Shown here: piece by piece, positions 1 through 64,000 of the stretch
Numbering within the stretch: position 1 is the stretch's first letter
How the letters are laid out: each line of letters starts with the position of its first letter
From: a virus
Lineage: Duplodnaviria; Caudoviricetes
IMG/VR virus record: IMGVR_UViG_3300014204_005796
Location: 42,710 to 106,709 of that record
DNA: 64,000 nucleotides
Direction: 5' to 3' (one strand)
The notes under the pieces: model-generated
The model's input: the letters and a program-made list of their open reading frames with translations, nothing else
Databases searched by the model: none
What the model was told of the DNA's origin: nothing
Translations under genes and position numbers: made by a program

Positions 1-1620
1 CGCCTAACTTTTGCCAGAGCTTTCAATGTAGACCCTATTGAGTTTGACAACACACTTAAGAATATTATAGAACTTTATGCATCAAATTATAATATTTCAC
101 GCAAATTAGGCACAAAGTCGCGGGGCATTATCACGTTTTATAGCGTGACAGAACCTTCAAGTAGTTTAGTTGTCCCTGCAGGTACAGAAGTTAAGATACC
201 CAATACCCAGATAGTGTTTAAAACACTAAAAACTGTCACCATGCCGACGCTTGCTCTCCAAACAACAACAAATCCTTTATTATATGATACTTTAAATAAT
301 CGTTACTACGTTAATGTTGTTGCAGACTGTCTCAGTACAGGTGGAATTGGAAATGTTCCAGCTAATTCTATTATAGAATACTCAGGGTCCCCAGTTGTAG
401 GCCTACAACCGGTTAACTCCCTCGCTTTTGTTGGCGGCACAGATCCTGAAACTGACGCCGAGTTAGTAGTACGACTTAAAAATGCCTATACGGGAAACTT
501 TAAAGGTACAGCGCCTTCTATAGTATCTACCGTACTATCTTTTGATTTTATTAAAGACGTGGCCATAGCCTATCTGTACAATGATATAAATAAAGTGCGC
601 AGTGGGATGAACACAGTGGATTTATTTATACAGGGTGGAAAACTCATATCTAATACCAGCACGGTGACAATTACGGAAAACCCCTATTTCTTTGCGCTAG
701 CTAATGCATATACGACGCAGCTTAATGTACTACAAGGAACAACAGACACGCCTACAGCATATACATATCCGTCGTTTACTCACCAGCTGTCATATGGTGA
801 CAATGGAGAAAGTTTTATTTCATTTTTAACTGTAGGTAGTCCACATTTTGTAGTTACAGAGCTGCTGGTCGACTATGCACCCACAGGTATAAAGACTGCT
901 ACACTTTACTTGCAAACGTTCTACAAGGCCGACGGGACTGTAGATACTACCAGAAGTACCATAGGAACGTTCCCTGACTTCGTGGCCGGCAGCGTTTTAA
1001 GCGCGACCGGACGTGTAAAAGTGTTTAGGATACTTGGTGACGTGTCTATAGATGATACACTTAACTGGTCTTACACGGCGCCCTCAACAGGAGTACAAGG
1101 ATTAACACGCATAGCAGACGTATACGCGGCAGACTTTCCTACACTGCGCTATGAAGTACAAATCCTGCCTAAAGTTAATGATGTAATGACGATTGACTCA
1201 CTGTATAACTCAGCAATTTCAGAAGTACAGAGTTATGTAGCCAATCCGGCTAATCTGTTCGTGGGCCAGGATATTATGTGCTATCCTGCAACGGCAGTTC
1301 AGATTGTAGCAGACATTAAAATACAAGTTGATACGTCCTACCAGTCCATACCAGACCTGGAAGCTGCGGCGTATAGCAAAATAGTCGAACTTCTAGGCAA
1401 CACGGGACTAGGTCAAGAGTTGAATCAAACATTTTATATATCAGAGTTACTGAAAATTCCAGGAATTGTTGACGTGGAACGTCCTTTTTCAGTTTTTACA
1501 CGTAACTATGACACACGCATGGGCTCCACAGATATTGTGCTTTCTCCGAAAGAGTACCCGATTGTGGCTGACATAGCCGACGTCGTAGTACATGGCCAGT
1601 ATGAACCCTTAGGAAGGTAA
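1..1620 (+). CDS. Baseplate J-like (wedge) protein, 5'-partial
   Basis: Frame is open from base 1. Contains baseplate-J-type segments (VPAGT, GGIGNVPANSI, GGTDPETDAELVVRL, C-terminal LGQEL...IPGIVDV). Confidence 0.8.
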   Translation, partial: RLTFARAFNVDPIEFDNTLKNIIELYASNYNISRKLGTKSRGIITFYSVTEPSSSLVVPAGTEVKIPNTQIVFKTLKTVTMPTLALQTTTNPLLYDTLNNRYYVNVVADCLSTGGIGNVPANSIIEYSGSPVVGLQPVNSLAFVGGTDPETDAELVVRLKNAYTGNFKGTAPSIVSTVLSFDFIKDVAIAYLYNDINKVRSGMNTVDLFIQGGKLISNTSTVTITENPYFFALANAYTTQLNVLQGTTDTPTAYTYPSFTHQLSYGDNGESFISFLTVGSPHFVVTELLVDYAPTGIKTATLYLQTFYKADGTVDTTRSTIGTFPDFVAGSVLSATGRVKVFRILGDVSIDDTLNWSYTAPSTGVQGLTRIADVYAADFPTLRYEVQILPKVNDVMTIDSLYNSAISEVQSYVANPANLFVGQDIMCYPATAVQIVADIKIQVDTSYQSIPDLEAAAYSKIVELLGNTGLGQELNQTFYISELLKIPGIVDVERPFSVFTRNYDTRMGSTDIVLSPKEYPIVADIADVVVHGQYEPLGR

Positions 1621-1622
1621 AA

Positions 1623-3557
1623 ATGGAAGCTATTAAACTCACAAATAACAGAACAATAGCAGATAATTTGGTAGAGCGTAAGACAGGTACTCTATATGAT
1701 ACTTACTATAAGGCGCTTGAAAACCTGGCAAAAGTATACGTAGATGGCATCGTTGAAAATGTACTAAATAATAGTTTTATTTTTACGTCAGATTCGGCAG
1801 GATTAAAACGCTGGCAGGCGTACTACGAGCAAAAACCTTTTGACATGACATGGACACAGTTTCGTAGTTTGTTATTCTTACTTAATGAGGCAACCAGGGA
1901 AGGCCCCACAGTTACGAACATACAAAACATCCTAAAGTTTTTTGATGCAACAGCTACATTTTCACAGGTAACTACCCGGCATATATTTTATGGAACACCG
2001 GGGTACGTAATCGCTACACTCACGAAAGGGGACGATCTTATAACAACAGACTTTGACTGGCTGGCAGTCCCAAACTATAATCTACTAAGCAACTCACACA
2101 TATGGTATACTTCCGGTGGTGTAAACACACGCTTCAATGAAGGAACCGACTACAGTCTGGTATTGCAAGAAGACGGCGGAAAGGTACAAGCGGTTGTCAC
2201 GTGGATCACAGGTACCCCTCCGACAGACGGAGAGTCCTATGATCTTTTATTCAAGGACGACAGTATCGACCACGACGACCCACAGTCTTTATTTTACAAT
2301 CATAACTCAGGAACGTTTCCCGAAGAGGAAGCCTACATATATACAGAAGACTCATCTTTGCCAAAAGTAAATGAGTTTTTTGTGACAACAGACTCCACAG
2401 TTATTTATGAGTCTTCCGCATTAGTAATTCCTAAAGTCTCATTTAGGTATATGCTACAGGCGCTTTTAAATAAGATACTACCGGCCAATATAGTCTTTTT
2501 GCTGCGTTTTATGGATGCGGCATCTATTCTATACAGAAAGGACCAGGGGCCCGACCCGGTAACGCAGCCACGCCAGCTCATAATTTATGAACCTGCGTAT
2601 GGACAAATCCGCAGCTATAATCTTATGGTCGCCGGATATGAGACAGCACAGCTTAGGGACGCCATGCGCGTAGATGAGAATGATTTTTTACTGATTCTCC
2701 AGCCGCCACCGCCCTCGCGAAAACAGCATATTGTTCGTTACGACACAGCTACAAAAATTACCACTGAAGCGGTTACCAATGTGTTTTCTGTAGACCAGGC
2801 AGGTACAGCCTTTACCAGGGTAGACCTTAATACACTTATATTTCCGTCCATAGGATCGTTTGACCCTTACTTTAGCGTTTACGACGTAAAAACCGGGGGC
2901 AGCACCACCTATTACAACGCCTATGGCGCAACCGCCCTCTCTAACCCGGCGGTAGCAACATCTCCGGTATTTACGACAGGTTTTGATTTTCTCTGGGATA
3001 TGAAGGCAGACAACAATGGACATGCTTACTTTATTGTGCGTAATATACAGACTAATGACTGGTATATTCGGGTTTTACACGTAATAACTAATACATTAGT
3101 TTACGAAGTAAATTTAGGACCCTTAGCAGGTCAGCCAAATTCATTTTCTCCACTTAGTACTAGTAAGTACGTATTCTTTCATAACAAAACAATTAATGGG
3201 TCTGGCGACGTAGTATTTGTAGACGCAACTATACCCTCGGTGGTTAGCACAACATTTGACATTATAAATGCTTCTGTAATTGCTATAAACGATGAATTAG
3301 TTGTGTCCACAAAGAACGACGGTCCTGACGTAGAAATCTACACGTCAGCGTTCGGAGAGGTGCCAACACTCCTTATGATCGTACCTAATATGCCGGCTTC
3401 GTCTGTATACCTGCATGAGAACGACTTGGTTTTAGTCAATAATTATAAAAGCGTGGCTATAGTGTTAAACTTTGTTACACTATTAGGGGCTGCCCCAGTT
3501 CTTAGCTACCACGTGGATTCAAACAGTCAATTTTTATACCCAGTTGACGTATACTAA
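1623..3557 (+). CDS. Baseplate/tail-associated structural protein (gpI-like N-terminus, beta-rich C-terminus)
   Basis: Directly follows baseplate J. GPTVTNIQNIL and LLNKILPANI resemble wedge/tail protein I motifs; the C-terminus is beta-rich. Confidence 0.55.
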   Translation: MEAIKLTNNRTIADNLVERKTGTLYDTYYKALENLAKVYVDGIVENVLNNSFIFTSDSAGLKRWQAYYEQKPFDMTWTQFRSLLFLLNEATREGPTVTNIQNILKFFDATATFSQVTTRHIFYGTPGYVIATLTKGDDLITTDFDWLAVPNYNLLSNSHIWYTSGGVNTRFNEGTDYSLVLQEDGGKVQAVVTWITGTPPTDGESYDLLFKDDSIDHDDPQSLFYNHNSGTFPEEEAYIYTEDSSLPKVNEFFVTTDSTVIYESSALVIPKVSFRYMLQALLNKILPANIVFLLRFMDAASILYRKDQGPDPVTQPRQLIIYEPAYGQIRSYNLMVAGYETAQLRDAMRVDENDFLLILQPPPPSRKQHIVRYDTATKITTEAVTNVFSVDQAGTAFTRVDLNTLIFPSIGSFDPYFSVYDVKTGGSTTYYNAYGATALSNPAVATSPVFTTGFDFLWDMKADNNGHAYFIVRNIQTNDWYIRVLHVITNTLVYEVNLGPLAGQPNSFSPLSTSKYVFFHNKTINGSGDVVFVDATIPSVVSTTFDIINASVIAINDELVVSTKNDGPDVEIYTSAFGEVPTLLMIVPNMPASSVYLHENDLVLVNNYKSVAIVLNFVTLLGAAPVLSYHVDSNSQFLYPVDVY

Positions 3558-3569
3558 AAGGAGGATGGA

Positions 3570-6500
3570 ATGAACCTTAATCCATTCAATTTGTTTAAAA
3601 AGAAGTCAGTTGACGCGCCGGCGCTTACTCCGGAAGAAATAAGAGCTGGCATTACACAGCAACTGCAGCGCCTAATGGCAGATCCTAATTTGCTGGAACG
3701 CCTTGATGTTAATACTTCCATGCCCCCGGAAGTCCAGTCAGAACATCTGGTAAACGCTGAGTGGATAAATACATACCTAAATACTGAAGGTATGGCCATA
3801 GTAAGTGAATTACAAAAAAACTTTGAGACCTTGGACCCATCAAGGGCTCAAACAAGTTTATCCAAATTTTTAGACCCATCAAACCAGGTTATTATAGATG
3901 CCATACACAAGATATACCCAACATATAAGAACTTTGTTATTGAAATGGCACAACGCCGGGACAAGGCCCCAAAAGCCGCACCAGAAGCAGAAGTAGGACG
4001 CATATTTGAGCCCCTTATAAAAGCAACTTTTGAGCGCATTGTCGAAGCTGCCAGTGATTACTTACGTGATACTGAAAAGAGCAAAATGTTTGAAGGGCTT
4101 AACGACTTAGAAATTAAAGGTATCATAGAGTCATTTAAGTTTTCCATTGAATCAGATAAGTCTACAGTGCTTCCGGAAGCGTTAAGAAGTTTTTTAAAAA
4201 GCAATCCAGGGCTGCCAAAGGATAATGAAACTTTGTCTCGCGCGGCCGGTCCAGTCATATTTATGGGCACTTATGAAACGAAGCTTATTGATACGGCTAT
4301 TAGCTTAGTTGATAGTCAGGGCAAAGATATGAATACGCTCAAGGAAGAGTTTAAAACTAAGCTTGGTACGCTAAAGGATGAGCTCCAGAAGAAAGCTGGC
4401 GTGGATGAAGATAACATTTACTATATAAAAGATGGCGCAAATGTACTATTCACACCTATAGGAAAACAGACGTTCCTTAAGTCATGGGCCAGTCAGTCCG
4501 ACGGGTCACCACAGGCGGTGCTTAACTTATTTGTTGGTGCTGTAGCAAAAGCAAGCCCGGAGTCCGAACAGGCACATGATAACCAGATGGACGAAGCCAA
4601 CTTCCGAGGATTACTCGGTGATATGGTTACGCTGTCAAAAGCACAGAAAGAAGGGCATCAAGCTTCCTTTGGGACGGCTGCAGAGCCCTTACTCACATTT
4701 CTTATTAACGTCGCTATAGGCGCGCACCCGGACGTCCAAACATTTGATGTAACACGGCCTGGCGCGTCAGGGCGTGACACGTCTATCCAGCTCGCTATAG
4801 ACCATATGACTGCGCGTGGTCTATTTCCTGTAATTAAACCGGATTTAAAATCAGAGCGTTGGACCCTGACAATTAATCCGGGTCCGGTTATTACAGCCAC
4901 GAAACTATTTGTTGGGTCACTTAGCACAGACCTTAAGGATTTTTTAATGGTACTTGCAGCGAGACCAAATCCTGACAGCGCTTTTCAGGTAGCTCTGGGT
5001 GGGATTCTTAAAAATATCATAACCTCATTTGATGCATATGCACTTAAGCATCTTGAGACCCTGGACATACAGAGCCTGGCTAATGGCTATATGGGTAAGA
5101 TTGTTGATCAGGTTTCAAAAGCTTTAGACGGTGTTGGAGGAGCTCCTGCAGGATCAGCCCCGGCGCGGGCGCAAGAACCCACAGCGCCTGTAACTAAAGT
5201 TCCACCCCCGCCTCCCGCTACTGCCGTGGCCTACTCACTTAGAAGTATACTAAAGACGGCAAAGGAAGCGGAAGCACAAGGTCTTGTAAGCGAAATTATG
5301 CGTCGTTACCATGGGATACCTGTTAAGGAACCCGTTGAAGCTTATATTACGGAGCGCAACATTCCGCCTTTTGGCGTAACGGTATATGAAATAGAAATAG
5401 AAGGGGCATATTTAAGGAACTTGCCGCAGGTCCAGCTCCAAGATATGAACAAAGTACTGACAGGTGAAGCTCTTGGCCAGTACCCGGAGATAAAAAAGGG
5501 AGTTCGTGTGGTACATTCGAGTTTTACTTATGTGTCAGGCAGGCCTGCCTATATAGTTGTCATAGCTGTAGGTGAGCCAACACCCGACGCTGATGCGTCC
5601 CAAGTTAAAGACCCTATAGTACAAAAACTTCTGTCCAGTAAGAATGTAGAAGAGTCATTAGAAGATCCTAATAAGGTCAGGGAGCTTGCCCAGCAGGTAG
5701 CGGCTCAAGGTGGATTACGTCATCTGGATAAAGACGCTCTGCGCTCCAAGCTGGAAGCTTTGGAAAACTCCAGCATGCAGGACGGCGCTGACAAAGAAGC
5801 TATAGGTAAGCAAATTCAACGGCTGCAAAAACAGATAGCACAGCCGGACTTACAACAGGACCTAGGCATATCTACAGAGGAAATTTATGACAAAACTCCT
5901 GAGGAGCTGCGCGAAGTTGTTCAAAAATACGTAAGCAACTTTTCAAAAACAAACTCCTATACAGTAGACTACGCAGGACCTCGTACAGTTAACAGAACCC
6001 CCTTGCAAGACAAAATATCGGCTGATTTAGCAAGTACTATACATGCGCTTAAGGACCGCACAGGTTTGACACGTGGAGAAGCTTCCCTGCCACCGGAATT
6101 ACAGCTGGCCGTGCTTAATACCCTGTCAGGCGTGCAGAAGGAGCTATCTGCTGCAGGTGTTCCCGCTTTGGGAGCACAGGACGCCAACCAGACTATGAGT
6201 AATCTGACGCAGGCGGCACTCAGCGGTGACATAAAGAGCATGTCCTATGTACATGATCAGTTAAAAACATACCTCTCTCAGCTGGATAACTTTCTAAAGG
6301 AACGCGGAGGAAAGACAGAGTCCCCTCTGATTAAAAAGATTATGGACCAGTATGTCATACCCTTGGCTGAAAAATTCACGGAGCAGCTTGGTGGACCTAA
6401 AGATATCAATAGAACTATGCTTTTAATAGGTAAACTAGAGAATTATTTGGACGACCTTAACGCCGGTACGTACAAAGACCAAGCAGTGGCCCCTATTGCG

Positions 6501-7373
6501 CAGCAGCTTGAACAGATAAAACAAGATTATAACATACGTCCTTCCGCAGATGTTAGTACTATGGATTTGGACCAAACCGCAAAGGAAATATTTTACAGCC
6601 TTTTCCCAGACTATGAAAGTGGCGACCCCGAGATGGCAGGAGAACTCGAAAGAACTACTCCTGTAGAGGATAAATCACGCGTAATAGAGCAAAAGATAAA
6701 TGAAGGTAAACCTAATAAGAAGCGCTTTAACATACAGACTTTGGGTAAGAACTTCGAGAAGCTGCGTCCTTTATTTGAAGCCCGCGCCAAAGAAGTGCAG
6801 TTTGACGTGGCAGATAATGATGAAACCTTGGGGTTGCTGGCTGAACAGCTTCCTGAAGCTGTTAAAAGAGGCAATGCTATTACTATATCTGAGGGTACTA
6901 TTGCACCGCCAAAAGAAAAGCTAGATAAAACCGGGCCAAAACCTCTTTCTCCTGAGGACCAAGCTAAACTGCAAGAAATGATGAAGGCACGTGAAGATCG
7001 TGGCGCTAAGGATATGGCAGCTAAAGAAGAAGCCATGAAAGGTAAACAATTGGATCTGAAAACTATATATGACAAAGTTATTGCCGAGGATAAGGCTATA
7101 ACTACAATCCTACAACAAGCTTTTCAGGACATATCAGCAAAGTATACTGACGTGGCCGAGCGTAACCAGGCTGTTAGCACGTACAGAGCTATGTCTTCTA
7201 AAGTGGAACAGGAGCGTACAGCTATAATGGAGCATGTTGGTGCATCTATAGCGCGTGCACCTGGTACTGAAGACCAGACTGCTGACGCTGCTCTAAGTAA
7301 GGACTTGCAGCAGCTTAGCAGGTTAAAACAGTGGCTTTTAGCACAACTTGGTAAACCATCAGCAATCCTTTAG
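3570..7373 (+). CDS. Large helical protein of unknown function, putative virion/ejection protein
   Basis: 1267-aa ORF with AAGGAGG SD, last gene of the structural operon, Pro/Ala-rich linker. Confidence 0.5.
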   Translation: MNLNPFNLFKKKSVDAPALTPEEIRAGITQQLQRLMADPNLLERLDVNTSMPPEVQSEHLVNAEWINTYLNTEGMAIVSELQKNFETLDPSRAQTSLSKFLDPSNQVIIDAIHKIYPTYKNFVIEMAQRRDKAPKAAPEAEVGRIFEPLIKATFERIVEAASDYLRDTEKSKMFEGLNDLEIKGIIESFKFSIESDKSTVLPEALRSFLKSNPGLPKDNETLSRAAGPVIFMGTYETKLIDTAISLVDSQGKDMNTLKEEFKTKLGTLKDELQKKAGVDEDNIYYIKDGANVLFTPIGKQTFLKSWASQSDGSPQAVLNLFVGAVAKASPESEQAHDNQMDEANFRGLLGDMVTLSKAQKEGHQASFGTAAEPLLTFLINVAIGAHPDVQTFDVTRPGASGRDTSIQLAIDHMTARGLFPVIKPDLKSERWTLTINPGPVITATKLFVGSLSTDLKDFLMVLAARPNPDSAFQVALGGILKNIITSFDAYALKHLETLDIQSLANGYMGKIVDQVSKALDGVGGAPAGSAPARAQEPTAPVTKVPPPPPATAVAYSLRSILKTAKEAEAQGLVSEIMRRYHGIPVKEPVEAYITERNIPPFGVTVYEIEIEGAYLRNLPQVQLQDMNKVLTGEALGQYPEIKKGVRVVHSSFTYVSGRPAYIVVIAVGEPTPDADASQVKDPIVQKLLSSKNVEESLEDPNKVRELAQQVAAQGGLRHLDKDALRSKLEALENSSMQDGADKEAIGKQIQRLQKQIAQPDLQQDLGISTEEIYDKTPEELREVVQKYVSNFSKTNSYTVDYAGPRTVNRTPLQDKISADLASTIHALKDRTGLTRGEASLPPELQLAVLNTLSGVQKELSAAGVPALGAQDANQTMSNLTQAALSGDIKSMSYVHDQLKTYLSQLDNFLKERGGKTESPLIKKIMDQYVIPLAEKFTEQLGGPKDINRTMLLIGKLENYLDDLNAGTYKDQAVAPIAQQLEQIKQDYNIRPSADVSTMDLDQTAKEIFYSLFPDYESGDPEMAGELERTTPVEDKSRVIEQKINEGKPNKKRFNIQTLGKNFEKLRPLFEARAKEVQFDVADNDETLGLLAEQLPEAVKRGNAITISEGTIAPPKEKLDKTGPKPLSPEDQAKLQEMMKAREDRGAKDMAAKEEAMKGKQLDLKTIYDKVIAEDKAITTILQQAFQDISAKYTDVAERNQAVSTYRAMSSKVEQERTAIMEHVGASIARAPGTEDQTADAALSKDLQQLSRLKQWLLAQLGKPSAIL

Positions 7374-7943
7374 TAAATTGGCAAGAACATAATCCGATAA
7401 GGCCAGCAAAAATGCCATATGCGGGTCAATACAGGCCAGCCCTACATGTTTGGCACCATCAAAATGTACGTCATCGCTGTTCCACTCCTTGGCCCCATCC
7501 ATGATAGAATGCTCTGGTTCAAGGGGCTGTGGTGACGCTATGCTCTTTGCACTCTCAGCTAACCAGGCCTTATCTGTGCCTTCATACTTCTTTATCTGCC
7601 GTGAGTGCTGGTAGACTCTTTCCAGATCCGAAAGGTGGTTTAAGCAGTTACGCCAAAAGAACGTGTTAAACGAGGTTTTTTCTGGGTCGTATTTAACCAC
7701 GCTATGCGCTAGTTTTACACTTAACTCTTGTACAATGTCTTCAACAGAGAATTCCGGTATATATACCTTGTAAGGTCCAAATGTTCGAGTGGCTAAGGTT
7801 TCTATTTTTTTGCGGTAGAACTTATGCAGCCTTTCATATTCAGATTGGTTTATAATATTCATTTTGTTCTGATTTATGTCAAACTCAAATACTTCGTTTT
7901 GCACAGTAATTCGCTTATGTACCTTTAAGGGTTTATCCTGCAT
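7359..7943 (-). CDS. Phage sigma70-family RNA polymerase sigma factor (region 2)
   Basis: EDIVQELSVKLAHSVVKYDPEKTSFNTFFWRNCLNHLSD matches sigma70 region 2. Confidence 0.7.
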   Translation of the reverse strand: MQDKPLKVHKRITVQNEVFEFDINQNKMNIINQSEYERLHKFYRKKIETLATRTFGPYKVYIPEFSVEDIVQELSVKLAHSVVKYDPEKTSFNTFFWRNCLNHLSDLERVYQHSRQIKKYEGTDKAWLAESAKSIASPQPLEPEHSIMDGAKEWNSDDVHFDGAKHVGLACIDPHMAFLLALSDYVLANLLKDC

Positions 7944-8002
7944 ATAGTACTCCAGTTAAGATTTGCCGTAATGAAAGTCCCAGGACTCTCATAGTGTGCC
8001 TG

Positions 8003-8524
8003 CTAGTCCTCCTTTATGCGCGTAAATAAGAAAAATTCGTTCGCGCCAAGTTTTTGAAAAAATTTGGTAAACTCATAAAAGTCGGTACTAAAGAATACTT
8101 TAGTACTATCATACACGCGGGAACGCATCTGTGCAATCGATACGTCGGCGTCCCAGCGCAGTTTGTCTAAGCACCGCAAAGACGGAAAGACTACACAATG
8201 TATATCTGCTTCATTATGTTCAGGTATCAAGTCGTACTTCTGTAGTAGCGCCACGTATTGTTCCAGTACAAATTTAATCGTGGACATACCGACGCCCACG
8301 TCCCACTCAAAGTGTATGCCAATAGTATGATCTGTGTGGTATTTGTACATAAGGTAATTTCCAGTCTGTACCAAGGTAATTCGCAAAGGTGTACCTCGTG
8401 TTGACGCGTAGAGTTCCATAAACATACGGAAGTATTGCTCCATACATGGGCCATTTGAGGCCATAAGTATGTTCCCGTCAGCGTCATTTAGTGTAGTAGT
8501 GTCATGTATTGTTTTAGAGCTCAT
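8003..8524 (-). CDS. Hypothetical protein, SxxxFxxE-motif family
   Basis: Start reassigned to the SD-preceded ATG at 8524; motif GMSTIKFVLEQ. Confidence 0.7.
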   Translation of the reverse strand: MSSKTIHDTTTLNDADGNILMASNGPCMEQYFRMFMELYASTRGTPLRITLVQTGNYLMYKYHTDHTIGIHFEWDVGVGMSTIKFVLEQYVALLQKYDLIPEHNEADIHCVVFPSLRCLDKLRWDADVSIAQMRSRVYDSTKVFFSTDFYEFTKFFQKLGANEFFLFTRIKED

Positions 8525-8903
8525 CTTTCTCTCCGTCGCCAAATTTGGCTTTAAGCTTGCGGTATAAGGCGCGTTGTCGGTCTTCATCTGCAGCTTCATC
8601 CCATAGCTTCTCCCGCTCCTTTAACCATATTACAAACTCCTCATGCTTGCGCTGCTCCTCAAAGTACTTAAGGACTGCAGGTTCATTCATCATATCTTCT
8701 CCACGAGTTTCAAAGTTAGTGGGAATGAGCCTCACGTTTTTATACGTAGGTTGCTCTTGGGATAACTTACACTTGTGTATATCCCACAGCATACGCAACA
8801 TCGCATGCATAGCCTCTTCATGGGTGTTATATTCATCGCAGCGGTTTTCACACCAACGGTAATCATCTTCATCCCAAAAATCATGTACTAAAATGAACCG
8901 CAT
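8514..8903 (-). CDS. Hypothetical protein, paralog of 8903-9280
   Basis: Shares YKNxxxxPTNF and EDRxRxxxxxLKAK with its neighbour. Confidence 0.75.
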   Translation of the reverse strand: MRFILVHDFWDEDDYRWCENRCDEYNTHEEAMHAMLRMLWDIHKCKLSQEQPTYKNVRLIPTNFETRGEDMMNEPAVLKYFEEQRKHEEFVIWLKEREKLWDEAADEDRQRALYRKLKAKFGDGEKDEL

Positions 8904-9280
8904 CAGATATCAACCTGGTACTTGGCTTTAAGTTCTTTAAGTTGCGTACGTTCCCGATCCTCTTTTTCCGCCTCTTCCTGCAATTTCAAGAGCTTGGTCC
9001 GTTCTGCTTCCTTGTCGTACTTAATCTTGCGTTCTATGCAGTATTGTGCATACTGCGGGCACTTGACGAGCTCGGTGACGTCCAGGGAAAAATTAGTAGG
9101 AGTGATAAGTAGATTTTTGTAGCAGCTGTCATCTCCTTTGGTGGATATTTCATGTAAAATATACAAGGTGTCGACCAATTTTGTATCCAATAAAGCCTCC
9201 TCAAAAGAATTAAAGGTTTCGGCATGAGAACACCAGTCATCCTCAGAATCAAGATATTCCCACGTAACTAAGAATTTCAT
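8903..9280 (-). CDS. Hypothetical protein, paralog of 8514-8903
   Basis: Same shared motifs; SD GGGTGA upstream. Confidence 0.75.
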   Translation of the reverse strand: MKFLVTWEYLDSEDDWCSHAETFNSFEEALLDTKLVDTLYILHEISTKGDDSCYKNLLITPTNFSLDVTELVKCPQYAQYCIERKIKYDKEAERTKLLKLQEEAEKEDRERTQLKELKAKYQVDI

Positions 9281-9283
9281 AGG

Positions 9284-10519
9284 TCACCCCTTTATGACCG
9301 CCACGGTCTTGAGTTTAGTCACAGGTTCAACAAGCTCTTCCTGATCCTTCATGACTACGTCGATGTCTTTATATGCACCTTTACATTCCTCAGCCACGTC
9401 TTCCATCTTACTTTTACCAATGGTTACATTGAGCGTCTTAAGTTCCTCAATCACAGACTGCACGGTGAAGGACTGTTTCGCCTTGGTCCTGGACATAGCC
9501 CGGCCAGCCCCGTGGGAGCATGACATAAAGCTTTCCGGATTTCCTTTGCCGCGTACTATATAGGAGAAGGAACCCATAGCGCCGGGTATGATCCCGAGCT
9601 CACCTTCGCGCACACGTATGGCCCCTTTACGGTGAACCCACACGTTCTCCCCAAAGTGATTCTCTAACGCAGCATAGTTGTGATGGGCGTTAATCTCCGT
9701 ATCAAACTTAACACCCGGAAATTCCCCTCCGACAAGGAGTTTGGCCATCTTCATCATTTCTGCCCTGTTCTGCATGGCAAACTTCTGCGCAAACATCATC
9801 CAGCGTATGTACGCTGCACCTTCAATGGCATCGGTAGGAAGGAACGCCAGCTGTGATCCTTTTGGAACTTCAGAATGCCACCGTGTATTGAGACGTTCGG
9901 CTTCCTTATTATAAAAATCGCATATTACCTTACCCACATTCCTGGAGCCTGAGTGTATCATTATGGCAAGCAGGCCCTGTTCATCTTCCTGGAGTTCAAT
10001 GAAATGGTTGCCACCACCCAGAGTACCCAGCTGCTTGTGCGCCTCAGGAAACACCCTGTCCCACAGAGCTGAATCCATGATGCTGTTTGCCAAAAGAAAC
10101 GTCTCAAGGCTCTTATACTCTGCGAGTACGTCAGGATCAAACGCGATAGGCATAGCGCGGTGCTGAAAACCAGTAGGTATGTTACGCATGAGCTGGCCTA
10201 CAAGCTTCTGCGTCATAGTGCCATTAGGCGTCTCCGCCTTAAGTTCCTTGACTGGAATATCCGTGTGTACATAAACCATTCCGCATCCAATATCTACGCC
10301 AACCATATTTGGACTTATGGCACCCTTGAGTGCCGCGACTCCACCCACAGGCATACCATGTCCCATGTGACAGTCCGGCATAAGCGCCACGTGCTTGAAC
10401 AGATATGGAAGGTTAGATACGGCCTCGGCCTGCAGTAAGCATGACGGTTCAATAGAGTCCGGGTTGATCCAGGCCTTAATAGGTTTCTTCTGTACTGTCC
10501 CATTAAATATTACATTCAT
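9284..10519 (-). CDS. rtcB: RtcB family RNA ligase
   Basis: Motifs PDCH, VGVDIGCG, GTLGGGNHFIE, HSGSR, HHNYA, VHRKGA, IIPGAMG, SHGAGR, AYKDI. Confidence 0.97.
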   Translation of the reverse strand: MNVIFNGTVQKKPIKAWINPDSIEPSCLLQAEAVSNLPYLFKHVALMPDCHMGHGMPVGGVAALKGAISPNMVGVDIGCGMVYVHTDIPVKELKAETPNGTMTQKLVGQLMRNIPTGFQHRAMPIAFDPDVLAEYKSLETFLLANSIMDSALWDRVFPEAHKQLGTLGGGNHFIELQEDEQGLLAIMIHSGSRNVGKVICDFYNKEAERLNTRWHSEVPKGSQLAFLPTDAIEGAAYIRWMMFAQKFAMQNRAEMMKMAKLLVGGEFPGVKFDTEINAHHNYAALENHFGENVWVHRKGAIRVREGELGIIPGAMGSFSYIVRGKGNPESFMSCSHGAGRAMSRTKAKQSFTVQSVIEELKTLNVTIGKSKMEDVAEECKGAYKDIDVVMKDQEELVEPVTKLKTVAVIKG

Positions 10520-10520
10520 G

Positions 10521-10751
10521 TTAGTTGCCTCCTATTTTAGGTTCATTAAAATGCCGCCAAGTCGCGTACGCCCAGAGCACTATAGCCATACCAATCAAGG
10601 TAGCGACAGTATAGTGGTAGAGAAGCCATCCCCACGCAAGTGCCAGCGCAAATCCAATTACTATAGTTAGTATGCTAAACAGCATATTTCCTAGTGCCAT
10701 AAGCGCCGACCTGCCAAGTCTCTTCCAGAAATTTGGTGTCATATAGCCCAC
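10521..10751 (-). CDS. Small membrane protein
   Basis: Two hydrophobic segments. Confidence 0.6.
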   Translation of the reverse strand: MGYMTPNFWKRLGRSALMALGNMLFSILTIVIGFALALAWGWLLYHYTVATLIGMAIVLWAYATWRHFNEPKIGGN

Positions 10752-10775
10752 CTCGCTTCAAATTTTTTGTACTCT

Positions 10776-11150
10776 TCAGATAAAGGGTGTTTTATACTTA
10801 TGCGTATCTTTGTCATATATCCCAAAATAGAATCTTTGCCAGCGCTCTCTCCGTCCCGGTCCAGCACTTCCTTTATTTGTTTTTTGTATACTAATGTGGT
10901 TTTGCTCGAGAGTGCTATTAGGGCCATTCCCTATATGGTCTGTTACTTCTACCAAATGCTCTGCTAGAAATACTCGTGTGCATAATGGCATGTCCTGTGC
11001 GAACATGCCATACACGGCAATGCTTGATGGCGAGCCATAAGCATCTAGGTCCGATATTTCCATGCGCACCTCACCCATACCTTCCATTAAAAATATTTCT
11101 GCATGCTGATTGCACAAACTAAGTGCTGGTAGTTGCATTAATCCGGACAT
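10776..11150 (-). CDS. Hypothetical protein, SxxxFxxE-motif family (variant)
   Basis: Motif variant MPLCTRVFLAEH; overlaps the small ORF 10739-10927. Confidence 0.55.
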   Translation of the reverse strand: MSGLMQLPALSLCNQHAEIFLMEGMGEVRMEISDLDAYGSPSSIAVYGMFAQDMPLCTRVFLAEHLVEVTDHIGNGPNSTLEQNHISIQKTNKGSAGPGRRERWQRFYFGIYDKDTHKYKTPFI

Positions 11151-11386
11151 GTGACCCCCATGATGTTCTGGTAATAAGTAAAGAACACCCTTGTATTTTC
11201 ATCGTTGAAACTTTCCGCGTCTGGGTTTATAATATGGCAATGTGGGATCTGCCATTAGTACATCCCGCGGATCCTGTACGAATTGGTAGTCTTCTAGTTT
11301 TATATCCATAAGTCCTCCTTTGAACTCGCGGAGCCGGTGCTGCCCGGTGAGGTGATTGCTTGCCACCGGCCCCTTGAGTCCCTTCA

Positions 11387-11851
11387 CTATTTCATTTTCT
11401 TTATAGCCTTAATAGCCACGTCTACCTCATCTATGGCCGCCCGATGTTTCATGAGTTCTTTCATATGGGTGGCCCTGACTTCTACGAGGCTGGCAAGTAC
11501 ATTGCTGTATTGAGGCACCTTGTTAGCAGGTTTAGTCTTTGTAACATGTGCTTTCTTAATTTTGTAATGCACTATTTCTCCTGCAGCGCGTTTCTGTGCA
11601 AGTACTGCCCGTGCATGTGCTGCGGTCATTCTCAGCCGTTCCTGTTTCTTGGCTTTTTCCTGCAGCTGCTTAGAAGTATAGCGCTGCTGGACGTATAAGT
11701 CATAAGTTTTTTTACAGCCAGTACATAGGCGCGCATTTGTGAAATCAGCGCTTCCGGCCTTCGCCGCGCATTCCGGGCACAATTTACCTGCATCTCTTAA
11801 CTCTAAAACTAATCCCGGTCTCTTTCCTGTCCTTTTCTTCGTTGCTTCCAT
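11387..11851 (-). CDS. Basic Zn-finger protein (CxxC...CxxC)
   Basis: AAGGAGG SD before ATG 11851; CPEC and CTGC; Lys-rich. Confidence 0.6.
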   Translation of the reverse strand: MEATKKRTGKRPGLVLELRDAGKLCPECAAKAGSADFTNARLCTGCKKTYDLYVQQRYTSKQLQEKAKKQERLRMTAAHARAVLAQKRAAGEIVHYKIKKAHVTKTKPANKVPQYSNVLASLVEVRATHMKELMKHRAAIDEVDVAIKAIKKMK

Positions 11852-12245
11852 GTTCAATCCTCCTTTAGGATCTGGATTAGAGAGCGTCAGCGCTCTCTTT
11901 TGCACACTTTGGACATAACTTAACCCGCACACTCTTATTATATAAGTCAGAATAATACAGGTCGTCCATAGTCTTAACTTTTATGTTCTTTACTCCACAG
12001 TGCTTACAACGCAATGCTTTCTTTTTTGGGGAGCTCTTCACGCGTGGTGGCATTTCTCATCTCCTTTCTATTTTTCTGTATTCTGTTACTGTCTCAGTAT
12101 AGCCAAGGCGCACCAGGAGTTCACACAGAATTTCGTTTGCGTCACGCTTGACCTTAAAGTCTCCAGGATAGCGCTCATGGCGTTTTGCCAGATTTTGCAA
12201 CTTACTTGCTGTCTCTTTATCCGGGTTGCTCATAAGGCACCTCCT

Positions 12246-12737
12246 TCAGAGAGAATCAGTCGCTGCTTTTGGGACTAGGAACAGTACAAACGGTGAAGTC
12301 TCTACCTCATACTCGTAATACTTCTTGAGGTTCGTTTTGGCCAGCTCCTGCTTAAGTATGTCTGTGATGGGTTTATATCCGCGGAATGCCCCGTGGTACT
12401 TACCATTGTACCAAACACACCACTCTATTTCTTTGGGCTCGCCCTCTTCTTCTGTGAGCCAGTCATGCTTACCCCAGAGTGTAAGCATGAAATTATGAAA
12501 GTTTTCAATAGCAAACAGGACCGTCGATGGGGCAGTTTCGTTCTTCCAGTCGATTTTGAACCCATATTGAAAATCTGGCTCTGCTGCGGCGGCTTGCTCC
12601 TCATTCTTAATATTAGTCATACACACTACATCAAAGTCTAGTCCCTGTAAACCTTTTACTACGGCCGGGTGTTTCTGCGCGTAGCGCATAGCCCGCAAAA
12701 TCCTGTGTGTTAAATCATCCGTTATTGACCAATTCAT
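12246..12737 (-). CDS. Hypothetical protein, SxxxFxxE-motif family
   Basis: Motif TAPSTVLFAIEN. Confidence 0.75.
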   Translation of the reverse strand: MNWSITDDLTHRILRAMRYAQKHPAVVKGLQGLDFDVVCMTNIKNEEQAAAAEPDFQYGFKIDWKNETAPSTVLFAIENFHNFMLTLWGKHDWLTEEEGEPKEIEWCVWYNGKYHGAFRGYKPITDILKQELAKTNLKKYYEYEVETSPFVLFLVPKAATDSL

Positions 12738-12922
12738 AATTTGCCTCCTTTTACCTCTTCAATTTTTACGGTATCTTCCTTAAAGCTAAGTCCTATATCT
12801 TTGGCCTCATCGCTAGACCAGTTATCAGGTGCGTCTGCAAATAGGACGGAGCGTACCTCTTGTATTTTTACCCTATCACCAGCTGTTTCCACTTCAAAAC
12901 TAACCTTATACCTTTTTGTCAT
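12734..12922 (-). CDS. Hypothetical protein
   Basis: AGGAGG SD; coupled to the downstream gene. Confidence 0.7.
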   Translation of the reverse strand: MTKRYKVSFEVETAGDRVKIQEVRSVLFADAPDNWSSDEAKDIGLSFKEDTVKIEEVKGGKL

Positions 12923-12952
12923 ACCATACCTCCTAAAGTGAGTTTCGCACTA

Positions 12953-12985
12953 AGCGACTATGGCCGTTTTTTGAGATTCACTGGC
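12953..12985. repeat. Dispersed oriented repeat, copy 1
   Basis: agcgactatggccgttttttgagattcactggc; 31/33 identical to 27234-27266. Confidence 0.8.
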
Positions 12986-13034
12986 ATAGCCCGGGTCTTC
13001 TGTATCCGTGCAGCTTTACTCCTTATAAGTTCAA

Positions 13035-13141
13035 TGGTGCCCGCGTGGGCCTTCAGCTCTATGAGCAGCCCAACCCGAGGTGATGTAACGACCGTGGTCA
13101 AGCGGCCGCATAGATTCGGACTATATCCAGCTCGGGCACCA
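13035..13141 (-). ncRNA. Candidate structured RNA with T-arm/acceptor-like module
   Basis: 9-bp closing stem TGGTGCCCG/CGGGCACCA. Inside: TATAG-TCCGAAT-CTATG abutting CGGCCG/CGGTCG, and TGGGCT..GCTC-ATA-GAGC..GGCCCA. G-U pairs favour the minus strand. Confidence 0.35.
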
Positions 13142-13262
13142 ATTATTAATTGGCAGTGGTCAGGAGCTAAAGTGTTATGAACTCCCCTGCCGCAACATTA
13201 CTAACGAAGCCTCTTATTTCTCCGCATAACTTCGGGTGTTATTCACACGCCACTGTCAAATG

Positions 13263-14024
13263 TTAAATAGCTATTCTCTTCTTTGCGCTTTCTACCGCCC
13301 TAATAAACATCCTGCTCCTCTGGTCGAGAGAAGCGTACTTCAACATGTCAGCCACAGCCATCTCAGTAGGCATATCAAACAGACCGGACTTGGAAGTCTT
13401 CTTGGTGAAGAACTCTGCGCCGACTTCCGACGCTGTAGGAGACAGGTTCAGCTTTTCCCTTTCAGTAGGAGCTTTGTAGCCAAGATTGATTATTTTCCAT
13501 CCCTTGTAGTATGAACCATTTACCATGACCGCTTCTGCGCCGGGGTCTTTTTTGTTCTTTATCTCATTTTTGTACTCGAGATACTCGAGGGTCATTCTGA
13601 CACTCCATGATATATCTGTGTCAACTCTGTTGTACTCAATAGCTACCTGCGTCAGAAGATCTTCAAAGGACACCTCGGGTACGCCTTCCAGTGCATTACG
13701 TACAGCCCTCTGAAAGGTTATGGGAGACTCCTTGGTCCCGGATATTAACTGGTCAGCTTCCCACTTTACCTGGTTAAAGCTGAGTATTCCTGAAGTCCGA
13801 GCTTCTGCTTTAGCCGCTTCGTAGTCCTGATAACCTTTAGGAAGTTTGGCCGGCGTGGCCGCAGCAGAGCTTTTTACCAGGCGGGCAGCTTCTAAGTCTA
13901 CAGACGCTTTAAACTCCGGATTAGCAAACGTAGCATTGGGCCGGCCATTAAGTTCATAGTCAGCTTTTACGATACTCCACGCTCTAAATCTGGCGTCAGC
14001 TTTACTCAACGGTGTATTGGCCAT
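13263..14024 (-). CDS. Hypothetical protein
   Basis: 253-aa ORF with AAGGAGG SD. Confidence 0.75.
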   Translation of the reverse strand: MANTPLSKADARFRAWSIVKADYELNGRPNATFANPEFKASVDLEAARLVKSSAAATPAKLPKGYQDYEAAKAEARTSGILSFNQVKWEADQLISGTKESPITFQRAVRNALEGVPEVSFEDLLTQVAIEYNRVDTDISWSVRMTLEYLEYKNEIKNKKDPGAEAVMVNGSYYKGWKIINLGYKAPTEREKLNLSPTASEVGAEFFTKKTSKSGLFDMPTEMAVADMLKYASLDQRSRMFIRAVESAKKRIAI

Positions 14025-14039
14025 GGTAGTCGCCTCCTT

Positions 14040-14648
14040 TTAGAAGTGTATGCCTGCGTCTATAAGTAGCTGTGCTGTTGCAAAAGCAGCAATTACAACA
14101 ATAACTGCCTTACTTATTAGAAGTCCGACGCTCCAAATTATAAGTGAGCGCTCACGTCTTTTAAGTAAAGCGCCTATTTCATACAACTCCGACGCGCGGT
14201 CGCGCAACTGTAATGTTACAGCGGTCCTAGCGCCCTCTACAAACTGGCTAAGTTCCTCTATGCCGCGTTTCTGCGCCAGCGTGTTAAGCCAGGACAGATT
14301 AACTAGCAGTACAATACAAAGGTCGCTGGTTCCACCAGCGTCAGGGTCAATGCTCCTGGTTATCATAGTCATGGCTAAGTCGTATAGGCCCATTGAAGCG
14401 AATCCGTACACGCATAAGCCGGTTAACTCTGGTACTTTGGAATAGCGGCCCTCTTCAGACGCTATAGCTACAGCATAGAACGCTGAAAGGAACTTTTCTT
14501 CTGCGCTTAGTTTCGCTTTAATCATCTTTGACCCGTGGTTTATACCAAACTTTGCCAGTATTGGCGCGTGGAACTTTACTACGTCAGGCCTTACTTTTTC
14601 CAACACTTCAGGCGGAAGTGTGTCAAGATTAAATTTAAATTCTCCCAT
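14040..14648 (-). CDS. Membrane-anchored hypothetical protein
   Basis: GGAGGTGA SD before ATG 14648; C-terminal TM segment. Confidence 0.65.
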   Translation of the reverse strand: MGEFKFNLDTLPPEVLEKVRPDVVKFHAPILAKFGINHGSKMIKAKLSAEEKFLSAFYAVAIASEEGRYSKVPELTGLCVYGFASMGLYDLAMTMITRSIDPDAGGTSDLCIVLLVNLSWLNTLAQKRGIEELSQFVEGARTAVTLQLRDRASELYEIGALLKRRERSLIIWSVGLLISKAVIVVIAAFATAQLLIDAGIHF

Positions 14649-14856
14649 GAGATTCACCTCCGCGTTTTTCTTTAACAATACGCTTCCATTCAACTTCAGC
14701 TTCTTCGCGTGCTTTTTCTGCAATGCTCGCCTGGTCAATCATCATGACAATGATCAGACTCTTCATTGTGGCAACTATCTTAAAGACTTTCAGAAAAATG
14801 TAGAAGGCGACCCAGGTGAACATCAACACTGCAAGAAAAATGTAAGTGTTAAGCAT
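14635..14856 (-). CDS. Small membrane protein
   Basis: AGGAGGTG SD before ATG 14856; N-terminal TM segment. Confidence 0.6.
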   Translation of the reverse strand: MLNTYIFLAVLMFTWVAFYIFLKVFKIVATMKSLIIVMMIDQASIAEKAREEAEVEWKRIVKEKRGGESHGRI

Positions 14857-15454
14857 GACGGCCACCTCCTGAAAGGATATTGTAAATCTCTTCTGACAGT
14901 TTCGCGTCGTTCTTTTCCTGATAAACTTTCCAGAACGAATACGGAAAGAGACCGCCACCCAGTAACAACACGAAGACGTAATTGAACTGCAGAAGGAACA
15001 GAACCGGCGACAGGATAAGCGCCAGCGGAACCACGGAAAGCACGGTGAGCATTGCTGACTTAACCAAAGCCCATACAGCAAGCTTTATGATTCTCGCCAT
15101 GAACCTCGCCCTCAGTCCAAAAGAATATTTTTCCTTCGCAGTCAGTGAAACATTGGGGTCGGCCAGGTAGGCCGACAGTTCCTTGAACCTCTTGTTTATC
15201 AGGTAGGACCTCAGCATCTGACTCTCAAGTTCCTCAATCATTACATCATAAGGAATGTTGAGCTTCCTTGCCGCCTGAGCTACCCACGTCTTAGGCACAT
15301 CCGCGTTGAGCGTTGCCAGCTGGGGGTAAGCCTTGCGTAGTACGGTCTTGAGATGTTCGAAAGCTTCAGGAGTATTTACCGAAGTAAATATCCCGTGTAC
15401 ATCATGCCCGAAAACATTCTCTCCACCATTCCGTTTTATTAACATGACCATCAC
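14849..15454 (-). CDS. Membrane protein
   Basis: Two C-terminal TM segments. Confidence 0.65.
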   Translation of the reverse strand: MMVMLIKRNGGENVFGHDVHGIFTSVNTPEAFEHLKTVLRKAYPQLATLNADVPKTWVAQAARKLNIPYDVMIEELESQMLRSYLINKRFKELSAYLADPNVSLTAKEKYSFGLRARFMARIIKLAVWALVKSAMLTVLSVVPLALILSPVLFLLQFNYVFVLLLGGGLFPYSFWKVYQEKNDAKLSEEIYNILSGGGRHA

Positions 15455-15457
15455 CTC

Positions 15458-15904
15458 CTATAGATCTATTAAAGCATGTTCTTCAGATAGTCTCAACCAA
15501 GCCTCAATCTTTATTATACCGCAGTTGCAGCCTTGCAGTAAGTGCTTTACAATCTCGTCCTTCCTGATGCCTAACGCGTCGTCTTTCAGTCCCATGCCAT
15601 GCTGGCTGTTCTCTTGCCACTTCGAGGTCTTACGCAGTTTCTTTCTTAGGTTGAGCTTCATACTCTTCATATGAAACGCTTCCCAATCCCGTTCCAAAAG
15701 ACGCCCAATAAACTTCGTTAAAGCCATCTGCCTTGTGCTGGCTGCGGAATCCTTCGAGAACCAGAACTTAATCTCAATGGTGTCACACCCGCCGTAGTAA
15801 GACTGCACAAACCAGATCGGTGAAATCACTGGATAAAATTCTCTTTGTAGCGCTCGTTCAAGAGCAAGCACTGATTTAGGATTTATGTTTCCCACAGTCA
15901 TCAC
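15458..15904 (-). CDS. Hypothetical protein (weak SxxxFxxE variant)
   Basis: SAASTRQMALTK; directly downstream of a sigma70 promoter. Confidence 0.65.
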   Translation of the reverse strand: MMTVGNINPKSVLALERALQREFYPVISPIWFVQSYYGGCDTIEIKFWFSKDSAASTRQMALTKFIGRLLERDWEAFHMKSMKLNLRKKLRKTSKWQENSQHGMGLKDDALGIRKDEIVKHLLQGCNCGIIKIEAWLRLSEEHALIDL

Positions 15905-15922
15905 GTCCCTTCAGTTGAATAG

Positions 15923-15951
15923 AGTATACGACAAAAGTAAGTTAAAGTCAA
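15923..15951 (-). promoter_or_regulatory. Sigma70-type promoter
   Basis: TTGACT-N17-TATACT. Confidence 0.7.
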
Positions 15952-15961
15952 GATAAATCTT

Positions 15962-16639
15962 TTAAGCGTGCCTCACAATTACTTCCCCAAACTTTCCAAC
16001 GTTCCGCGCTATCTCAGCGAAGCGTTCCAGCTGGGCTGCTGGGTAACTGTTTTCTTGCCAAATTCCCGGCCGGAACTGCTGCAAGGCCCAGCGCTTAGCC
16101 GGTGAAATCCATTCTGCTATTTCTCGGATGTCCGCTTCTTCATGCAAGCTCGGTACAATCGTGGTACGAAACTCATAATCTATTCCGCTGTTTTTTATCA
16201 TTTCAATCGTCCGGTTTATACCGGCTATTCCCACCATGGCGCCAGCAGCTCTGGCGTACTTAAGCTTTGTGGCCTTGACGTCCATTGCAATATAGTCAAC
16301 CAATTTCTCATCGATAACTTGCTGCAATATGGTTTGTGAAGTGCCATTGGTATCGAGCTTAATAGGCAAGTTTAATAGTTTAAGCTGCTTCAAGAAGCTT
16401 GGTAAACTGTCATATATGGTTGGCTCACCTCCCGTCACCACAATACCATCTATGAGCTTCCCGCGGCGTTCAATCTCTGTGAACACTTCCGCATAAGGTA
16501 CCCCGGTTCCTTCATCACTTTGTAGCGCTTTATTATGACAGTAGAAACACCTAAGGTTGCAGACTTGTGAAAAGATAACGAACGAAACCTTACCGGGGTA
16601 ATCAACCAAACTCGTCGCATTGTAACCATGTATTCTCAT
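15962..16639 (-). CDS. nrdG: Anaerobic ribonucleotide reductase activating protein (radical SAM)
   Basis: TSLVDYPGK, CNLRCFYCHN, TGGEPT, KLDTNG, YIAMDVK, YEFRTT. Confidence 0.9.
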   Translation of the reverse strand: MRIHGYNATSLVDYPGKVSFVIFSQVCNLRCFYCHNKALQSDEGTGVPYAEVFTEIERRGKLIDGIVVTGGEPTIYDSLPSFLKQLKLLNLPIKLDTNGTSQTILQQVIDEKLVDYIAMDVKATKLKYARAAGAMVGIAGINRTIEMIKNSGIDYEFRTTIVPSLHEEADIREIAEWISPAKRWALQQFRPGIWQENSYPAAQLERFAEIARNVGKFGEVIVRHA

Positions 16640-16899
16640 TTGCTCCTCCTTTTCCTAATAACTTGTGGATGCACAAGGCTCGTATCAACTATTCCGTGCT
16701 TCACAAGGTTCTTTAATATTGCTAAAGCATGTCGCAATTCATGGTCAGTTATTGCGACATTAATATCCGGGGACATACCCAAGTCAGCCCTACTAAACCG
16801 AGCAATAGGTTTTCCATTGGCGCTTCCTTCAATCACGTAGCTGTTCTTCCACGGAGCTGATATGGTACGCACGCTTAACCGGCCTGAAAATAATTTCAT
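16636..16899 (-). CDS. Hypothetical protein with PQxIPK-like C-terminus
   Basis: Ends HPQVIRKRRSK. Confidence 0.65.
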   Translation of the reverse strand: MKLFSGRLSVRTISAPWKNSYVIEGSANGKPIARFSRADLGMSPDINVAITDHELRHALAILKNLVKHGIVDTSLVHPQVIRKRRSK

Positions 16900-16997
16900 T
16901 TATGCTTTCTCCGTTTCGGGATACGCTGTGGGTTCTTTTTCTTTGTATTATGGAAAATCTTTTTGATTATGCTCATCATAAACGTGTTGTCTCCCAT
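16896..16997 (-). CDS. 33-aa micropeptide with PQxIPK motif
   Basis: Hand translation MGDNTFMMSIIKKIFHNTKKKNPQRIPKRRKHK; SD AGGAG; ATGA-coupled to the next gene. Confidence 0.6.
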   Translation of the reverse strand: MGDNTFMMSIIKKIFHNTKKKNPQRIPKRRKHK

Positions 16998-17078
16998 TTA
17001 CTTTCTCCTCTTCGGTATAACTTGTGGCTGTTTCTTACCATGCTTAATTATTCTAATAAGCCAGGCTGGTGCGGCCAT
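16998..17078 (-). CDS. 26-aa micropeptide with PQxIPK motif
   Basis: Hand translation MAAPAWLIRIIKHGKKQPQVIPKRRK; SD AAGGAGG. Confidence 0.6.
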   Translation of the reverse strand: MAAPAWLIRIIKHGKKQPQVIPKRRK

Positions 17079-17100
17079 TATAAATCCTCCTTATGAGTTC

Positions 17101-17120
17101 AAAGCGGCCTTGCGGCCGCC
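17101..17120 (-). terminator. Hairpin after the DNA ligase gene
   Basis: GCGGCC-GCAA-GGCCGC followed by TTT. Confidence 0.5.
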
Positions 17121-17124
17121 AGGT

Positions 17125-18006
17125 TTACATATCAATCTTATCCCGTAGTCCAAGGAATACTGGAAACCTTGGCGCTTCCTCAGCCGCACCGCTGGGCTGG
17201 TGCTTGAACTTAACCACCTTACCGATGTAGCTCTTCTTGTTCTTCCATAGCTCAGCCCTGGTTGCATCGTCGAACCCCGACCCAATACCGAACTGATTCT
17301 TGAACTTCTTGCACGTAACAACCAGCTCACCCATTGTTCCCGCGGGCACCATGCCGGCCTTGGCTGTGGAGCGTTTGGTCCTTCCGAAGGCGTCCTTGTC
17401 CGCCGCGTTTTCATTGTGCATCTTCTCATTGATGGCCACAATGGTTGCCTCGTCGTCCTCGAACCTTTTGAGCTTAAGAAGCAAGCCTTCCTTCGCCGTG
17501 GACCGGCCCAGCTTGTAGGGTCCTTCCGGCTTGCGTATCATAACTCCTTCGTACCCTTCGCTGATATACTTCTCTTCAAGTTCCTGAAGTTCTTCCACGT
17601 TCTTTATCTCCACAGGCAGAACCCGTTTGATATGTTCCGCAGGCAGCTTCAAGGCTTCCAAGTCAGCCATGCGCTCTGAGTAAGGCCGGTCGAGCGCGTC
17701 CTTCACATAATCAAATATGAAATACGTGAAGTTCGGCTCTCCTGACTCGCGCATTACGTCGCCCGTGGTTTCCTGGAAGGTCTTGCCCTCCATGATGAGC
17801 TCGCCGTCAAGCCCGTCCGGCAGGTTCTTCTCAATCCAGGTCCTGATGAAGTGGTTCGGGATCGGCTTGAACGTCCGTGACAGGCACTTGCCTTCAATCT
17901 TCAAGCACCGTATCCCGTCGAGCTTCGTGGTGCAGAGTACCGGGTACTTCAACGTCTTAACATCCTCGCATTTTCCTGCAAGCATTGGCTTAAGAATTTT
18001 TTCCAT
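17125..18006 (-). CDS. lig: ATP-dependent DNA ligase
   Basis: KPMLA, KLDGIR, LDGEL, FDY, EGYEGVMIR, LLKLK, GSGF, PRFPVF. Confidence 0.95.
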   Translation of the reverse strand: MEKILKPMLAGKCEDVKTLKYPVLCTTKLDGIRCLKIEGKCLSRTFKPIPNHFIRTWIEKNLPDGLDGELIMEGKTFQETTGDVMRESGEPNFTYFIFDYVKDALDRPYSERMADLEALKLPAEHIKRVLPVEIKNVEELQELEEKYISEGYEGVMIRKPEGPYKLGRSTAKEGLLLKLKRFEDDEATIVAINEKMHNENAADKDAFGRTKRSTAKAGMVPAGTMGELVVTCKKFKNQFGIGSGFDDATRAELWKNKKSYIGKVVKFKHQPSGAAEEAPRFPVFLGLRDKIDM

Positions 18007-18616
18007 GTGCTTTCTCCTTTTGCCAGCGCAGTTTCTGCGCGTGGCCCATTTTGGTTTTTGTACTAAGGTTATGGTGTCTTCCCAAACGAGCTCTTCGTAT
18101 GTTCTCGCAATGCTCTTTTGTAAATGGTTTTCTTTTATGTGTCTGATAGTAATTTTGTAATACTTTTGACATATGCTGCTTGTATTCTTTTGAGAATGGT
18201 TTCATAGGACTTACTGCGTATCTTTGTTTTAATGTTCGTTGTATCTTTCTTTTGGTAGCAACTGACAACTTACGTCCAAGTTGCACAAATACGTTTCCTC
18301 CAGGTGCTATGTTAAGCAACTTTCCGCCGGACTTTTTATTGTACAAATTTATCCAATAAATCTCAGCACTATTTGCCCGGTCTAATCCAGAACATACCTC
18401 AAGCAGCACTATACCAGGTTTCTTATTTTCGTGCAGCAGTCCGCGTATCCAGGCTTCTTTGTGATTAAGTTTTCCTAATTTTCCGCGGACCACTGACACA
18501 TGCTGGCTTCTTCGTGCTGCAAGCGACCTATTAGTTTGTCCTACATATCTGACTTGGCGTGTCTTAGGACAAACTAGTCCGTAAATCTTATAGCTTTCTT
18601 TTCTGCTGTTTCCCAT
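17990..18616 (-). CDS. GIY-YIG homing endonuclease with NUMOD3-like repeats
   Basis: IYGL...YVGQT...RRSQH...EIYWI...LLN; C-terminal SxxTKxKI/M repeats. Confidence 0.85.
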   Translation of the reverse strand: MGNSRKESYKIYGLVCPKTRQVRYVGQTNRSLAARRSQHVSVVRGKLGKLNHKEAWIRGLLHENKKPGIVLLEVCSGLDRANSAEIYWINLYNKKSGGKLLNIAPGGNVFVQLGRKLSVATKRKIQRTLKQRYAVSPMKPFSKEYKQHMSKVLQNYYQTHKRKPFTKEHCENIRRARLGRHHNLSTKTKMGHAQKLRWQKEKAHGKNS

Positions 18617-18737
18617 TACCTTTCTCCTTGTCCCAATAAGGACTCTTGCATTTGGGACATACACGAACCTGAGTTTGTCTGGGCGTCCAATGATGCCCGC
18701 ATCTCTTACAGCCTAACACTTGCACCTTGATATCCAT
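18588..18737 (-). CDS. 49-aa Zn-ribbon protein
   Basis: Hand translation MDIKVQVLGCKRCGHHWTPRQTQVRVCPKCKSPYWD...; AAGGAGGT SD. Confidence 0.75.
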   Translation of the reverse strand: MDIKVQVLGCKRCGHHWTPRQTQVRVCPKCKSPYWDKEKGNGKQQKRKL

Positions 18738-18758
18738 TGTTACCTCCTTCCTTATAGT

Positions 18759-18787
18759 ATATTACCATAAGTAAGTTCACTTGTCAA
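18759..18787 (-). promoter_or_regulatory. Sigma70-type promoter
   Basis: TTGACA-N17-TAATAT with TG extension. Confidence 0.55.
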
Positions 18788-19670
18788 GCCCTGGTTCGCG
18801 TAATTCCGCCAACCTTTTTTGTATAAGTGGCGCTATTATATCAGCCACCCTGCCTACGGGCAACTCCGGCTGCTTTGTATTAAATGTATTACTAAGAAAA
18901 TCCGCATACTCCTGTTGGAAAGTTTTGTCATGTAGAGCCCAAAAGTCTGCTACGCGCTCTAGGGACTCTATTACAGGATCATTCACGGCGGTTATTGTGG
19001 TTCCCTCCCAGTATAAAGCAAAATCATCTCCTTCGAGGTCTACCGGCGATAGTATAGTTACGCCAGTGTTCCCTTCCGTATCTATATACACAGGTACCGG
19101 ATACGCTGGGTCGGCTTCGGACAATAATTTGAATATATTCTTCATGATTTGGATACTAATCTGTCTGCTTTGTTCCTCTGCGGCCTTTTTTGTTTCTGCA
19201 TCGAAATCTTTTTTGTATTCACGCTTAAGTATCCCCACGATCTTTTTAACAACGTCGTATGTATACCACGTACCTTCTAACCATACTCCGGTAATCATAC
19301 CCTTATCCACTAATACGACAGTGTTTGAGTTTTCATATCTGGAAGGATAATCTGTTAATTCAAGGGATGGTATGAGTATTTCATATGTGAAATAAAAACC
19401 CTCGTGGGAATAAATAGCTTGGCTTTTGTCAAGGTGATCCGGGTACGTTTTTGTCACGGTTACTTGGTCTTCTACCCAGCGCGTCTTTGTAATCCATTTA
19501 GGCATCCATATACTCTTTCCGGAAGTCGTTACATATTTACCAACGTCTTCTGTATATTTTTCGTTGTCCCCGAACCCAGTGCCGCCAGAATACAATGTGA
19601 TAGTTTGGCTCATCCCAAAGCAACTGCATGTAGTTAATACCAACGCTATTAATAGAATTATCTTTTTCAT
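18777..19670 (-). CDS. Secreted or lipoprotein-like protein
   Basis: N-terminal signal peptide MKKIILLIALVLTTCSC. Confidence 0.65.
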   Translation of the reverse strand: MKKIILLIALVLTTCSCFGMSQTITLYSGGTGFGDNEKYTEDVGKYVTTSGKSIWMPKWITKTRWVEDQVTVTKTYPDHLDKSQAIYSHEGFYFTYEILIPSLELTDYPSRYENSNTVVLVDKGMITGVWLEGTWYTYDVVKKIVGILKREYKKDFDAETKKAAEEQSRQISIQIMKNIFKLLSEADPAYPVPVYIDTEGNTGVTILSPVDLEGDDFALYWEGTTITAVNDPVIESLERVADFWALHDKTFQQEYADFLSNTFNTKQPELPVGRVADIIAPLIQKRLAELREPGLDK

Positions 19671-19888
19671 TTTGATGCCTCCTTAATATTTGATATTATC
19701 ATCTCACATATTACTAATAATGACTGCCGTATATCTTCTAGCTCTTTCCTGTCCTTCTCACTTAAATCCATTTCAAAGCCGGCGTAGAACAGCTCAAGTT
19801 CGTCAAGGAAATTTCTGCTACGTATCATCTCCTCTCTGGTGCCTTTCCATATTTCCATGAGCCTCTCTTTACTCAACGGGTAAGCCAT
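19667..19888 (-). CDS. Hypothetical protein
   Basis: Coupled ORF with SD. Confidence 0.6.
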   Translation of the reverse strand: MAYPLSKERLMEIWKGTREEMIRSRNFLDELELFYAGFEMDLSEKDRKELEDIRQSLLVICEMIISNIKEASK

Positions 19889-19937
19889 TTTCTTTCACCT
19901 TTTTGGGATAAGCCAACATCGGTTTCGTGATGTTCAT
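19869..19937 (-). pseudogene. N-terminal stub resembling a DNA ligase start (MNITKPMLA)
   Basis: AGGAGG SD, 22 aa; KPMLA matches the intact ligase N-terminus MEKILKPMLA. Confidence 0.35.
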
Positions 19938-19951
19938 GATTGAACCTCCTA

Positions 19952-20176
19952 TTAGTTTGTAACTGGTTTCTGAAATAACCTTACAACTATCTTGCGTGTA
20001 CTTTCAAACTTTTTCTGCCAGTCTAAGATAAGTCTGGCCTGTGTGTCAACTGCTTGTTCCAAAGCGCAGTAGTTTCTAACGAAAGTTTCCGGGTCATGCT
20101 TTATCAGTGTTCTTAGCTCCACAGAGTCATAACGCTTAAATACCGGAGCCGTTTTGCTTCTCGCCATGTTCATCAC
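19952..20176 (-). CDS. Hypothetical protein
   Basis: ORF in operon. Confidence 0.6.
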   Translation of the reverse strand: MMNMARSKTAPVFKRYDSVELRTLIKHDPETFVRNYCALEQAVDTQARLILDWQKKFESTRKIVVRLFQKPVTN

Positions 20177-20436
20177 CCGCCTTCAGTTGTTTTAGTACCT
20201 GTGAACTTTGGTACTGAATAACTTTTGTCTCATACAGAGATAAATGTATCTTAATTCTGCCGCCTATTTTTAATATAGGCCGGGGAGTTTTACATGTCTT
20301 ACACGTGCATAATTCCAAAGTAATCTATTAGAGACCTCCTTTGTCGCGGTGCAGAGCCTTCCATATAAGTACGCCTGCTCCCACCACATAAAGCCCCAGC
20401 ACAAACCAGTGTATTATCGTCATAAGTCACCTCCTC

Positions 20437-20889
20437 TTAAAGATTCATGGTAAAGTTCCACGCTTTAAGCTCCCTGCGAAATACCAGAATTAAACGGGCG
20501 TCTTTTTTGAGACGGTACGTTTCTTTAACCAAAGCTTTTTTAAGTGTATTAAACTCTTTAATGGCTTTGGCATCCTTCGCCCAGTACTTGTCTATCTCGC
20601 GAAAGGTTATTGCTGGCAGGGTACTGTCTGCAGATTTTTCGTGGTCAAATATGTTTATGGCGCAGTACGCCGCCAGAGGATTCTTCATATAGTTTTCCAA
20701 CAGTAACACCGCCGTGCTGGTTGCTATGTCAACCAGGTTCACCGCAATAATCAGAGTGTTATCGCGTTTATCTATGTAAGTATCATTCTCGAGTCCGGTG
20801 AACTCCGGAAACGCCAATGGAAGTAACTGCGGCGTCATTGTCAATGACGGACGATTAGTCAGCATTTTACAAGCTTCTTCGGCGTTCAT
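20437..20889 (-). CDS. Hypothetical protein, SxxxFxxE-motif family
   Basis: IATSTAVLLLEN; GGAGGTGACTTATG leader. Confidence 0.75.
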   Translation of the reverse strand: MNAEEACKMLTNRPSLTMTPQLLPLAFPEFTGLENDTYIDKRDNTLIIAVNLVDIATSTAVLLLENYMKNPLAAYCAINIFDHEKSADSTLPAITFREIDKYWAKDAKAIKEFNTLKKALVKETYRLKKDARLILVFRRELKAWNFTMNL

Positions 20890-20892
20890 AAG

Positions 20893-21285
20893 TCACCTCC
20901 TCTTTTTCCAGTCTTCTATAATGTTCCACCAGTCATCGCGGGTCATGTCCCTCCAAGTGTCATGCCCCCGCTTGCCCCACAGAACTCTAAAAGACGTATA
21001 TCCTTCTTCAGGATTTGGGTCACCATAATAACATATTCTGCATAAATTTGTGCTCTGTCTATACCCTTTTGGATTTTCAAGACAGATAAGAACACTGTGT
21101 GACCCATCGCCAGTCATGGCTGCAGGTAATTCGTCGACAGCTAACTTCTGTATCGCAAAGATAAGCGTCGTGGTTGACATCTTCCGCGCCGTCTCATTCA
21201 TATGCCATACCCTAGCGTACTCCCAAGAAGGGTACTCTGCTTTGTAGTTTCTTGGGTTCAGCTTGTGCGACGCCACATTCTGCAT
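20893..21285 (-). CDS. Hypothetical protein, SxxxFxxE-motif family
   Basis: MSTTTLIFAIQK; GAGGTGACTTATG leader. Confidence 0.75.
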   Translation of the reverse strand: MQNVASHKLNPRNYKAEYPSWEYARVWHMNETARKMSTTTLIFAIQKLAVDELPAAMTGDGSHSVLICLENPKGYRQSTNLCRICYYGDPNPEEGYTSFRVLWGKRGHDTWRDMTRDDWWNIIEDWKKRR

Positions 21286-21307
21286 AAGTCACCTCGCGTT
21301 GTAAAGT

Positions 21308-21336
21308 ATTATACGACAAAATTTGGTTTGAGTCAA
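21308..21336 (-). promoter_or_regulatory. Sigma70-type promoter
   Basis: TTGACT-N17-TATAAT. Confidence 0.75.
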
Positions 21337-21367
21337 CAAGTATTTTCAAGGTTTAACGGAAACGTTC

Positions 21368-21393
21368 AAGGCCGATTTTGCAGAATCGCTGGC
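21368..21393. repeat. Dispersed oriented repeat, copy 2
   Basis: aaggccgattttgcagaatcgctggc. Confidence 0.65.
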
Positions 21394-21726
21394 TTAGCGC
21401 CTTGCCTTGACCGAAAAGTAAGCCGCCATCAGCAGTTCCTTTGCACCCCGATTTTCTAATTCTATTTGTGCTGGACTCATTGTGGTCCAATATTCCGCTG
21501 GCAGTTTAGGATACCAGGAGAACTCCCGGCCTTTAAACTCTTTCTTCACCCACTTGTTAGGCAGAACAACTGTAACGGCCCAGCCGGGTTTTGTAGGGGA
21601 AGTACAGTTAAAGAACTCCATTGCTTTCTCAAACATAAACCATAAGGAGGAGAACCCGCTGACCTCGCGGAATAGCAAAGATTGAATATAGATATATCTG
21701 CCTCTAATTTTAAAGTATGCCTTCAT
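21394..21726 (-). CDS. Hypothetical protein, SxxxFxxE-motif family
   Basis: SGFSSLWFMFEK. Confidence 0.75.
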   Translation of the reverse strand: MKAYFKIRGRYIYIQSLLFREVSGFSSLWFMFEKAMEFFNCTSPTKPGWAVTVVLPNKWVKKEFKGREFSWYPKLPAEYWTTMSPAQIELENRGAKELLMAAYFSVKARR

Positions 21727-21737
21727 GTTATTCCTCC

Positions 21738-22178
21738 TTATCGTGATATATTAATTTTAAACTGCACGACTTCGTTCTCCTTACGGTAGTTTATCACCTC
21801 ACGTAATTGCGTGTCAGGGCCATGACGGAAAACATCTTTTGTCGCCCATATAATCACGCCTTCTGACTCACCCAACCGTCGGGCGTCATACTGTAAGGGA
21901 TGTTGTGCGCCCGCCGGGTCAAACACAATGTGAAGCCCCACGCCTTTTATTCTGTCAACCCGCATTGCCCGCCACATAATCAGGCAGAACTTTTCAATGC
22001 AGAACATTATGACAGACGATGCAGTCTCCGGTAAGAACTCCAGCACCAGCGCCTTTCTTACCGCGCCTTCCCTGCGTGGTTTATCCCACAAGTCACTGGA
22101 CATCAAACCCCGCATAGAATCAACGGCGCGGTTAAGTTCCTGTCTTAACTTCAGGTACTTCCCCAATGGTTTGCTCAT
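21738..22178 (-). CDS. Hypothetical protein, SxxxFxxE-motif family
   Basis: TASSVIMFCIEK. Confidence 0.75.
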   Translation of the reverse strand: MSKPLGKYLKLRQELNRAVDSMRGLMSSDLWDKPRREGAVRKALVLEFLPETASSVIMFCIEKFCLIMWRAMRVDRIKGVGLHIVFDPAGAQHPLQYDARRLGESEGVIIWATKDVFRHGPDTQLREVINYRKENEVVQFKINISR

Positions 22179-22608
22179 GGCCGTTCACCATCCTGTAAGG
22201 TTTTAGTACATCCTCAAGCTGTTCAATGCTGAGGACATACTTTCCTTTCTTTACTTCCTCGACACGCCACAGCGTTGTGGAAAAGTTATTCGCCTTTGGG
22301 TCGGCGCTGCGCGGGAGAAGAACCCATTGTCCTTTGCGGTTTAAGGCTAATACTCCGTTGCCCGTGTCAACTCCTAAGCTCACGCCGTCTCTTACATAGG
22401 CTTCCTCATCAATACCGGCGAACACACTTCCTCTTACGCAGAACTCTTTTAGCACAAACAACTTCGCCGCCATGCTCAAGGCTCTCCACGCAACCACCTT
22501 GCGCTGTCTTATACGGGCGACCCAACCTTTCAATTGGAGGAACTCGTTGCGGTAGAGTACGGAAGCGGGATTATCAAAGCGCTTCATCATCTTCCAGGAA
22601 TAATACAT
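22132..22608 (-). CDS. Hypothetical protein (weak motif variant)
   Basis: LSMAAKLFVLKE; GGAGGTGA SD. Confidence 0.7.
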   Translation of the reverse strand: MYYSWKMMKRFDNPASVLYRNEFLQLKGWVARIRQRKVVAWRALSMAAKLFVLKEFCVRGSVFAGIDEEAYVRDGVSLGVDTGNGVLALNRKGQWVLLPRSADPKANNFSTTLWRVEEVKKGKYVLSIEQLEDVLKPYRMVNGHEQTIGEVPEVKTGT

Positions 22609-22612
22609 TAGG

Positions 22613-23029
22613 TCACCTCCTGTTTAGTGCAAATAGAATTAGCTCTAATGCTTCAGCTGAACTTAGGTACATAGAGGTAGTGGTAATACTCTGCCTAACG
22701 CACTTCCTATTTTCCACAGAGAAGCCTGCGAATTGAAGAAACTTACTGTCACAATACCAACGACCCTCCACGTCCCAACCCATCCAGTCAAAATATTCCC
22801 AATCGGCACTGATAAGGTCTTTCTTAGACTTTGACTTTCCAAAGACGATGTAGCAAAAAGCGCCCTTGGATATTAACGAAGCTTCATTCAACACTTTCTC
22901 ACAAGCAAACAGCAAAGAAGAAGGCGCGAGGTTCTTAGCCCTCCCATGGTCAAGTTCCATAATACGCGTGACCATATCGGGGCCTAAACCTCTTGGTCTT
23001 TTGAACAGCCCATCGTATTTTTCATACAT
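22613..23029 (-). CDS. Hypothetical protein, SxxxFxxE-motif family; paralog of 23034-23450
   Basis: LAPSSLLFACEK; MxEKYxGLF start, EGxWY, C-terminal LSxAEAxE. Confidence 0.8.
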   Translation of the reverse strand: MYEKYDGLFKRPRGLGPDMVTRIMELDHGRAKNLAPSSLLFACEKVLNEASLISKGAFCYIVFGKSKSKKDLISADWEYFDWMGWDVEGRWYCDSKFLQFAGFSVENRKCVRQSITTTSMYLSSAEALELILFALNRR

Positions 23030-23033
23030 GGAG

Positions 23034-23450
23034 TCACCTCCTTATGATATATTGGATTACCTCTGACGCTTCAGCCTGAGACAGGCGCAGAGTACTGTCT
23101 GAATAGTCTTTATCTGCAGGCTTTCTTCCTTCCACGGTAAGTCCCGCTTCTTCTATAATCTGTTTCGCCGCGTACCACACACCCTCGGCATTGATGTAAC
23201 CGACCCACGCGGCATAGGAATACTCTGTACCTTTCGGTGGTAACTTCGCCACCATCCAGGTATATTTTCCTCCGTACGCCAAAGCCTGTTCCTTTACGGC
23301 TTCAATGCAGGCGAACATCAAAGAGGAAGGCGCGAGCAACTTCGCTTTTTCTTTATCAAGCATTAGCTTGTTTCCTGTATAGGAGTGTTCCCATGAACCA
23401 CGCTTGCGTCGTGCCTGCGTTATGAACAGCCCTTCATACTTTTCGTGCAT
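23034..23450 (-). CDS. Hypothetical protein, SxxxFxxE-motif family; paralog of 22613-23029
   Basis: LAPSSLMFACIE. Confidence 0.8.
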   Translation of the reverse strand: MHEKYEGLFITQARRKRGSWEHSYTGNKLMLDKEKAKLLAPSSLMFACIEAVKEQALAYGGKYTWMVAKLPPKGTEYSYAAWVGYINAEGVWYAAKQIIEEAGLTVEGRKPADKDYSDSTLRLSQAEASEVIQYIIRR

Positions 23451-23453
23451 AAG

Positions 23454-23684
23454 TCACCTCGGCATTGTGGGGTCTACAGGGTTGAACGACTCTGCCCCAA
23501 GCTCCACTATCTCAAAAGATACAAGCTCGCACTCGCCCTTCTTAATTATATGCGAGTAGTTCCTAAAGCAAGGACGGCTCTGGTAAACCTTCCCCTTCTT
23601 GTTAAACTTATTATCCTTTCCATAAGTAGGGGCAAAGAATAACCCGTCAGCCTTTCTTCTTATCTTGTAGAACTTGTTCGCCAT
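23454..23684 (-). CDS. Hypothetical protein
   Basis: GAGGTGA SD before ATG 23684. Confidence 0.65.
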   Translation of the reverse strand: MANKFYKIRRKADGLFFAPTYGKDNKFNKKGKVYQSRPCFRNYSHIIKKGECELVSFEIVELGAESFNPVDPTMPR

Positions 23685-23689
23685 AGCGT

Positions 23690-23962
23690 TCACCTCTTTT
23701 TCTGTGTGTTGTCCGGCACGATTGCAAAGTCCTGTGAAGTCCACGAGCAGTACAGGAAGTTGTGTTCTTTAAGACCCACAGTAGGCTCACCGCCCATCTC
23801 CCTTAACTCGTCCACCGTGCAGACCTCACCTTTCTTTATCCTGTCTCCCTTACCACACGGGTTGCCACACGTGTTATAAGGAATGTTCCTGATTGCCTTT
23901 ACCTTATTGCCCACCTGTATCACCGCCCCGTTGTAGTCGATAGCTTCCGTATGATTATCCAT
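23690..23962 (-). CDS. Small SH3-like beta-barrel protein
   Basis: DYNGAVIQVGNKV...IKKGEVCTV pattern. Confidence 0.55.
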   Translation of the reverse strand: MDNHTEAIDYNGAVIQVGNKVKAIRNIPYNTCGNPCGKGDRIKKGEVCTVDELREMGGEPTVGLKEHNFLYCSWTSQDFAIVPDNTQKKR

Positions 23963-23998
23963 TGTACACCTCCAAAGGTTTTTTGTAAAGCAAAATCT

Positions 23999-24382
23999 TT
24001 ACTCCCATTGTATCACCTTAAAGAAACCTTTCTGGCAGTTCTCAACGGCGTAAGCGTGAGCCTTTGACTCCGTGTCAAACGTCATTGTGCCGTCTCCGCT
24101 CCCGAACTCATCCCGCGCCATGACCGCGTTGAAGTACCCGCCTGACCGTTCCACTATAATGAACAGCCCTTTCTTATCCTGTGCGATAGTGGTTTTCTGT
24201 CCGCAGATAAGACACTCGTGCTTAATGCTCGGCACGGTATTTTCACAGCCCGTGCAGTACTCGGTCGTGCCTTTGCCCTTCGTTAACTCCGCGTATAATT
24301 CTACTGCCCTCCCCATACCGTCCTGTTCGTATGCCGTCTGTACCCTTGCCCTAAGTAACGCCGTGCTTATTGGTTTTCTCAT
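23999..24382 (-). CDS. Zn-ribbon-containing hypothetical protein
   Basis: CTGC...CLIC. Confidence 0.65.
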   Translation of the reverse strand: MRKPISTALLRARVQTAYEQDGMGRAVELYAELTKGKGTTEYCTGCENTVPSIKHECLICGQKTTIAQDKKGLFIIVERSGGYFNAVMARDEFGSGDGTMTFDTESKAHAYAVENCQKGFFKVIQWE

Positions 24383-24394
24383 GACCTACACCTC

Positions 24395-24664
24395 CTATAT
24401 GGTTTTGTCGAACACATGAAACTGTTCGTTTATCATCTTATCACTTGCCCCCGCGTAGTCATACGCCGTAGGGAACTCAATAAGCCCGCCCTCACTTACT
24501 CCGCAGAAGCAACCGAAGTAAGTTCCGCCCTTACCCTTGACCTCTCCGTCCGTGGTGACGTTCACTTCCTCTTTGAAGCGTTTCTCCAGCCTGTCCGTAA
24601 TTTCCTTGAAGGACGACACGTTCTCAACCAGGCAGTTGTCTGAGTCATGCTTTAACTTTTTCAT
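24395..24664 (-). CDS. Hypothetical protein
   Basis: ORF with GGAGG SD. Confidence 0.65.
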   Translation of the reverse strand: MKKLKHDSDNCLVENVSSFKEITDRLEKRFKEEVNVTTDGEVKGKGGTYFGCFCGVSEGGLIEFPTAYDYAGASDKMINEQFHVFDKTI

Positions 24665-24825
24665 GGTAGAACCTCCCCGCTAATTGTTTTGTCCGCACGT
24701 TCTGTGTCTTACGTGAGCCGTCATTCCAGCGTACCTTCAACCACCCATGTCCCGACTTAACCACGTGCGCCCCCATTGCCCCACAGGGCGTTTGCACATC
24801 CACCCATTGTCCTTTTTTAATCATG

Positions 24826-25365
24826 TTAAGCCACCTCCGCTTCGCCAATAACTACCTCGACCTTGTGCTTAAACATCTTACGTTTCACACCAAACTCCGG
24901 CAGGGTAAACTCTTTGCCAAGTTTGGTGTCAATGATACGCTTGAAGTTGCAATCCACATCACCGAGCCACTCGTCCACCCATTCCTCAGCGTACTCCATA
25001 GCCCGTGCCAAAGCGTCCTTCTTGTCGAAGCCAATAACGTAGTCGGTATCACGGGAGTCATAAGCGGGTTCGTACCCTTCGTCTTTCTTACGGAGAACGC
25101 CCACGCAGAAGTTGACTTCCCATACAGACAGGAACTTAAAGAGCGACAGCGGGTACTCGCAATCCTCCGCCGTTTCGGTAGTAGTCTTGCCGTCCTGTTC
25201 ACCGCAGTTATACAACGTGACTCTCGCCTTTACCATTTCCTTATTATCTGTGAGTCCTATCTTATCCGCCTTCACCGAGTACCCGTTCAATCTGTGGTAA
25301 CCATTGGCATAGTACTCGTAGTCCTCAATGGCTTTCTTAACCTTTGCTCTCTGTTGTTTGGTCAT
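24826..25365 (-). CDS. Hypothetical protein
   Basis: ORF with GGAGGTG SD. Confidence 0.7.
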   Translation of the reverse strand: MTKQQRAKVKKAIEDYEYYANGYHRLNGYSVKADKIGLTDNKEMVKARVTLYNCGEQDGKTTTETAEDCEYPLSLFKFLSVWEVNFCVGVLRKKDEGYEPAYDSRDTDYVIGFDKKDALARAMEYAEEWVDEWLGDVDCNFKRIIDTKLGKEFTLPEFGVKRKMFKHKVEVVIGEAEVA

Positions 25366-25783
25366 GTCCGCACCTCCACCTTTTTTGATTGGCTTCCCAT
25401 ATTCCGTACACCCACGCCTTTAACTTCGTGGTGTCACAGTAAAACGTGTCGCTGTCCGTTCCCTTCCCGTCACGTATGTAAATCCTTCTGCACTCATAAG
25501 GAGACTCCCGCGACCCTACAGTAAAAGGCTGACGAAATACCACCTTATTAAACCACGTACCCCTCATCATAAGGTCGTAGTCATTGAAGGGTTCAAGGTG
25601 AAGGGTAAAGTTATTCTTTGGACTTTCTATCCTGGAAAAGTCCTCCGTCATGCTCTCTATAATGAACCACAGGGTAGAGAACGCCATTGCCTTACCCTTC
25701 TCCGTTACGTACCAGTCCCCACCCCGCCCCATGAGCAGATACGGGTGGTACTTATTCGCCTTCTTCTGCTTCAAGGTCGCCAT
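25337..25783 (-). CDS. Hypothetical protein, SxxxFxxE-motif family
   Basis: MAFSTLWFIIES. Confidence 0.75.
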   Translation of the reverse strand: MATLKQKKANKYHPYLLMGRGGDWYVTEKGKAMAFSTLWFIIESMTEDFSRIESPKNNFTLHLEPFNDYDLMMRGTWFNKVVFRQPFTVGSRESPYECRRIYIRDGKGTDSDTFYCDTTKLKAWVYGIWEANQKRWRCGHDQTTESKG

Positions 25784-25796
25784 GATTTACACCCCC

Positions 25797-26138
25797 TTAT
25801 CTGAATTTGCGGATAGCCTTTCTTAACTGCCGTGCCGTCTGTTGATACTCCTTAATGTAAGACTTCAATTGCGCAATACGAGTCATCACCTCATTAAGGG
25901 CAGGCTCAACCTCTGCCCTTGCTTTCGCATACCGCTCTTTCCTGTACCCCAGCACCTCCTCTTTGTTTAACCCTCGCCACTCTTTAGCGTAAGCGTTCAT
26001 CGTGGCTTGGTTTCGCTTGCCATAGGCTATTTGCTTTGAGTAGTCCGTATCAGGGCGAAGCTCTATAATAGGCATGAGCTTTGCCGTGGGAATATCCACC
26101 ACTCTTAACTCACTTCTTATCTTCTTAGGTATCAGCAT
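25797..26138 (-). CDS. Coiled-coil hypothetical protein
   Basis: AAGGAGGTG SD before MLIPKK. Confidence 0.65.
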   Translation of the reverse strand: MLIPKKIRSELRVVDIPTAKLMPIIELRPDTDYSKQIAYGKRNQATMNAYAKEWRGLNKEEVLGYRKERYAKARAEVEPALNEVMTRIAQLKSYIKEYQQTARQLRKAIRKFR

Positions 26139-26603
26139 AGTACACCTCCTTCGGCTTGTGTCCAAGCCCTATTATGTTCTATTTTGAACCTATCACCAAA
26201 AATACTTCCCCATACTCTACCTGATAGTACCATAATGGAACGTATTGATTACCCCTCTATGCCAGTTTTCCGGCACTGTTTCATAATAGAACACTATATG
26301 CAGACTTATGAAGAATAAGCTAACCCACTCATAGACAGAATACGCCCCATGTTAGCACGTGAGAGTATACGGATAGGGAGTATAAACACAGGGGTAAAGA
26401 GAGAATTAGCCCCAAATAGGCGTTCACGTTCCATAATTCCCACGATTTCGCACAGTTCCAATCAGAGGTTAGCCTCGACTCTCCCAACCTTCAGGCGACC
26501 CGTGTTCATGGGAACCGCCAAATTTTTGGCAGACCAGGGGAATATCGCTCCTTGGAACAGCTGGGAACATGGGCTTCCGGCATGCGCCCGTGAGCTTAGG
26601 CGC

Positions 26604-27113
26604 CTACTTCTCCTCCCGGTACAGGTCCTTCTCGCTGGGTATAGAGTTATAGACAGACTGCTCCCTTGCTTTCCGGCGAGCTTCCGTCCGGCTCTGTATC
26701 CAGGGAGAGCTATACGTAGGCCCCCGGTGGAACGTCGCGGCCTGGGGAGTGCCCACAGCGACAAGCACCTCTCTGACCCGGGAGTATCTCTTGCGGCCCC
26801 CGGGAATCATTACGGGCCGGGGCTCCCAGGCAATCTCCTGGAACATGTCCATGAGCTTCTCGGCTGCCGCGGGGAGCATGGTCATGGCGCAGGACTGACA
26901 AAGGTTCTTCCTTACCTCAACCTGGCGCCTGAATCCCTGGGACTCAACCACCTTAGGCGCCTTCTTTACCGCGGCGCAGAGTGAGCCCTTAGGTATGCCC
27001 TGGCCGCACCCATGACAATGGCGCGTGGTCTTAGCTCGCTCCAGGGTCACGTTTTGCAGGTGCTTGGGATGGAACGCCGGGATGATGCGTCCTTGTGGAG
27101 AGTTAATAGTCAT
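26604..27113 (-). CDS. PARP-type zinc-finger-like protein
   Basis: ERAKTTRHCHGCGQGIPKG...CQSC. Confidence 0.55.
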   Translation of the reverse strand: MTINSPQGRIIPAFHPKHLQNVTLERAKTTRHCHGCGQGIPKGSLCAAVKKAPKVVESQGFRRQVEVRKNLCQSCAMTMLPAAAEKLMDMFQEIAWEPRPVMIPGGRKRYSRVREVLVAVGTPQAATFHRGPTYSSPWIQSRTEARRKAREQSVYNSIPSEKDLYREEK

Positions 27114-27231
27114 GTTGGCCTCCTTCTTGAGTTAGTCACACGTTCACCGCGAACTTACTGTGGGTTTTACTGTACGGAACTACAGGGCAGATTGTGGTGA
27201 ACCTATAACCTCTTTAACCAGAGTTTGAGTT

Positions 27232-27735
27232 TTAGCGACTATGGCCGTTTTTGGAGATTCGCTGGCGTCGTGGCCAATAGAGTTCTATCACCAAGTATAC
27301 GGAGTTGTACTTAAGCATTAACTCTTTGCCCTCTTTCTGGGTAGTCATGCATGTACGCCATGCCATTAGGTCCCCGCCCAGGGATAGTACGTTTTGATGC
27401 TGTGGCGCCGCGACTAAGACAGCCTGGTTAATTCCACCGTTAGACTGTCCCATGGTGTAGGTCACGAGTTTGTCCAACAGCATGACGCCCACGGAGGGAG
27501 ACTCTATGTGTATGGCGGCAACACAATGACGTGTATCCTGAAACGCCCCGCGGCTATTCCAGGTAGCCACCATTTCCTGAATGGGAACTTGCTGCAAATA
27601 CTCGATGTGTACCTTTCGCGCCGCCTTCCTCCAGATGTTCTGCGACTTATCTATGTGTCTCTTTACCACGTCCCTATTGTTGGCATAACGATGCAGGTAT
27701 ACCTCTATCGCAGTAGTTCCAGGTTTATACTTCAT
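27232..27735 (-). CDS. Hypothetical protein (weak motif variant)
   Basis: ESPSVGVMLLDK. Confidence 0.7.
   Translation of the reverse strand: MKYKPGTTAIEVYLHRYANNRDVVKRHIDKSQNIWRKAARKVHIEYLQQVPIQEMVATWNSRGAFQDTRHCVAAIHIESPSVGVMLLDKLVTYTMGQSNGGINQAVLVAAPQHQNVLSLGGDLMAWRTCMTTQKEGKELMLKYNSVYLVIELYWPRRQRISKNGHSR
27234..27266. repeat. Dispersed oriented repeat, copy 3
   Basis: agcgactatggccgtttttggagattcgctggc. Confidence 0.8.
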
Positions 27736-28112
27736 GGCTGTACCTCCTTAGCAACTTCACGCTTCTTTTGGACGCCTGTGGTCTGCCAACGCATTACATA
27801 CTCTGCCGCGGCAGACATACCCAGGCCATCAGCGCCTTCGGCGAAATAGTGGGTCTTTCGTACAAAAGAAACAGAAACGTCCCATGTATGATCATTCGTG
27901 TTAAACCATATGCGCACAGGATACGCCGTGCCTGTAAACTGGAAGACTGTAGACCGCGACTGGTACTCCCGGTGTACCTGGTCAGCGTGGTTCTCCAGGA
28001 GGAACATGAGTGTGGATATCGGCAGCTGCTTCGCGGCCCTCCGCACAAAGTAATTGTTAATTACTGTAGCACGCCGGGACGTCTTCATTACTAAGTACTT
28101 TGTGTCTTGCAT
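27732..28112 (-). CDS. Hypothetical protein, SxxxFxxE-motif family
   Basis: LPISTLMFLLEN. Confidence 0.75.
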   Translation of the reverse strand: MQDTKYLVMKTSRRATVINNYFVRRAAKQLPISTLMFLLENHADQVHREYQSRSTVFQFTGTAYPVRIWFNTNDHTWDVSVSFVRKTHYFAEGADGLGMSAAAEYVMRWQTTGVQKKREVAKEVQP

Positions 28113-28146
28113 GGCTGCCTCCTTGTGGGTAGTACAGCTACCCAGT

Positions 28147-28620
28147 TTACAGTTTGTGTGGGCATACTCCTTTGTGCTTAAAGCTGCCGCAATTACAGTT
28201 GTAACATAGAACCTGAAAGCCGGCCGGGTACTTGTTCTTCTCCAACCACATATAGGTCTTCTGGCCGGCTGCCCGTTCAGTTGAACCCTTTGCTATTTCC
28301 CTTCTGTGCTTAGCTCCATCCATGCGCATGTGGTCAATGGTAAGAAAGTCAATAATAGACTCCCCGCAACACGCGCACTTAGGCGTGCCATTAGAGTAAT
28401 GTGTAAGCACGCGCACTCTGCGTGCTTGATTCTTTTCACGCACGTAATCCCGGTAATGGTTTACGTTCTCCTGGTAGTACTTGCGCTGCCGGGCTGCTAA
28501 GGCTGCTTTGCGCCCGGGCTTGTTCCTGTACGCTTGGTTCTTGGCTAGCATCTTAGCCCGGTTCTTTCTGTAATACTCCCTGTTCCACGCGTTCCTTTGC
28601 TCCTTGTCCATGTAGCCCAT
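28147..28620 (-). CDS. HNH endonuclease
   Basis: CACCG...LTIDH...QVLCYNCN; basic helical N-terminus. Confidence 0.8.
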   Translation of the reverse strand: MGYMDKEQRNAWNREYYRKNRAKMLAKNQAYRNKPGRKAALAARQRKYYQENVNHYRDYVREKNQARRVRVLTHYSNGTPKCACCGESIIDFLTIDHMRMDGAKHRREIAKGSTERAAGQKTYMWLEKNKYPAGFQVLCYNCNCGSFKHKGVCPHKL

Positions 28621-28628
28621 GTTGCCTC

Positions 28629-29228
28629 CTAATGCTGATCGAAGTAAACATCCTTTACTCCCAACCAGCAAGTAACACATTCCGACCCGCAGTAGTGTGA
28701 GTCGTTCGCGTGCACACACGTAACCGCGCCTTTGGGCGGCTGCTCTCCCTTGAGCACTATAGTCGCCGTGGGTCCTGCCGGTACTGGTACATGCGTCGAA
28801 CTGTCTATGGACCAGTATACCATGAGATTGGCAGGTTTGTCAACCCATGACAAATGGAAACTCTTGGTATACATAAGGAACGTTACCTCAGGAGACTCCC
28901 TGCATACCTCAAATATCTTCTTGAGATATTTCTGGCTGTATGCGTCGCCCGATTCATGCCAGCGTATTTTCGAAAGCCCTTTCTTCTCCACACAGTACTT
29001 GAGCTCGGCGAGCATCTCTGTTACGAAGCCGGGAGTCTGTGTAGCATCCAGGTTCCTCTGGCGCATCGCCGCCGCGGCCTTGTACATGCGTTCAGCTTTG
29101 AGCGCGTAGCATATCTTGCTGCAGACTGCCGTCTTGCCCGGGCACGTGATACCCTGGGGCAGGTTGAACACACCAATGGCCTTCGAGAGCTTGCTGTTGT
29201 TACCTACAGATAAGAGTTTGAGTTTCAT
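28629..29228 (-). CDS. Gene product 88-like (Fe-S/radical-SAM-related) protein
   Basis: GNNSKL, FNLPQGITCPG...CSKICYA, RWHESGD, YTKS. Confidence 0.75.
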   Translation of the reverse strand: MKLKLLSVGNNSKLSKAIGVFNLPQGITCPGKTAVCSKICYALKAERMYKAAAAMRQRNLDATQTPGFVTEMLAELKYCVEKKGLSKIRWHESGDAYSQKYLKKIFEVCRESPEVTFLMYTKSFHLSWVDKPANLMVYWSIDSSTHVPVPAGPTATIVLKGEQPPKGAVTCVHANDSHYCGSECVTCWLGVKDVYFDQH

Positions 29229-29229
29229 A

Positions 29230-29463
29230 TTACTTCACCTCCGTTTCATCGTAGGTTGTTTTGAAGACTTCATCTATGAACTCTTCACCGGCGTCTCCAT
29301 AGAGTTCTTCCTCGAAGTCATCCAACGGAAATGTCACCTCGTGCTTGGAACCATCCGAAAGCGTTTTCTCCTCTGTAACCATGTCTGTGTCCGGGTCGTA
29401 GTACAGGTCGACTGTAGCCCCGCCTCCCGCGTCAATGTCTCCCTTAATAAGTTTCTTAGCCAT
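29230..29463 (-). CDS. Highly acidic small protein (possible DNA mimic)
   Basis: 77 aa, very Asp/Glu-rich. Confidence 0.6.
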   Translation of the reverse strand: MAKKLIKGDIDAGGGATVDLYYDPDTDMVTEEKTLSDGSKHEVTFPLDDFEEELYGDAGEEFIDEVFKTTYDETEVK

Positions 29464-29464
29464 G

Positions 29465-30763
29465 TTACTTCACCTCCTGTAATGTGATATTCTTCGCCGC
29501 TTCTTCAGCCGCGTATAGCTCTTTCACTTTCTCCATTACTTCCAGCTTGAACGCATACGCCGGAGTATCTTTCTCCAGATGGTGCTCACCATTGCCGGCA
29601 TACGTGGTGCAGTCCCACATCTTTACTGTCTTGCCCGACCACGCCGTCTTCATGTTGGGCACACACGCAGCCAGGGTGGCGGCAAAGAGTTCCATGAACT
29701 CCTTCTTAAAGGTATAGAGCAAAGAGTTCGCGGCTGTACGTGCAGCCTTGTTCGCAGCTTGGTCGCCGGCTTTCTCCTCAAGGTGCACACTGCCAGTCCA
29801 GGAATTCTTCTCTTTTACCATTCTGCCTACGCCCAGCCTGTAGAATTCCTCCTGACCGCAGTAGTCGCTGTACTCCTTGGGGTCACAGACCTGATTAAGT
29901 ATCTTGTTCCCCTTCGGTGAGTACATTATCTCTACAGGAGACAGAGACATCGCGTTGAAGTGTACCTTGCCATGCTTGTTGAAATTCACCCTTAGGTGCA
30001 TATTTACTGAAGTCACGTCGTCTGCCACAGCCTTTAAGTTTGCAGGCAACACCTTGTATGCAGGAAGGGACTTGTAATCCAGCCTATCTATGTCTACGCG
30101 GAACGCCATGGATAAAGGCTCCTGCATGTATCCACCCGGGAAGTCCTTTGTGCCCTCGTTCATCTGCGCAATTATCTCTTTCACGCTGTCCACCATAGCC
30201 TGATACCGCACCTTAAGGTCTTCCGGCGCAGACGTCTTGGTGATATTGAGCTTCTGCACGGGCGCTACCATGTCCTTCTTGCACTCCAGCTGGATGTAAT
30301 CCATGACCTTACCAGGGAAGAAGCTGCCATAGTACCCTTCTCTGTTAGCAATTACCGTGCCAGGATGCTTAGCAAAGGTGACCTTTAACGCTTCCATGCA
30401 GCGGTCTATGAGCCCCTTTAATGTGGGCTCTATCATCTTATCAATGATGTTACGCGGGGAGTTACGCTGTAGTTTCTTTGACTTCTCATGCGCACCTCCG
30501 AGGGAGGCCATGAAGTGATTAATAGTCTCAAAGTCCGCCGCTCCTATCAGGTGCTTGATTGCTACTTCGGGATAGTGAAACAATGCGTACTTCATCACCT
30601 CCGTGTAGATACAGTTGTCAACTTCCTGCAGTCCTGCCAGAAGCAACTCCAAATCTGTGTCCGGGCCGATAAGCATAAGTACGTCCTGTGGTTCAAAGCT
30701 CTCATCATCTGTGTTGTCCTTGAGCATGTTCACGATTGTTGAAGCCGATAATGTATTAGCCAT
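29465..30763 (-). CDS. Paralog family member with shared N-terminal domain (ASTI...PDTD)
   Basis: SASTIVNMLKD...LIGPDTDLELLLAGL...YALFHYPE. Confidence 0.8.
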   Translation of the reverse strand: MANTLSASTIVNMLKDNTDDESFEPQDVLMLIGPDTDLELLLAGLQEVDNCIYTEVMKYALFHYPEVAIKHLIGAADFETINHFMASLGGAHEKSKKLQRNSPRNIIDKMIEPTLKGLIDRCMEALKVTFAKHPGTVIANREGYYGSFFPGKVMDYIQLECKKDMVAPVQKLNITKTSAPEDLKVRYQAMVDSVKEIIAQMNEGTKDFPGGYMQEPLSMAFRVDIDRLDYKSLPAYKVLPANLKAVADDVTSVNMHLRVNFNKHGKVHFNAMSLSPVEIMYSPKGNKILNQVCDPKEYSDYCGQEEFYRLGVGRMVKEKNSWTGSVHLEEKAGDQAANKAARTAANSLLYTFKKEFMELFAATLAACVPNMKTAWSGKTVKMWDCTTYAGNGEHHLEKDTPAYAFKLEVMEKVKELYAAEEAAKNITLQEVK

Positions 30764-30764
30764 G

Positions 30765-30938
30765 TTATATCACCTCCGACCAGGGTGTCAGTTCTTCGGG
30801 CTGTGCAAAGTACATCTCGCCCGCTGCGTCGCCATCAAGGAATACTACATTGATGTAGTTCTTTTCCAAGCCTATCACCTGCGACTTCTGTCCCATACAC
30901 TCTACCTCGTCATCTACCTTGAACGAATGCGCTTTCAT
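30765..30938 (-). CDS. 57-aa SH3/KOW-like protein
   Basis: Hand translation MKAHSFKVDDEVECMGQKSQVIG...; GGAGGTGA SD. Confidence 0.65.
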   Translation of the reverse strand: MKAHSFKVDDEVECMGQKSQVIGLEKNYINVVFLDGDAAGEMYFAQPEELTPWSEVI

Positions 30939-30958
30939 ACCATCACCTCCATGTGAGT

Positions 30959-31975
30959 TTACGCCTTAGCGTCTATGGGCGTTTTTGCAGTATCGCTGCC
31001 TTCGGCCTCTTTATCCAGCTGTTTCTGTCCTTCTTCCAAGATGAACTGCATGAACTTTCCCTTGTCCTTCTTCACGCCGTAGTTGCCTGAATCCTCCCCG
31101 AACATCACCTTCACCTTCATCATGTCAGGTGTGTGCAGGTCTTTGAACAAGAATGCTACAGCCTCTGCTTCCAGCTGTTCTTTCCAGCCTGAAGCGTCTA
31201 TCATCACCTTAGTGGTCTCACGTGTACCTGAAGCGTAACCTACCCCGACGTTGTACTGTAAGCAAAGTTTTTTCTTAACTACCTTTCCGAAAGCGATTAC
31301 TTCTATCTCAAGACGGTTTAACCTTTCTTTTAAATCAGCCTTGACTTTGTCATACATATATGACATACTCGACGCGGGGAATACTAACCTGAAGCTGAAC
31401 GCGTGATACTCTGGGTCTTTCTCGTACTCTGGCCTGCCCGCCCTGTCTGTCAGGAAGAGCTTCGTATCTAATACAGTAGGCCAGAGCTTCCTGAATTCCT
31501 CCACGGTTATAGCTGTAGTATGCCACGGGTCACGCCATGACTCAAAGAAGCCAAGCGTTAGGAATCTGTCCGCCATGGTGCCAAACATTCCCTTTGGGTC
31601 TGTCACCCCAATAGTGCCATACTTACGTATGCACGCCTGTGCTTTGTGAACGAAAGAGGTTTCGATGGCAGGTGTAAATATCTTCTCCATGTGTCTCGCC
31701 ACGACGCTCTCGCCGCCGATTAATTCTGTGAGCTGGTCTATCATACTCAAGTCTGTCAGTTCATGTAGAAACCTCTTGAAGTTCTCAGGCTGGTGGACTG
31801 CGGCGTACGCTGAGACTACATGTACGTAGTCAGCGTTCAACCACTTTAAATCTTCCTTGAACAGTCCCTTTAACATTAAGTAGCAGTCTGTGTCAGGCGT
31901 CATGAACGTAGCAAGTTCATTGGCGTCTGTCAGTTGGTTATCATTCATCATGTTAATGATTGTTGATGCGTCCAT
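30959..31975 (-). CDS. Paralog family member with shared N-terminal domain
   Basis: MDASTIINMMN...FMTPDTDCYLMLKGL...YAAVHQPE. Confidence 0.8.
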   Translation of the reverse strand: MDASTIINMMNDNQLTDANELATFMTPDTDCYLMLKGLFKEDLKWLNADYVHVVSAYAAVHQPENFKRFLHELTDLSMIDQLTELIGGESVVARHMEKIFTPAIETSFVHKAQACIRKYGTIGVTDPKGMFGTMADRFLTLGFFESWRDPWHTTAITVEEFRKLWPTVLDTKLFLTDRAGRPEYEKDPEYHAFSFRLVFPASSMSYMYDKVKADLKERLNRLEIEVIAFGKVVKKKLCLQYNVGVGYASGTRETTKVMIDASGWKEQLEAEAVAFLFKDLHTPDMMKVKVMFGEDSGNYGVKKDKGKFMQFILEEGQKQLDKEAEGSDTAKTPIDAKA

Positions 31976-32011
31976 GATTCATCACCTCGTTTCAGATTGT
32001 GATACGTGGAG

Positions 32012-33100
32012 TTACTTCGTACCCTCGGGACTGAGGGTACTGGAACTGACTTCCTGTTTCGGCAGAAGAGACAACAGGGCTTCAAGCGTGCTATAGCAGT
32101 CTATCACATGCTTGGGCTGTATCTTATCTTCCACTATTGCTTCATGCGGGAAGTCCTTGTGCAGAAGCGGTATCACTTCTTCATTAATATACAACGTGCC
32201 TGTGGGTATAATGGACTTCTTGGTGAAGCGCTTCCATTCCATGTCGATTGCTTTACCTACCCGCACAGTATTGAACGGAGCATTGTAATCCCCAGCGAGT
32301 GTCGCCTCACGTGTCCTGCCCAGATACAGCTTGTATGTTAACTCGTAGTGCTTGACCCGCCGTAACATTGTGTTGGTAGCCTTTGACCTGCTCTTTCCCT
32401 CAGCGTTCAGCAGGTCTATTACGTACTCAGCTGGTATGCACGTGGACTTTTCCACGAGTCCCAAGTTAGTTGCCTTGCCCGTGATGAGCACGTCAGTCTT
32501 AAACGCATAGAGCTCATCTAAGAACCTGTCCTTGCTTACGAAAACCTTTTCAGGACATGGCGCTTCTTCGGTCTTCGCATTCTTGTATGGTGTAGGTTTC
32601 TCTCTGACCTCAGGAAAGAACTTCTCACGGGAGATGTAGTTAGGGTAAACCTTTCTTATGAATTCCCGCACAGAACTGCCGTCTGTCAGGCAGTTGGCAT
32701 AGTGCGCAAGGTTTACTATCGGAAGAGTGAACTGTGCGCACACCTTCTTTATATCTTCCTCCCAGTTATCCTTCCAATAGTTTATGGCTACCTCTCCGAA
32801 TGTACCTGCCAGTACCTTGGGGAATCCCTCCAGCATCTGGTTGATGAACTGGTGTGCTACTGACTGTGAGCGTGGCAGTGTCTTCGTGAACTGCCGCAGG
32901 ACTGCAGGACACTTAACCGCAGCGTACCTGTAGAACTCCAGCTGAATGGCTGTATCCTTCACGTGCTTTTGCACCCCATCCAACAAGAGAGCCATGTCGG
33001 TTGTGTCATCTATCAGGGAGAGTACTGCCGCGGGAGAGAGCCCCGACCTGAACTCCTCATTCCACGTCTGCATTACCATCATGATGCTTGATGCGTCCAT
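32012..33100 (-). CDS. Paralog family member with shared N-terminal domain
   Basis: MDASSIMMVMQ...LIDDTTDMALLLDGV...YAAVKCPA. Confidence 0.8.
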   Translation of the reverse strand: MDASSIMMVMQTWNEEFRSGLSPAAVLSLIDDTTDMALLLDGVQKHVKDTAIQLEFYRYAAVKCPAVLRQFTKTLPRSQSVAHQFINQMLEGFPKVLAGTFGEVAINYWKDNWEEDIKKVCAQFTLPIVNLAHYANCLTDGSSVREFIRKVYPNYISREKFFPEVREKPTPYKNAKTEEAPCPEKVFVSKDRFLDELYAFKTDVLITGKATNLGLVEKSTCIPAEYVIDLLNAEGKSRSKATNTMLRRVKHYELTYKLYLGRTREATLAGDYNAPFNTVRVGKAIDMEWKRFTKKSIIPTGTLYINEEVIPLLHKDFPHEAIVEDKIQPKHVIDCYSTLEALLSLLPKQEVSSSTLSPEGTK

Positions 33101-33101
33101 G

Positions 33102-33347
33102 TTACTTCACCTCCTTATATTTAATCTTACCTATCTTTATAACCTTGCCAGCAAGTACTGTGCCGTTGCCTATCACCTCGCCTGTCCACCTGTCCGTGAG
33201 CGAAACCTCTTTCGGATCAAACATATCCAGCTGAACGTTGATGCCATGCGACTCAAGAAGACTCTGATGCACGCATCGCCCGTCAGCAATGACTGTACCT
33301 GCGCCTCCTGCGACAAACTCAGCAGGTGTAATCTTATACTTTTTCAT
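33102..33347 (-). CDS. Hypothetical protein
   Basis: ORF in operon. Confidence 0.65.
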   Translation of the reverse strand: MKKYKITPAEFVAGGAGTVIADGRCVHQSLLESHGINVQLDMFDPKEVSLTDRWTGEVIGNGTVLAGKVIKIGKIKYKEVK

Positions 33348-34314
33348 GTGCCTCCGCCTCCTTTTGCGCCAACGTATCCCGCATTACTTTCTCTATCTCT
33401 TCGTAGTTTATGCGCCCCCACTGATACTCCAGATTAAACACCCTCTTTGCTTTCAGCTGAATCTTAGAAGGGAACGCCTGTGCCTGCAGCCATGCGGCAA
33501 GTTCCTTGTGTGCTACTGCGCTCATCTGTACCGTTACTCTGTATTTACCTACGCAGACTGCCGTCCAATTAGCTAGGTTTAACGTAACTGTATTCTGCTT
33601 AATATGTATGTTATTAGTAAACCGAACAGCTATACTTGTGCCGATTTGTAACTGGTTGTGCTCGGACGTTTCCTTGAGTGTGTCCGATGAAAATATCTTC
33701 TCGGCAAGAGTAGGTGTGATGAATATATCAGTTGTTCTACCTAAGTCAAAAGGAATAATCATATCCCATTCTTTTGCCGTGTATTCCTTTACGTCCTTGA
33801 CGAAGCGGTCAAGTTTGTACTGTACTGAGTTCATGTAGAATGAAGCAAGTCTGAGCTTGCTGTCGTTGGTACGCCCGCCACCTATGGATAGGACATTCAA
33901 CTGCTCATAATTCCCCGCTATCTCTTTTATCTTTGCCTTGACCTTTGAAGCCACGTCGGTGTGCATGAACTTGTCAAGAGCCTGCACCCTCTTTAACGCC
34001 TTATCCAAAAGCATGCGCGATGTTTCAAGGTCAAGAAGCTTCTGTGTGTACGTCGGGGAGTTTGTCTCGGCGTAGTACAGAAGAAAGCCGAGCATCTCGT
34101 CAGGGCGTGCGCCGTAGAAGAATGGTGTTACGTTATCTCTCTCGTTCCACTCCAAGTGTTCTACTGCCTTGTACTGTTGTACGAGCCCACCATATAGTAC
34201 ATCGAGCTCTGTATCAGGGGACAGGAACAAAGGCCACATCTGTCCGCAGGTCTCACCTACTTTGTACCCGCCCCGCAGACTTTCTACCGCCATAAGTATC
34301 GACGATGCATTCAT
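33334..34314 (-). CDS. Paralog family member with shared N-terminal domain
   Basis: MNASSILMAVES...FLSPDTELDVLYGGL...YYAETNSP. Confidence 0.8.
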   Translation of the reverse strand: MNASSILMAVESLRGGYKVGETCGQMWPLFLSPDTELDVLYGGLVQQYKAVEHLEWNERDNVTPFFYGARPDEMLGFLLYYAETNSPTYTQKLLDLETSRMLLDKALKRVQALDKFMHTDVASKVKAKIKEIAGNYEQLNVLSIGGGRTNDSKLRLASFYMNSVQYKLDRFVKDVKEYTAKEWDMIIPFDLGRTTDIFITPTLAEKIFSSDTLKETSEHNQLQIGTSIAVRFTNNIHIKQNTVTLNLANWTAVCVGKYRVTVQMSAVAHKELAAWLQAQAFPSKIQLKAKRVFNLEYQWGRINYEEIEKVMRDTLAQKEAEAHEKV

Positions 34315-34327
34315 GTTACATCACCTC

Positions 34328-34630
34328 CTATAGAGTTACTTTAAGTTTGGGATTCTTTACGTCCTGAAGAGTAACCTTGTTTGTCGCTGCGCTCACGTCA
34401 TAATCCTTTTCGGGGTCGTAGCACTCTTCGCACACAGAGAAGTACTTGTGTGTGTATACCACAGCGTCCCCTGCTACTCTCTTACCGCACCCGCCATCGC
34501 ACTTGCAAGTAGCTTTAGCCTTCACGACAGCAGACTTTACTACTGCGTACAACAGCTCGCCGAACTTCATTAACATAACATCTTCTTGGTACTGTGTGAC
34601 AGTTGACTTCTTTAACTCTTTTCCTTTCAT
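34328..34630 (-). CDS. Zn-finger protein
   Basis: CKCDGGCG...CEEC. Confidence 0.6.
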   Translation of the reverse strand: MKGKELKKSTVTQYQEDVMLMKFGELLYAVVKSAVVKAKATCKCDGGCGKRVAGDAVVYTHKYFSVCEECYDPEKDYDVSAATNKVTLQDVKNPKLKVTL

Positions 34631-34839
34631 TGTATCACCTCAGTTAAGAACGCAGATGACTGCACTCCGATTAGGGATATTCACGTTGACATATCCTTCG
34701 TACTTGGTAAACTTCTTTCCCTGTCCGCATACCTCATTGAGCCGCGCCGCCTTGAGAGCGTACTTAATCTCATCATCTATATCCGCAGGATTGACGTACA
34801 CATACGTTGGAAGCTCTTTCTTTCTTTTTGTCTGCCATG

Positions 34840-35166
34840 TTAGCACCTCGCTAAGGCCATAATGGCCAAGAATGCACAAGCTAGCTTCGTATAAAAGAAA
34901 GCCCAGCCTATCCAAGGCAACCACGCAGGGAACCTGAACGCATTCTTGCCTTTCTTTTCCTGTTCACGTACGTACCGCTGTAGCAACAGAGTCTGCCATA
35001 GATACTGAAGCAGACTCACCGCAAGTATCAGCAACCCATAGTGGACGTACACGGGCTTGCCTACCAGCGTGCCGAGTATGAACAGAAGCCCTGCGAACAC
35101 ATGCACCAGATACGACGCCTTGCTTGAGTAGTAATCTACGCTTTCCCATGCCTTTTGAATTTTCAT
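34840..35166 (-). CDS. Membrane protein
   Basis: Three hydrophobic segments. Confidence 0.65.
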   Translation of the reverse strand: MKIQKAWESVDYYSSKASYLVHVFAGLLFILGTLVGKPVYVHYGLLILAVSLLQYLWQTLLLQRYVREQEKKGKNAFRFPAWLPWIGWAFFYTKLACAFLAIMALARC

Positions 35167-35186
35167 CTCTGTGTTACCTCCTTTCA

Positions 35187-35681
35187 CTATTCGAATCTCG
35201 GCCTAAAGGCCGGTTTTTGAGAATCGCTGCCATCGCTGGTGCTCTGGGCTTCTTCATACGCCCCGCCTTTGGCTGTCAACATACTGAAGCCTTTAGCAGT
35301 CCGCTTCTTCATCATGTTAAGGATAGCGTGTACACGACCCACAGATATGTCCTTGGTCGTGTACTTCTTCCTGTCAACACGTGTCTTTAACTTCCACCCT
35401 GTCTGCGGGTCTTTCCACAGTTCACGCATGTTAGCGTTCCACGATGTGTAAACAGGAATGATGTAGGGCACGGGGTTCTGATACGGTTGCTTAATAGCAT
35501 TGTGGTGGTCATAGAACTGCTCAAGCCCAAGTACCAGAGAGGATACAGCCATGGTCTTTAGGGCACCAAGGTATATCTTGCCCATATAAGTCTTGCCCTC
35601 TCTCTTGATGACTCCTGAGTCAAAGCCAATAGCATGCTGGTCTATTACTGAGTCCTGCTGTTCCTGCTCAAAGATACTCAT
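35187..35681 (-). CDS. Hypothetical protein, SxxxFxxE-motif family
   Basis: MAVSSLVLGLEQ. Confidence 0.75.
   Translation of the reverse strand: MSIFEQEQQDSVIDQHAIGFDSGVIKREGKTYMGKIYLGALKTMAVSSLVLGLEQFYDHHNAIKQPYQNPVPYIIPVYTSWNANMRELWKDPQTGWKLKTRVDRKKYTTKDISVGRVHAILNMMKKRTAKGFSMLTAKGGAYEEAQSTSDGSDSQKPAFRPRFE
35206..35231. repeat. Dispersed oriented repeat, copy 4
   Basis: aaggccggtttttgagaatcgctgcc. Confidence 0.65.
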
Positions 35682-35851
35682 CTCATCACCTCCCTGTTAT
35701 GTGTATGCGCAACAGTATATCAAGTATCCTGCTGCGTGTAGGTATGTTGCGTTCTAACCATAACCAGTGCTTAGGCTTTAATCTAAGCACGTACAACACA
35801 AAGAACCTGTCCACTTTGATAATAAACCATGCTAGTTTGCGTATCATCTCA

Positions 35852-36196
35852 TCACCTCGCGTATGTTACGTCGAACGTCAGGCGTAACGTGTTAGGTTTC
35901 CGTGCATGGCTGTACTTAAGCACAAGTTCCTTTGACTCTGTCCTGTGCATGTCGCTGGTCTTCAGGCATATCCTGTTGATGACTATACCGAACTCCAAAA
36001 GCTTCACGCAGTGGTCTTCCTTGTCCTTGTCTATCTCTACAGCCTTCTCAATGATGAAGCACATCACCGACGGTGAAACCTTTGCGTTCATCATCACGTC
36101 GATGTGGTTGCTGTTCGGACGTGATGTCACCGTAACTCCTGCGACTCCTGCCAGACCTGTCTCTCTTAACAACCTCTCGCCAATAGTCTCGGGCAT
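35852..36196 (-). CDS. Hypothetical protein, SxxxFxxE-motif family
   Basis: VSPSVMCFIIEK. Confidence 0.75.
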   Translation of the reverse strand: MPETIGERLLRETGLAGVAGVTVTSRPNSNHIDVMMNAKVSPSVMCFIIEKAVEIDKDKEDHCVKLLEFGIVINRICLKTSDMHRTESKELVLKYSHARKPNTLRLTFDVTYAR

Positions 36197-36198
36197 GG

Positions 36199-36579
36199 CT
36201 ACGCCTCCTTCCAGTTTATATATTCATCTTTCCTGTGTCCACCTATTACCTTAACGATGTAGTCTGCATGGTCGTCCACAAAGAACTCAATACGGCAGTT
36301 CCTAAGCTCAGGGCACTTTGTAAGTATCTGTTCGCCTAACATCCTGTACGTTGATGACGCCATGGCAGTCTTAGGGTACACTACCACCCAGAAGAACTCT
36401 TCTGTGTTGCCCACGCCTTGAATGTTTGACGCAATCTGGTATCTATGCGTAAAGTTGTGCTCAAGTTCAACCTGTACATCCTCGTATGAGACCAGAGCCA
36501 GCTGAGCAATTTGCTCAGCCAGCTTGCCAACGAGGGACAGTTCTCGATTAAGTTCCTCAATGTCCCTGTTAGTTTTCAT
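36199..36579 (-). CDS. Hypothetical protein, SxxxFxxE-motif family (variant)
   Basis: MASSTYRMLGEQ; ATGA-coupled to the vWA gene. Confidence 0.7.
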   Translation of the reverse strand: MKTNRDIEELNRELSLVGKLAEQIAQLALVSYEDVQVELEHNFTHRYQIASNIQGVGNTEEFFWVVVYPKTAMASSTYRMLGEQILTKCPELRNCRIEFFVDDHADYIVKVIGGHRKDEYINWKEA

Positions 36580-37922
36580 TTTGTTTTCTCCTCCACTTCC
36601 ATTGTGTCAGGATTTATCTGCACGTTAATCCACGGCTTACGTGCATTGTCATTGTGCACAAGGTTGTGTGTCGTGAACACAACCATGATTGAATCCTTTG
36701 GCCCAGCAGTCACGTCAGGTATCTCACCGTCAGTGAGTAGGACAAAGTTCGTCTTAACGTTACGCTCTTTCTCTTCTATGTCCTGAAACATCTGGAGCAT
36801 GGGATTCAAGTCAGTGCCCCCGAGACCTGGAACGAACTTGGGAATCTCTTCCCCTTTCTTAACGATGTGCTTAATCTCAGTGTCGCAGTACACGACTGCT
36901 TCGAACTGAGGAAGCGCCATGACGTACCCGAGGAAGCCTTCAACATACTGGTCGCAGGAACCTGAGCAGTCAATACCCACATATATCTTGAACTCTTCTG
37001 TTCTCTTACGGGGAATGTAAGTCTTGATTCCCTGTATGTGGATACGCCTGTTAGGTCTGTCGAACCTGCTCTTCTTCCTGTATATCATCGGGTCAAGCAC
37101 TTCTTTAAACGGGAACTGCCTGCGTACGATGTCCATAAGCTTCCTTACGAACGCACCCGTTACTGAACCGTACTGCTCGTTCTTGGCAGCCTTCTGCATC
37201 TGGTCAAGTACCTGCTTGATTTCCCCGTCCATGTTCTTGGGGTCAAGCGAGTTGTCATGCTCGTCTATCCTGTTGCCATTGAGCTTGTCAGCCAGTTCGT
37301 CACCGCCAACGGGCGTTTTTCCAGAACCGCTGCCACCGCTGGCCACCAGCGTGTATTTCTTCCCCGACTTCATTGACTTCTCAAACAACGCATATATCTC
37401 ATCAGCTGTTAAGTCATCAACGTCTTTGCTTGTCTCGATGACCCCGTCTGCTTTCAGGCTCTCGACTGTGATGCCGATAGTCCTGCCGTCCTGCACCGGC
37501 ATCTCGACTGCACTTGAGTAGTACTTGTTCAGCAGGGAGTTAATCATTGCGTCAATCGCAATGTTCCACACACGCGGGTCATCAAACCGTGTTGACTCAC
37601 CACAGTTGTGTGAGAGCAGGATGTGTCCCGCTTCATGTGCAATGATGTACATCTGCTGACGCACTGAGAACTGATGAAGCTTCGAGAGAGCCAACGCCAT
37701 GAACAACTTGCGCGGGTCTTCAGGATGTGCCTCATCCCTCTTCGTGCCAACACACGCAAGGAACTCATCCTTCGGGTCTTTGGGTATGTACTCCTGCATT
37801 GTAATCAGCAAGAGTATTTCCATGAAGAAGCGAAGCTCTGAGTTGTTAGCGAAGTGTTCCATAGGCAAGGCGTCTCTGACTGCGTCGCCTGACTTTGCCT
37901 TCAGATGGTCTCTTAGTTCCAT
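36576..37922 (-). CDS. HExxH metallopeptidase-like + vWA domain protein (DUF2201-type)
   Basis: HEAGH, WNIAIDAMIN, MIDAS DCSGS, GGTD, TDG. Confidence 0.88.
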   Translation of the reverse strand: MELRDHLKAKSGDAVRDALPMEHFANNSELRFFMEILLLITMQEYIPKDPKDEFLACVGTKRDEAHPEDPRKLFMALALSKLHQFSVRQQMYIIAHEAGHILLSHNCGESTRFDDPRVWNIAIDAMINSLLNKYYSSAVEMPVQDGRTIGITVESLKADGVIETSKDVDDLTADEIYALFEKSMKSGKKYTLVASGGSGSGKTPVGGDELADKLNGNRIDEHDNSLDPKNMDGEIKQVLDQMQKAAKNEQYGSVTGAFVRKLMDIVRRQFPFKEVLDPMIYRKKSRFDRPNRRIHIQGIKTYIPRKRTEEFKIYVGIDCSGSCDQYVEGFLGYVMALPQFEAVVYCDTEIKHIVKKGEEIPKFVPGLGGTDLNPMLQMFQDIEEKERNVKTNFVLLTDGEIPDVTAGPKDSIMVVFTTHNLVHNDNARKPWINVQINPDTMEVEEKTK

Positions 37923-37941
37923 GACTGTGCTCCTTTCGTAT

Positions 37942-37961
37942 GGGGCAGGTTGCCCTGCCCC
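37942..37961 (-). other. Intergenic GC hairpin between the MoxR and vWA genes
   Basis: GGGGCAGG-GCAA-CCTGCCCC; no U-tract. Confidence 0.6.
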
Positions 37962-37976
37962 GCGGATTTGTTTCTC

Positions 37977-39128
37977 TTACTTGGTCTTCGAAGGCGCCTT
38001 GCTTATCTCTTCCTTCATAAGTGTGTCGAAGTACTTGGACAACTTCTGACCCTTGCACGAGCACTTGTCAAACACCATCGGCTGACGTGCACCGAACTGA
38101 CGCATGAAGCTCGTGACAACTTCCACGGTCTTCTCTGTGTCAACCAGCTTGTCAATGAACTTTTCCATTGACTTCTGGAGTTCTGCCCTGTCCTCTTCCT
38201 TGGTCAGTATCATTCCCGCAGGGAGCACGATATCCAGAACGTCATTGAGTGCCTGTTTCTTTTTCAGTGGGTTGTTATTGTTCTTCGTGTACTGTGCCCA
38301 CGCCTTCTGCTTCAAGTCCCACAGGTCTGTAGGATTGATGATGGCATCGCCTACCCACGACTCCAACAAGACGACCGTAGTCGGTGACAGGATACCCTTG
38401 GCAAGGTTCAGTATCTCTGAAGCGTCATTGACCTCGTCGAACTTCAATGCCTTGACAAGCATGTCAAGCTGTGACCACCCACGCGGGTTAGTCCACGGTT
38501 CGAACGGATGTCCCTTGACAGGCGGAACATAGAACGCCTTCGTGTCATACGCCTTGACGAAGTTCTCAATGAACTTCACAGGCTTCTGGTACGCTATCCA
38601 CTCCGTCACCTCAGGTGTACGCATTCCGTAAATGAATCCCCTGCCTCCTGTCAATGCCGAAGAGAATGCTCTGGCAAACGTGCCGTCCTCCCCGCCCATA
38701 TTACCGCTGAACACAAAGAATGTTTTGGCGGGTAAGTGTTCGTCGTCTATTATCTTCTGCCATACAACGTCGAGCACTGCACCTTGCACGTCTTCAGCCG
38801 CGAGTGTCGCCTCGTCAAAGTGCACGAGTGCTCCCGCTTTCTTTCCTGTGTTGCCTGCGTCGATTGCCCTCTTCCAGAACCACGGTAACTTCCACTTCGT
38901 GTACTCACCGCTCACATCAGGAATGCCCTTGATGTCGTACGGCTCTACACGTCCGAGTGATATCGGAATGTATTCCATGCCCATCTCTGTTGCCGCTTCG
39001 CTGATGGCGAACGACTTGCCGATACCAGGGTCTCCGAAAATCATTACTGTGGGCGGGCATGCTGTAGCACCGAACTGTTTCAAAAGCCTCTTCAATCCTT
39101 CCGCGGTTAACATCTTTAACTGTGCCAT
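37977..39128 (-). CDS. MoxR-type AAA+ ATPase
   Basis: Walker A GDPGIGKS, DIKGIP, Walker B VHFDE, NPRGW; adjacent to its vWA partner. Confidence 0.88.
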   Translation of the reverse strand: MAQLKMLTAEGLKRLLKQFGATACPPTVMIFGDPGIGKSFAISEAATEMGMEYIPISLGRVEPYDIKGIPDVSGEYTKWKLPWFWKRAIDAGNTGKKAGALVHFDEATLAAEDVQGAVLDVVWQKIIDDEHLPAKTFFVFSGNMGGEDGTFARAFSSALTGGRGFIYGMRTPEVTEWIAYQKPVKFIENFVKAYDTKAFYVPPVKGHPFEPWTNPRGWSQLDMLVKALKFDEVNDASEILNLAKGILSPTTVVLLESWVGDAIINPTDLWDLKQKAWAQYTKNNNNPLKKKQALNDVLDIVLPAGMILTKEEDRAELQKSMEKFIDKLVDTEKTVEVVTSFMRQFGARQPMVFDKCSCKGQKLSKYFDTLMKEEISKAPSKTK

Positions 39129-39140
39129 GTCTGTGACCTC

Positions 39141-39401
39141 CTAAATAGATTTGGAAAGAAACAATTCGTAAACTGTTTCTTTCATAAAGTACTTGTGTTT
39201 CATGTAGCACTTGCCGACCTGTCTTACGTACGCTTCCAAGTCAATCTTATTCTGTATCACAACCTGCTCACCTGCGCAGTCAAAGAACATTGCCGCCTGT
39301 ATCTCTGCGGGTGTAACGCGCTGCACAGGAAAGTCAAAGGCTACTGGTATGTCATGACTTGCCTTTTGTATTGCTGCAATCTGATACGGGGTAAGTCTCA
39401 T
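39141..39401 (-). CDS. Hypothetical protein
   Basis: GAGGTGA SD. Confidence 0.65.
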   Translation of the reverse strand: MRLTPYQIAAIQKASHDIPVAFDFPVQRVTPAEIQAAMFFDCAGEQVVIQNKIDLEAYVRQVGKCYMKHKYFMKETVYELFLSKSI

Positions 39402-39646
39402 GCCATCACCTCGGTTATACTGTCAAAATGAATCGTAACTGTATCTTTTCTGATGTCCTGTACTGTTGCCTTTGCCTGTGCGAGTAGCCAGAACTGGTAA
39501 CGCAGGCATGCTCTGTTACGCGCTATCTCTGACTGTACTTCTGAATTTTTGAAGCTCTGCTTTAAGGCTTGCTGTTCCTTGCTTTTCTTTGTGATGTACC
39601 TCTGAATCAAAAGCACTTTTCTCTGGGCGTGTTCCAAGCGTGTCAC
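39398..39646 (-). CDS. Hypothetical protein
   Basis: AAGGAGGTGA SD. Confidence 0.65.
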   Translation of the reverse strand: MTRLEHAQRKVLLIQRYITKKSKEQQALKQSFKNSEVQSEIARNRACLRYQFWLLAQAKATVQDIRKDTVTIHFDSITEVMA

Positions 39647-39786
39647 GTGTCCTCACCTCCTTTTAGTGTGAATAGATTTAGTAACCTGCTATGCAGTATA
39701 ACAGAATGACCGAGCCATACACGAACGCAAAAGCAAGTACTGATACAATGATGTACGCAATCGCCTTGCAAACTCTGTCCTTAAGA

Positions 39787-40062
39787 CTAGGCTTTACAAA
39801 CATAGGATACATATGCACCTCCTTCTTCATTGAATATAAGTAAGTCGTACTTGCCTGCGCCAAGTTCTGTGTTAAGTCTTTCCTTTATTGTGTCCACCTG
39901 CTCATACGTGCCTGACCAACCAAACCAACCGTTTGAATCCTTTTCACCTGTTCCAAACGCGTCCTCTATAATCCTGTAATAGTACTTACGGTTAAATGGT
40001 GCAGGGTCTGTCGTAACGATAGCAATCTTTCTTTTGCCGTTCAAAGGAACATTCTTTATCAT
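39787..40062 (-). CDS. Hypothetical protein
   Basis: GAGGTGA SD. Confidence 0.65.
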   Translation of the reverse strand: MIKNVPLNGKRKIAIVTTDPAPFNRKYYYRIIEDAFGTGEKDSNGWFGWSGTYEQVDTIKERLNTELGAGKYDLLIFNEEGGAYVSYVCKA

Positions 40063-40080
40063 CTCATCACCTCATTTGTT

Positions 40081-40131
40081 GCCCCGACTTCGGACGGGGC
40101 TTGTGGTTTACACGGGGCTATTAACCCCGTG
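40081..40131. other. Two tandem GC-rich hairpins
   Basis: GCCCCG-N8-CGGGGC and CACGGGG-N7-CCCCGTG. Confidence 0.55.
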
Positions 40132-40276
40132 CCGTCACCTCTTAAGCTGTCTTTACTTAACTGTGTAGGACTGCACGCCAGACTTCAGCGCTTCGTCACC
40201 ATAAAGCAATCACTCCTTTCTGCTTAATGCCTGTGCGTGGGTTCTTAGTTGCCCCGCCACAAAGAACAACATAGCC

Positions 40277-40804
40277 TTATTTGTTTGTGTAGACTACAGT
40301 CTGCCCGTTGTAAAGCGCCACGATGTTTGATGTCTTAATGTTCATAACGTCCGTTGCGTGTCCTTTCGGCCCGTACTCCGCATACCACACATCAACCTCT
40401 GCTTCCGTCATAGCCTTATGGTCTGCGTCTTCCGCGCCCATGAACACAGTAGACATAAAGTCTGTGTTCGCCATTTTATACACGCGCAGGTAATGCTCTT
40501 CCTTTGCTGTGTGTTTGAACAGTAACAAGTTACCTGATACAGGTACAGCGTAAGTCTTACCTGCCCTGTCCGAGTTCGGGTCTGCAGGTCCGTCCAGCTT
40601 GCCTGTCTGTACTAATGTCTGATAGTCAACTTTGGATAAGTTAACCACCATTTTACGCAGTACTGTTACGCTGGTCAGGTTTGCAGGTGTGGCAATGCCT
40701 GTCTGCCTGCTCTTCTTTAACGCTTCCTTCGTGCTCGTGTATATGACCGTATACACGCCCGCCTTCGGTAACCCTCCAATGACCTGTTCCACTGTCTCTT
40801 TCAC
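40277..40804 (-). CDS. Hypothetical protein, first gene of the putative early block
   Basis: AGGAGGTG SD before GTG 40804. Confidence 0.7.
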   Translation of the reverse strand: MKETVEQVIGGLPKAGVYTVIYTSTKEALKKSRQTGIATPANLTSVTVLRKMVVNLSKVDYQTLVQTGKLDGPADPNSDRAGKTYAVPVSGNLLLFKHTAKEEHYLRVYKMANTDFMSTVFMGAEDADHKAMTEAEVDVWYAEYGPKGHATDVMNIKTSNIVALYNGQTVVYTNK

Positions 40805-40854
40805 GGTACACCTCCTAATAGTTTGTGGCACGGCTATTGCTTATAGCAGGTCGA

Positions 40855-40868
40855 CCACCACGTGGTGG
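40855..40868. promoter_or_regulatory. Perfect 14-bp palindrome (operator-like)
   Basis: CCACCACGTGGTGG. Confidence 0.4.
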
Positions 40869-41139
40869 CACGTTCCTTGCTTACCGCTTCAGCCGTCGCC
40901 TCGTTCAATCCTCACACTTATCATAGTTTTGATTCGTTGAGGTCATGCGCTGAACAACAAGCCGGGAAGGGGCCCCACTATGTACACACCTGTATTTTTA
41001 AGAACAAATTTTAAGAATTTCGGCCGCCTGTATTTATGAATGTGGTTCCAAAAATTTCCTGGAAAAAATTTTTTTAAGAAATCCTGGCGGATTCACCATA
41101 GAGACGCCAATTATGCCATGCCATACTTCCCACAGAATA

Positions 41140-41167
41140 AGTATACCCCGCTGGCTAAGAATGTCAA
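41140..41167 (-). promoter_or_regulatory. Sigma70-type promoter
   Basis: TTGACA-N16-TATACT. Confidence 0.65.
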
Positions 41168-41481
41168 GACCTATTTTTATGTGGGTTATAAATTTTGAGG
41201 TTGTCTCGGACTATGAAACCAAAAGAAAGGACCCGGTGAACATAAACGGCATAATTCGCAATCATACTTAACGACTAGATTGTTACCGTACGGGCATACT
41301 TATCCCGGGGTTGGGGCGGGACCGTGATCCGTAGGAACGTGATCCGCCAGGTCGTGAAGCGAATAGGCTCCTTAATCGCTTCACGCCGGAGGTCGCTTCA
41401 TGTAGCGGTCGGATATGAGCGCGTAGCGGAGCAGACACCCGGGTAGGGCTCCGCCCGCGAGTGCGCGTTTTAGGGCGTGTT

Positions 41482-41955
41482 TTAAGGGGTGGTACGGGTA
41501 AAGAGCTTAAGTTGGGTTCCGGACTCTTCTACGGGCCGGGGAAGCGGCTTTTTAGGGGGTTGTAGCGCATATTTAGCACTGACGTAGCCATAAATACCGG
41601 CTACTATGGGTGTTATGTTCGACCCCACGTCATATACAGGCACGGTGATGATGTCTGGCAGCGGCCATAAAGAATGCTCGATACCCGGGCATTTCTCCCG
41701 CATAGCGTCGTAGAGCCTATAAATTTCCCTGGTAAGATCCTCTTCGGACGTAAATTCCAGCAAGGGAACCATAATCCTGGGGCTATCATCACCTGAGTAG
41801 TGCTCTACCTCTATCACCTTATGTGCGTTCATCTGATGCGCGTTCATCTGAAATATATCTATGGGACCCTCGCCCATATATAAGTCATAAACAGGCACGG
41901 ACCCGGGAGACATGAGATCTATCCGGCACCACGTGGGCAGCGTCATAGCGCGCAT
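41482..41955 (-). CDS. Hypothetical protein
   Basis: ORF coupled to the upstream gene. Confidence 0.65.
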   Translation of the reverse strand: MRAMTLPTWCRIDLMSPGSVPVYDLYMGEGPIDIFQMNAHQMNAHKVIEVEHYSGDDSPRIMVPLLEFTSEEDLTREIYRLYDAMREKCPGIEHSLWPLPDIITVPVYDVGSNITPIVAGIYGYVSAKYALQPPKKPLPRPVEESGTQLKLFTRTTP

Positions 41956-42515
41956 TACCAGGTCACCGTGGTTGGCGGCCAGGTAGGAGCGCCAGGTTCC
42001 GGGTATTCCAGGGGAGCACTCATGGCCTGGCGCTGTCTCTCCGATTTTTCCATCCGACGCTGCTCGTCACGCTCGTGTTGTTCCAGTTCCAGCTTTCTCA
42101 CATGCTTGGCCAAGTCTTCCCCGTAAATCTCATTGCTAAAGTACAGCGTAGGAAAAACTGTCACGCTGATCTCCACTTTGGTTACCAGGGGCCGGGCTAT
42201 GACCTGGGCTACTGCTTTTAACAGGCCCGGAGACTCCGGATCTTTCTTCCTTAAGTTAAAACGCTGCGGGTGGTCTACCAACGTCTCCACTGTTACAGTT
42301 ATATCGTCTTCTGTAGTTAAGACGTTCTCCATCCAAAATAATAAAGTAGACATAGCCGTGCCGGGCAGAAACTCCTTGCTTAAATGTACTACGACCTGCC
42401 CCTCGCGCCAGTCCATATTGCAGTCCGCAGACCAGGGCTTTACCTCCGCAAGAAACGCCTTAACCTTCTCTGCAGGTGTCCGCGGTACCTTTTTCTTTTT
42501 ATTAAATAGTCCCAT
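41955..42515 (-). CDS. Hypothetical protein, SxxxFxxE-motif family
   Basis: TAMSTLLFWMEN; also HPQRFNLRKK. Confidence 0.75.
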   Translation of the reverse strand: MGLFNKKKKVPRTPAEKVKAFLAEVKPWSADCNMDWREGQVVVHLSKEFLPGTAMSTLLFWMENVLTTEDDITVTVETLVDHPQRFNLRKKDPESPGLLKAVAQVIARPLVTKVEISVTVFPTLYFSNEIYGEDLAKHVRKLELEQHERDEQRRMEKSERQRQAMSAPLEYPEPGAPTWPPTTVTW

Positions 42516-42526
42516 AACAGCACCTC

Positions 42527-43045
42527 CTACTTTTTGTGCTTGTGCTTTGAAAAAGGATCTATGTCTTTGTCACTTGGCGCGGGCACAGGGGCATTGATTA
42601 GATCTTCCACTTTCTTCTCCATAGCGTCCTGATATTTGCGGCCATGACGTAAAACAGAAATCATATCCGTCGCGTTTGCCAGGTCCAGGTAGTCCATATC
42701 CTCATCATAGAACTTAAAGTATACACGGCTGTGCCAGGAGTCTATGTCCACCACCAGGTAACGTATTGCCTTTCCTGTGGCCCTGTGCATAAATTGTTTC
42801 CCGGCGGTGTCCACCTTTAAAACTATAGCGGCCTCGTCTGATTGAAATTGCTTGCTTGTATCCTCCAGGTCGGTCGTGGTCAAAGTTATATCCTGCTTTT
42901 GAAACTCCGCCACAACCGCCTTAACGTCCGTCATCGGGTCCATTGAGCGTACTGCCATATAGCCAAAGAACGTTACTACCACAAGTGCCAAACCCAGCAT
43001 AATAAATCCGGCTGGTACCTTAACGTCTTCTTCATTAATTTTCAC
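42527..43045 (-). CDS. Membrane-anchored protein
   Basis: N-terminal TM segment. Confidence 0.65.
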   Translation of the reverse strand: MKINEEDVKVPAGFIMLGLALVVVTFFGYMAVRSMDPMTDVKAVVAEFQKQDITLTTTDLEDTSKQFQSDEAAIVLKVDTAGKQFMHRATGKAIRYLVVDIDSWHSRVYFKFYDEDMDYLDLANATDMISVLRHGRKYQDAMEKKVEDLINAPVPAPSDKDIDPFSKHKHKK

Positions 43046-43416
43046 GTCATGCCTCCTAAGAAATCATCATGTAATAATAAAGGTTCGGAAAATACACCGG
43101 TACTACATACGCGAACAAAACAGAAAGTAGAACAATTGCCAATATGTATACCCAGAACGGAACCTCATCTGTTGCTTTTACGTTTTTCATTTATCCACCT
43201 CTCCTGTAGTTTTATACGTCTTTTACCATGGACACTATTGTCCACGGGAGCGCAATAAGTGCACATGAAACGGCCAGACCTAAAAGTACATTAATATTAG
43301 AACACACACAGACTAGATAAAACATTAAAAGTACATATGCAAACGCACAAACTAACACAATGGTTGATGCCAAAAATCTGCCAATAAATTTTACCACGAC
43401 ATTTTCACGCACGTCC

Positions 43417-43815
43417 TCACCACCTTTGGGCTTTTAGCCAGGATAAAAACTGAGTAAGCGTCGTAGCCTTCTTCATGAAATCCTCTTCCCGGTAGAGAGG
43501 ATCTTCTCTTTTACAAAATTCTTTCCATTCCTTATCAGAGTCCTTTATATTTAACTGCTGTCCTATAAAATTCGGCAGTCTCCAGCGGCATTCCCTGAGC
43601 AGCACACGCTCGTACGCTATCATACGCTCAAGCGTGTTTATCACCGGCCGGGGTTTAGGTCCTAAAAGTTGAAGGTCGTCCGGGTCCACGTTTGACATAA
43701 TATTATACTTTAGCAATTCAGTTTCCGTAAGCAGGCCGTCCGTCGGCTGCCTCAGCGACTCTATGTAAACGTCTATGTCATCGTTTCGTACCCGGCTCTT
43801 TTTGAACACTCTCAT
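43417..43815 (-). CDS. Hypothetical protein
   Basis: ORF in operon. Confidence 0.6.
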   Translation of the reverse strand: MRVFKKSRVRNDDIDVYIESLRQPTDGLLTETELLKYNIMSNVDPDDLQLLGPKPRPVINTLERMIAYERVLLRECRWRLPNFIGQQLNIKDSDKEWKEFCKREDPLYREEDFMKKATTLTQFLSWLKAQRW

Positions 43816-43967
43816 TGTCTACCCCCGCGTGCCTATACGGCCAGGATCAGAATCCTGCGGTGTATACGTGTGAATACAGTCCTGACATTTACTTACACAC
43901 TTGTAAACTGTTTTGGTTTTCGATTTCTTATGCTTTAACTTTCTCTTTTTTGTTTTCATGTTGCCTC

Positions 43968-44390
43968 CTATCGGTCTGGAATATGGTCTCCGGCCCTAAG
44001 ACCAAACAAGGGTAAAACAAGCCTGCGTGATGAATATACATCCGTTCCCATGGCTCCATACGTGGGTGCACGCTCCAGTATGACTATTGTAACACCGCGT
44101 GTAAGAGTGTCCGGGGTGCTTGATGGAATACAGCTGACCTGTACGCGTAAGTCTAAAGAATTTCGTCTAATCCACTCGCCGCAAACTGTCTCCACTTCCC
44201 GTTCATTCTGTGGACCTACGTATTTAAGATTTTTAAACAACATGTCCAGGTATGCTTCCAGGATCTTTCTGCGCTTTTTCTTCTGTGCAGGGTCACGCTT
44301 TGGCACCGCCTGCGGATTGTTAGAAAAGTTCTGCGCAAACGTATACATAGGAGTTCCACCGCCGGGTGCCACATAGCCATGACTAATCAT
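43968..44390 (-). CDS. Hypothetical protein with PQxIPK-type motif
   Basis: NPQAVPKR. Confidence 0.65.
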   Translation of the reverse strand: MISHGYVAPGGGTPMYTFAQNFSNNPQAVPKRDPAQKKKRRKILEAYLDMLFKNLKYVGPQNEREVETVCGEWIRRNSLDLRVQVSCIPSSTPDTLTRGVTIVILERAPTYGAMGTDVYSSRRLVLPLFGLRAGDHIPDR

Positions 44391-44692
44391 GGGAGTTCAA
44401 CCTCCATGCGCACATACTGTACTCCAAATTTGCTCTGCGCCACAACTACCAGTGTATTGGAGCCAACCTGGTTTACCTCAATATTTCTAAGAGCCCCATC
44501 TTTATGTGCTTCTGCTAAAACTAACTGCTTGGCCTGCGTCATAACTTGCGGCGTAACCTTTTTACCTATTATAGAAGTAAGCGACTGCGCCAACTGCGCT
44601 TTCATCAACTTCATTTCTTTCTCGGAGTACACGTCCGCCTTAGTCCAAGCAGTACCGTCTTTATGCATAATCTGAGGATTAACATTTATCAT
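44387..44692 (-). CDS. Hypothetical protein
   Basis: Coupled ORF. Confidence 0.65.
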   Translation of the reverse strand: MINVNPQIMHKDGTAWTKADVYSEKEMKLMKAQLAQSLTSIIGKKVTPQVMTQAKQLVLAEAHKDGALRNIEVNQVGSNTLVVVAQSKFGVQYVRMEVELP

Positions 44693-45024
44693 TTTGTTTT
44701 CTCCGAGCGTCGGGCATACAACATGTCTTTGTGGTACTTACCATATTGTATACGTATATGTATACTGTTCTTAGGAAGGTTCACCTGTTCAACCATATAG
44801 CTGCACACCGGGTTTAGCTCAAGAGACGCCTTGCATTTGTCTATTAAACTACTTACGGACCCAGCCGTTAGCAGAGTTGGCAGCGTGTCTGCATAGCGTA
44901 CCATCATAGTCTGTATTTGGTCTGCACATAGCTGTAGAACCCATGAGGCCCGTTGAAAGTCTATGCCGCTTTTGGGTATTCGCTGTGGATTAGCACTAGC
45001 TTGCATTAAATCTTTTAGTGTCAT
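44689..45024 (-). CDS. Hypothetical protein with PQxIPK motif
   Basis: NPQRIPKS; AAGGAGA SD before ATG 45024. Confidence 0.65.
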   Translation of the reverse strand: MTLKDLMQASANPQRIPKSGIDFQRASWVLQLCADQIQTMMVRYADTLPTLLTAGSVSSLIDKCKASLELNPVCSYMVEQVNLPKNSIHIRIQYGKYHKDMLYARRSEKTK

Positions 45025-45760
45025 GCTTTCTCCTTTTAGTGCATTTAAGCAAGCCAAGGTCCTCCACAATATCTTCCTCAGACAGCTGAAAATTCTTTGT
45101 GCCTATAATTTTCCACTGCTCCAAGCCGATAGGATATCTAACCTTAACATGCTTACCGCTAGGAGAAAGCTCTATTACAAAAAGCTCCACGGCGGCGTCT
45201 GTGATATATGGTGCACAATAAATGATTCTGTGCCCTACAAGGTCTGCGAATTTCATTCGTTTATCCATGCTTTCTCTCCTTCTTTGCTGCCTGCGCGTCG
45301 GCCCAGGTGCAGTCCTGCTTTTTCTTTTCTGCAGCCATTTCGTTCTCTAAGGCTGTTATACACATTTCTTCCAGAGTTTTTTCATTCTCTATGCACAGAC
45401 CCAGCAGCAAAAAATATATGCGCCTGGGCAGCGTCACAGTCAGGTAGCTATATTTTTTTGCTTTTCCTGTCTTCTTTTTTGTACTCATCTTCCAGTACCT
45501 CCTTCGTCAGTTCTATTACTTCAGCGCAGTTTTTCATAAGCTCCTTAATCGTCTTACCGTCGGTTCCACCCCCACAGATATTGAAAAAGGCCACGTAGGT
45601 GTCTCCTTCTTTCTTAACTGTTATCTTAATTGGAGACATTACATAGCGGTCCCGCTTGCCGCCGTCAGGAAGCCTGCTGCACAACTGTGTTCCGGGTGCA
45701 TTGCACAGCTGGCTCCCTTCATAGCGTCTGTAGTGCCGGCAGTCTACCGGACACTCTGGC

Positions 45761-46219
45761 TTAAAACTTGATTTCTTTTGTTTCATATTCAGGCTGCGCT
45801 TCTGCCGGGATCACTATGGTAAGCAGGCCGTCAGCGTAGGTAACTTTAAGATCCGCTGTATGGTATCTCCCGACATTCCAGGACTGCCTGAAATCTGTAG
45901 GTTGTTCCATACTTCCCGCGATAGCTCCAAGAGAAATGACCACAACTGTCAGGAACGGACCCGCGACCGTGACTTTAACGCGTTCTTTCGGTATGCCGGG
46001 GAATGCCGCTTTGATCGTGATACCTTCTTTTGTGGCAACCTCATCAATTGAGTACTTGAACTTCTTTGACACCTCACCGAAAACCGCTTCAACTTTTTTC
46101 ACGTTAGTTTCCAGTGTACCGTCCAGCGCCCTGGCTGCCTTGTCCATCGCGTCACTAGCCACGTCCATAGCCTTGCTCATCGAATCCTTTGCATCATCAA
46201 ACAGTTTTTTTAACTCCAT
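45761..46219 (-). CDS. Small heat-shock protein (Hsp20/alpha-crystallin family)
   Basis: AAFPGIPKERVKVTV...F.QSW...VTYADGLLTIVIP. Confidence 0.8.
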   Translation of the reverse strand: MELKKLFDDAKDSMSKAMDVASDAMDKAARALDGTLETNVKKVEAVFGEVSKKFKYSIDEVATKEGITIKAAFPGIPKERVKVTVAGPFLTVVVISLGAIAGSMEQPTDFRQSWNVGRYHTADLKVTYADGLLTIVIPAEAQPEYETKEIKF

Positions 46220-46574
46220 GTTTCTTTTCCTCCTTAGGTTTTTTACTGAAGTACAGCGCCACAAGCGCTTCTTCCAGCTTAGAATCTTCTGTGTAATATC
46301 CGAAATCCTTCGCGGCGTTCATAAGCATCTGCCCGAGCCGGATATCCGGATACTTCTTCCAAATCTTGTGAATCAACTTCACCATCCTGGATATTCTCTT
46401 CGTGTCTCTTGCCATGCCACACCTCCTAGTTAATTGACTCCCACACCACCACAAATACACATAGTACTATAGTAAGGGTGATGACCACAGGAGCCCATAT
46501 TTTTATTAAGAATATCCAGAGCAAAAAGATGGAGAGCACTGCTATTGTAACGCCCAGAGTTTTTAAAAATTTTA

Positions 46575-47018
46575 TCATTCGTTCCACCCCACGATTACAG
46601 ACTTAGATAGCGGTCGGTGTCCTACCTTAAGCGCCGCCAGGCGCCCTACCGTATCAGGGCCGTCCTGGTCCCGGCTAACACCCATTAACTGCTTGTTTAC
46701 AAACGCGGACGCCTTTACGGTGTAGAACGCCGAATGGTGCGTCGTGGTACATCCCTTGGACGTACAATTCGTATGCGTATGTGCCGGAGTAAACTCTGAA
46801 GCATAAACTTCTCCAGTAATGGCCTTCCAATCCTTAATTGCAGTGTTATCATAGATAAGCAATGCAATTGAAATACTGCCTGCAACACAAATGAGTACTG
46901 CTGCAGCCATCTTGACAAAATATTCGTCTATATCAATAGACATTAGGCTGTCCCAGGTCTCCCCGGCAAGGCTCTTTATCTTTGTACCGGCCTTAGCAGC
47001 CATCTGCCAAATTGTCAT
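46575..47018 (-). CDS. Membrane-anchored protein
   Basis: TM segment followed by a beta-rich region. Confidence 0.6.
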   Translation of the reverse strand: MTIWQMAAKAGTKIKSLAGETWDSLMSIDIDEYFVKMAAAVLICVAGSISIALLIYDNTAIKDWKAITGEVYASEFTPAHTHTNCTSKGCTTTHHSAFYTVKASAFVNKQLMGVSRDQDGPDTVGRLAALKVGHRPLSKSVIVGWNE

Positions 47019-47317
47019 GTTTCCTCCTTTCGGCGGCAGCTCTTAACTTCAAAATTTTGCGCTGCCGATATGTGCTATCATATGCAACCTTATCCAGCTT
47101 TATTGGCGTAACGTCCCGGTACACTCCGAACATCCTCCAGAAAAAAGGCCTTGGTAACGCTGGTGTGAATGTCGGGCATGTATTAAGAATATTTATTTGG
47201 TCACACTCCGCGTCGTGTTCTTCCTTGCGTATAGGCGTGTCTTCTATAATGACATAACGTGCACATACGTTGTGCTCACCCCAGTCGCTATCGTGATATC
47301 GAAAAAACTCGCACTTG

Positions 47318-48082
47318 TTACAGTATACTTTCTTTTTCTTGTGCATTCTGAATCTCCTTTACCATATGCTTCCTTGACATATAGGTGCCTGATATAGCAC
47401 TGGTTGTAGTATTATAGATCTGGGCAATGGTTTTCCATGGCAACTTGGCAGCAGTTCTTAAGTAGTGTATTTTTACCAATTCTTCATCGGGCAGCTTTTT
47501 CATTGTGTAAATTCCACGCTCATTTAAGCATGCCACTACAGTATTACGTTTAAGTCCTGTTGATCTGGCCAATTCGCACGTGTTCGTAACTCCGCTCTTG
47601 TAGAGACGCTCGATTGTATCTGTATGCATGCGACCGCGTACAGAAGAAGACTTTTCCATACGCTTATCATTAAAGGTTTGCCACGCGACGGTAAATAACG
47701 CCACGCTTACATTAAATATTTTGTGCATTTGTCGCAGTGAAACCAGCGGGTGTGCTTTTTTGTAGGCGGCCATGCGCCTATATAGGTCGCGTGTATCTAT
47801 GAATTTCTTAGACATGTGCGCTGCCGAAAGCGCATGTAAACCACGTGACCCAAATTTTTTTAGAACTTCCACGTACGTATAAGGTTTGCGGGCAATCTTT
47901 TTTACTATAGATGTCACTGTCTTATGCGACAATTTTATGTGTGGTTTGGCAAAGTAATCCCTGACAAACTCCCTTGAAATACCATAGCGAGTTTGAATGT
48001 TCCTGGCACTTTCAAAGCAGCTTAGGTACTTTACAAGGCGGTTAAGGATTAGTTCAGTCTTAGGTTTGAACTTTGGTATCAT
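47318..48082 (-). CDS. Multi-HTH DNA-binding protein
   Basis: Repeated HTH-like segments (SLRQMHKIFNVS, TCELARSTGLKRNTV, WKTIAQIYNTTTSAI). Confidence 0.6.
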   Translation of the reverse strand: MIPKFKPKTELILNRLVKYLSCFESARNIQTRYGISREFVRDYFAKPHIKLSHKTVTSIVKKIARKPYTYVEVLKKFGSRGLHALSAAHMSKKFIDTRDLYRRMAAYKKAHPLVSLRQMHKIFNVSVALFTVAWQTFNDKRMEKSSSVRGRMHTDTIERLYKSGVTNTCELARSTGLKRNTVVACLNERGIYTMKKLPDEELVKIHYLRTAAKLPWKTIAQIYNTTTSAISGTYMSRKHMVKEIQNAQEKESIL

Positions 48083-48247
48083 TTATAACTGCCCCACAGT
48101 CTGAGGTAATACCTCTTTGTCTTTTCTCGGTAGCGTATCCAGTTCGGATTGATTTTGTGTTTCTTGCAGTACTGATCCAACTCAGCCCGCACTTTCGTCC
48201 AAACGTATACACATCCGTTAAAACTCTTACGCTTCTCAACCATTATA

Positions 48248-48712
48248 TCAGAAAGACCCAGTACTGTCAAGAGGAATTTTGCGCTGTTTATTGAACGCAG
48301 TAGTTAGCAGCTCATATATAGGGCCTTGCGGCCAGCGTCCATAGGCAAAGCGCACCCCTCCGTCGTTACCAAGAGGATCTGGGCCACAAAGGCGAGCTGG
48401 CCCTTCAGGATTCGTAATCGTTATGTGGTCCGAGTGAGCCTCTACGGTGTAGCCCGGCATTATCTCCCAGCTGAACAAATTTCCACCATTTGCCTTTACT
48501 ATAGTGTACAGATTTTCCATTTCAAAATACACAGTAGACATAGACGTATTAGGGTCCAGCAGCTTGTCTGCTTTTAGTCGAACCACCCGAAGATCTGTGA
48601 ATTCCCAATAGGTTAAATTTAAATGCTCAGATACTACTTTGAAAACAAAGTTCTCCCATGCAACTGAGGTTTCCCTTAAACCACGAATACCCATGCTAAA
48701 TCTGAATACCAT
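48248..48712 (-). CDS. Hypothetical protein, SxxxFxxE-motif family
   Basis: TSMSTVYFEMEN. Confidence 0.7.
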   Translation of the reverse strand: MVFRFSMGIRGLRETSVAWENFVFKVVSEHLNLTYWEFTDLRVVRLKADKLLDPNTSMSTVYFEMENLYTIVKANGGNLFSWEIMPGYTVEAHSDHITITNPEGPARLCGPDPLGNDGGVRFAYGRWPQGPIYELLTTAFNKQRKIPLDSTGSF

Positions 48713-48755
48713 TTACCTGAGGCTCTATCTTGTATGAAGGTTTAACGATTTTCAT
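48696..48755 (-). pseudogene. 19-aa stub resembling a ThyX N-terminus
   Basis: MKIVKPSYKIEPQVNGIQI; ATGA-coupled after the nucleotide-metabolism genes. Confidence 0.3.
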
Positions 48756-49210
48756 ACAGCCACCTCCTTAATTTTAGTGACTAAGTCTTTAAGCGAATAC
48801 ACCACAGGTATTTTATCATTCGCGAGGAGTACCTGGGTTTCAACGTCTTTCCTTCTCTTATACTCCGGATGTATGCCCACAATAATTTTCTTCTCCGGAC
48901 GAGACAGGCCCCACATGCCAAGCTCGAATAGTACGATCGGGCATAGCGTTTCCGGCGCAAACCAGAACGATATGATGTTTGAATCCCTGAGTCTTTCAAA
49001 CTCCCAGGTAATCTGTTTCACAGCTTCAGCGGGCTCATGCATTGGAAAGCTGACCCTACGTGGGTTATATATGTCCAAATCCGGAACGTCCGCCAATGCT
49101 TTAATAACGTCAGTCTGCCAAATAAAACATCCCGATATACCACCGGCTAAGAACAACTTATTCTTAGCTTCTGTCTTTACCGTATCCGGACACTGAATAT
49201 GCTTGGCCAT
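48752..49210 (-). CDS. Nucleoside 2-deoxyribosyltransferase-like protein
   Basis: LFLAGGI..WQ, NPRR, QITWE, FWF...CPIVLFELG. Confidence 0.85.
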   Translation of the reverse strand: MAKHIQCPDTVKTEAKNKLFLAGGISGCFIWQTDVIKALADVPDLDIYNPRRVSFPMHEPAEAVKQITWEFERLRDSNIISFWFAPETLCPIVLFELGMWGLSRPEKKIIVGIHPEYKRRKDVETQVLLANDKIPVVYSLKDLVTKIKEVAV

Positions 49211-49211
49211 G

Positions 49212-49835
49212 TTATTTCTCCCTGCGGGTTTTGCCCGTTAAATCTGGAATTTCTCCTATGCGGAAATCCGTGATACCGTGTTTATGCAGCAGTTCTGCAC
49301 AGGCATCACATATGTAGGTATGCCCAAGCAAATAGAGTTTTGCTCCGGTGGCAGCAGACCCGGCTTTACTTATAACGTCCGCTTCTGCATGCCCACGCTG
49401 GTGGCATACTTTTTTGCATAAGTCATAACCAGTACCGGACTTCATATGTTGTTCTTCTCTGGGGCAGTCCAGCTGAGGAGACGCCACCCAGTTAGAACCA
49501 ACCCAGTAAGCATCATCTTTGACAAGTATGGCAACAACATGCTGCTTACTGCAGCGCTGCTTATAATGCTTATCAATTTCTTCCATGAGCATAACCTTAG
49601 TGCGTAAGGCTTCTATACGCATCTGAATCTCCTTTTTCTTTTCTCCAGTATATGTAATGGAACGATTGCCATGCCAATATGTGTCGCCGCATTTAACACA
49701 GGCGTATATAGGTTGTTCCCAAATATCGTCCATCTTTACAAAAATCATGTCTCCAAGGAAGCCACAGCCACAAAGTCCCCGAACGGGTTGCTTATAATCT
49801 GGTGTCGTCTTTGACATAGGCGAGATACTCCTCAA
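49212..49835 (-). CDS. dCMP deaminase family protein
   Basis: CSKQHVVA, GSN, HAE, CDAC. Confidence 0.8.
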   Translation of the reverse strand: MRSISPMSKTTPDYKQPVRGLCGCGFLGDMIFVKMDDIWEQPIYACVKCGDTYWHGNRSITYTGEKKKEIQMRIEALRTKVMLMEEIDKHYKQRCSKQHVVAILVKDDAYWVGSNWVASPQLDCPREEQHMKSGTGYDLCKKVCHQRGHAEADVISKAGSAATGAKLYLLGHTYICDACAELLHKHGITDFRIGEIPDLTGKTRREK

Positions 49836-50304
49836 CTTGTTTTAGATTATTCTGTATAGTAGCCAAACGCTTATTGTCTTTCTGTCTGGCGTGCATAACT
49901 TTTGAATTTTCTAAAGTAAGTGCCATGCGTAAGTAGCTTCGGGCGTCTTCTAAGAGTTTTACATGTTTTTTCATGTCAGCCTTTAAAGCGCGTTTATACT
50001 TATCACGGTGCTTTGGATACACCATAGGCAGCATTTCAATACGCTCATCGTAGTTTATAGCAGCTAACCACTTTAAATAAACATAGTACCCAAAGTTATT
50101 ATACCTCCAGGATGCCCAACCGGCTTTACCCAGCTGAAGCGCAAGAGTCCCAGCTTGTATCGTATAAGACCGCGCTGTCTCCATATCATCTTTTGCAATA
50201 GCCGCCTTAGCTAATTTTGATGCGACCTTATAGTCCTCTAAAGTGCCAGCAGCGGCTGTACACGCAAAGAACAGTACTAAAAAACTAATAAAATACTTTT
50301 TCAT
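49792..50304 (-). CDS. Secreted helical (TPR-like) protein
   Basis: Signal peptide MKKYFISFLVLFFACTAAA. Confidence 0.6.
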   Translation of the reverse strand: MKKYFISFLVLFFACTAAAGTLEDYKVASKLAKAAIAKDDMETARSYTIQAGTLALQLGKAGWASWRYNNFGYYVYLKWLAAINYDERIEMLPMVYPKHRDKYKRALKADMKKHVKLLEDARSYLRMALTLENSKVMHARQKDNKRLATIQNNLKQVEEYLAYVKDDTRL

Positions 50305-50306
50305 TA

Positions 50307-50876
50307 TTACCTCCCAAGTCCTTTGTTAAGAACGTCAAAAAATTTTGACTGCTCACCAAATTTTGCGTCTCTAAATTTATTTGAAACTTTATCCCACAAA
50401 GTCCAGTCTCCTTGTACGTTACATATTATTTTGCTGTTCCCAATGTTAAATACTAAACCATTTCCAGTCAGCATTCCGGCCAGCTGTTCTATAGATAAGT
50501 ACAGTGAGGATACGGCTACGTCCGTCGGACCAGTAAATTCAAAGTGTACGACGGGTTCTGTAAACGGACCACTGTCTGGAACATCGGCTGACCAAAAATT
50601 TCCTGAGGCTTTTAGTCCGGCATTCACCATCTTATTTACAAAATCATTTAAGTTACCGCCGGCTTTAACATTTGTGCCATACGCGGTGCCACTCCCGCCG
50701 GATAAACTTACTGTGTTCGTTGGTAAAGCAAAATTTACCAGTCGGTTCGTGGTAGATGTATGATACTCCCTATGGGCGTCCTTAGCTTCCAGGAACGCGT
50801 CTAATTCAGTTAAGTTTATTCCGTGTGGAGGCATCTTTAGTTGTATCCTTTCCTTCATGGGCACGCAAGTGTTCAA
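50307..50876 (-). CDS. Hypothetical protein, SxxxFxxE-motif family (variant)
   Basis: VAVSSLYLSIEQ. Confidence 0.7.
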   Translation of the reverse strand: MNTCVPMKERIQLKMPPHGINLTELDAFLEAKDAHREYHTSTTNRLVNFALPTNTVSLSGGSGTAYGTNVKAGGNLNDFVNKMVNAGLKASGNFWSADVPDSGPFTEPVVHFEFTGPTDVAVSSLYLSIEQLAGMLTGNGLVFNIGNSKIICNVQGDWTLWDKVSNKFRDAKFGEQSKFFDVLNKGLGR

Positions 50877-51163
50877 GCTTTGTGTCCAGCTCTTTTGTTA
50901 CCATTTCAAAGTTAAGCGCATGTACTACCTTGCACTCAGGAAGGTCCCTATCCGGGTATATCTCAATAACAAAGTGACTCTTATCGGGAGCCTTGTCGCC
51001 AAACTCTTTTTTAAATGAAGCTACCTGAAACCTTACTTCGGACCTTGACTCCAGACGTATAAGGAGCTCATTGATTTCTTTTATCTTGTCTGCAATTATG
51101 TGTACCTGCTCCGTGAACTTTTTATTGATTTTTGCCATGTTAGCCTCCACAATGAGTATTATA

Positions 51164-52288
51164 CTATTTTTTATTCCTAAAGTCAAATAAAACTTTAGCG
51201 TAAAAATCCACCCACTGCTGGGCTATCTTACCTTGGTTGAAGTTCTGGCGGATGAACGTGGCAGCAGTTTTTCCTAATTTATCACGTGTTGGCTTATCAT
51301 GAATAAGGTCTTCAAGAGTTTTAAACCAGCGCTTATATGTTGCCCCACGAGCCTTAACCAGAATGCCATTAACACCATCGCGCACCGTTGTATTATATGC
51401 TGTAACATCAGAAGCCACAACAGCGATACCCTGAGAGCCACCTTCCAAGAATTTAAGGTTCGACTTACACGTGTTAAACGGTATGTCTGCAAGTGGAGTG
51501 ATAAGTATGTCAACGTCACGTAGGCTCTTATAGTACTCCATCATATCATTAACAAAAGGTAAAACAATCAGCTGGTCCTGCGGCAGGTCCTTAAGCAGAG
51601 GACAAGTCGGCCAGCCACCAAACTTAAACCGTACGTTTTTATACTTTTTGAGAAGGTCGGCAATAACCGGAAATACAACTTCCAGGTCTACAAGATGTGT
51701 TGCACTTCCAAACCAGCCAATAATGATATCATCATGTGGAGTCTTTGCCGGCAGTTGGTCAATAATTTCAAATTCTATGGCATTTGGTATTACTGTGATG
51801 TTAGGATTATAAGGAGCATATAACTGTTTAAGCGGTTCGGTACTAACCGTCATAGCGTCCATTTTTGACATATAGCGTAAGGAATTCATAATGCGCTCTT
51901 TGGTGTAATACAAGGCTGACTGAGACCTGCGATCTACATGAAGAAAGTCATCATCTGCCTCATAGACCATAACAGGATTGACGGACTTACGCATACGTTC
52001 AACCCACCCAAGATTGTTGAAGTCGTTCTGGCGCTGATGTACCACCACGTCCCATGCAGGGTCGTCAGGCCCGGGGTCTGCGTCGGGTCCTATCATGAAA
52101 CCGCTGACAATCTGATTAACTTTGGCAGGAAAGTTCTTATTAATTCTGTTTGCCGGCTGGCGCCCACGATACCACGCGCAGCCTGTAGAGTCTGCCGCCA
52201 AAAACATAACCTTTAAAGCGCTTGGCTGCAGTGAGTCTAAACCATAGAGATATCTCTGTAGCTGCGCAAAATCCCGGTCGGTATACAT
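51164..52288 (-). CDS. Glycosyltransferase (GT-B, family 4-like)
   Basis: GCAWYR, DDDF, VST, IPNAI, IGWFGS, FNTCKSNLKFLE, VVASD, DGVNG. Confidence 0.88.
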   Translation of the reverse strand: MYTDRDFAQLQRYLYGLDSLQPSALKVMFLAADSTGCAWYRGRQPANRINKNFPAKVNQIVSGFMIGPDADPGPDDPAWDVVVHQRQNDFNNLGWVERMRKSVNPVMVYEADDDFLHVDRRSQSALYYTKERIMNSLRYMSKMDAMTVSTEPLKQLYAPYNPNITVIPNAIEFEIIDQLPAKTPHDDIIIGWFGSATHLVDLEVVFPVIADLLKKYKNVRFKFGGWPTCPLLKDLPQDQLIVLPFVNDMMEYYKSLRDVDILITPLADIPFNTCKSNLKFLEGGSQGIAVVASDVTAYNTTVRDGVNGILVKARGATYKRWFKTLEDLIHDKPTRDKLGKTAATFIRQNFNQGKIAQQWVDFYAKVLFDFRNKK

Positions 52289-52516
52289 TATTGTGGCACC
52301 GCCGTACGCTTATTATAGTTTGAAAGTATCTCCATAATGGCCTGGTCCATAGTGTCACCCATCTTTGTAGTGCCCTTCATAAAGCCTGCGCAAAGCTCCG
52401 GGCTATTTACAAGTTTTTCATACGGCCCAGTAATCTCGTACTCTATCTCGATGTGCGTATAGTTTCCTGTATTGTACCTGCGCATTACCCGTATCTTGCC
52501 GCCTAATTCTTCCATG

Positions 52517-53155
52517 TTATCTCCCTTCGTTTAGCTGATTTGTGTTTGATGAACGACGTTCACCCTCGTATACCGATTTGAACAAGAAGTACATATTCTG
52601 GCAGTAATCATACGCCGCGTTTACTATTTCACCTGCTGCCCGTATAGAAGCGAGTTCATCAATCTTCTGCTGGTACGTCGTATCCTGGCGAGCTTCTGCG
52701 TCGCGCTTATCTGCTGATGTTCCCAGGGCCTTGCTCAAAGCAGAACCATACACTTTCTTAACTTCACTTTCAAGTTTTTCTCCGGTGTACCTAAGCAGTG
52801 CTTTGTATCTGGAAATGTACGCCGATATGGCTGCGCCTTGTATTGAAAACATCATAGCTGCTACCGGGTCAACGAAACCTTTAATCTCGTCGCACTCCTG
52901 TTTGAACAACTCAAAGTTTGACAGGTCTATCTCATCTACAGATACAATACGGGATACCAGGTTCTTTACGCCACCGTCAACCACGTCCACACTCGCCATG
53001 GCCAGAATAGCCTCAGGTTTTGTCGCACTAAGCGGCTGGTCAAATTTTACGTGGTACTTGGTACTGCCAATAAGTCTTACTACTATTCCGGCGTCTCCTG
53101 CGCGGGCCAGAAGCTCTGTTCCATCTACGATATCGTGCTTAAGCTTTACTATCAT
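52517..53155 (-). CDS. Hypothetical protein, C-terminus UvsY-like (tentative)
   Basis: Helical C-terminal half with TSADKRDAEA...YQ pattern. Confidence 0.35.
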   Translation of the reverse strand: MIVKLKHDIVDGTELLARAGDAGIVVRLIGSTKYHVKFDQPLSATKPEAILAMASVDVVDGGVKNLVSRIVSVDEIDLSNFELFKQECDEIKGFVDPVAAMMFSIQGAAISAYISRYKALLRYTGEKLESEVKKVYGSALSKALGTSADKRDAEARQDTTYQQKIDELASIRAAGEIVNAAYDYCQNMYFLFKSVYEGERRSSNTNQLNEGR

Positions 53156-54227
53156 AATTCCTCCTAAGGTTCTGGAATGGTATTTACGTGTTCTTTTATC
53201 TCATCTGCCGTGACAGCAAGCTCATTAAGTTGTCTTCTAAACTTTTCTGCAAGCGCCGGGGGCAAATTTCCTTTAATCTCCACGCGCCTATATGCTGCCG
53301 CAACATTGTTTATATAGCCATTAATGCTCTCGGCTATTTGTACAAGGATTTTCATATAGGCCTCCTCGCACTCACTTTAAGCGCTGTATCATAGAGAGCA
53401 TCTTTCTTGGCACGTTCATCTGCCTGTTCGTGCTCTGCGCCCTCGCTTACGTTCTTTACGTCCAAGCTGAGTCTGGATATTTCCTGCTTAGCAGCTTCCA
53501 GCTGCTTCTTGAGTTCCTCATTTTCCCTAAGGAGCATACCACGTTCACTGAAAAGGTTAGCGTAGGACTCTTCCGCAGGATTACGCGGAGCTACAGGAAC
53601 CGCAGGCGGTGGCAAGTACGGTTTAGGGCTTTCTTCGTTTGTCTTTGACACGATTCTTTCCTCCTTCAAATTTTTTCTCACCCTGCTTTATCATCTTCTC
53701 TGTAAGCAGCATGAAACGCTTGAGTAGTTCATAAGGCAGACGTATAACGAAGGTCCAGTATGCGACCTGCGCCATTTGAGTTTTAGCCATCATGACTACT
53801 TCGAATTCCTGCGTCTTGTAGTCGAAGGCCATGTAGTGTACCATGTCCTGTTCAAGTTCAACTGAGGTGTTTATAAGCGTGCGCAGACCCAGACACTTTT
53901 TGAAGAGTTCACCTTGTTCCATGTTTTTCCTCCCCAGGACATGTCATAGCTGTCTTGCGCCGTTCTTTAGGAAGTTCTACTATGTGAGCTTCCAAAGTCA
54001 ACCACGTAGTTTCACCCGGAATGAAACATAGGTTTCTTTGCGTATAAATATCAGAATGGCATCGAATAGTGTTACGATATTTGTTCAATTTCACGTCGAG
54101 GGCATTGTCGTCCAGCAGCGTTTTATTTCCGTACTTAATAAGTAAACGCTTTTCTTGGGATTTTAACTTTTTGGCCATATTTGTCCTTTCAGGTTTTAAA
54201 TGTTCTCATGTATATTATACGACAAAT

Positions 54228-54689
54228 TTACTTCGAGACTATGATAAATCTTTCGTCCAAAAGACCGGCCAGTATTGGCTTCACTTCAGACTCCCAGTTC
54301 AGGCCGCCGTTGCCACAGCCAGGGCGAGGAATCACTATGGATTTCCACTTCTTTTTATTCTCCGGCAGGTTCGCGAGATTGACAAGCTGCTTCATTGAGT
54401 TCTCAATAAGCACCTTGTCCGCCTTAAGATAGTACTGTGACTTTACCGGAAGGGTTCCGACCTGGAACTCTTCAAGGTACATGACCTGGTTGCCATACTT
54501 ACGCACAGCCTGGCCCAACACCACGTGAATACCCGGGAATTTATCGTACGCTTCTTTCGCGCACCCCTTTCCCATTACTAAGTCGTTGTTCTGTTTCAGG
54601 GTGCCATTGGTCGTTATAAAAACCGCGGTCCCCGGCTGCTCATGGTAACTCCACAAATCAGCCTTTGCTTCTTTGAATTTTACGTCCAT
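54228..54689 (-). CDS. Macrodomain (ADP-ribose-binding/hydrolase, DarG-like) protein
   Basis: DLW, TTNG, VMGKGCA, LPVK, PRPGCGNGGLNW. Confidence 0.85.
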   Translation of the reverse strand: MDVKFKEAKADLWSYHEQPGTAVFITTNGTLKQNNDLVMGKGCAKEAYDKFPGIHVVLGQAVRKYGNQVMYLEEFQVGTLPVKSQYYLKADKVLIENSMKQLVNLANLPENKKKWKSIVIPRPGCGNGGLNWESEVKPILAGLLDERFIIVSK

Positions 54690-54799
54690 ATTACGCCTCC
54701 TTTACTTGCCAGCCGAATTTTAATGCCAATTGAAAAATAATCTCGTGCGTTAAATCCAATTCCTGACCGAAATACATTTCTGCCATATCACGCTGCCTT

Positions 54800-55288
54800 T
54801 CAGTAGAGAGTGTCTATCCGAATCGGTTTGTAATCTGTTTGTTCAACAGACACATTAACATACGAAGCACTATCCATCTTTTTGTCATGGATGTGTCCGT
54901 GAATGTTCTTATAAGGCATTTTGTCATTTAGAAACACAATGTCATGTGATAGAATGTAAAATTTGTTATAGATGATTGGATATTCAAAGACTCGATGGAA
55001 GCCAACGTCAAGCCAATATTGGATGGACTTCTTACGGTCGTGGTTACCAAGCACCAGGATCTTATGTCCGGGAAGATTGGTAATTACGTTTTTAAGCCTC
55101 TCTTTGGGGTACGCCCCGCTTAGAGCCACGTCTCCAAGGTTGATAATAGTGTCATTGCCCCGGACGGTATTCCGCCAATTCTTAAGTATCAGCTTGTCCA
55201 TTTCCTCCGCAGTCGCGAAGGGCCGGTTGCAATACTTAATTATGTTTGCGTGCCCGAGATGCAGGTCGGACCAAATGTAAGCTGCCAT
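54800..55288 (-). CDS. Calcineurin-like metallophosphoesterase
   Basis: SDLH, LGD, GNHD, SH, HGHIH. Confidence 0.9.
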   Translation of the reverse strand: MAAYIWSDLHLGHANIIKYCNRPFATAEEMDKLILKNWRNTVRGNDTIINLGDVALSGAYPKERLKNVITNLPGHKILVLGNHDRKKSIQYWLDVGFHRVFEYPIIYNKFYILSHDIVFLNDKMPYKNIHGHIHDKKMDSASYVNVSVEQTDYKPIRIDTLY

Positions 55289-55315
55289 AAATCTCCTTTC
55301 AGTTTCTATAAGTTT

Positions 55316-55392
55316 TGGTCCGAGTGGGAGGATTCGAACCTCCGGCCCCCTGCGCCCAAGGCAGGTGCGCTAGCCAGCTGCGCTACACTCGG
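55316..55392 (-). tRNA. tRNA-Pro(TGG)
   Basis: Cloverleaf; CCTGC-CTTGGGC-GCAGG; encoded CCA. Confidence 0.95.
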
Positions 55393-55401
55393 TTGTAATT
55401 C

Positions 55402-55476
55402 TGGTGCCCTATGATGGAATTGAACCACCGTCTCAGATTTAGGAAATCCGTGTTCTATCCGTTATACTAATAGGGC
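55402..55476 (-). tRNA. tRNA-Arg(CCT)
   Basis: CGGAT-TTCCTAA-ATCTG; CCA. Confidence 0.92.
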
Positions 55477-55478
55477 GT

Positions 55479-55553
55479 TGGTGCGCTCGGGAAGAATCGA
55501 ACTCCCGTCTGAGAGATAGAAGCCCCCGGCCCGGTCCACTGGACGACGAGCGC
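55479..55553 (-). tRNA. tRNA-Arg(TCT)
   Basis: GGGGG-CTTCTAT-CTCTC; CCA. Confidence 0.9.
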
Positions 55554-55557
55554 ATTA

Positions 55558-56250
55558 TTAATCCCACCAATACTCTATCCACTTCTCAAGTTCGGAAAAG
55601 AACTTGTGCTTAGCATTAACACGGCGCGTTTCTACCTTACGCCGCATACGATGGTAAAGCTTGTTTATTTTCTTATAACCTGCCTGGCCTTCCCAAATGG
55701 TTTTGTCTTTCTTTTTAAAGCCCATTTCGCAAACCGACGTACGTATCTGCCCATCTTTACATGGCGCACCGGGTTTGTCTCCACGCATAGTTAAATCACC
55801 GTACTTCTGTGTAAACTCCAAGTATAAAGGATCAGTAAAGTCATTGTCCATTCCTGTATGCATGTATGTTAATATCTTTCTTATATGCTTAGCATACTTT
55901 TTGCCATTCACATGGCTGCTGTGTTCCTGCGCATGTGCCAGCTCCAACATCTTCTTCTCCATCACCTGGTACAAACCTTCCCAGTACCAGTCGTCGTTCT
56001 TGAACATAAATACCGCCCATGACAAGCTGCGACCCAAACGTTTTGGAAGCATATGTATCCCGGCGGTTATACTCGACCATATATCCTTAATATGGTATGC
56101 CATATAGTCGCACCACTCCTGCAGTGGAGTTCTTTTCTGAGACTTTTTCCAGCTCTCATAAGATTGGTCCTGCACGGGTTTGTTAGGACAGGCCTCACGA
56201 TGCACGCCGTACATTATTCCGCATTTCTTACACTGGTTTTTTCTGCTCAT
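55558..56250 (-). CDS. Hypothetical protein
   Basis: 230-aa ORF within the tRNA cluster. Confidence 0.7.
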   Translation of the reverse strand: MSRKNQCKKCGIMYGVHREACPNKPVQDQSYESWKKSQKRTPLQEWCDYMAYHIKDIWSSITAGIHMLPKRLGRSLSWAVFMFKNDDWYWEGLYQVMEKKMLELAHAQEHSSHVNGKKYAKHIRKILTYMHTGMDNDFTDPLYLEFTQKYGDLTMRGDKPGAPCKDGQIRTSVCEMGFKKKDKTIWEGQAGYKKINKLYHRMRRKVETRRVNAKHKFFSELEKWIEYWWD

Positions 56251-56402
56251 TATGCCACCGCCCCGGTAGAAAATATACTATTATAGTATGACTCATGCTC
56301 TACTTCATTGCCAGCGTTCTGCTCGTATAAATCCAGCGCTTCATCCACGGTAAGTACGTCCCAACATTCTGCTATTGTATTACACCACAGTATATCCCAC
56401 AT
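56250..56402 (-). CDS. 50-aa acidic protein downstream of tRNA-Cys
   Basis: TGAAAGGAGA SD directly after the CCA. Confidence 0.6.
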   Translation of the reverse strand: MWDILWCNTIAECWDVLTVDEALDLYEQNAGNEVEHESYYNSIFSTGAVA

Positions 56403-56420
56403 AAATTCTCCTTTCAAATT

Positions 56421-56495
56421 TGGAGAGCGAAGCTGGATTTGCACCAAGCCTACTCGGTTTTGCAGACCGACACCTAACTACTCGGTCATTCGCTC
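56421..56495 (-). tRNA. tRNA-Cys(GCA)
   Basis: TCGGT-CTGCAAA-ACCGA; U73; CCA. Confidence 0.92.
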
Positions 56496-56499
56496 TATC

Positions 56500-56538
56500 T
56501 GGCTGCTGGGGGTGGGGTCGAACCACCATAGCCAGCGT
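56500..56538 (-). pseudogene. 3' fragment of a disrupted tRNA (Gln-like)
   Basis: AC-GCTGG-CTAT-GGTGG-TTCGACC-CCACC-CCCAGCA-G-CCA. Confidence 0.8.
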
Positions 56539-56545
56539 ATTATTC

Positions 56546-56810
56546 TTAATCAACTATCTTATATTCAAAACATTCCAAAAATTTAGATTTGGATATTACG
56601 AAGCTTTCATTACAGGGTCCTCGACGTATGTTTCCAAAATATTTTTTATGGTCGGCGTCGCTTAAACATACATGGTACAAACGTCCAGCCGCACTCGTTA
56701 AAATACCATCGAGCGGTATTATGGTTCCTTTCAGACACCATACTTGACCTTCATTATCACCCTGGCATACGTCTCGAACACATACATACATAACGTTTTT
56801 TCTGCTCCAT
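56546..56810 (-). pseudogene. Frameshifted small gene with (TATG)3 tract
   Basis: The SD-linked ATG at 56810 is out of frame with the 81-aa ORF; removing one TATG restores MEQKKRYVCVRDVC... Confidence 0.6.
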
Positions 56811-56828
56811 AAATTCTCCTTTCAAATT

Positions 56829-56904
56829 TGGTTCCGGAAGTAGGAGTCGGACCTACAATCTCCAGGGCCAGAACCTGGCGTGTTACCAATTACACTATTC
56901 CGGA
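56829..56904 (-). tRNA. tRNA-Gln(CTG)
   Basis: CCAGG-TTCTGGC-CCTGG; T1-A72; CCA; 5' end overlaps the HNH stop codon. Confidence 0.92.
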
Positions 56905-57623
56905 ATATTTCCGCGCCCGGTCTTAAGCCACTTATGCACCGCTACGTCGCTTACGCCGTATTTTCTTCCTGTGGCGCTGTATCCGTTCGCGGACACTTCT
57001 GATCTAAGACGCAACAATGAAGACCTATTTATAACCTTTCTGCGCATTTTATTAGCACAACTGTAGCATATACCCAATTTTCCCTTTCCGGCTATCTCTG
57101 TCTTGCATCGCGTACAAAAATGTTTGGGTCGCGGCTGCTGGTGTACGTTACGCCCGCTAAATGTTTCTGTTTGTGAGTGACAATTTGGACATAGCATTTT
57201 TAAATTCTCTAGTCTATTATCCATATTGTCACCGTTTACGTGATCCACTTGAAGTACTAAAACTTTCCCGTTCCACGTACTATCCTGGCCGCACATGGCA
57301 CATTTATGCATGTTTACACCACGACGTTGTAGTCGTACTTTTAATTGTGCGCCACTAATCTTTCGTCCTTTAACAAAGAATTCACTATCAGGTAACGGTG
57401 CCCGAATGCCCATAAGTACTGCGGCCTGCAACTTAAAGTTATTAGCACTTACCTGTTTGTACAATCCCAATTTCTGCAAACGTTCCTTAAGCCCGGTATA
57501 GGCCGTACCGGCCACACGCAGGCCTAGCGCCATAATTATTTTCTGCGACGTCTGCTCACGCAAAACCACGTCCGTAAACTCTGCATCTGTCAAAGACCAA
57601 ATCTTAGATCTTTTATGTCTCAT
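56895..57623 (-). CDS. HNH homing endonuclease
   Basis: CAMCG...LQVDHVNGDNMDNRLENLKMLCPNCH; C-terminal Zn ribbon and HTH. Confidence 0.92.
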   Translation of the reverse strand: MRHKRSKIWSLTDAEFTDVVLREQTSQKIIMALGLRVAGTAYTGLKERLQKLGLYKQVSANNFKLQAAVLMGIRAPLPDSEFFVKGRKISGAQLKVRLQRRGVNMHKCAMCGQDSTWNGKVLVLQVDHVNGDNMDNRLENLKMLCPNCHSQTETFSGRNVHQQPRPKHFCTRCKTEIAGKGKLGICYSCANKMRRKVINRSSLLRLRSEVSANGYSATGRKYGVSDVAVHKWLKTGRGNIPE

Positions 57624-57624
57624 C

Positions 57625-57686
57625 GTATAACCTCCGAACCTTCATTAGGTTATACCAAGTATAGCACCTACCAGTTAGACTGCCAA
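57625..57686 (-). promoter_or_regulatory. Promoter plus SD-sequestering hairpin for the HNH gene
   Basis: TTGGCA-N17(TG)-TATACT at 57658-57686; 9-bp stem GTATAACCT/AGGTTATAC covering GGAGG. Confidence 0.6.
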
Positions 57687-57701
57687 TTCCTCAACCCAGC
57701 A
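57678..57701 (-). pseudogene. 5' fragment of the disrupted tRNA
   Basis: TGCTGGG-TT-GAGG-AATTGGCA; TGCTGGG pairs 7/7 with CCCAGCA at 56504-56510. Confidence 0.75.
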
Positions 57702-57704
57702 ACA

Positions 57705-58022
57705 TTACAACACCTTAGGCTTGTTTAAGCAGCATCTCTGAATGCGCTTCGCTTCGTCTAAGTATATCTGGGGATTTTTAAATGGTATGAACTTGAACCC
57801 CCGTTTCTTTAGCAGCCTGTACATTTCCATATTCTCATTATAAGCTATCTGCGCATTCTCAAGGCTGCCAAAAGAGTCACAAAAGTAATAACCTGGTCCG
57901 GATGAGTCACCCATTACGTAGCAATCATACGGGTCGCACGCTTTCAAAGCGTCGATAAAAACTACTGTGCATACTGCTAAGAGGATACCGAGCATGCTGA
58001 AGAGCTGTGTTCTTGTACGCAT
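57705..58022 (-). CDS. Membrane-anchored hypothetical protein
   Basis: N-terminal TM segment. Confidence 0.55.
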   Translation of the reverse strand: MRTRTQLFSMLGILLAVCTVVFIDALKACDPYDCYVMGDSSGPGYYFCDSFGSLENAQIAYNENMEMYRLLKKRGFKFIPFKNPQIYLDEAKRIQRCCLNKPKVL

Positions 58023-58327
58023 TCTTTCTCCATTTCTGCCACCATATCCTTAAGCGGCTTTGAGTGATATTGGTACGCCGTTAACATTCTTCTGCCAATG
58101 AACACAAAAATCATGTCTCCGTATTTCTTAATCTGGCCTAAGTACCGGCCGCGTTTAAAGCTTGTGAGTGTTTCGCCTTCGTTAAATGCCCGCTTTGTAA
58201 CCGTCTTGCCGCGTTCCTTCTTCATATTAAATCTCTGTCTTAGCCTGGAAAAACCATGTACCGTAATTATTGGAGTTATCCATGTGCTCATAAAACCTCC
58301 TTTACTGGTGTTCCACCGGGAGTTCAT
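57977..58327 (-). CDS. Basic hypothetical protein (HxxxRxxxR, possible RNase-like fold)
   Basis: ITVHGFSRLRQRF...FVF...LTAY. Confidence 0.4.
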   Translation of the reverse strand: MNSRWNTSKGGFMSTWITPIITVHGFSRLRQRFNMKKERGKTVTKRAFNEGETLTSFKRGRYLGQIKKYGDMIFVFIGRRMLTAYQYHSKPLKDMVAEMEKECVQEHSSSACSVSS

Positions 58328-58652
58328 TAAGCAAGTCTTTCAATACTTTCTTTACGTCTTCCACAGTTTTAGCCTCGTCTATCTTTTCCATAAGTCGGTC
58401 TTTGGAATACTCATCCATTACGTATATTCCCGCCATAGATCCTCCTTATATATCAAGTTTTACTACCTGCATGAACAAAAGATTATTCTTTAAAGCATAA
58501 CGCTTTGCCTGGCTTGGCGTATCAAATATCTTTATATATTCCTTCCCCGGACCTAGTATGGCTTGAATATATCTTTGCGCTATGTGATATTCGTCTGCGC
58601 TTTTCCATAGCAAAATATACTTTTCGTTCTTCCTTGCCATAGATCCTCCTTA

Positions 58653-58811
58653 TTAAAATTTAATCTTGCGGCCTTTAGGTCTGTCCTTATTGATCTTTTT
58701 TGTAAACTTCACCAGATCCTTGTCGTCCCTGGGCAAACTTCCTCCGTTCGCCTTGAATTTTTTGATCAGCTTCAAAAAATCGTCTCCCTTACTTCCAGGT
58801 TTAATTGCCAT
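58653..58811 (-). CDS. Small basic protein downstream of tRNA-Tyr
   Basis: TGAAAGGAGA SD after the CCA. Confidence 0.6.
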   Translation of the reverse strand: MAIKPGSKGDDFLKLIKKFKANGGSLPRDDKDLVKFTKKINKDRPKGRKIKF

Positions 58812-58829
58812 CGTTTCTCCTTTCAAATT

Positions 58830-58917
58830 TGGTGGCGAAGGTTGGAGTCGAACCAACAGGGCCCCGAAGGACAACTGGTTTACAGCCAGCCCCCGCTCCC
58901 TACGGGTCTACCTCGCC
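58830..58917 (-). tRNA. tRNA-Tyr(GTA)
   Basis: GCTGG-CTGTAAA-CCAGT; long variable arm; CCA. Confidence 0.92.
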
Positions 58918-58974
58918 ACAACTTTATATAGACTTCCTTTTATTAAAAACTCTGCCCGATGCAACAGGCTTATC

Positions 58975-60108
58975 TTACGCCGAGGAACTCACGTTAAAAC
59001 CTACGAGGCGTTCCTTTTCTTCTGACGAAAGTTTAAGATCTGTCGTCTTAACCGCCTTGGCCACGCTTTTATAAATGAAAACCTTCTTCCTCACATTATC
59101 CAAGGTGGCGAAGGGTACGTCCTCTTTGTCCAAAAACTTATTAAAATCTTCCAGCTTAAACTTATGTTTTAAAACTTCCTCTACAAGCGGCTTAATCCAC
59201 AGCTTAAGGTACTGCTCCTTTTGTTCACGTGTAGGATAACCTATAAATAACTTTTCGTCAGACCTACCATCGCGCAGTAACGCCTTGTCCAGTATGTTCG
59301 GGTTGTTTGCTGTCATTACAACCACGTAGTTATTAAGTCTCTCCGCACCGTCCAGTAATGTCAGGACACGTGAAAAAATTGGATCCTTTCTCGAGTAAAT
59401 TGTGTTATCCCGCTGTGACATTGCTGTATCAATATCTTCCAAGATGTACAAACTGTCAAACGTGTTATTACTAAAATTAAAATTTGAGTCTAATACTGTG
59501 TCCCAGGTCAGTATAGCAACGTTACGCCTTGTCATCTCACTGCGCAACCACGCTATGAGTGAAGACTTTCCGCATCCAGGCGGCCCGTACAAAAGCAAAC
59601 AGCGTTTATTCTTCATGTGATGCTTCTTAAATAACGCGCGCAAGTCCTTGTCAAATAAAAAATCAAGCGTTGAAGTGCGAAACCTGTCTTTAATATCCTG
59701 GTCCATAACAATACGCTCCCACGGTAGTGCGGTCTCATTCTGGTCACGTATCTTCTGCATGGCTCCCGTAAGCTTATTATGCATACTTAGCGGATATAGC
59801 AAAGCTGAGGTCATGTGTTGTGACCGCGCCCACGAATCTACGATATAAAGAACCGGTACATCACCGAGTTTAAATGACGTTGGGTGTGCATAGCCAGTCT
59901 CACCCCCGGTATATGTTAGCATCTGCGCGAAATATTCCGGATAGTGGATTATATCTGTCGCGTTCTCCAGCAATTCTTTTTTTCCCATCTCCGGAGTAGC
60001 TATGCCCAGTTTAATCTTTTTGCCGAAAATCTTATGCGCCAATTCCATATGGTAACGCTTTACTACGTCGTTACCAGCAGACCCGGCTTTATCACAGGTG
60101 TCGCACAT
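58975..60108 (-). CDS. AAA ATPase (classical clade)
   Basis: GPPGCGKS, ILEDID, MTAN, LDKALLRDGRSD. Confidence 0.9.
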   Translation of the reverse strand: MCDTCDKAGSAGNDVVKRYHMELAHKIFGKKIKLGIATPEMGKKELLENATDIIHYPEYFAQMLTYTGGETGYAHPTSFKLGDVPVLYIVDSWARSQHMTSALLYPLSMHNKLTGAMQKIRDQNETALPWERIVMDQDIKDRFRTSTLDFLFDKDLRALFKKHHMKNKRCLLLYGPPGCGKSSLIAWLRSEMTRRNVAILTWDTVLDSNFNFSNNTFDSLYILEDIDTAMSQRDNTIYSRKDPIFSRVLTLLDGAERLNNYVVVMTANNPNILDKALLRDGRSDEKLFIGYPTREQKEQYLKLWIKPLVEEVLKHKFKLEDFNKFLDKEDVPFATLDNVRKKVFIYKSVAKAVKTTDLKLSSEEKERLVGFNVSSSA

Positions 60109-60122
60109 ACAGCCTCCTTAGG

Positions 60123-61169
60123 TTAATGAAAGTCTGTCATTTCCTTATCCAGGAGGTAATCCGGATTGATTACCTTCAGAATAACACGTCCGCACTTATG
60201 GTCATAGCGTTCCTTAATAGGCTTTATCACAACGCCTTCTTTCTTATGAGAAGCGAGCGTTGATTCTCCCGTGGCCAGCGCTTTTACACGCGCCAGGTCA
60301 AACGGCGCCGCGTCAATCAGCGGTACCGAGTCAAAGCCCAATAGCGCAACTGTATCTTTCATCATAGCATAATCTAAGTAATTATCTTCATACTTTATGT
60401 CAAAGAACCGTATGTCTACGTCGTTTAAGTCGTACTCCATGCCCTTCTGGACGCCTTTGCCGTACAACTCTCCATAGAATACGTAGCCCTTCAAATGTTT
60501 GGTCTTTTCCTTCAGTCCGAGCTTTTTCGCTGTTTCCACAAAGACACTCTTTGAGTTATAATCCAGCTGGCAATTATGCGAGCCTACAATAAATTCATAG
60601 GGCGCAAAAATTGCCTTGATACGGTCCCAAAGGTTCCGCGGATCTTTCCTTACCCAGCCTGCCCGAAATGACATTCCGTGAATTTTTTCAGTGGCAATCA
60701 CTAACTCATCATCTTTAAATACGTTTGGATAGTTATTTATGTTTTCAATATCAGTATACTTGGCGAAGTTGCTGTTTTGTTTACGCAGCCTTCCGCCGGT
60801 CTTTACACCCGGCTCTCTTACCGGAGGTGGTTCCCATTTAGTCACGCCCAGCTTTGCCGCAAGGTCCCCGCCGAGCGGTGCATTCAAATCGTTTGGCACA
60901 ATAAAACCGTAAGAAAGAGATCCGCGCAGCTTTACAGCCCTTACGCGCTCGCCATTTTTAAGGTAACCAATGTTATACTTCTGGATCAAGGACTCCGGTA
61001 CTATAGAGTCTACCGGAATGTATATTGCCAGGTCTCCAACTTTGAACTCGTCGTTCTTAATGATACACGCCCATAGCAGGTCCTCGAACTCAGCAATCGA
61101 CAATGTGTCTGCGTTCGGGTGTTTCGTGATGTTCTTGATCTTCACTACCGGTACTGTAAATGTGCTCAT
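60123..61169 (-). CDS. ATP-dependent RNA ligase, DRB0094 family
   Basis: HPNADTL N-terminal OB module, TEKIHG, YGELYG, FFDI, KEGVVIK, LKVIN. Confidence 0.9.
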   Translation of the reverse strand: MSTFTVPVVKIKNITKHPNADTLSIAEFEDLLWACIIKNDEFKVGDLAIYIPVDSIVPESLIQKYNIGYLKNGERVRAVKLRGSLSYGFIVPNDLNAPLGGDLAAKLGVTKWEPPPVREPGVKTGGRLRKQNSNFAKYTDIENINNYPNVFKDDELVIATEKIHGMSFRAGWVRKDPRNLWDRIKAIFAPYEFIVGSHNCQLDYNSKSVFVETAKKLGLKEKTKHLKGYVFYGELYGKGVQKGMEYDLNDVDIRFFDIKYEDNYLDYAMMKDTVALLGFDSVPLIDAAPFDLARVKALATGESTLASHKKEGVVIKPIKERYDHKCGRVILKVINPDYLLDKEMTDFH

Positions 61170-61359
61170 CGTTTCTCCCTTCAGGTTTTATTCCATTAAC
61201 ATATACTCCGTGAAATTCTACGCCTTCCCATGAACTAAATTTTAGTACACCACGCTTCTTTGGTATCCGCTGCGGATGTAATATTTCCTGTACTATCTCA
61301 ACATCCTGACGCAACGGTAGAGAACCTGCATATTCTTTGGGACCCAACACTACCTTCAT
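61090..61359 (-). CDS. Hypothetical protein with PQxIPK motif
   Basis: LHPQRIPKKR; AAGGAG SD. Confidence 0.6.
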   Translation of the reverse strand: MKVVLGPKEYAGSLPLRQDVEIVQEILHPQRIPKKRGVLKFSSWEGVEFHGVYVNGIKPEGRNDEHIYSTGSEDQEHHETPERRHIVDC

Positions 61360-61382
61360 AGAGTCTCCTTTATGTATAAAAC

Positions 61383-61411
61383 AGTATAACACGCCAACGT
61401 TGTTCTGTCAA
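61383..61411 (-). promoter_or_regulatory. Sigma70-type promoter
   Basis: TTGACA-N17(TG)-TATACT. Confidence 0.75.
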
Positions 61412-61495
61412 TTAAAAAACTTCAAAATCTCGAGTTAAAATATCCACGATATCTTTACCCTTTGCTGGCCCAAACCGCTTACTTTTCTTTTTCAT
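61412..61495 (-). CDS. 27-aa micropeptide downstream of tRNA-Ser(GCT)
   Basis: MKKKSKRFGPAKGKDIVDILTRDFEVF; TGAAAGGAGA SD. Confidence 0.5.
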   Translation of the reverse strand: MKKKSKRFGPAKGKDIVDILTRDFEVF

Positions 61496-61512
61496 AGTAT
61501 CTCCTTTCAGTT

Positions 61513-61598
61513 TGGCGGAGGACGAGGGACTCGAACCCCCAAGCCCCAGAGGGCGCCTCGTTAGCAACGAGGCCGATTACCAATTATCGTAGTCCTCC
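61513..61598 (-). tRNA. tRNA-Ser(GCT)
   Basis: CCTCG-TTGCTAA-CGAGG; long variable arm; G73; CCA. Confidence 0.93.
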
Positions 61599-62504
61599 TT
61601 AACGTTTACCAATAATCTCATATATATCTTTTACCTGGAACCCTGAAGCCTTAATATGCCCGCCGCCCCCATGTTTCTTGGCTATAGCAGACAAATCAAT
61701 ATCTGGTTTATCTGTGTACAATGATATTGTCCAATACTTGTTCTCTACAAGCTGGAACGACATCATCGCGTCATACTTTGTGTTATTCCAACGGCTTTTA
61801 AATCTCGGAGATCCCTTGCCACCATTTACCACTAGGAACTTTAAACCTTCAAAGTCTAGTTCAAAAGCATTGTTCATCAGGCTGCGGTCCATCTTATCCT
61901 GGTATTCTATCAGAGTCTTGCCGCGCCCTATCGTGGTCTCTACGAATTCGTTTTCATTCGTATCCGCTACCGTGTCAAACACCCGTTGCCAAAAGATCCA
62001 TCCGTCCCTAGTCACCGGATTGGTTGATAAAGACTGCATACCCATTTGAAACGGTGTCACTTCATTTTCCCAATCTGAATCTAGGTTATTGTTATTCCAA
62101 TTATCCCATTCGCTTATTAGGTGGATGATCTTTGAATGCCCATACTCTTTAGAAAAGAGCGCGTCCCATACGATCCGGCAAGCGGCCCTGGTTCCTACTT
62201 CGTATACACCTTTGATCTTAGCTGCAGTTAAAGGCTCTATTGGAGTCTTGTGGTGATCATACACCGTAAGATCACAGCGCTTGCTAAGCTCCACGGTCTT
62301 CTCATAAGGCTGGATCGTGTAATCAACCATATACACCGTGGATCCGTCCGCAATCTTACTGGTATCATACTCCATGCCATAGTCTATTGGCACCATCTTA
62401 AAGTCCGTGTCTTCCTTCTTTCCCTGATCCTCCAGGAACTTCCTTACTATAGCGCCGCTGCAATGCCCATCTAAATCACTTATGTGATAAAATACGTACG
62501 TCAT
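61599..62504 (-). CDS. DHH/DHHA1 family phosphoesterase
   Basis: DLDG, VDY, DHH, GGGHIKASG. Confidence 0.9.
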   Translation of the reverse strand: MTYVFYHISDLDGHCSGAIVRKFLEDQGKKEDTDFKMVPIDYGMEYDTSKIADGSTVYMVDYTIQPYEKTVELSKRCDLTVYDHHKTPIEPLTAAKIKGVYEVGTRAACRIVWDALFSKEYGHSKIIHLISEWDNWNNNNLDSDWENEVTPFQMGMQSLSTNPVTRDGWIFWQRVFDTVADTNENEFVETTIGRGKTLIEYQDKMDRSLMNNAFELDFEGLKFLVVNGGKGSPRFKSRWNNTKYDAMMSFQLVENKYWTISLYTDKPDIDLSAIAKKHGGGGHIKASGFQVKDIYEIIGKR

Positions 62505-62515
62505 GTTGTCTCCTT

Positions 62516-62707
62516 TCAGTGAGACTTTCTTCTGTATTTGCACGCCTTCTGTCTTTTTCTGTCAATATCCCGGGACCTATTATCTATCCCGCCATGCAGC
62601 GGACAGTACGTACACTTCCCAGTTGCATGGCATATCACTTGTCTGTAGAGCTTCTTGTGCGCGGACGAATTTACTTCTTCTTTTATTCCACGACTGTTTA
62701 AACTCAT
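62516..62707 (-). CDS. Small basic Cys/His protein
   Basis: SD directly after the tRNA CCA; CTYCPLH. Confidence 0.55.
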   Translation of the reverse strand: MSLNSRGIKEEVNSSAHKKLYRQVICHATGKCTYCPLHGGIDNRSRDIDRKRQKACKYRRKSH

Positions 62708-62720
62708 AAGACTCCTTATT

Positions 62721-62806
62721 TGGTGGAAGCAGAGTGACTCGAACGCTCAAGCGGTTTCCCGCGCTGGTTTTCAGGACCAGGCCCTTACCATTAGGGTTAT
62801 GCTTCC
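62721..62806 (-). tRNA. tRNA-Ser(TGA), atypical (C33, A73)
   Basis: CTGGT-CCTGAAA-ACCAG; long variable arm; CCA. Confidence 0.8.
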
Positions 62807-62810
62807 ATTA

Positions 62811-62887
62811 TGGTGCACATTGAAAGGCTCGAACTTTCGACCTCCTGCTTGTAAGGCAGGCGCTCTAACCAACTGAGCTAAACGCGC
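62811..62887 (-). tRNA. tRNA-Val(TAC) with G3:U70
   Basis: CCTGC-CTTACAA-GCAGG; acceptor GCGCGTT/AATGTGC-A-CCA. Confidence 0.92.
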
Positions 62888-63192
62888 TATTCTTCAAGTA
62901 ATTTTTTAATCTTCGACTCCCTGGAATCCTCAACTACGTCGCCAAACAAGTTCATATGCGCAAGTGCTTTCTTATTTATATATGTGTCTCCTATTCTTTC
63001 CACTAATGTCCAAGGCTTACGCTTAGGTATGGTCTGAGGATGTACACGCTGCCGAGCCCGCATGCGCTCACCAAAACCAAATATACCTGGCTGAAAAGTT
63101 CCCACTAAACCACCCCTAGGCATGGTAAAAGGCAAAGCACTGCCCGTAGGGAGATCCGGAGGAATAGTAATAATTTTAGATTTTTTATTCAT
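62887..63192 (-). CDS. Hypothetical protein with PQxIPK motif
   Basis: VHPQTIPKRK; TGAAAGGAGA SD after the CCA. Confidence 0.65.
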   Translation of the reverse strand: MNKKSKIITIPPDLPTGSALPFTMPRGGLVGTFQPGIFGFGERMRARQRVHPQTIPKRKPWTLVERIGDTYINKKALAHMNLFGDVVEDSRESKIKKLLEE

Positions 63193-63210
63193 AAGCTCTC
63201 CTTTCAGTTT

Positions 63211-63286
63211 TGGAGCGGACTATGCAGCTCGAACGCATACCCAAAGAGTAGCACTCTATTATGCTAACCATTAACACCAAGCCCGC
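63211..63286 (-). tRNA. Atypical tRNA: Gly-type acceptor with GCT anticodon
   Basis: GCGGGCT/AGTCCGC-T-CCA, short variable loop, anticodon arm ATAGA-GTGCTAC-TCTTT. Confidence 0.75.
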
Positions 63287-63295
63287 AGCTATAAT

Positions 63296-63324
63296 ATAAT
63301 AGCATACTGGCCGGTGAATGTCAA
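63296..63324 (-). promoter_or_regulatory. Sigma70-type promoter of the tRNA cluster
   Basis: TTGACA-N17(TG)-TATTAT, about 10 nt upstream of the first tRNA. Confidence 0.75.
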
Positions 63325-63331
63325 GCTCGAA

Positions 63332-64000
63332 TTACCACCAAATAGGGATTGGCGTCGGGGTCGTATATGCACCATAAGGGCCTCTAGTACACGTACGCGT
63401 AGGTGACGGACCATACGTTGGTGTGCGCGTGGGAGTTCTAGACGTCCACTGCGCTGACGGGTAGCGTGTTTTGGTAACTGTGGCCGTGTACGTGGGCCGC
63501 CTGGTACGCGTACCTGTAGGTGTAAAAGTCTTTGTAGGCTGGCGTGTTTTAGTTATTGTAGGTGTTACTGTATATGTTGGAGTCACAGTATATGTTGGAG
63601 TCACAGTAAATGTTGGTGTTACTGTTTCAGTTACTGTAGGTGTTACTGTTTCAGTTACTGTAGGTGTTACTGTCTCAGTCACTGTAGGTGTTACTGTTTC
63701 AGTCACTGTAGGTGTTACTGTTTCAGTCACTGTAGGTGTTACTGTTTCAGTTACTGTAGGTGTTACTGTTTCAGTTACTGTAGGTGTTACTGTTGGTGTT
63801 ACTGTCGGTGAAGCAACGTTTATTTCCTCACTTGCCTCTATTGTGGGCACACCGTCCGCTTGCATAGATGCTGTGTTTGTAAATAATCCTACAAGTGTAG
63901 TTTTAAGCGTGCCCCACCATTTACGAATAACGCCAAAAGCGTTTGTAGTATTACCCTCATTCCAAGTCACAACGCCATTGTTAGTAGTTCCGCTATTATC
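63332..64000 (-). CDS. Thr/Pro-rich repeat protein, 5'-partial
   Basis: Frame is open to the window end; (TETVTPTV)n repeats. Confidence 0.75.
   Translation of the reverse strand, partial: DNSGTTNNGVVTWNEGNTTNAFGVIRKWWGTLKTTLVGLFTNTASMQADGVPTIEASEEINVASPTVTPTVTPTVTETVTPTVTETVTPTVTETVTPTVTETVTPTVTETVTPTVTETVTPTVTETVTPTFTVTPTYTVTPTYTVTPTITKTRQPTKTFTPTGTRTRRPTYTATVTKTRYPSAQWTSRTPTRTPTYGPSPTRTCTRGPYGAYTTPTPIPIWW
63552..63810. repeat. Coding tandem repeat, about 7 x 24 nt plus 18-nt variants
   Basis: ggtgttactgtttcag(t/c)actgta-type units encoding TETVTPTV. Confidence 0.9.

Follow-up and report, generated by a model that had tools for sequence, protein, structure and literature searches.

Why should a phage contig in which GATC sites occur at nearly the expected frequency be almost devoid of them over about 22 kb? 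The window analyzed here is the final 64 kb of a contig of 106,709 bp obtained by metagenomic assembly (G0). The initial annotation, based on counts made by eye, reported only three GATC sites between positions 19440 and 41325, with roughly 30 sites before this block and 45 after it. Exact counting gave the same three positions (27890, 28637, and 33215), along with 32 sites in the left flank (1-19439) and 48 in the right flank (41326-64000). The edges of the block are sharp: the nearest sites are located at 18977, 19239, and 19436 on the left and at 41326, 41341, and 41736 on the right.

Avoidance of the GATC site within the block

The comparison with a Markov background that had been proposed as a check gave a clear difference: the 3 sites observed contrast with 43.6 expected under a maximum-order model (Poisson probability of at most 3 sites, 1.7e-15), 62 under a first-order model and 82 based on base composition, whereas the flanks are close to expectation (32/37.9 on the left and 48/45.1 on the right). 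Since the contig outside the block carries 146 sites vs. 173.5 expected (a ratio of 0.84), GATC is not depleted throughout the genome of this phage. The GATC-poor block is unique within the whole contig, the three longest GATC gaps are all located inside it, and of 1989 words ranked by their depletion in the block, GATC comes first.

Codon usage alone, named at the outset as the explanation that would undo this picture, does not account for the depletion. The block contained 47.9 ± 5.5 GATC sites (minimum 35) in 300 synonymous-codon shuffles, and the outcome was the same when the codon usage of the flanks was applied. All three reading frames are depleted, with 3, 0, and 0 sites observed vs. 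18, 5.3, and 24.8 expected. Codon choice was found to depend on the neighboring codon: ATC for Ile following a codon that ends in G was found in 0/96 cases in the block vs. 80/246 elsewhere (p = 5e-14), and GAT for Asp ahead of a C in 3/49 vs. 98/287 (p = 2e-5), while the same test detected no such context dependence in either flank. The synonymous shuffles and the context-dependent codon choice therefore rule out codon usage and amino acid composition as the cause, and the figures for Ile ATC mean that the avoidance acts on the GATC site itself. In the + arm of the contig, depletion of GATC was observed only in the frame where GAT forms a codon followed by C.

Local depletion in the block extends to CCGG, GGCC, GGWCC, and CTAG. 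When 136 classes of 4-mers were scanned across the contig, as the initial annotation had suggested for palindromes, the strongest local depletions were indeed those of palindromes, all inside the block, with LLR values of 25.6 for GATC, 18.6 for CCGG, and 10.6 for GGCC, vs. 10.7 for the best non-palindrome and a simulated null maximum of 13.4. Other palindromes, such as GTAC, CATG, and ACGT, reach or exceed their expected counts in the same block. The avoidance is patchy, since CCGG and GGCC are nearly missing from different sub-blocks and these are accompanied by a site-rich island at 26.6-30.8 kb (Table 1), the genes of which are probably later arrivals. The homolog of its HNH endonuclease-like gene in one complete relative (G2, see below) is located in the structural arm. 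The stretch of normal GATC content directly upstream of the block, for which no homologs were found in G1 or G2, is possibly a later insertion, and a second GATC-poor stretch lies beyond it.

Genes and borders of the block

Table 1. Features of the window discussed in the text (positions are those of the 64-kb window).
Feature	Position	Strand	Remarks
ATP-dependent DNA ligase	17125..18006	-	downstream block edge in G0, G1, and G2
GATC-poor block	19437..41325	-	~45 close-packed genes, mostly small orphans; GC 0.483 vs. 0.443 elsewhere in contig
GGCC-poor sub-block	22292..26291	.	GGCC 1 vs. 13.9 expected; CTAG absent
Site-rich island	26604..30763	-	GC 0.50-0.60; many CCGG and GGCC; 2/3 of the residual GATC sites; HNH endonuclease gene
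HNH endonuclease-like gene	28147..28719	-	in the island; weak match, E = 1e-4
GP88-family protein (PF17338)	28629..29228	-	conserved core gene
CCGG-poor sub-block	30792..40791	.	CCGG 2 vs. 24.9 expected
DUF2201_N protein (putative metallopeptidase)	36576..37922	-	partner of the ATPase; conserved core gene
MoxR-like AAA ATPase	37977..39128	-	conserved core gene of the block
Non-coding edge	40831..41482	-	~650 bp; upstream (transcription-start) border; GATC at 41326 and 41341 in its upstream half
Palindromic A/T-rich element TTTTTTCCAGGAAATTTTTGG	41048..41068	-	single copy in window
Candidate sigma70-type promoter into the block	41140..41167	-	TTGACA, 16 nt, TATACT; near-consensus match only
Normal-GATC stretch	41326..48935	-	directly upstream of block; 19 vs. 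14.8 expected
Second GATC-poor stretch	48936..55057	-	1 vs. 11.9 expected, P = 8e-5; covers conserved cluster 51164-54689

The block had been described as coinciding with dense small genes and with GGAGGTGA Shine-Dalgarno sites, and this association holds for its ~45 genes: 13 of the 16 copies of the motif in the contig are located inside the block, and GGAGGTG precedes 18/45 block genes vs. 6/125 other genes (p = 9e-8). The ribosome-binding sites of the block are the strongest. These GGAGGTG ribosome-binding sites and a raised GC content mark the block in G0 and in both of its complete relatives. The extended ribosome-binding site GGAGGTGATC was uninformative as a probe of avoidance. Searches against Pfam and PHROGs left ~40 block proteins without annotation, no known anti-restriction proteins were recognized among the block proteins, nearly all of which are orphans, and ESM Atlas look-ups performed on two core orphans yielded no usable match. 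Searches for DNA methyltransferases (PF02086, PF01555, PF00145), TGT, and QueC were negative in all three genomes (G0, G1, and G2), and the idea that self-methylation or a deazaguanine modification shields the rest of the genome was rejected on these grounds.

The long, repeat-rich non-coding region bordering the block has counterparts in G1 (21878-22479), G2 (118423-119158), and a further sequence, L001 (315-936), in which repeats are arrayed in tandem and one stretch is AT-rich. That of G1 includes five consensus DnaA boxes arranged in tandem as well as four tandem copies of the TTTTTTCCAGGAAATTTTTGG element, related copies of which occur at the same relative place in L001 and G2. This region may equally well be a replication origin or play a role similar to that of an injection stop. 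Near-consensus sigma70-like promoter matches occur in the flanks as well, and their density, which does not distinguish the block, was discarded as a marker of early genes. RtcB and an RNA ligase are encoded in the same arm as the DNA ligase, which marks the other edge.

As regards the genome ends, the block does not reach either end of the contig, and the G1 assembly is circular, closed by a 121-bp overlap, which shows no feature of a real terminus and was not retained as one. The terminase large subunit matches the Pfam family GpA_ATPase (lambda gpA type, E = 6e-17) in the ATPase domain only, and the nearest cultured terminases are 22-24% identical; this match gives a weak hint that the genome ends may be fixed.

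The syntenic block in related phages

G1 (150 kb) and G2 (173 kb) are complete relatives collinear with G0, and both carry the same block, extending from the non-coding region to the DNA ligase gene, with the same gene order over both edges. With block limits set by synteny alone, GTAC amounts to 12 sites vs. 64.6 expected in the G1 block (0.19) and to 0.77 of expectation in the rest of that genome (p = 3e-9), and TGCA shows ratios of 0.60 vs. 0.96 (p = 3e-5); the regional effect is weak in G2 (GATC, p = 0.03). Both G0 and G1 therefore have a segment in which restriction sites are depleted by comparison with the remainder of their own genome. The GTAC-poor zone of G1 extends ~4 kb past the non-coding region. 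The same block in an independent ENA assembly (L004) has 4 GTAC sites vs. 23.5 expected. In three block fragments from closer relatives, collected from three samples, there are 0 GATC sites vs. 16.3 expected (P = 8e-8), while two fragments of the structural arm that belong to the same GC class (0.49) have normal contents (16/15 and 26/27.7). Purifying selection at the level of the site is thus confined to the block, with the pattern recurring in the corresponding, syntenic region of a relative.

Words that are avoided throughout a genome (GCGC, TCGA, and CATG in G1; CCGG, 0/194, in G2) are avoided in its block as well; the blocks are therefore long-term residents with an added avoidance. Block proteins are 48-55% identical between G0 and G1, 49-53% between G0 and the L001 phage, and 71-74% between G1 and the L001 phage; the corresponding values for a fast-evolving, scaffold-like structural gene are 45, 50, and 70%. 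These figures indicate that the block has diverged vertically in step with the rest of the genome. The suggestion that the G0 block is a divergence outlier, which arose when the capsid protein was used as the yardstick, was rejected in view of the saturation of the capsid protein and the congruence of this less constrained gene.

No close cultured relative of G0 was found by megablast, and the matches at the protein level are distant, the nearest cultured capsid protein being that of Bacillus phage G (39%). Single-protein IMG/VR scans with block proteins gave no match, alignment-based scans detected only G1 and G2, and a metagenome scan yielded mostly short fragments. Among ligase homologs, searched for contigs crossing the left edge, no close relative was present (best 63%) and the matches looked bacterial; since no terminase homolog belonged to a relative above 67%, no contig from a close relative crossing a block edge was obtained.

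Selection on the block and comparison with known systems

The explanation we favor, with a probability of about 0.6, is that G0, G1, and G2, which would form a new clade of roughly 150-kb myoviruses, possess a conserved block of the early or host-takeover type in which Type II sites are selected against more strongly than elsewhere in the genome. The targets in G0 would be GATC, joined in parts of the block by CCGG, GGCC, and GGWCC, and those in G1 would be GTAC and TGCA. The selection could be stronger there because the block might enter the cell first, in a polar or staged transfer of the DNA, and might encode functions neutralizing some restriction systems, for which the first-step-transfer region (FST) of T5 and the leading region in T7-like phages provide established precedents. 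Region-specific selection against restriction sites is well supported, and so is the proposal made at the outset that a GATC-recognizing host system selects on this block only, given the shuffles, the three frames, the codon context, the palindromes, G1, and the fragments. We infer that the agent is restriction-modification, that the block is exposed earlier, and that the DNA may enter in stages, with the block first. It is possible, although we put this forward only tentatively, that the genome of this previously unrecognized clade is delivered or exposed in two stages. A pre-early segment of 22-34 kb (15-23% of the genome), running from the conserved iteron/DnaA-box non-coding region to the DNA ligase gene, would then survive host Type II restriction unaided and neutralize a subset of the systems on behalf of the rest; this would be a T5-like strategy that evolved independently in a myovirus lineage, and the avoided words would reveal which restriction specificities the host of each phage has.

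The contrast might instead reflect ancestry, if the block or its present allele was recombined in from a related lineage avoiding GATC genome-wide, which we regard as unlikely. Such a history would fit the GC content (+4 points) and the type of ribosome-binding site, the sharp edges, one of which lies at a candidate recombination point in the non-coding repeats, the differing signatures of the sub-blocks, and the gene flux suggested by the HNH-bearing island, and the three GATC-free fragments are too short to reveal the rest of the genomes they come from. However, the GC content and ribosome-binding sites are conserved properties of the block in three genomes rather than a foreign signature, the GATC content is normal in the two structural-arm fragments with a GC content of 0.49, and the same contrast recurs in G1 with another word; with its synteny, congruent divergence, and shared resident avoidances, the block does not resemble a foreign module. 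That two co-occurring related phages, one of them GATC-free, were joined in a chimeric assembly is barely credible: the contig does come from a metagenome and shows a GC step at the block, but analogous depletions are present in the independently assembled G1 and within L004, and the gene order over both edges is that of G1 and G2.

Selection might also be region-specific although all the DNA enters together, if lethality is limited to cuts in the early block, which would prevent the expression of takeover, anti-restriction, or repair functions, while cuts elsewhere are tolerated or repaired later, once these functions are available. This requires no assumption about the genome ends and is compatible with some words being avoided genome-wide and others in the block only; the presence of the DNA ligase gene directly downstream of the block in three genomes, with RtcB and RNA ligase in the same arm, is in its favor. 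It is nonetheless quite improbable, as the cuts made outside the block by an enzyme with a 4-base site would number in the hundreds, and we know of no case in which so many restriction cuts are repaired. Explanations that do not involve restriction, among them selection at the RNA level against GAUC, effects of Dam, SeqA, or MutH, and a general compositional bias, seem very remote. GATC being its own reverse complement, RNA- and DNA-level causes are inseparable by strand, and the block begins at a region bearing a predicted promoter; yet the co-depleted words are Type II-like palindromes in both G0 and G1, other palindromes are not depleted in the G0 block, and the avoided word differs between relatives, as host-specific restriction systems would predict.

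To our knowledge, position-dependent restriction avoidance has been proved experimentally only in T5-like and T7-like phages, and surveys of site avoidance take genomes whole and therefore miss it. Here, the sequence by itself marks out a candidate first-exposed region in a clade of uncultured phages, and a relative that has purged another word from the same region provides comparative support. If correct, this reading allows three predictions: the DNA that is the first to enter or act, the place to look for anti-restriction genes (the ~45 orphan genes), and the restriction specificities possessed by the hosts (GATC, CCGG, and GGCC for this phage; GTAC and TGCA for G1). Local depletion of palindromes may serve as a general scan for leading regions in metagenomic phage genomes.

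In staphylococcal phage K and T7, GATC is avoided genome-wide and has been lost through synonymous changes, presumably under pressure from enzymes of the Sau3AI/MboI/DpnII type; the whole genome is affected in those phages, whereas the rest of the contig described here remains at 0.84 of expectation. In T7-like Autographiviridae (Murciavirus), the restriction-modification motifs deciding sensitivity are those in the first-entering, highly variable early region, and host-type promoters point inward from the leading end (PMC12455610). The positional rule, and probably the early nature of the region, would be common to both cases, but Murciavirus phages are 40-kb podoviruses with transcription-driven entry, facing a Type I system (PMC12455610), whereas the avoidance reported here involves multiple Type II-like sites over 22-34 kb. 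Conjugative plasmids, in which restriction targets are depleted in the leading regions according to work cited in PMC12455610, likewise show positional avoidance, there in first-entering DNA carrying anti-defense genes, but they are elements of another kind, transferred as a single strand.

A close parallel is T5, and the analogy drawn in the initial annotation, that the first-transferred DNA of T5 avoids restriction sites, agrees with the literature: in T5-like phages, no sites other than those in the first-transferred region lead to restriction, and this region has a long, repeat-rich non-coding border. The FST of T5 makes up 8% of the genome and forms a physical end as part of a terminal repeat of roughly 10 kb, whereas the block of this unrelated myovirus accounts for 15-23% of the genome and is internal to a contig with no visible terminal repeat. 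In the general annotation, no homologs of the T5 genes A1, A2, or dmp were noticed. Both have one sub-genomic segment of small genes, putatively early in the phage described here, with a border of this kind, that of G1 carrying DnaA boxes in tandem as in the T5 injection stop region, and the sites found elsewhere in the genome, which are tolerated in T5, would be tolerated here as well.

Depletion of GATC in the block

GATC sites number 32 in positions 1–19439 of the window, three in 19440–41325 (the block) and 48 in 41326–64000. The block is expected to carry 43.6 on the basis of a maximum-order Markov model, and the flanks are at expectation; no comparable stretch was found elsewhere in the 107-kb contig. 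The three sites listed in the initial annotation, where the block was read as first-entering DNA, or DNA exposed before protection, under selection against a GATC-recognising host system, match the recount exactly. Codon usage alone, the explanation that was to overturn this reading, does not account for the depletion: synonymous-codon shuffles within the block gave 47.9 ± 5.5 sites (minimum 35) vs. 3 observed, and those using the codon usage of the flanks gave 47.7. All three reading frames are emptied (3, 0, and 0 observed vs. 18, 5.3, and 24.8 expected). In the block, the Ile codon ATC is found after a G-ending codon in 0/96 cases vs. 80/246 otherwise (p = 5e-14), and the Asp codon GAT is rare before C (3/49 vs. 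98/287); this neighbor-dependent codon choice is specific to the block and has no equivalent in the left and right flanks. The GATC depletion of the virion arm is restricted to the GAT|C frame, as if it came from the codon boundary and not from avoidance of the site. A second GATC-poor stretch is located beyond 7.6 kb with normal GATC and without homologs in the relatives. The observation of a GATC-poor block is confirmed and strengthened.

Of 1989 4-6-mers, GATC is also the most under-represented within the block (z = -6.1), followed by GGCC (0.53), GGWCC (0.30), and CTAG (0.27), which are at or nearer expectation outside it. In a local-depletion scan of 136 4-mer classes, palindromes rank top and are all located in the block: GATC (LLR 25.6), CCGG (LLR 18.6; 2 sites vs. 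24.9 expected in 30792–40791), and GGCC (LLR 10.6, in 22292–26291). The best non-palindrome reaches 10.7, and the null maxima obtained by Poisson simulation are about 13. Since GTAC, CATG, and ACGT are not depleted in the block, the avoidance does not extend to palindromes in general.

Features of the contig under study (G0; window positions) and of its relatives
Feature	Sequence	Coordinates	Strand	Remarks
DNA ligase gene	G0	17125–18006	minus	
Tandem paralog pair	G0	22613–23029, 23034–23450		138 aa each, 35% identity; GGCC-free sub-block
46-nt element, core GCCAGCGAATCTCCAAAAACGGCCATAGTCGCT	G0	12940–12985, 21348–21393, 27221–27266, 30955–31000	minus	at gene ends, ~20 nt ahead of the next gene's ribosome-binding site; two copies (27.2 and 31.0 kb) in the region of the CCGG/GGCC-rich island
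Island inside block	G0	26.6–30.8 kb		GC 0.50–0.60; HNH gene; CCGG- and GGCC-rich; 2/3 of the block's GATC sites
Type-P5 twister ribozyme match (self-cleaving)	G0	40083–40139	minus	Rfam RF02684; 50.3 bits vs. gathering score 37.6; full-length model match
Non-coding start region	G0	40831–41482		
Non-coding start region	G1 (L008)	21878–22479		
Non-coding start region	G2 (L020)	18423–19158		
Non-coding start region	L001	315–936		
A/T palindromic element	G0	41048–41068		single copy
Second GATC-poor stretch	G0	48.9–55.1 kb		
Nine tRNA genes	G0	55316–63286	minus	Pro, Arg x2, Cys, Gln, Tyr, Ser x2, Val; RNA ligase and DHH phosphoesterase genes interspersed
HNH endonuclease gene	G0	56895–57623		among the tRNA genes
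DHH gene	G0	61599–62543	minus	10 GATC sites within this single gene
Tandem array, 12/24-nt repeats	G0	63527–63834		within the contig's last ORF; resembles repeat-bearing protein at contig start

Organization and conservation of the block

The window is the terminal 64 kb of a 106,709-bp IMG/VR viral contig (window position = contig position - 42,709), listed as linear and rated 67% complete by CheckV; the tandem array in its last ORF is a likely reason for the assembly break. A plus-strand virion arm (terminase, portal, major head protein, and baseplate genes) ends at window position 7373, and a minus-strand arm runs from 7359 to the contig end, carrying RtcB, a radical-SAM enzyme, DNA ligase, the block, a glycosyltransferase, RNA ligase, DHH phosphoesterase, and nine tRNA genes. 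No close cultured relative of the contig was found: by capsid protein, Bacillus phage G is nearest (39% identity). The proteins in the databases closest to the ATP-dependent DNA ligase are 55–63% identical to it, and some of them come from assemblies annotated as Chthoniobacter or Chthoniobacterales (Verrucomicrobiota), which gives a weak hint as to the host or the origin of the gene.

The clade also includes two complete IMG/VR genomes, G1 (149,961 bp, circular as assembled) and G2 (173,362 bp). In both, the virion arm is collinear with that of the contig, and the ligase, the block, and a conserved downstream cluster occur in the same order. In all three, the block extends from an unusually long non-coding region to the DNA ligase gene. 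The non-coding regions have in common an A/T palindromic element, which in the relatives is followed by tandem short repeats, an AT-rich stretch, and then the first gene; the repeats are lineage-specific. The element of G0 lies downstream of a TTGACA-16-TATACT promoter match (sigma70-like promoter matches are also present in the flanks), G1 carries four 49-bp copies of the element and five consensus DnaA boxes with 9-bp spacing, G2 about 40 CTAGAAGCC units, and L001, a block sequence from another relative, four 11-nt units. This region may serve as an origin of replication, as a site of packaging or of a genome terminus, or as a signal of the injection-stop type; an origin is as possible as a T5-type border. 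The twister match sits on the coding strand in the 215-bp gap between block genes 1 and 2, and no counterpart was found in the searched block regions of G1, G2, L001, and L004 (an independent ENA assembly of the block).

Ribosome-binding sites of the GGAGGTG type cluster in the block (G0, p = 9e-8; G1, p = 3e-12; 30/40 such genes in G2), and its GC content is 1.7–4 points above that of the rest. Since both biases recur in all three genomes, these seemingly foreign features are conserved properties of the region.

Regional selection or mosaic ancestry

The best explanation (probability about 0.6) is that a conserved early-type block, and this block only, is under selection against restriction sites; it becomes quite probable when its variant without staged entry is counted in. 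The main rival is a mosaic ancestry of the block, which we consider unlikely. For the pairs G0–G1, G0–L001 phage, and G1–L001 phage, the block proteins (ATPase, DUF2201, and GP88) are 48–55, 49–53, and 71–74% identical, and a fast-evolving structural gene beside the capsid gene gives 45, 50, and 70%; the block and the virion arm have diverged together. With the block delimited by synteny only, GTAC in G1 shows 12 sites vs. 64.6 expected (0.19), as compared with 0.77 in the rest (p = 3e-9), and is the top local depletion of the 136 word classes (LLR 21.7), the GTAC-poor zone reaching ~4 kb beyond the non-coding region; TGCA is at 0.60 vs. 0.96 (p = 3e-5). In G2, the excess depletion is weak (GATC 0.38 vs. 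0.55, p = 0.03). Words avoided genome-wide show equal avoidance in block and rest (GCGC, TCGA, and CATG strongly in G1; CCGG in G2, with 0 sites vs. about 194 expected in the entire 173-kb genome, L015–L023). The blocks therefore carry their genomes' resident avoidances plus extra ones, which is a prediction of stronger regional selection and not of the random import of foreign modules.

Three short metagenomic block fragments from three samples, belonging to closer relatives (ATPase 85 and 66%, DUF2201 73% identical), contain when pooled 0 GATC vs. 16.3 expected (P = 8e-8) and 4 GGCC vs. 17.2. In two fragments of the virion arm from the same GC class, GATC is at 16/15 and 26/27.7. At these divergences, sites would have reappeared in a neutral relic, so the selection has been sustained. 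Since these fragments cannot be tied to individual genomes, a mosaic ancestry keeps a small probability.

Inside the block of G1 (140.5–150 kb and 1–3.6 kb; L014, L007), a run of ~170–350-aa genes is very rich in CTAG (4–11 per gene) and poor in GATC; as the homologous regions of L001 and L004 carry ankyrin-repeat proteins, it is probably a paralogous family.

Comparison with known systems

As the avoided words are palindromic and host-variable, they point to the sites of Type II restriction enzymes. The specificities predicted for the hosts are of the DpnII/MboI (GATC), HpaII, and HaeIII types for this phage and of the RsaI type (GTAC) for G1. Selection limited to one region would need exposure limited to that region, of which the first-step-transfer region of T5 and the leading region of T7-like phages are established cases. 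In T5-like phages, sites matter solely inside the first-transferred region, at whose border lies a long non-coding stretch that is rich in repeats and contains DnaA boxes; T7-like phages have been shown to obey the same positional rule (PMC12455610). No methyltransferase or deazaguanine pathway protecting the rest of the genome was found in G0, G1, or G2. The terminase matches the ATPase domain of lambda gpA only. The avoidance zones of G0 and G1 do not end exactly at the non-coding region. The block resembles the T5/T7 pattern in the promoter-bearing, repeat-rich non-coding region at its upstream edge and in its ~45 small orphan genes, which share one orientation and have the strongest ribosome-binding sites; this anatomy would fit a leading region, and DNA entry may be staged, starting with the block. 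The phenomenon is a known one, and what is new here is the phage clade and the unusually large scale of the block.

Follow-up and report, generated by a model that had tools for sequence, protein, structure and literature searches.

Two halves of a Gln/Asn-type tRNA gene flank an HNH endonuclease gene and an intact tRNA-Gln in a phage tRNA cluster: a probable homing-endonuclease insertion

RESULTS

Two Parts of One tRNA Gene in a Phage tRNA Cluster

The window, i.e. the whole stretch of 64,000 nucleotides analyzed here, makes up the right-hand 64 kb of an IMG/VR contig that is 106.7 kb long and has an estimated completeness of 67%. The phage is myovirus-like, with terminase, portal, major head, and baseplate genes, and it encodes RtcB and a CCA-adding enzyme. 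Nine tRNA genes were called, all on the minus strand and within the last 9 kb. The locus described here lies between an ORF of 105 aa (57705–58022, minus strand), for which family and homologue searches gave neither a Pfam or PHROG family nor any relatives, and the gene for tRNA-Cys(GCA) (56421–56495, minus strand), which was found by both ARAGORN and Rfam.

Between these two genes are the separated parts of a further tRNA gene, here termed tRNA-X. The 5′ part (57670–57701, minus strand) begins 3 nt after the stop codon of the 105-aa ORF and comprises the acceptor strand, the D-arm, position 26, and the 5′ strand of the anticodon stem; it reads TGCTGGG-TT-GAGG-AATTGGCAG-TCTA-A-CTGGT (T8, T9, A26). 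The 3′ part (56500–56543, minus strand), whose CCA ends 4 nt before the start of tRNA-Cys, reads ATAATAC-GCTGG-CTAT-GGTGG-TTCGACC-CCACC-CCCAGCA-G-CCA and consists of 7 nt at the loop position, the 3′ strand of the anticodon stem, a 4-nt variable loop (CTAT), the T-arm (GGTGG/TTCGACC/CCACC), the acceptor strand, G73, and CCA. The acceptor strands TGCTGGG and CCCAGCA form Watson-Crick pairs at all seven positions, and the anticodon-stem strands CTGGT and GCTGG pair at five of five, three of these pairs being G-U. A sequence-only reading of this DNA had proposed two tRNA halves with 7/7 acceptor pairing. The pairing is real beyond chance, as described below, and the limits of the halves are here refined to 57701–57670 and 56543–56500, 1,126 bp apart. 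The split gene is missed by Rfam and, whether or not the intron option is used, by ARAGORN.

The D-arm of the 5′ part, GAGG/AATTGGCAG/TCTA, forms three of four pairs with A14, G18, G19, and A21 in register. This is a poor D-stem, with 3/4 pairs in the one register and two wobble pairs in the other, a correction to the earlier reading of the 5′ part. The break sits inside the anticodon loop, and both strands of the anticodon stem are retained. A canonical loop is absent on either side: AGGTGCT, following the 5′ part, lacks U33, and ATAATAC, preceding the 3′ stem strand, would read AAU. The anticodon segment is missing, as had been claimed.

An HNH Gene and an Intact tRNA-Gln Separate the Halves

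In order, the insert contains a 9-bp hairpin, the HNH ORF, tRNA-Gln(CTG), a 24-mer containing a ribosome-binding site plus ATG, and two short frames that are out of phase with each other, one of 17 aa and one of 81 aa. These contents agree with the earlier description of an HNH gene, an intact tRNA-Gln(CTG) overlapping the HNH stop, and a small ORF. The composition of the insert does not differ from that of its flanks.

The HNH homing endonuclease gene (56895–57623, minus strand) is intact and encodes 242 aa, with a nuclease domain of the His-Me finger type. It scores 21.7 bits against the Pfam HNH model (cut-off 21.4) and matches phrog_10822 over its full length at 3.4e-42. The protein shares 31% identity over 67% of its length with hegA/F-TflIV of phage BF23 (tblastn) and 41% over its full length with an Enterococcus phage hegA annotated as F-TflIV, and it keeps all of the Cys, His, and Asn columns that are invariant in the family alignment. 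Pfam, PHROG, tblastn, and the alignment agree in placing an intact gene in the F-TflIV/hegA family of phage tRNA clusters. The closest homologue, P0002, has 57% identity and is found on a 1,747-bp contig; the 106.7-kb contig holds no second copy of the HNH gene.

The hairpin (57625–57655, minus strand; GTATAACCT/AGGTTATAC) has its 3′ arm over the GGAGG ribosome-binding site of the HNH gene. Ahead of it is a σ70-like promoter sequence, TTGGCA-17-TGcTATACT (57658–57686, minus strand), a consensus match only, with 10/12 positions together with the TG. Its −35 hexamer is in the tRNA-X D-loop and its extended −10 in the first bases of the insert; given this overlap, the D-loop likeness could partly serve or reflect a promoter. 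Sites of the same style, with 11/12 matches, occur at 61411 and 63324.

The intact tRNA-Gln(CTG) (56829–56904, minus strand) was called by ARAGORN and scored 65.4 bits with the Rfam tRNA model. Its first 10 nt overlap the final codons and the stop codon of the HNH gene. With acceptor stem TCCGGAA and A73, it is unlike tRNA-X in both this stem and the anticodon arm. The 24-mer that follows (56808–56831, minus strand) is an exact repeat of 56400–56423, which lies after tRNA-Cys, and the identity of the two shows that such segments recombine within this tRNA cluster. A third copy, of 18–19 nt, is found downstream of tRNA-Tyr. The small ORFs (56546–56810, minus strand) comprise the 17-aa frame, starting at the RBS-led ATG at 56810, and the 81-aa frame (56791–56546), which is in a different frame; an A6 run lies between the two starts. 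Searched against 1.84 billion representatives, the 81-aa product showed no true homologue and gave only repeat-like matches to long proteins.

The Halves Pair Beyond Chance

Deletion of the insert in silico yields a 76-nt tRNA that ARAGORN calls at its default threshold. All junction combinations were tried, and a call was obtained for every loop split along one diagonal; since any mixture of the two flanking 7-mers in the loop is accepted, the call needs no more than the four stems and the conserved bases. The chance level was estimated by holding the 3′ half constant and offering each position of the genome, on both strands, as the 5′ half. Two other positions were called in 213 kb (both genome strands), and first-order Markov sequence gave 62 positions per 6 Mb. 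These correspond to a rate of ~0.01 per kb, or ~0.012 for a same-strand partner ≤1.2 kb upstream. With p ~0.01–0.03 the pairing of the halves is good, not overwhelming, and the two pieces, which fit one cloverleaf, are confirmed as halves beyond chance. The context also supports the 5′ half, which begins just after an ORF stop like other tRNAs in the cluster; tRNA-Arg(TCT) and tRNA-Gln, for example, likewise touch or overlap the stop codon of the ORF that precedes them.

We also considered that the 3′ piece alone is a tRNA relic and that the 5′ “half” is a chance match lying over a genuine HNH promoter. The TTGGCA-17-TGcTATACT site does cover the D-loop, the D-stem is weak, and the genome offers two other chance partners. 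At this distance and on this strand, however, the chance rate is only ~0.012, and such a match would have to account for seven of seven Watson-Crick acceptor pairs, for T8, A14, G18, G19, and A21 in register, for an anticodon-stem partner at the correct spacing, and for a start just after an ORF stop. Moreover, by eye the 5′ part (TTGA[A/G]GAATTGG...[C/T]TGGT) is like that of the tRNA gene at the HNH-bearing locus L088: TGGGGCA-TT-GAAG-AATTGGTTAG..TTGGT there resembles TGCTGGG-TT-GAGG-AATTGGCAG..CTGGT in tRNA-X. A chance 5′ match is consequently highly improbable.

The Acceptor Stem Marks a Gln or Asn tRNA

tRNAs with the same acceptor stem, T8, G73, and a canonical T-loop were collected with a gapped pattern. 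IMG/VR yielded 16, i.e. 15 Asn(GTT) from about six lineages and one Gln, and a set with one genome per prokaryotic species yielded 32, i.e. 24 Gln and 8 Asn. The exact stem with G73 thus occurred in 48 tRNAs, 25 Gln and 23 Asn, and in no other type, which indicates that it marks Gln or Asn and nothing else. Gln-type identity had been read from U1-A72, G2-C71, and G73; the stem and G73 do occur in Gln (25/48), but almost as often in Asn (23/48), so that Gln is not singled out by them. Sequence identity outside the acceptor stem did not separate Gln from Asn tRNAs for tRNA-X.

Two features lean toward Gln. The 4-nt variable loop, in our reading of the alignment, is shared with most Gln and no Asn tRNAs, and the D-loop AATTGGCA is identical in a phage tRNA-Gln at another HNH locus (L063). 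U1-A72, G73, and G10, established elements for E. coli GlnRS, are all present, with C3-G70 instead of the E. coli G3-C70, but the stem and G73 are those of the Asn tRNAs as well. The anticodon NUG is absent, the bases at the loop position reading AAU or being non-canonical, and neither a Gln (YU-NUG-R) nor an Asn (CU-GUU-AA) loop is recognizable on either flank. As judged from its sequence, tRNA-X appears to be of the Gln/Asn acceptor type, with Gln the more likely of the two.

Exact-pattern scans of IMG/VR and JGI metagenomes with either half of tRNA-X or with the neighboring tRNA-Cys gave nothing, as did a gapped pattern with the TTGAGG start of tRNA-X itself in metagenomes. Protein searches with the 105-aa ORF, ORF230, and the large terminase found no relatives of the phage, and BLAST against GenBank phages returned distant HNH and AAA matches only and no phage relative. 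In the same collection the 3′ half showed a weak likeness to the 3′ halves of tRNA-Met (E = 4), which is uninformative. No collection searched contained an intact X allele, a cassette-free relative, or a close relative of the phage. The search for an intact ancestral allele, which the sequence-only reading had put forward as its check, has thus been run, and the idea is neither refuted nor confirmed by it.

Related HNH Genes Keep Company with tRNA Genes

Alignment of HNH homologues retrieved 80 IMG/VR loci, 73 of which have tRNA genes within 3.5 kb, nearly always on the HNH strand. Short forms of the protein (~155 aa) are encoded 30–90 nt downstream of tRNA-Leu(UAA) in 14 loci. For the long forms (210–260 aa), the type found in the window, Gln is nearest in 14 of ~50 neighbor slots. 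Gln makes up 9% of all tRNAs in these loci, and the binomial tail for the excess is 8e-5, the 14 and the ~50 both being counted by eye. About 17 loci have the next tRNA at a distance of −15 to +8 nt from the HNH stop, and in five long-form loci a tRNA-Gln begins −15 to +6 nt from this stop, like in the window. An HNH gene followed by tRNA-Gln is thus a recurrent arrangement, and the significant link of long-form HNH genes to tRNA-Gln, with a stop that often overlaps the downstream tRNA-Gln, makes a module of an HNH gene with its own tRNA-Gln plausible. Among annotated relatives (hegA/F-TflIV), that of BF23 is in the tRNA region after tRNA-Ile2 and that of an Enterococcus Schiekvirus between tRNA-Asn and tRNA-Ser.

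Two loci have an HNH gene between two tRNA-Gln genes: L083, and L067, which reads Gln(UUG)-HNH-Gln(CUG) with acceptor stems differing by one base. Such arrangements lend some plausibility to an origin of tRNA-X from two paralogous Gln-type tRNA genes flanking the HNH gene, each truncated separately, in which case the acceptor match would come from their shared stem. This course of events is very unlikely, however; it needs two independent deletions that both end at the anticodon loop and leave 7/7 acceptor and 5/5 anticodon-stem complementarity, and an intact tRNA-Gln with a different stem is already present downstream of the HNH gene.

A scan for split tRNA genes, i.e. orphan T-arm/acceptor pieces with a complementary 5′ partner 150–3000 nt upstream, recovers tRNA-X in the window and gave 14 candidates on the HNH strand of the related loci and one on the other strand. 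Three candidates contain Rfam group I introns (L089, 96 bits; L062, 70 bits; L079, 62 bits), and a core HMM built from six phage tRNA-intron cores found 13 related loci. In at least three loci the intron mode of ARAGORN places the HNH ORF itself within an intron of a tRNA anticodon loop. At L088 a tRNA(CUA) gene (3445–4517) has a 996-nt intron holding the HNH ORF (3495–4310), with R-like and S-like elements in the 167 nt past the ORF; at L126 the ORF is in the intron of tRNA-Leu(UAA); at L133 the tRNA is Leu-type, its anticodon being given by ARAGORN as “tta” where the sequence reads UAA. The possibility of an intron was absent from the sequence-only reading, and these relatives carry homologous HNH genes in group I introns at the same tRNA site.

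Is the Insert an Intron?

In Rfam searches of 4.2 kb and of 1.2 kb of the window, the group I intron model RF00028 had no match at E values of 10 or less. The core HMM gave E = 2.1 only, at the start of the HNH gene and hence in the wrong place; the motif scan found no R/S pair in the window, and the ARAGORN intron mode that calls L088, L126, and L133 made no call on it. Rfam also misses the ORF-bearing intron of L088, so that the absence of a ribozyme from the window rests mainly on the small HMM and the motifs. Joining U(−1) at 57670 to G at 56545 gives an 8-nt loop, AAUAAUAC, and not a 7-nt one, and none of the joins tried gives a canonical Gln or Asn loop.

Three candidates for structured or self-splicing RNA were tried and rejected. 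A group I intron was rejected for want of a ribozyme core by Rfam, the custom HMM, and the R/S motif scan. Structured RNA in the region of the 81-aa ORF or in the HNH leader was rejected by folding tests, in which the former folded no better than shuffles (z = −1.3) and the latter had no extra stability. Pairing of the insert ends in trans was rejected on its duplex energy, which is like that of shuffles (−17.0 versus −16.4 ± 3.4 kcal/mol); a bulge-helix-bulge is likewise absent.

A rival reading is that tRNA-X is a live gene and that the 1.1-kb insert is taken out of its RNA to give a mature tRNA, either through a ribozyme that is fragmented or has diverged strongly or through cleavage and rejoining by the RtcB or RNA ligase of the phage itself. 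The anticodon loop is the classical site of tRNA introns, and in L088, L126, and L133 it is occupied by genuine group I introns with homologous HNH ORFs. The base just before the break is a U (T at 57670). On the far side, 8 nt ahead of the 3′ stem strand, stands a G at 56545 after ...ATTAAG, a sequence similar to the ...GTAAG with which the introns of the relatives end. The phage also encodes RtcB and a CCA-adding enzyme, and the failure of Rfam on L088 shows that it can miss such introns. Nevertheless, we think a live gene unlikely. No R/S/P7 core was detected by Rfam, HMM, or motif scan, and the non-coding room amounts to 46 nt plus ~10 nt, unless the 81-aa ORF is no gene, and even then that region folds like shuffles. 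U(−1)/ωG splicing would leave the 8-nt loop, and no join restores a canonical Gln or Asn loop. There is neither a bulge-helix-bulge nor leader pairing, and the precursor would be broken once the internal tRNA-Gln was processed. Finally, RtcB needs ends with a 2′,3′-cyclic phosphate and a 5′-OH, and the ends left by RNase P and RNase Z are not of this kind.

DISCUSSION

We consider it probable, although by no means certain, that tRNA-X, located between the 105-aa ORF and tRNA-Cys, is a dead gene whose anticodon loop was interrupted by a homing-endonuclease cassette of 1,126 bp. The insertion is deduced from one genome, because neither an intact allele nor a cassette-free relative was found. Under this explanation the HNH protein or its ancestor would cut Gln-type tRNA genes in or near the DNA of the anticodon loop. 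The cassette may have entered the broken tRNA-X during repair of the break, with little homology at its flanks, or a group I intron that carried an HNH gene, like that of L088, may have been the first to arrive, with its 3′ core later swapped for the segment with the tRNA-Gln, ribosome-binding site, and ORF. The loop bases of tRNA-X would have been lost during entry. A clean insertion would have left recognizable loop bases, and these are on neither side, which is a point against it.

The tRNA-Gln(CUG) of the cassette would then supply the lost Gln function and would presumably escape cleavage by the HNH protein. Processing of this internal tRNA by RNase P and at its 3′ end would separate the X halves in RNA, so that no mature tRNA-X should form. 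By analogy with T4 segB, expression of the HNH gene is probably low, since the hairpin would mask its ribosome-binding site and RNase P, in cutting at the 5′ end of tRNA-Gln, would remove the HNH stop codon.

The locus has likenesses to several known systems. F-TflIV (hegA) of T5 and BF23 is a homologous protein encoded in the same setting, a same-strand tRNA cluster with ORFs and tRNAs abutting or overlapping; in these phages and in most relatives, however, the HNH gene is between complete tRNA genes, whereas in the window it is between the halves of one. T4 SegB, also a homing endonuclease in a phage tRNA cluster, targets tRNA genes and is co-transferred with neighboring tRNA genes (PMC2330249). 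A hairpin over the translation start of segB and loss of its stop codon through processing of the downstream tRNA have both been proposed (PMC2330249); the window has a similar hairpin at the start of its HNH gene and a stop codon that would be lost in the same way. SegB differs in having a GIY-YIG fold and in recognizing the T-loop and cutting near the 3′ end of the tRNA gene, and in its homing the recipient segment is replaced by homologous recombination, which leaves no split gene.

Group I introns in tRNA anticodon loops share the insertion site, and HNH relatives lie inside them (L088, L126, L133). The window differs from them in lacking a catalytic core and a U(−1)/ωG pair that restores a 7-nt loop, and in having a whole tRNA gene within its insert. 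Phage genes reportedly split by homing-endonuclease insertion include Aeh1 nrdA with mobE and the T4 topoisomerase genes 39/60 with mobA. There too a free-standing HNH gene divides a host gene in two, but these are protein genes whose halves are still working subunits; in the window, a replacement gene travels with the endonuclease. The split tRNAs of Nanoarchaeum and the archaeal bulge-helix-bulge introns are also divided near the anticodon loop. They need complementary leaders or a bulge-helix-bulge and, in either case, a splicing endonuclease; pairing of this kind is absent from the window. The literature searched yielded no account of a phage tRNA gene that a cassette of this sort had split.

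It is conceivable that the halves have been put to new use, either released by RNase P and 3′ processing, paired through their acceptor and anticodon stems, and joined by the RNA repair enzymes of the phage, or working as a two-piece tRNA. We know of no way for a split tRNA to work in bacteria or phages, and we hold such reuse to be extremely improbable. If the halves were still used, they would be the first split tRNA outside Archaea, and one made by a homing endonuclease.

Homing endonuclease genes are found in phage tRNA clusters (T4 SegB, T5 F-Tfl), and to our knowledge their targets and entry routes have been established for very few. The explanation that we prefer, a dead tRNA-X divided by an endonuclease cassette, is of interest in that the locus keeps both edges of the invaded gene and so suggests that this HNH lineage entered a Gln-type tRNA gene at its anticodon-loop DNA, with an invader that carries a substitute tRNA-Gln. 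Relatives of the HNH gene are placed in three ways: between tRNA genes, next to tRNAs that carry introns, and within group I introns of tRNAs. Taken together, these observations form a testable series for the association of endonuclease gene, intron, and tRNA gene in phages and offer a concrete substrate for cleavage assays. Most likely, the remnant shows where this family of HNH endonucleases strikes.

Group I introns and HNH genes at phage tRNA loci

On the IMG/VR contigs that carry relatives of the F-TflIV/hegA-like HNH gene of the window, group I intron cores interrupt phage tRNA genes within the anticodon loop, and the genes affected include those for tRNA-Leu(UAA), tRNA-Arg(UCU), tRNA-Asn and others. 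Such cores lie at L089:4179-4407, L062:2374-2629 and L079:3180-3371 (L-numbers denote IMG/VR loci), with further cores at L133, L078, L091, L095, L096, L126, L128, L108 and L124. Three reached the Rfam gathering score and the remaining loci were detected via an HMM built from six phage tRNA-intron cores. A literature search did not find a description of group I introns in phage tRNA genes.

The HNH genes occur in three settings relative to these introns: within them (L088:3445-4517, L126:501-1359 and L133:3372-4213), directly up- or downstream of an intron-bearing tRNA-Leu (L079, L095, L096 and L128), and, at 14 loci, directly downstream of a tRNA-Leu(UAA) that has no intron. These look like stages by which a free-standing endonuclease gene becomes associated with an intron. 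At L124:3325-4087, ARAGORN predicts a tRNA-Leu(UAA) gene whose intron measures 679 nt. The HNH ORF of this locus (3498-4010) is on the other strand and would then run antisense inside that intron.

The intron-bearing tRNA at L088:3445-4517 has a Gln-like acceptor stem (U1-A72) and, once spliced, would carry CUA, the anticodon of an amber suppressor. tRNA(CTA) is present at L064 and L115 too, and a possible reading of all three loci is that TAG is recoded in those phages.

The interrupted tRNA of the window and its insert

The acceptor stem of tRNA-X, the split tRNA gene of the window, is identical to that of a tRNA-Asn at L057 (G001:C1:1-2765). At this locus, an HNH motif occurs in a 187-aa frame upstream of both tRNA-Ala and this tRNA-Asn. 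A promoter-like site on the minus strand (57658-57686) spans the boundary between the tRNA relic and the insert, with its -35 element within the D-loop of tRNA-X and its extended -10 within the insert, and shares its style with the strong promoter-like sites at 61411 and 63324. Also on the minus strand, the insert holds a 17-aa frame (56757-56810) led by the stereotyped RBS and an 81-aa frame (56546-56791) without one, which starts 19 nt past the 17-aa start in a different reading frame, after an A6 run (56801-56796). The 81-aa frame is possibly a gene that has decayed or been frameshifted.

Putative tRNA repair genes

The phage encodes RtcB (window 9287-10519, minus strand) and a CCA-adding tRNA nucleotidyltransferase (genome 4630-6195, locus L007), and genes for a macro-domain protein and a metallophosphoesterase (window 54231-55288, minus strand) adjoin the tRNA cluster. 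Together these likely form a tRNA repair set directed against host anticodon nucleases.
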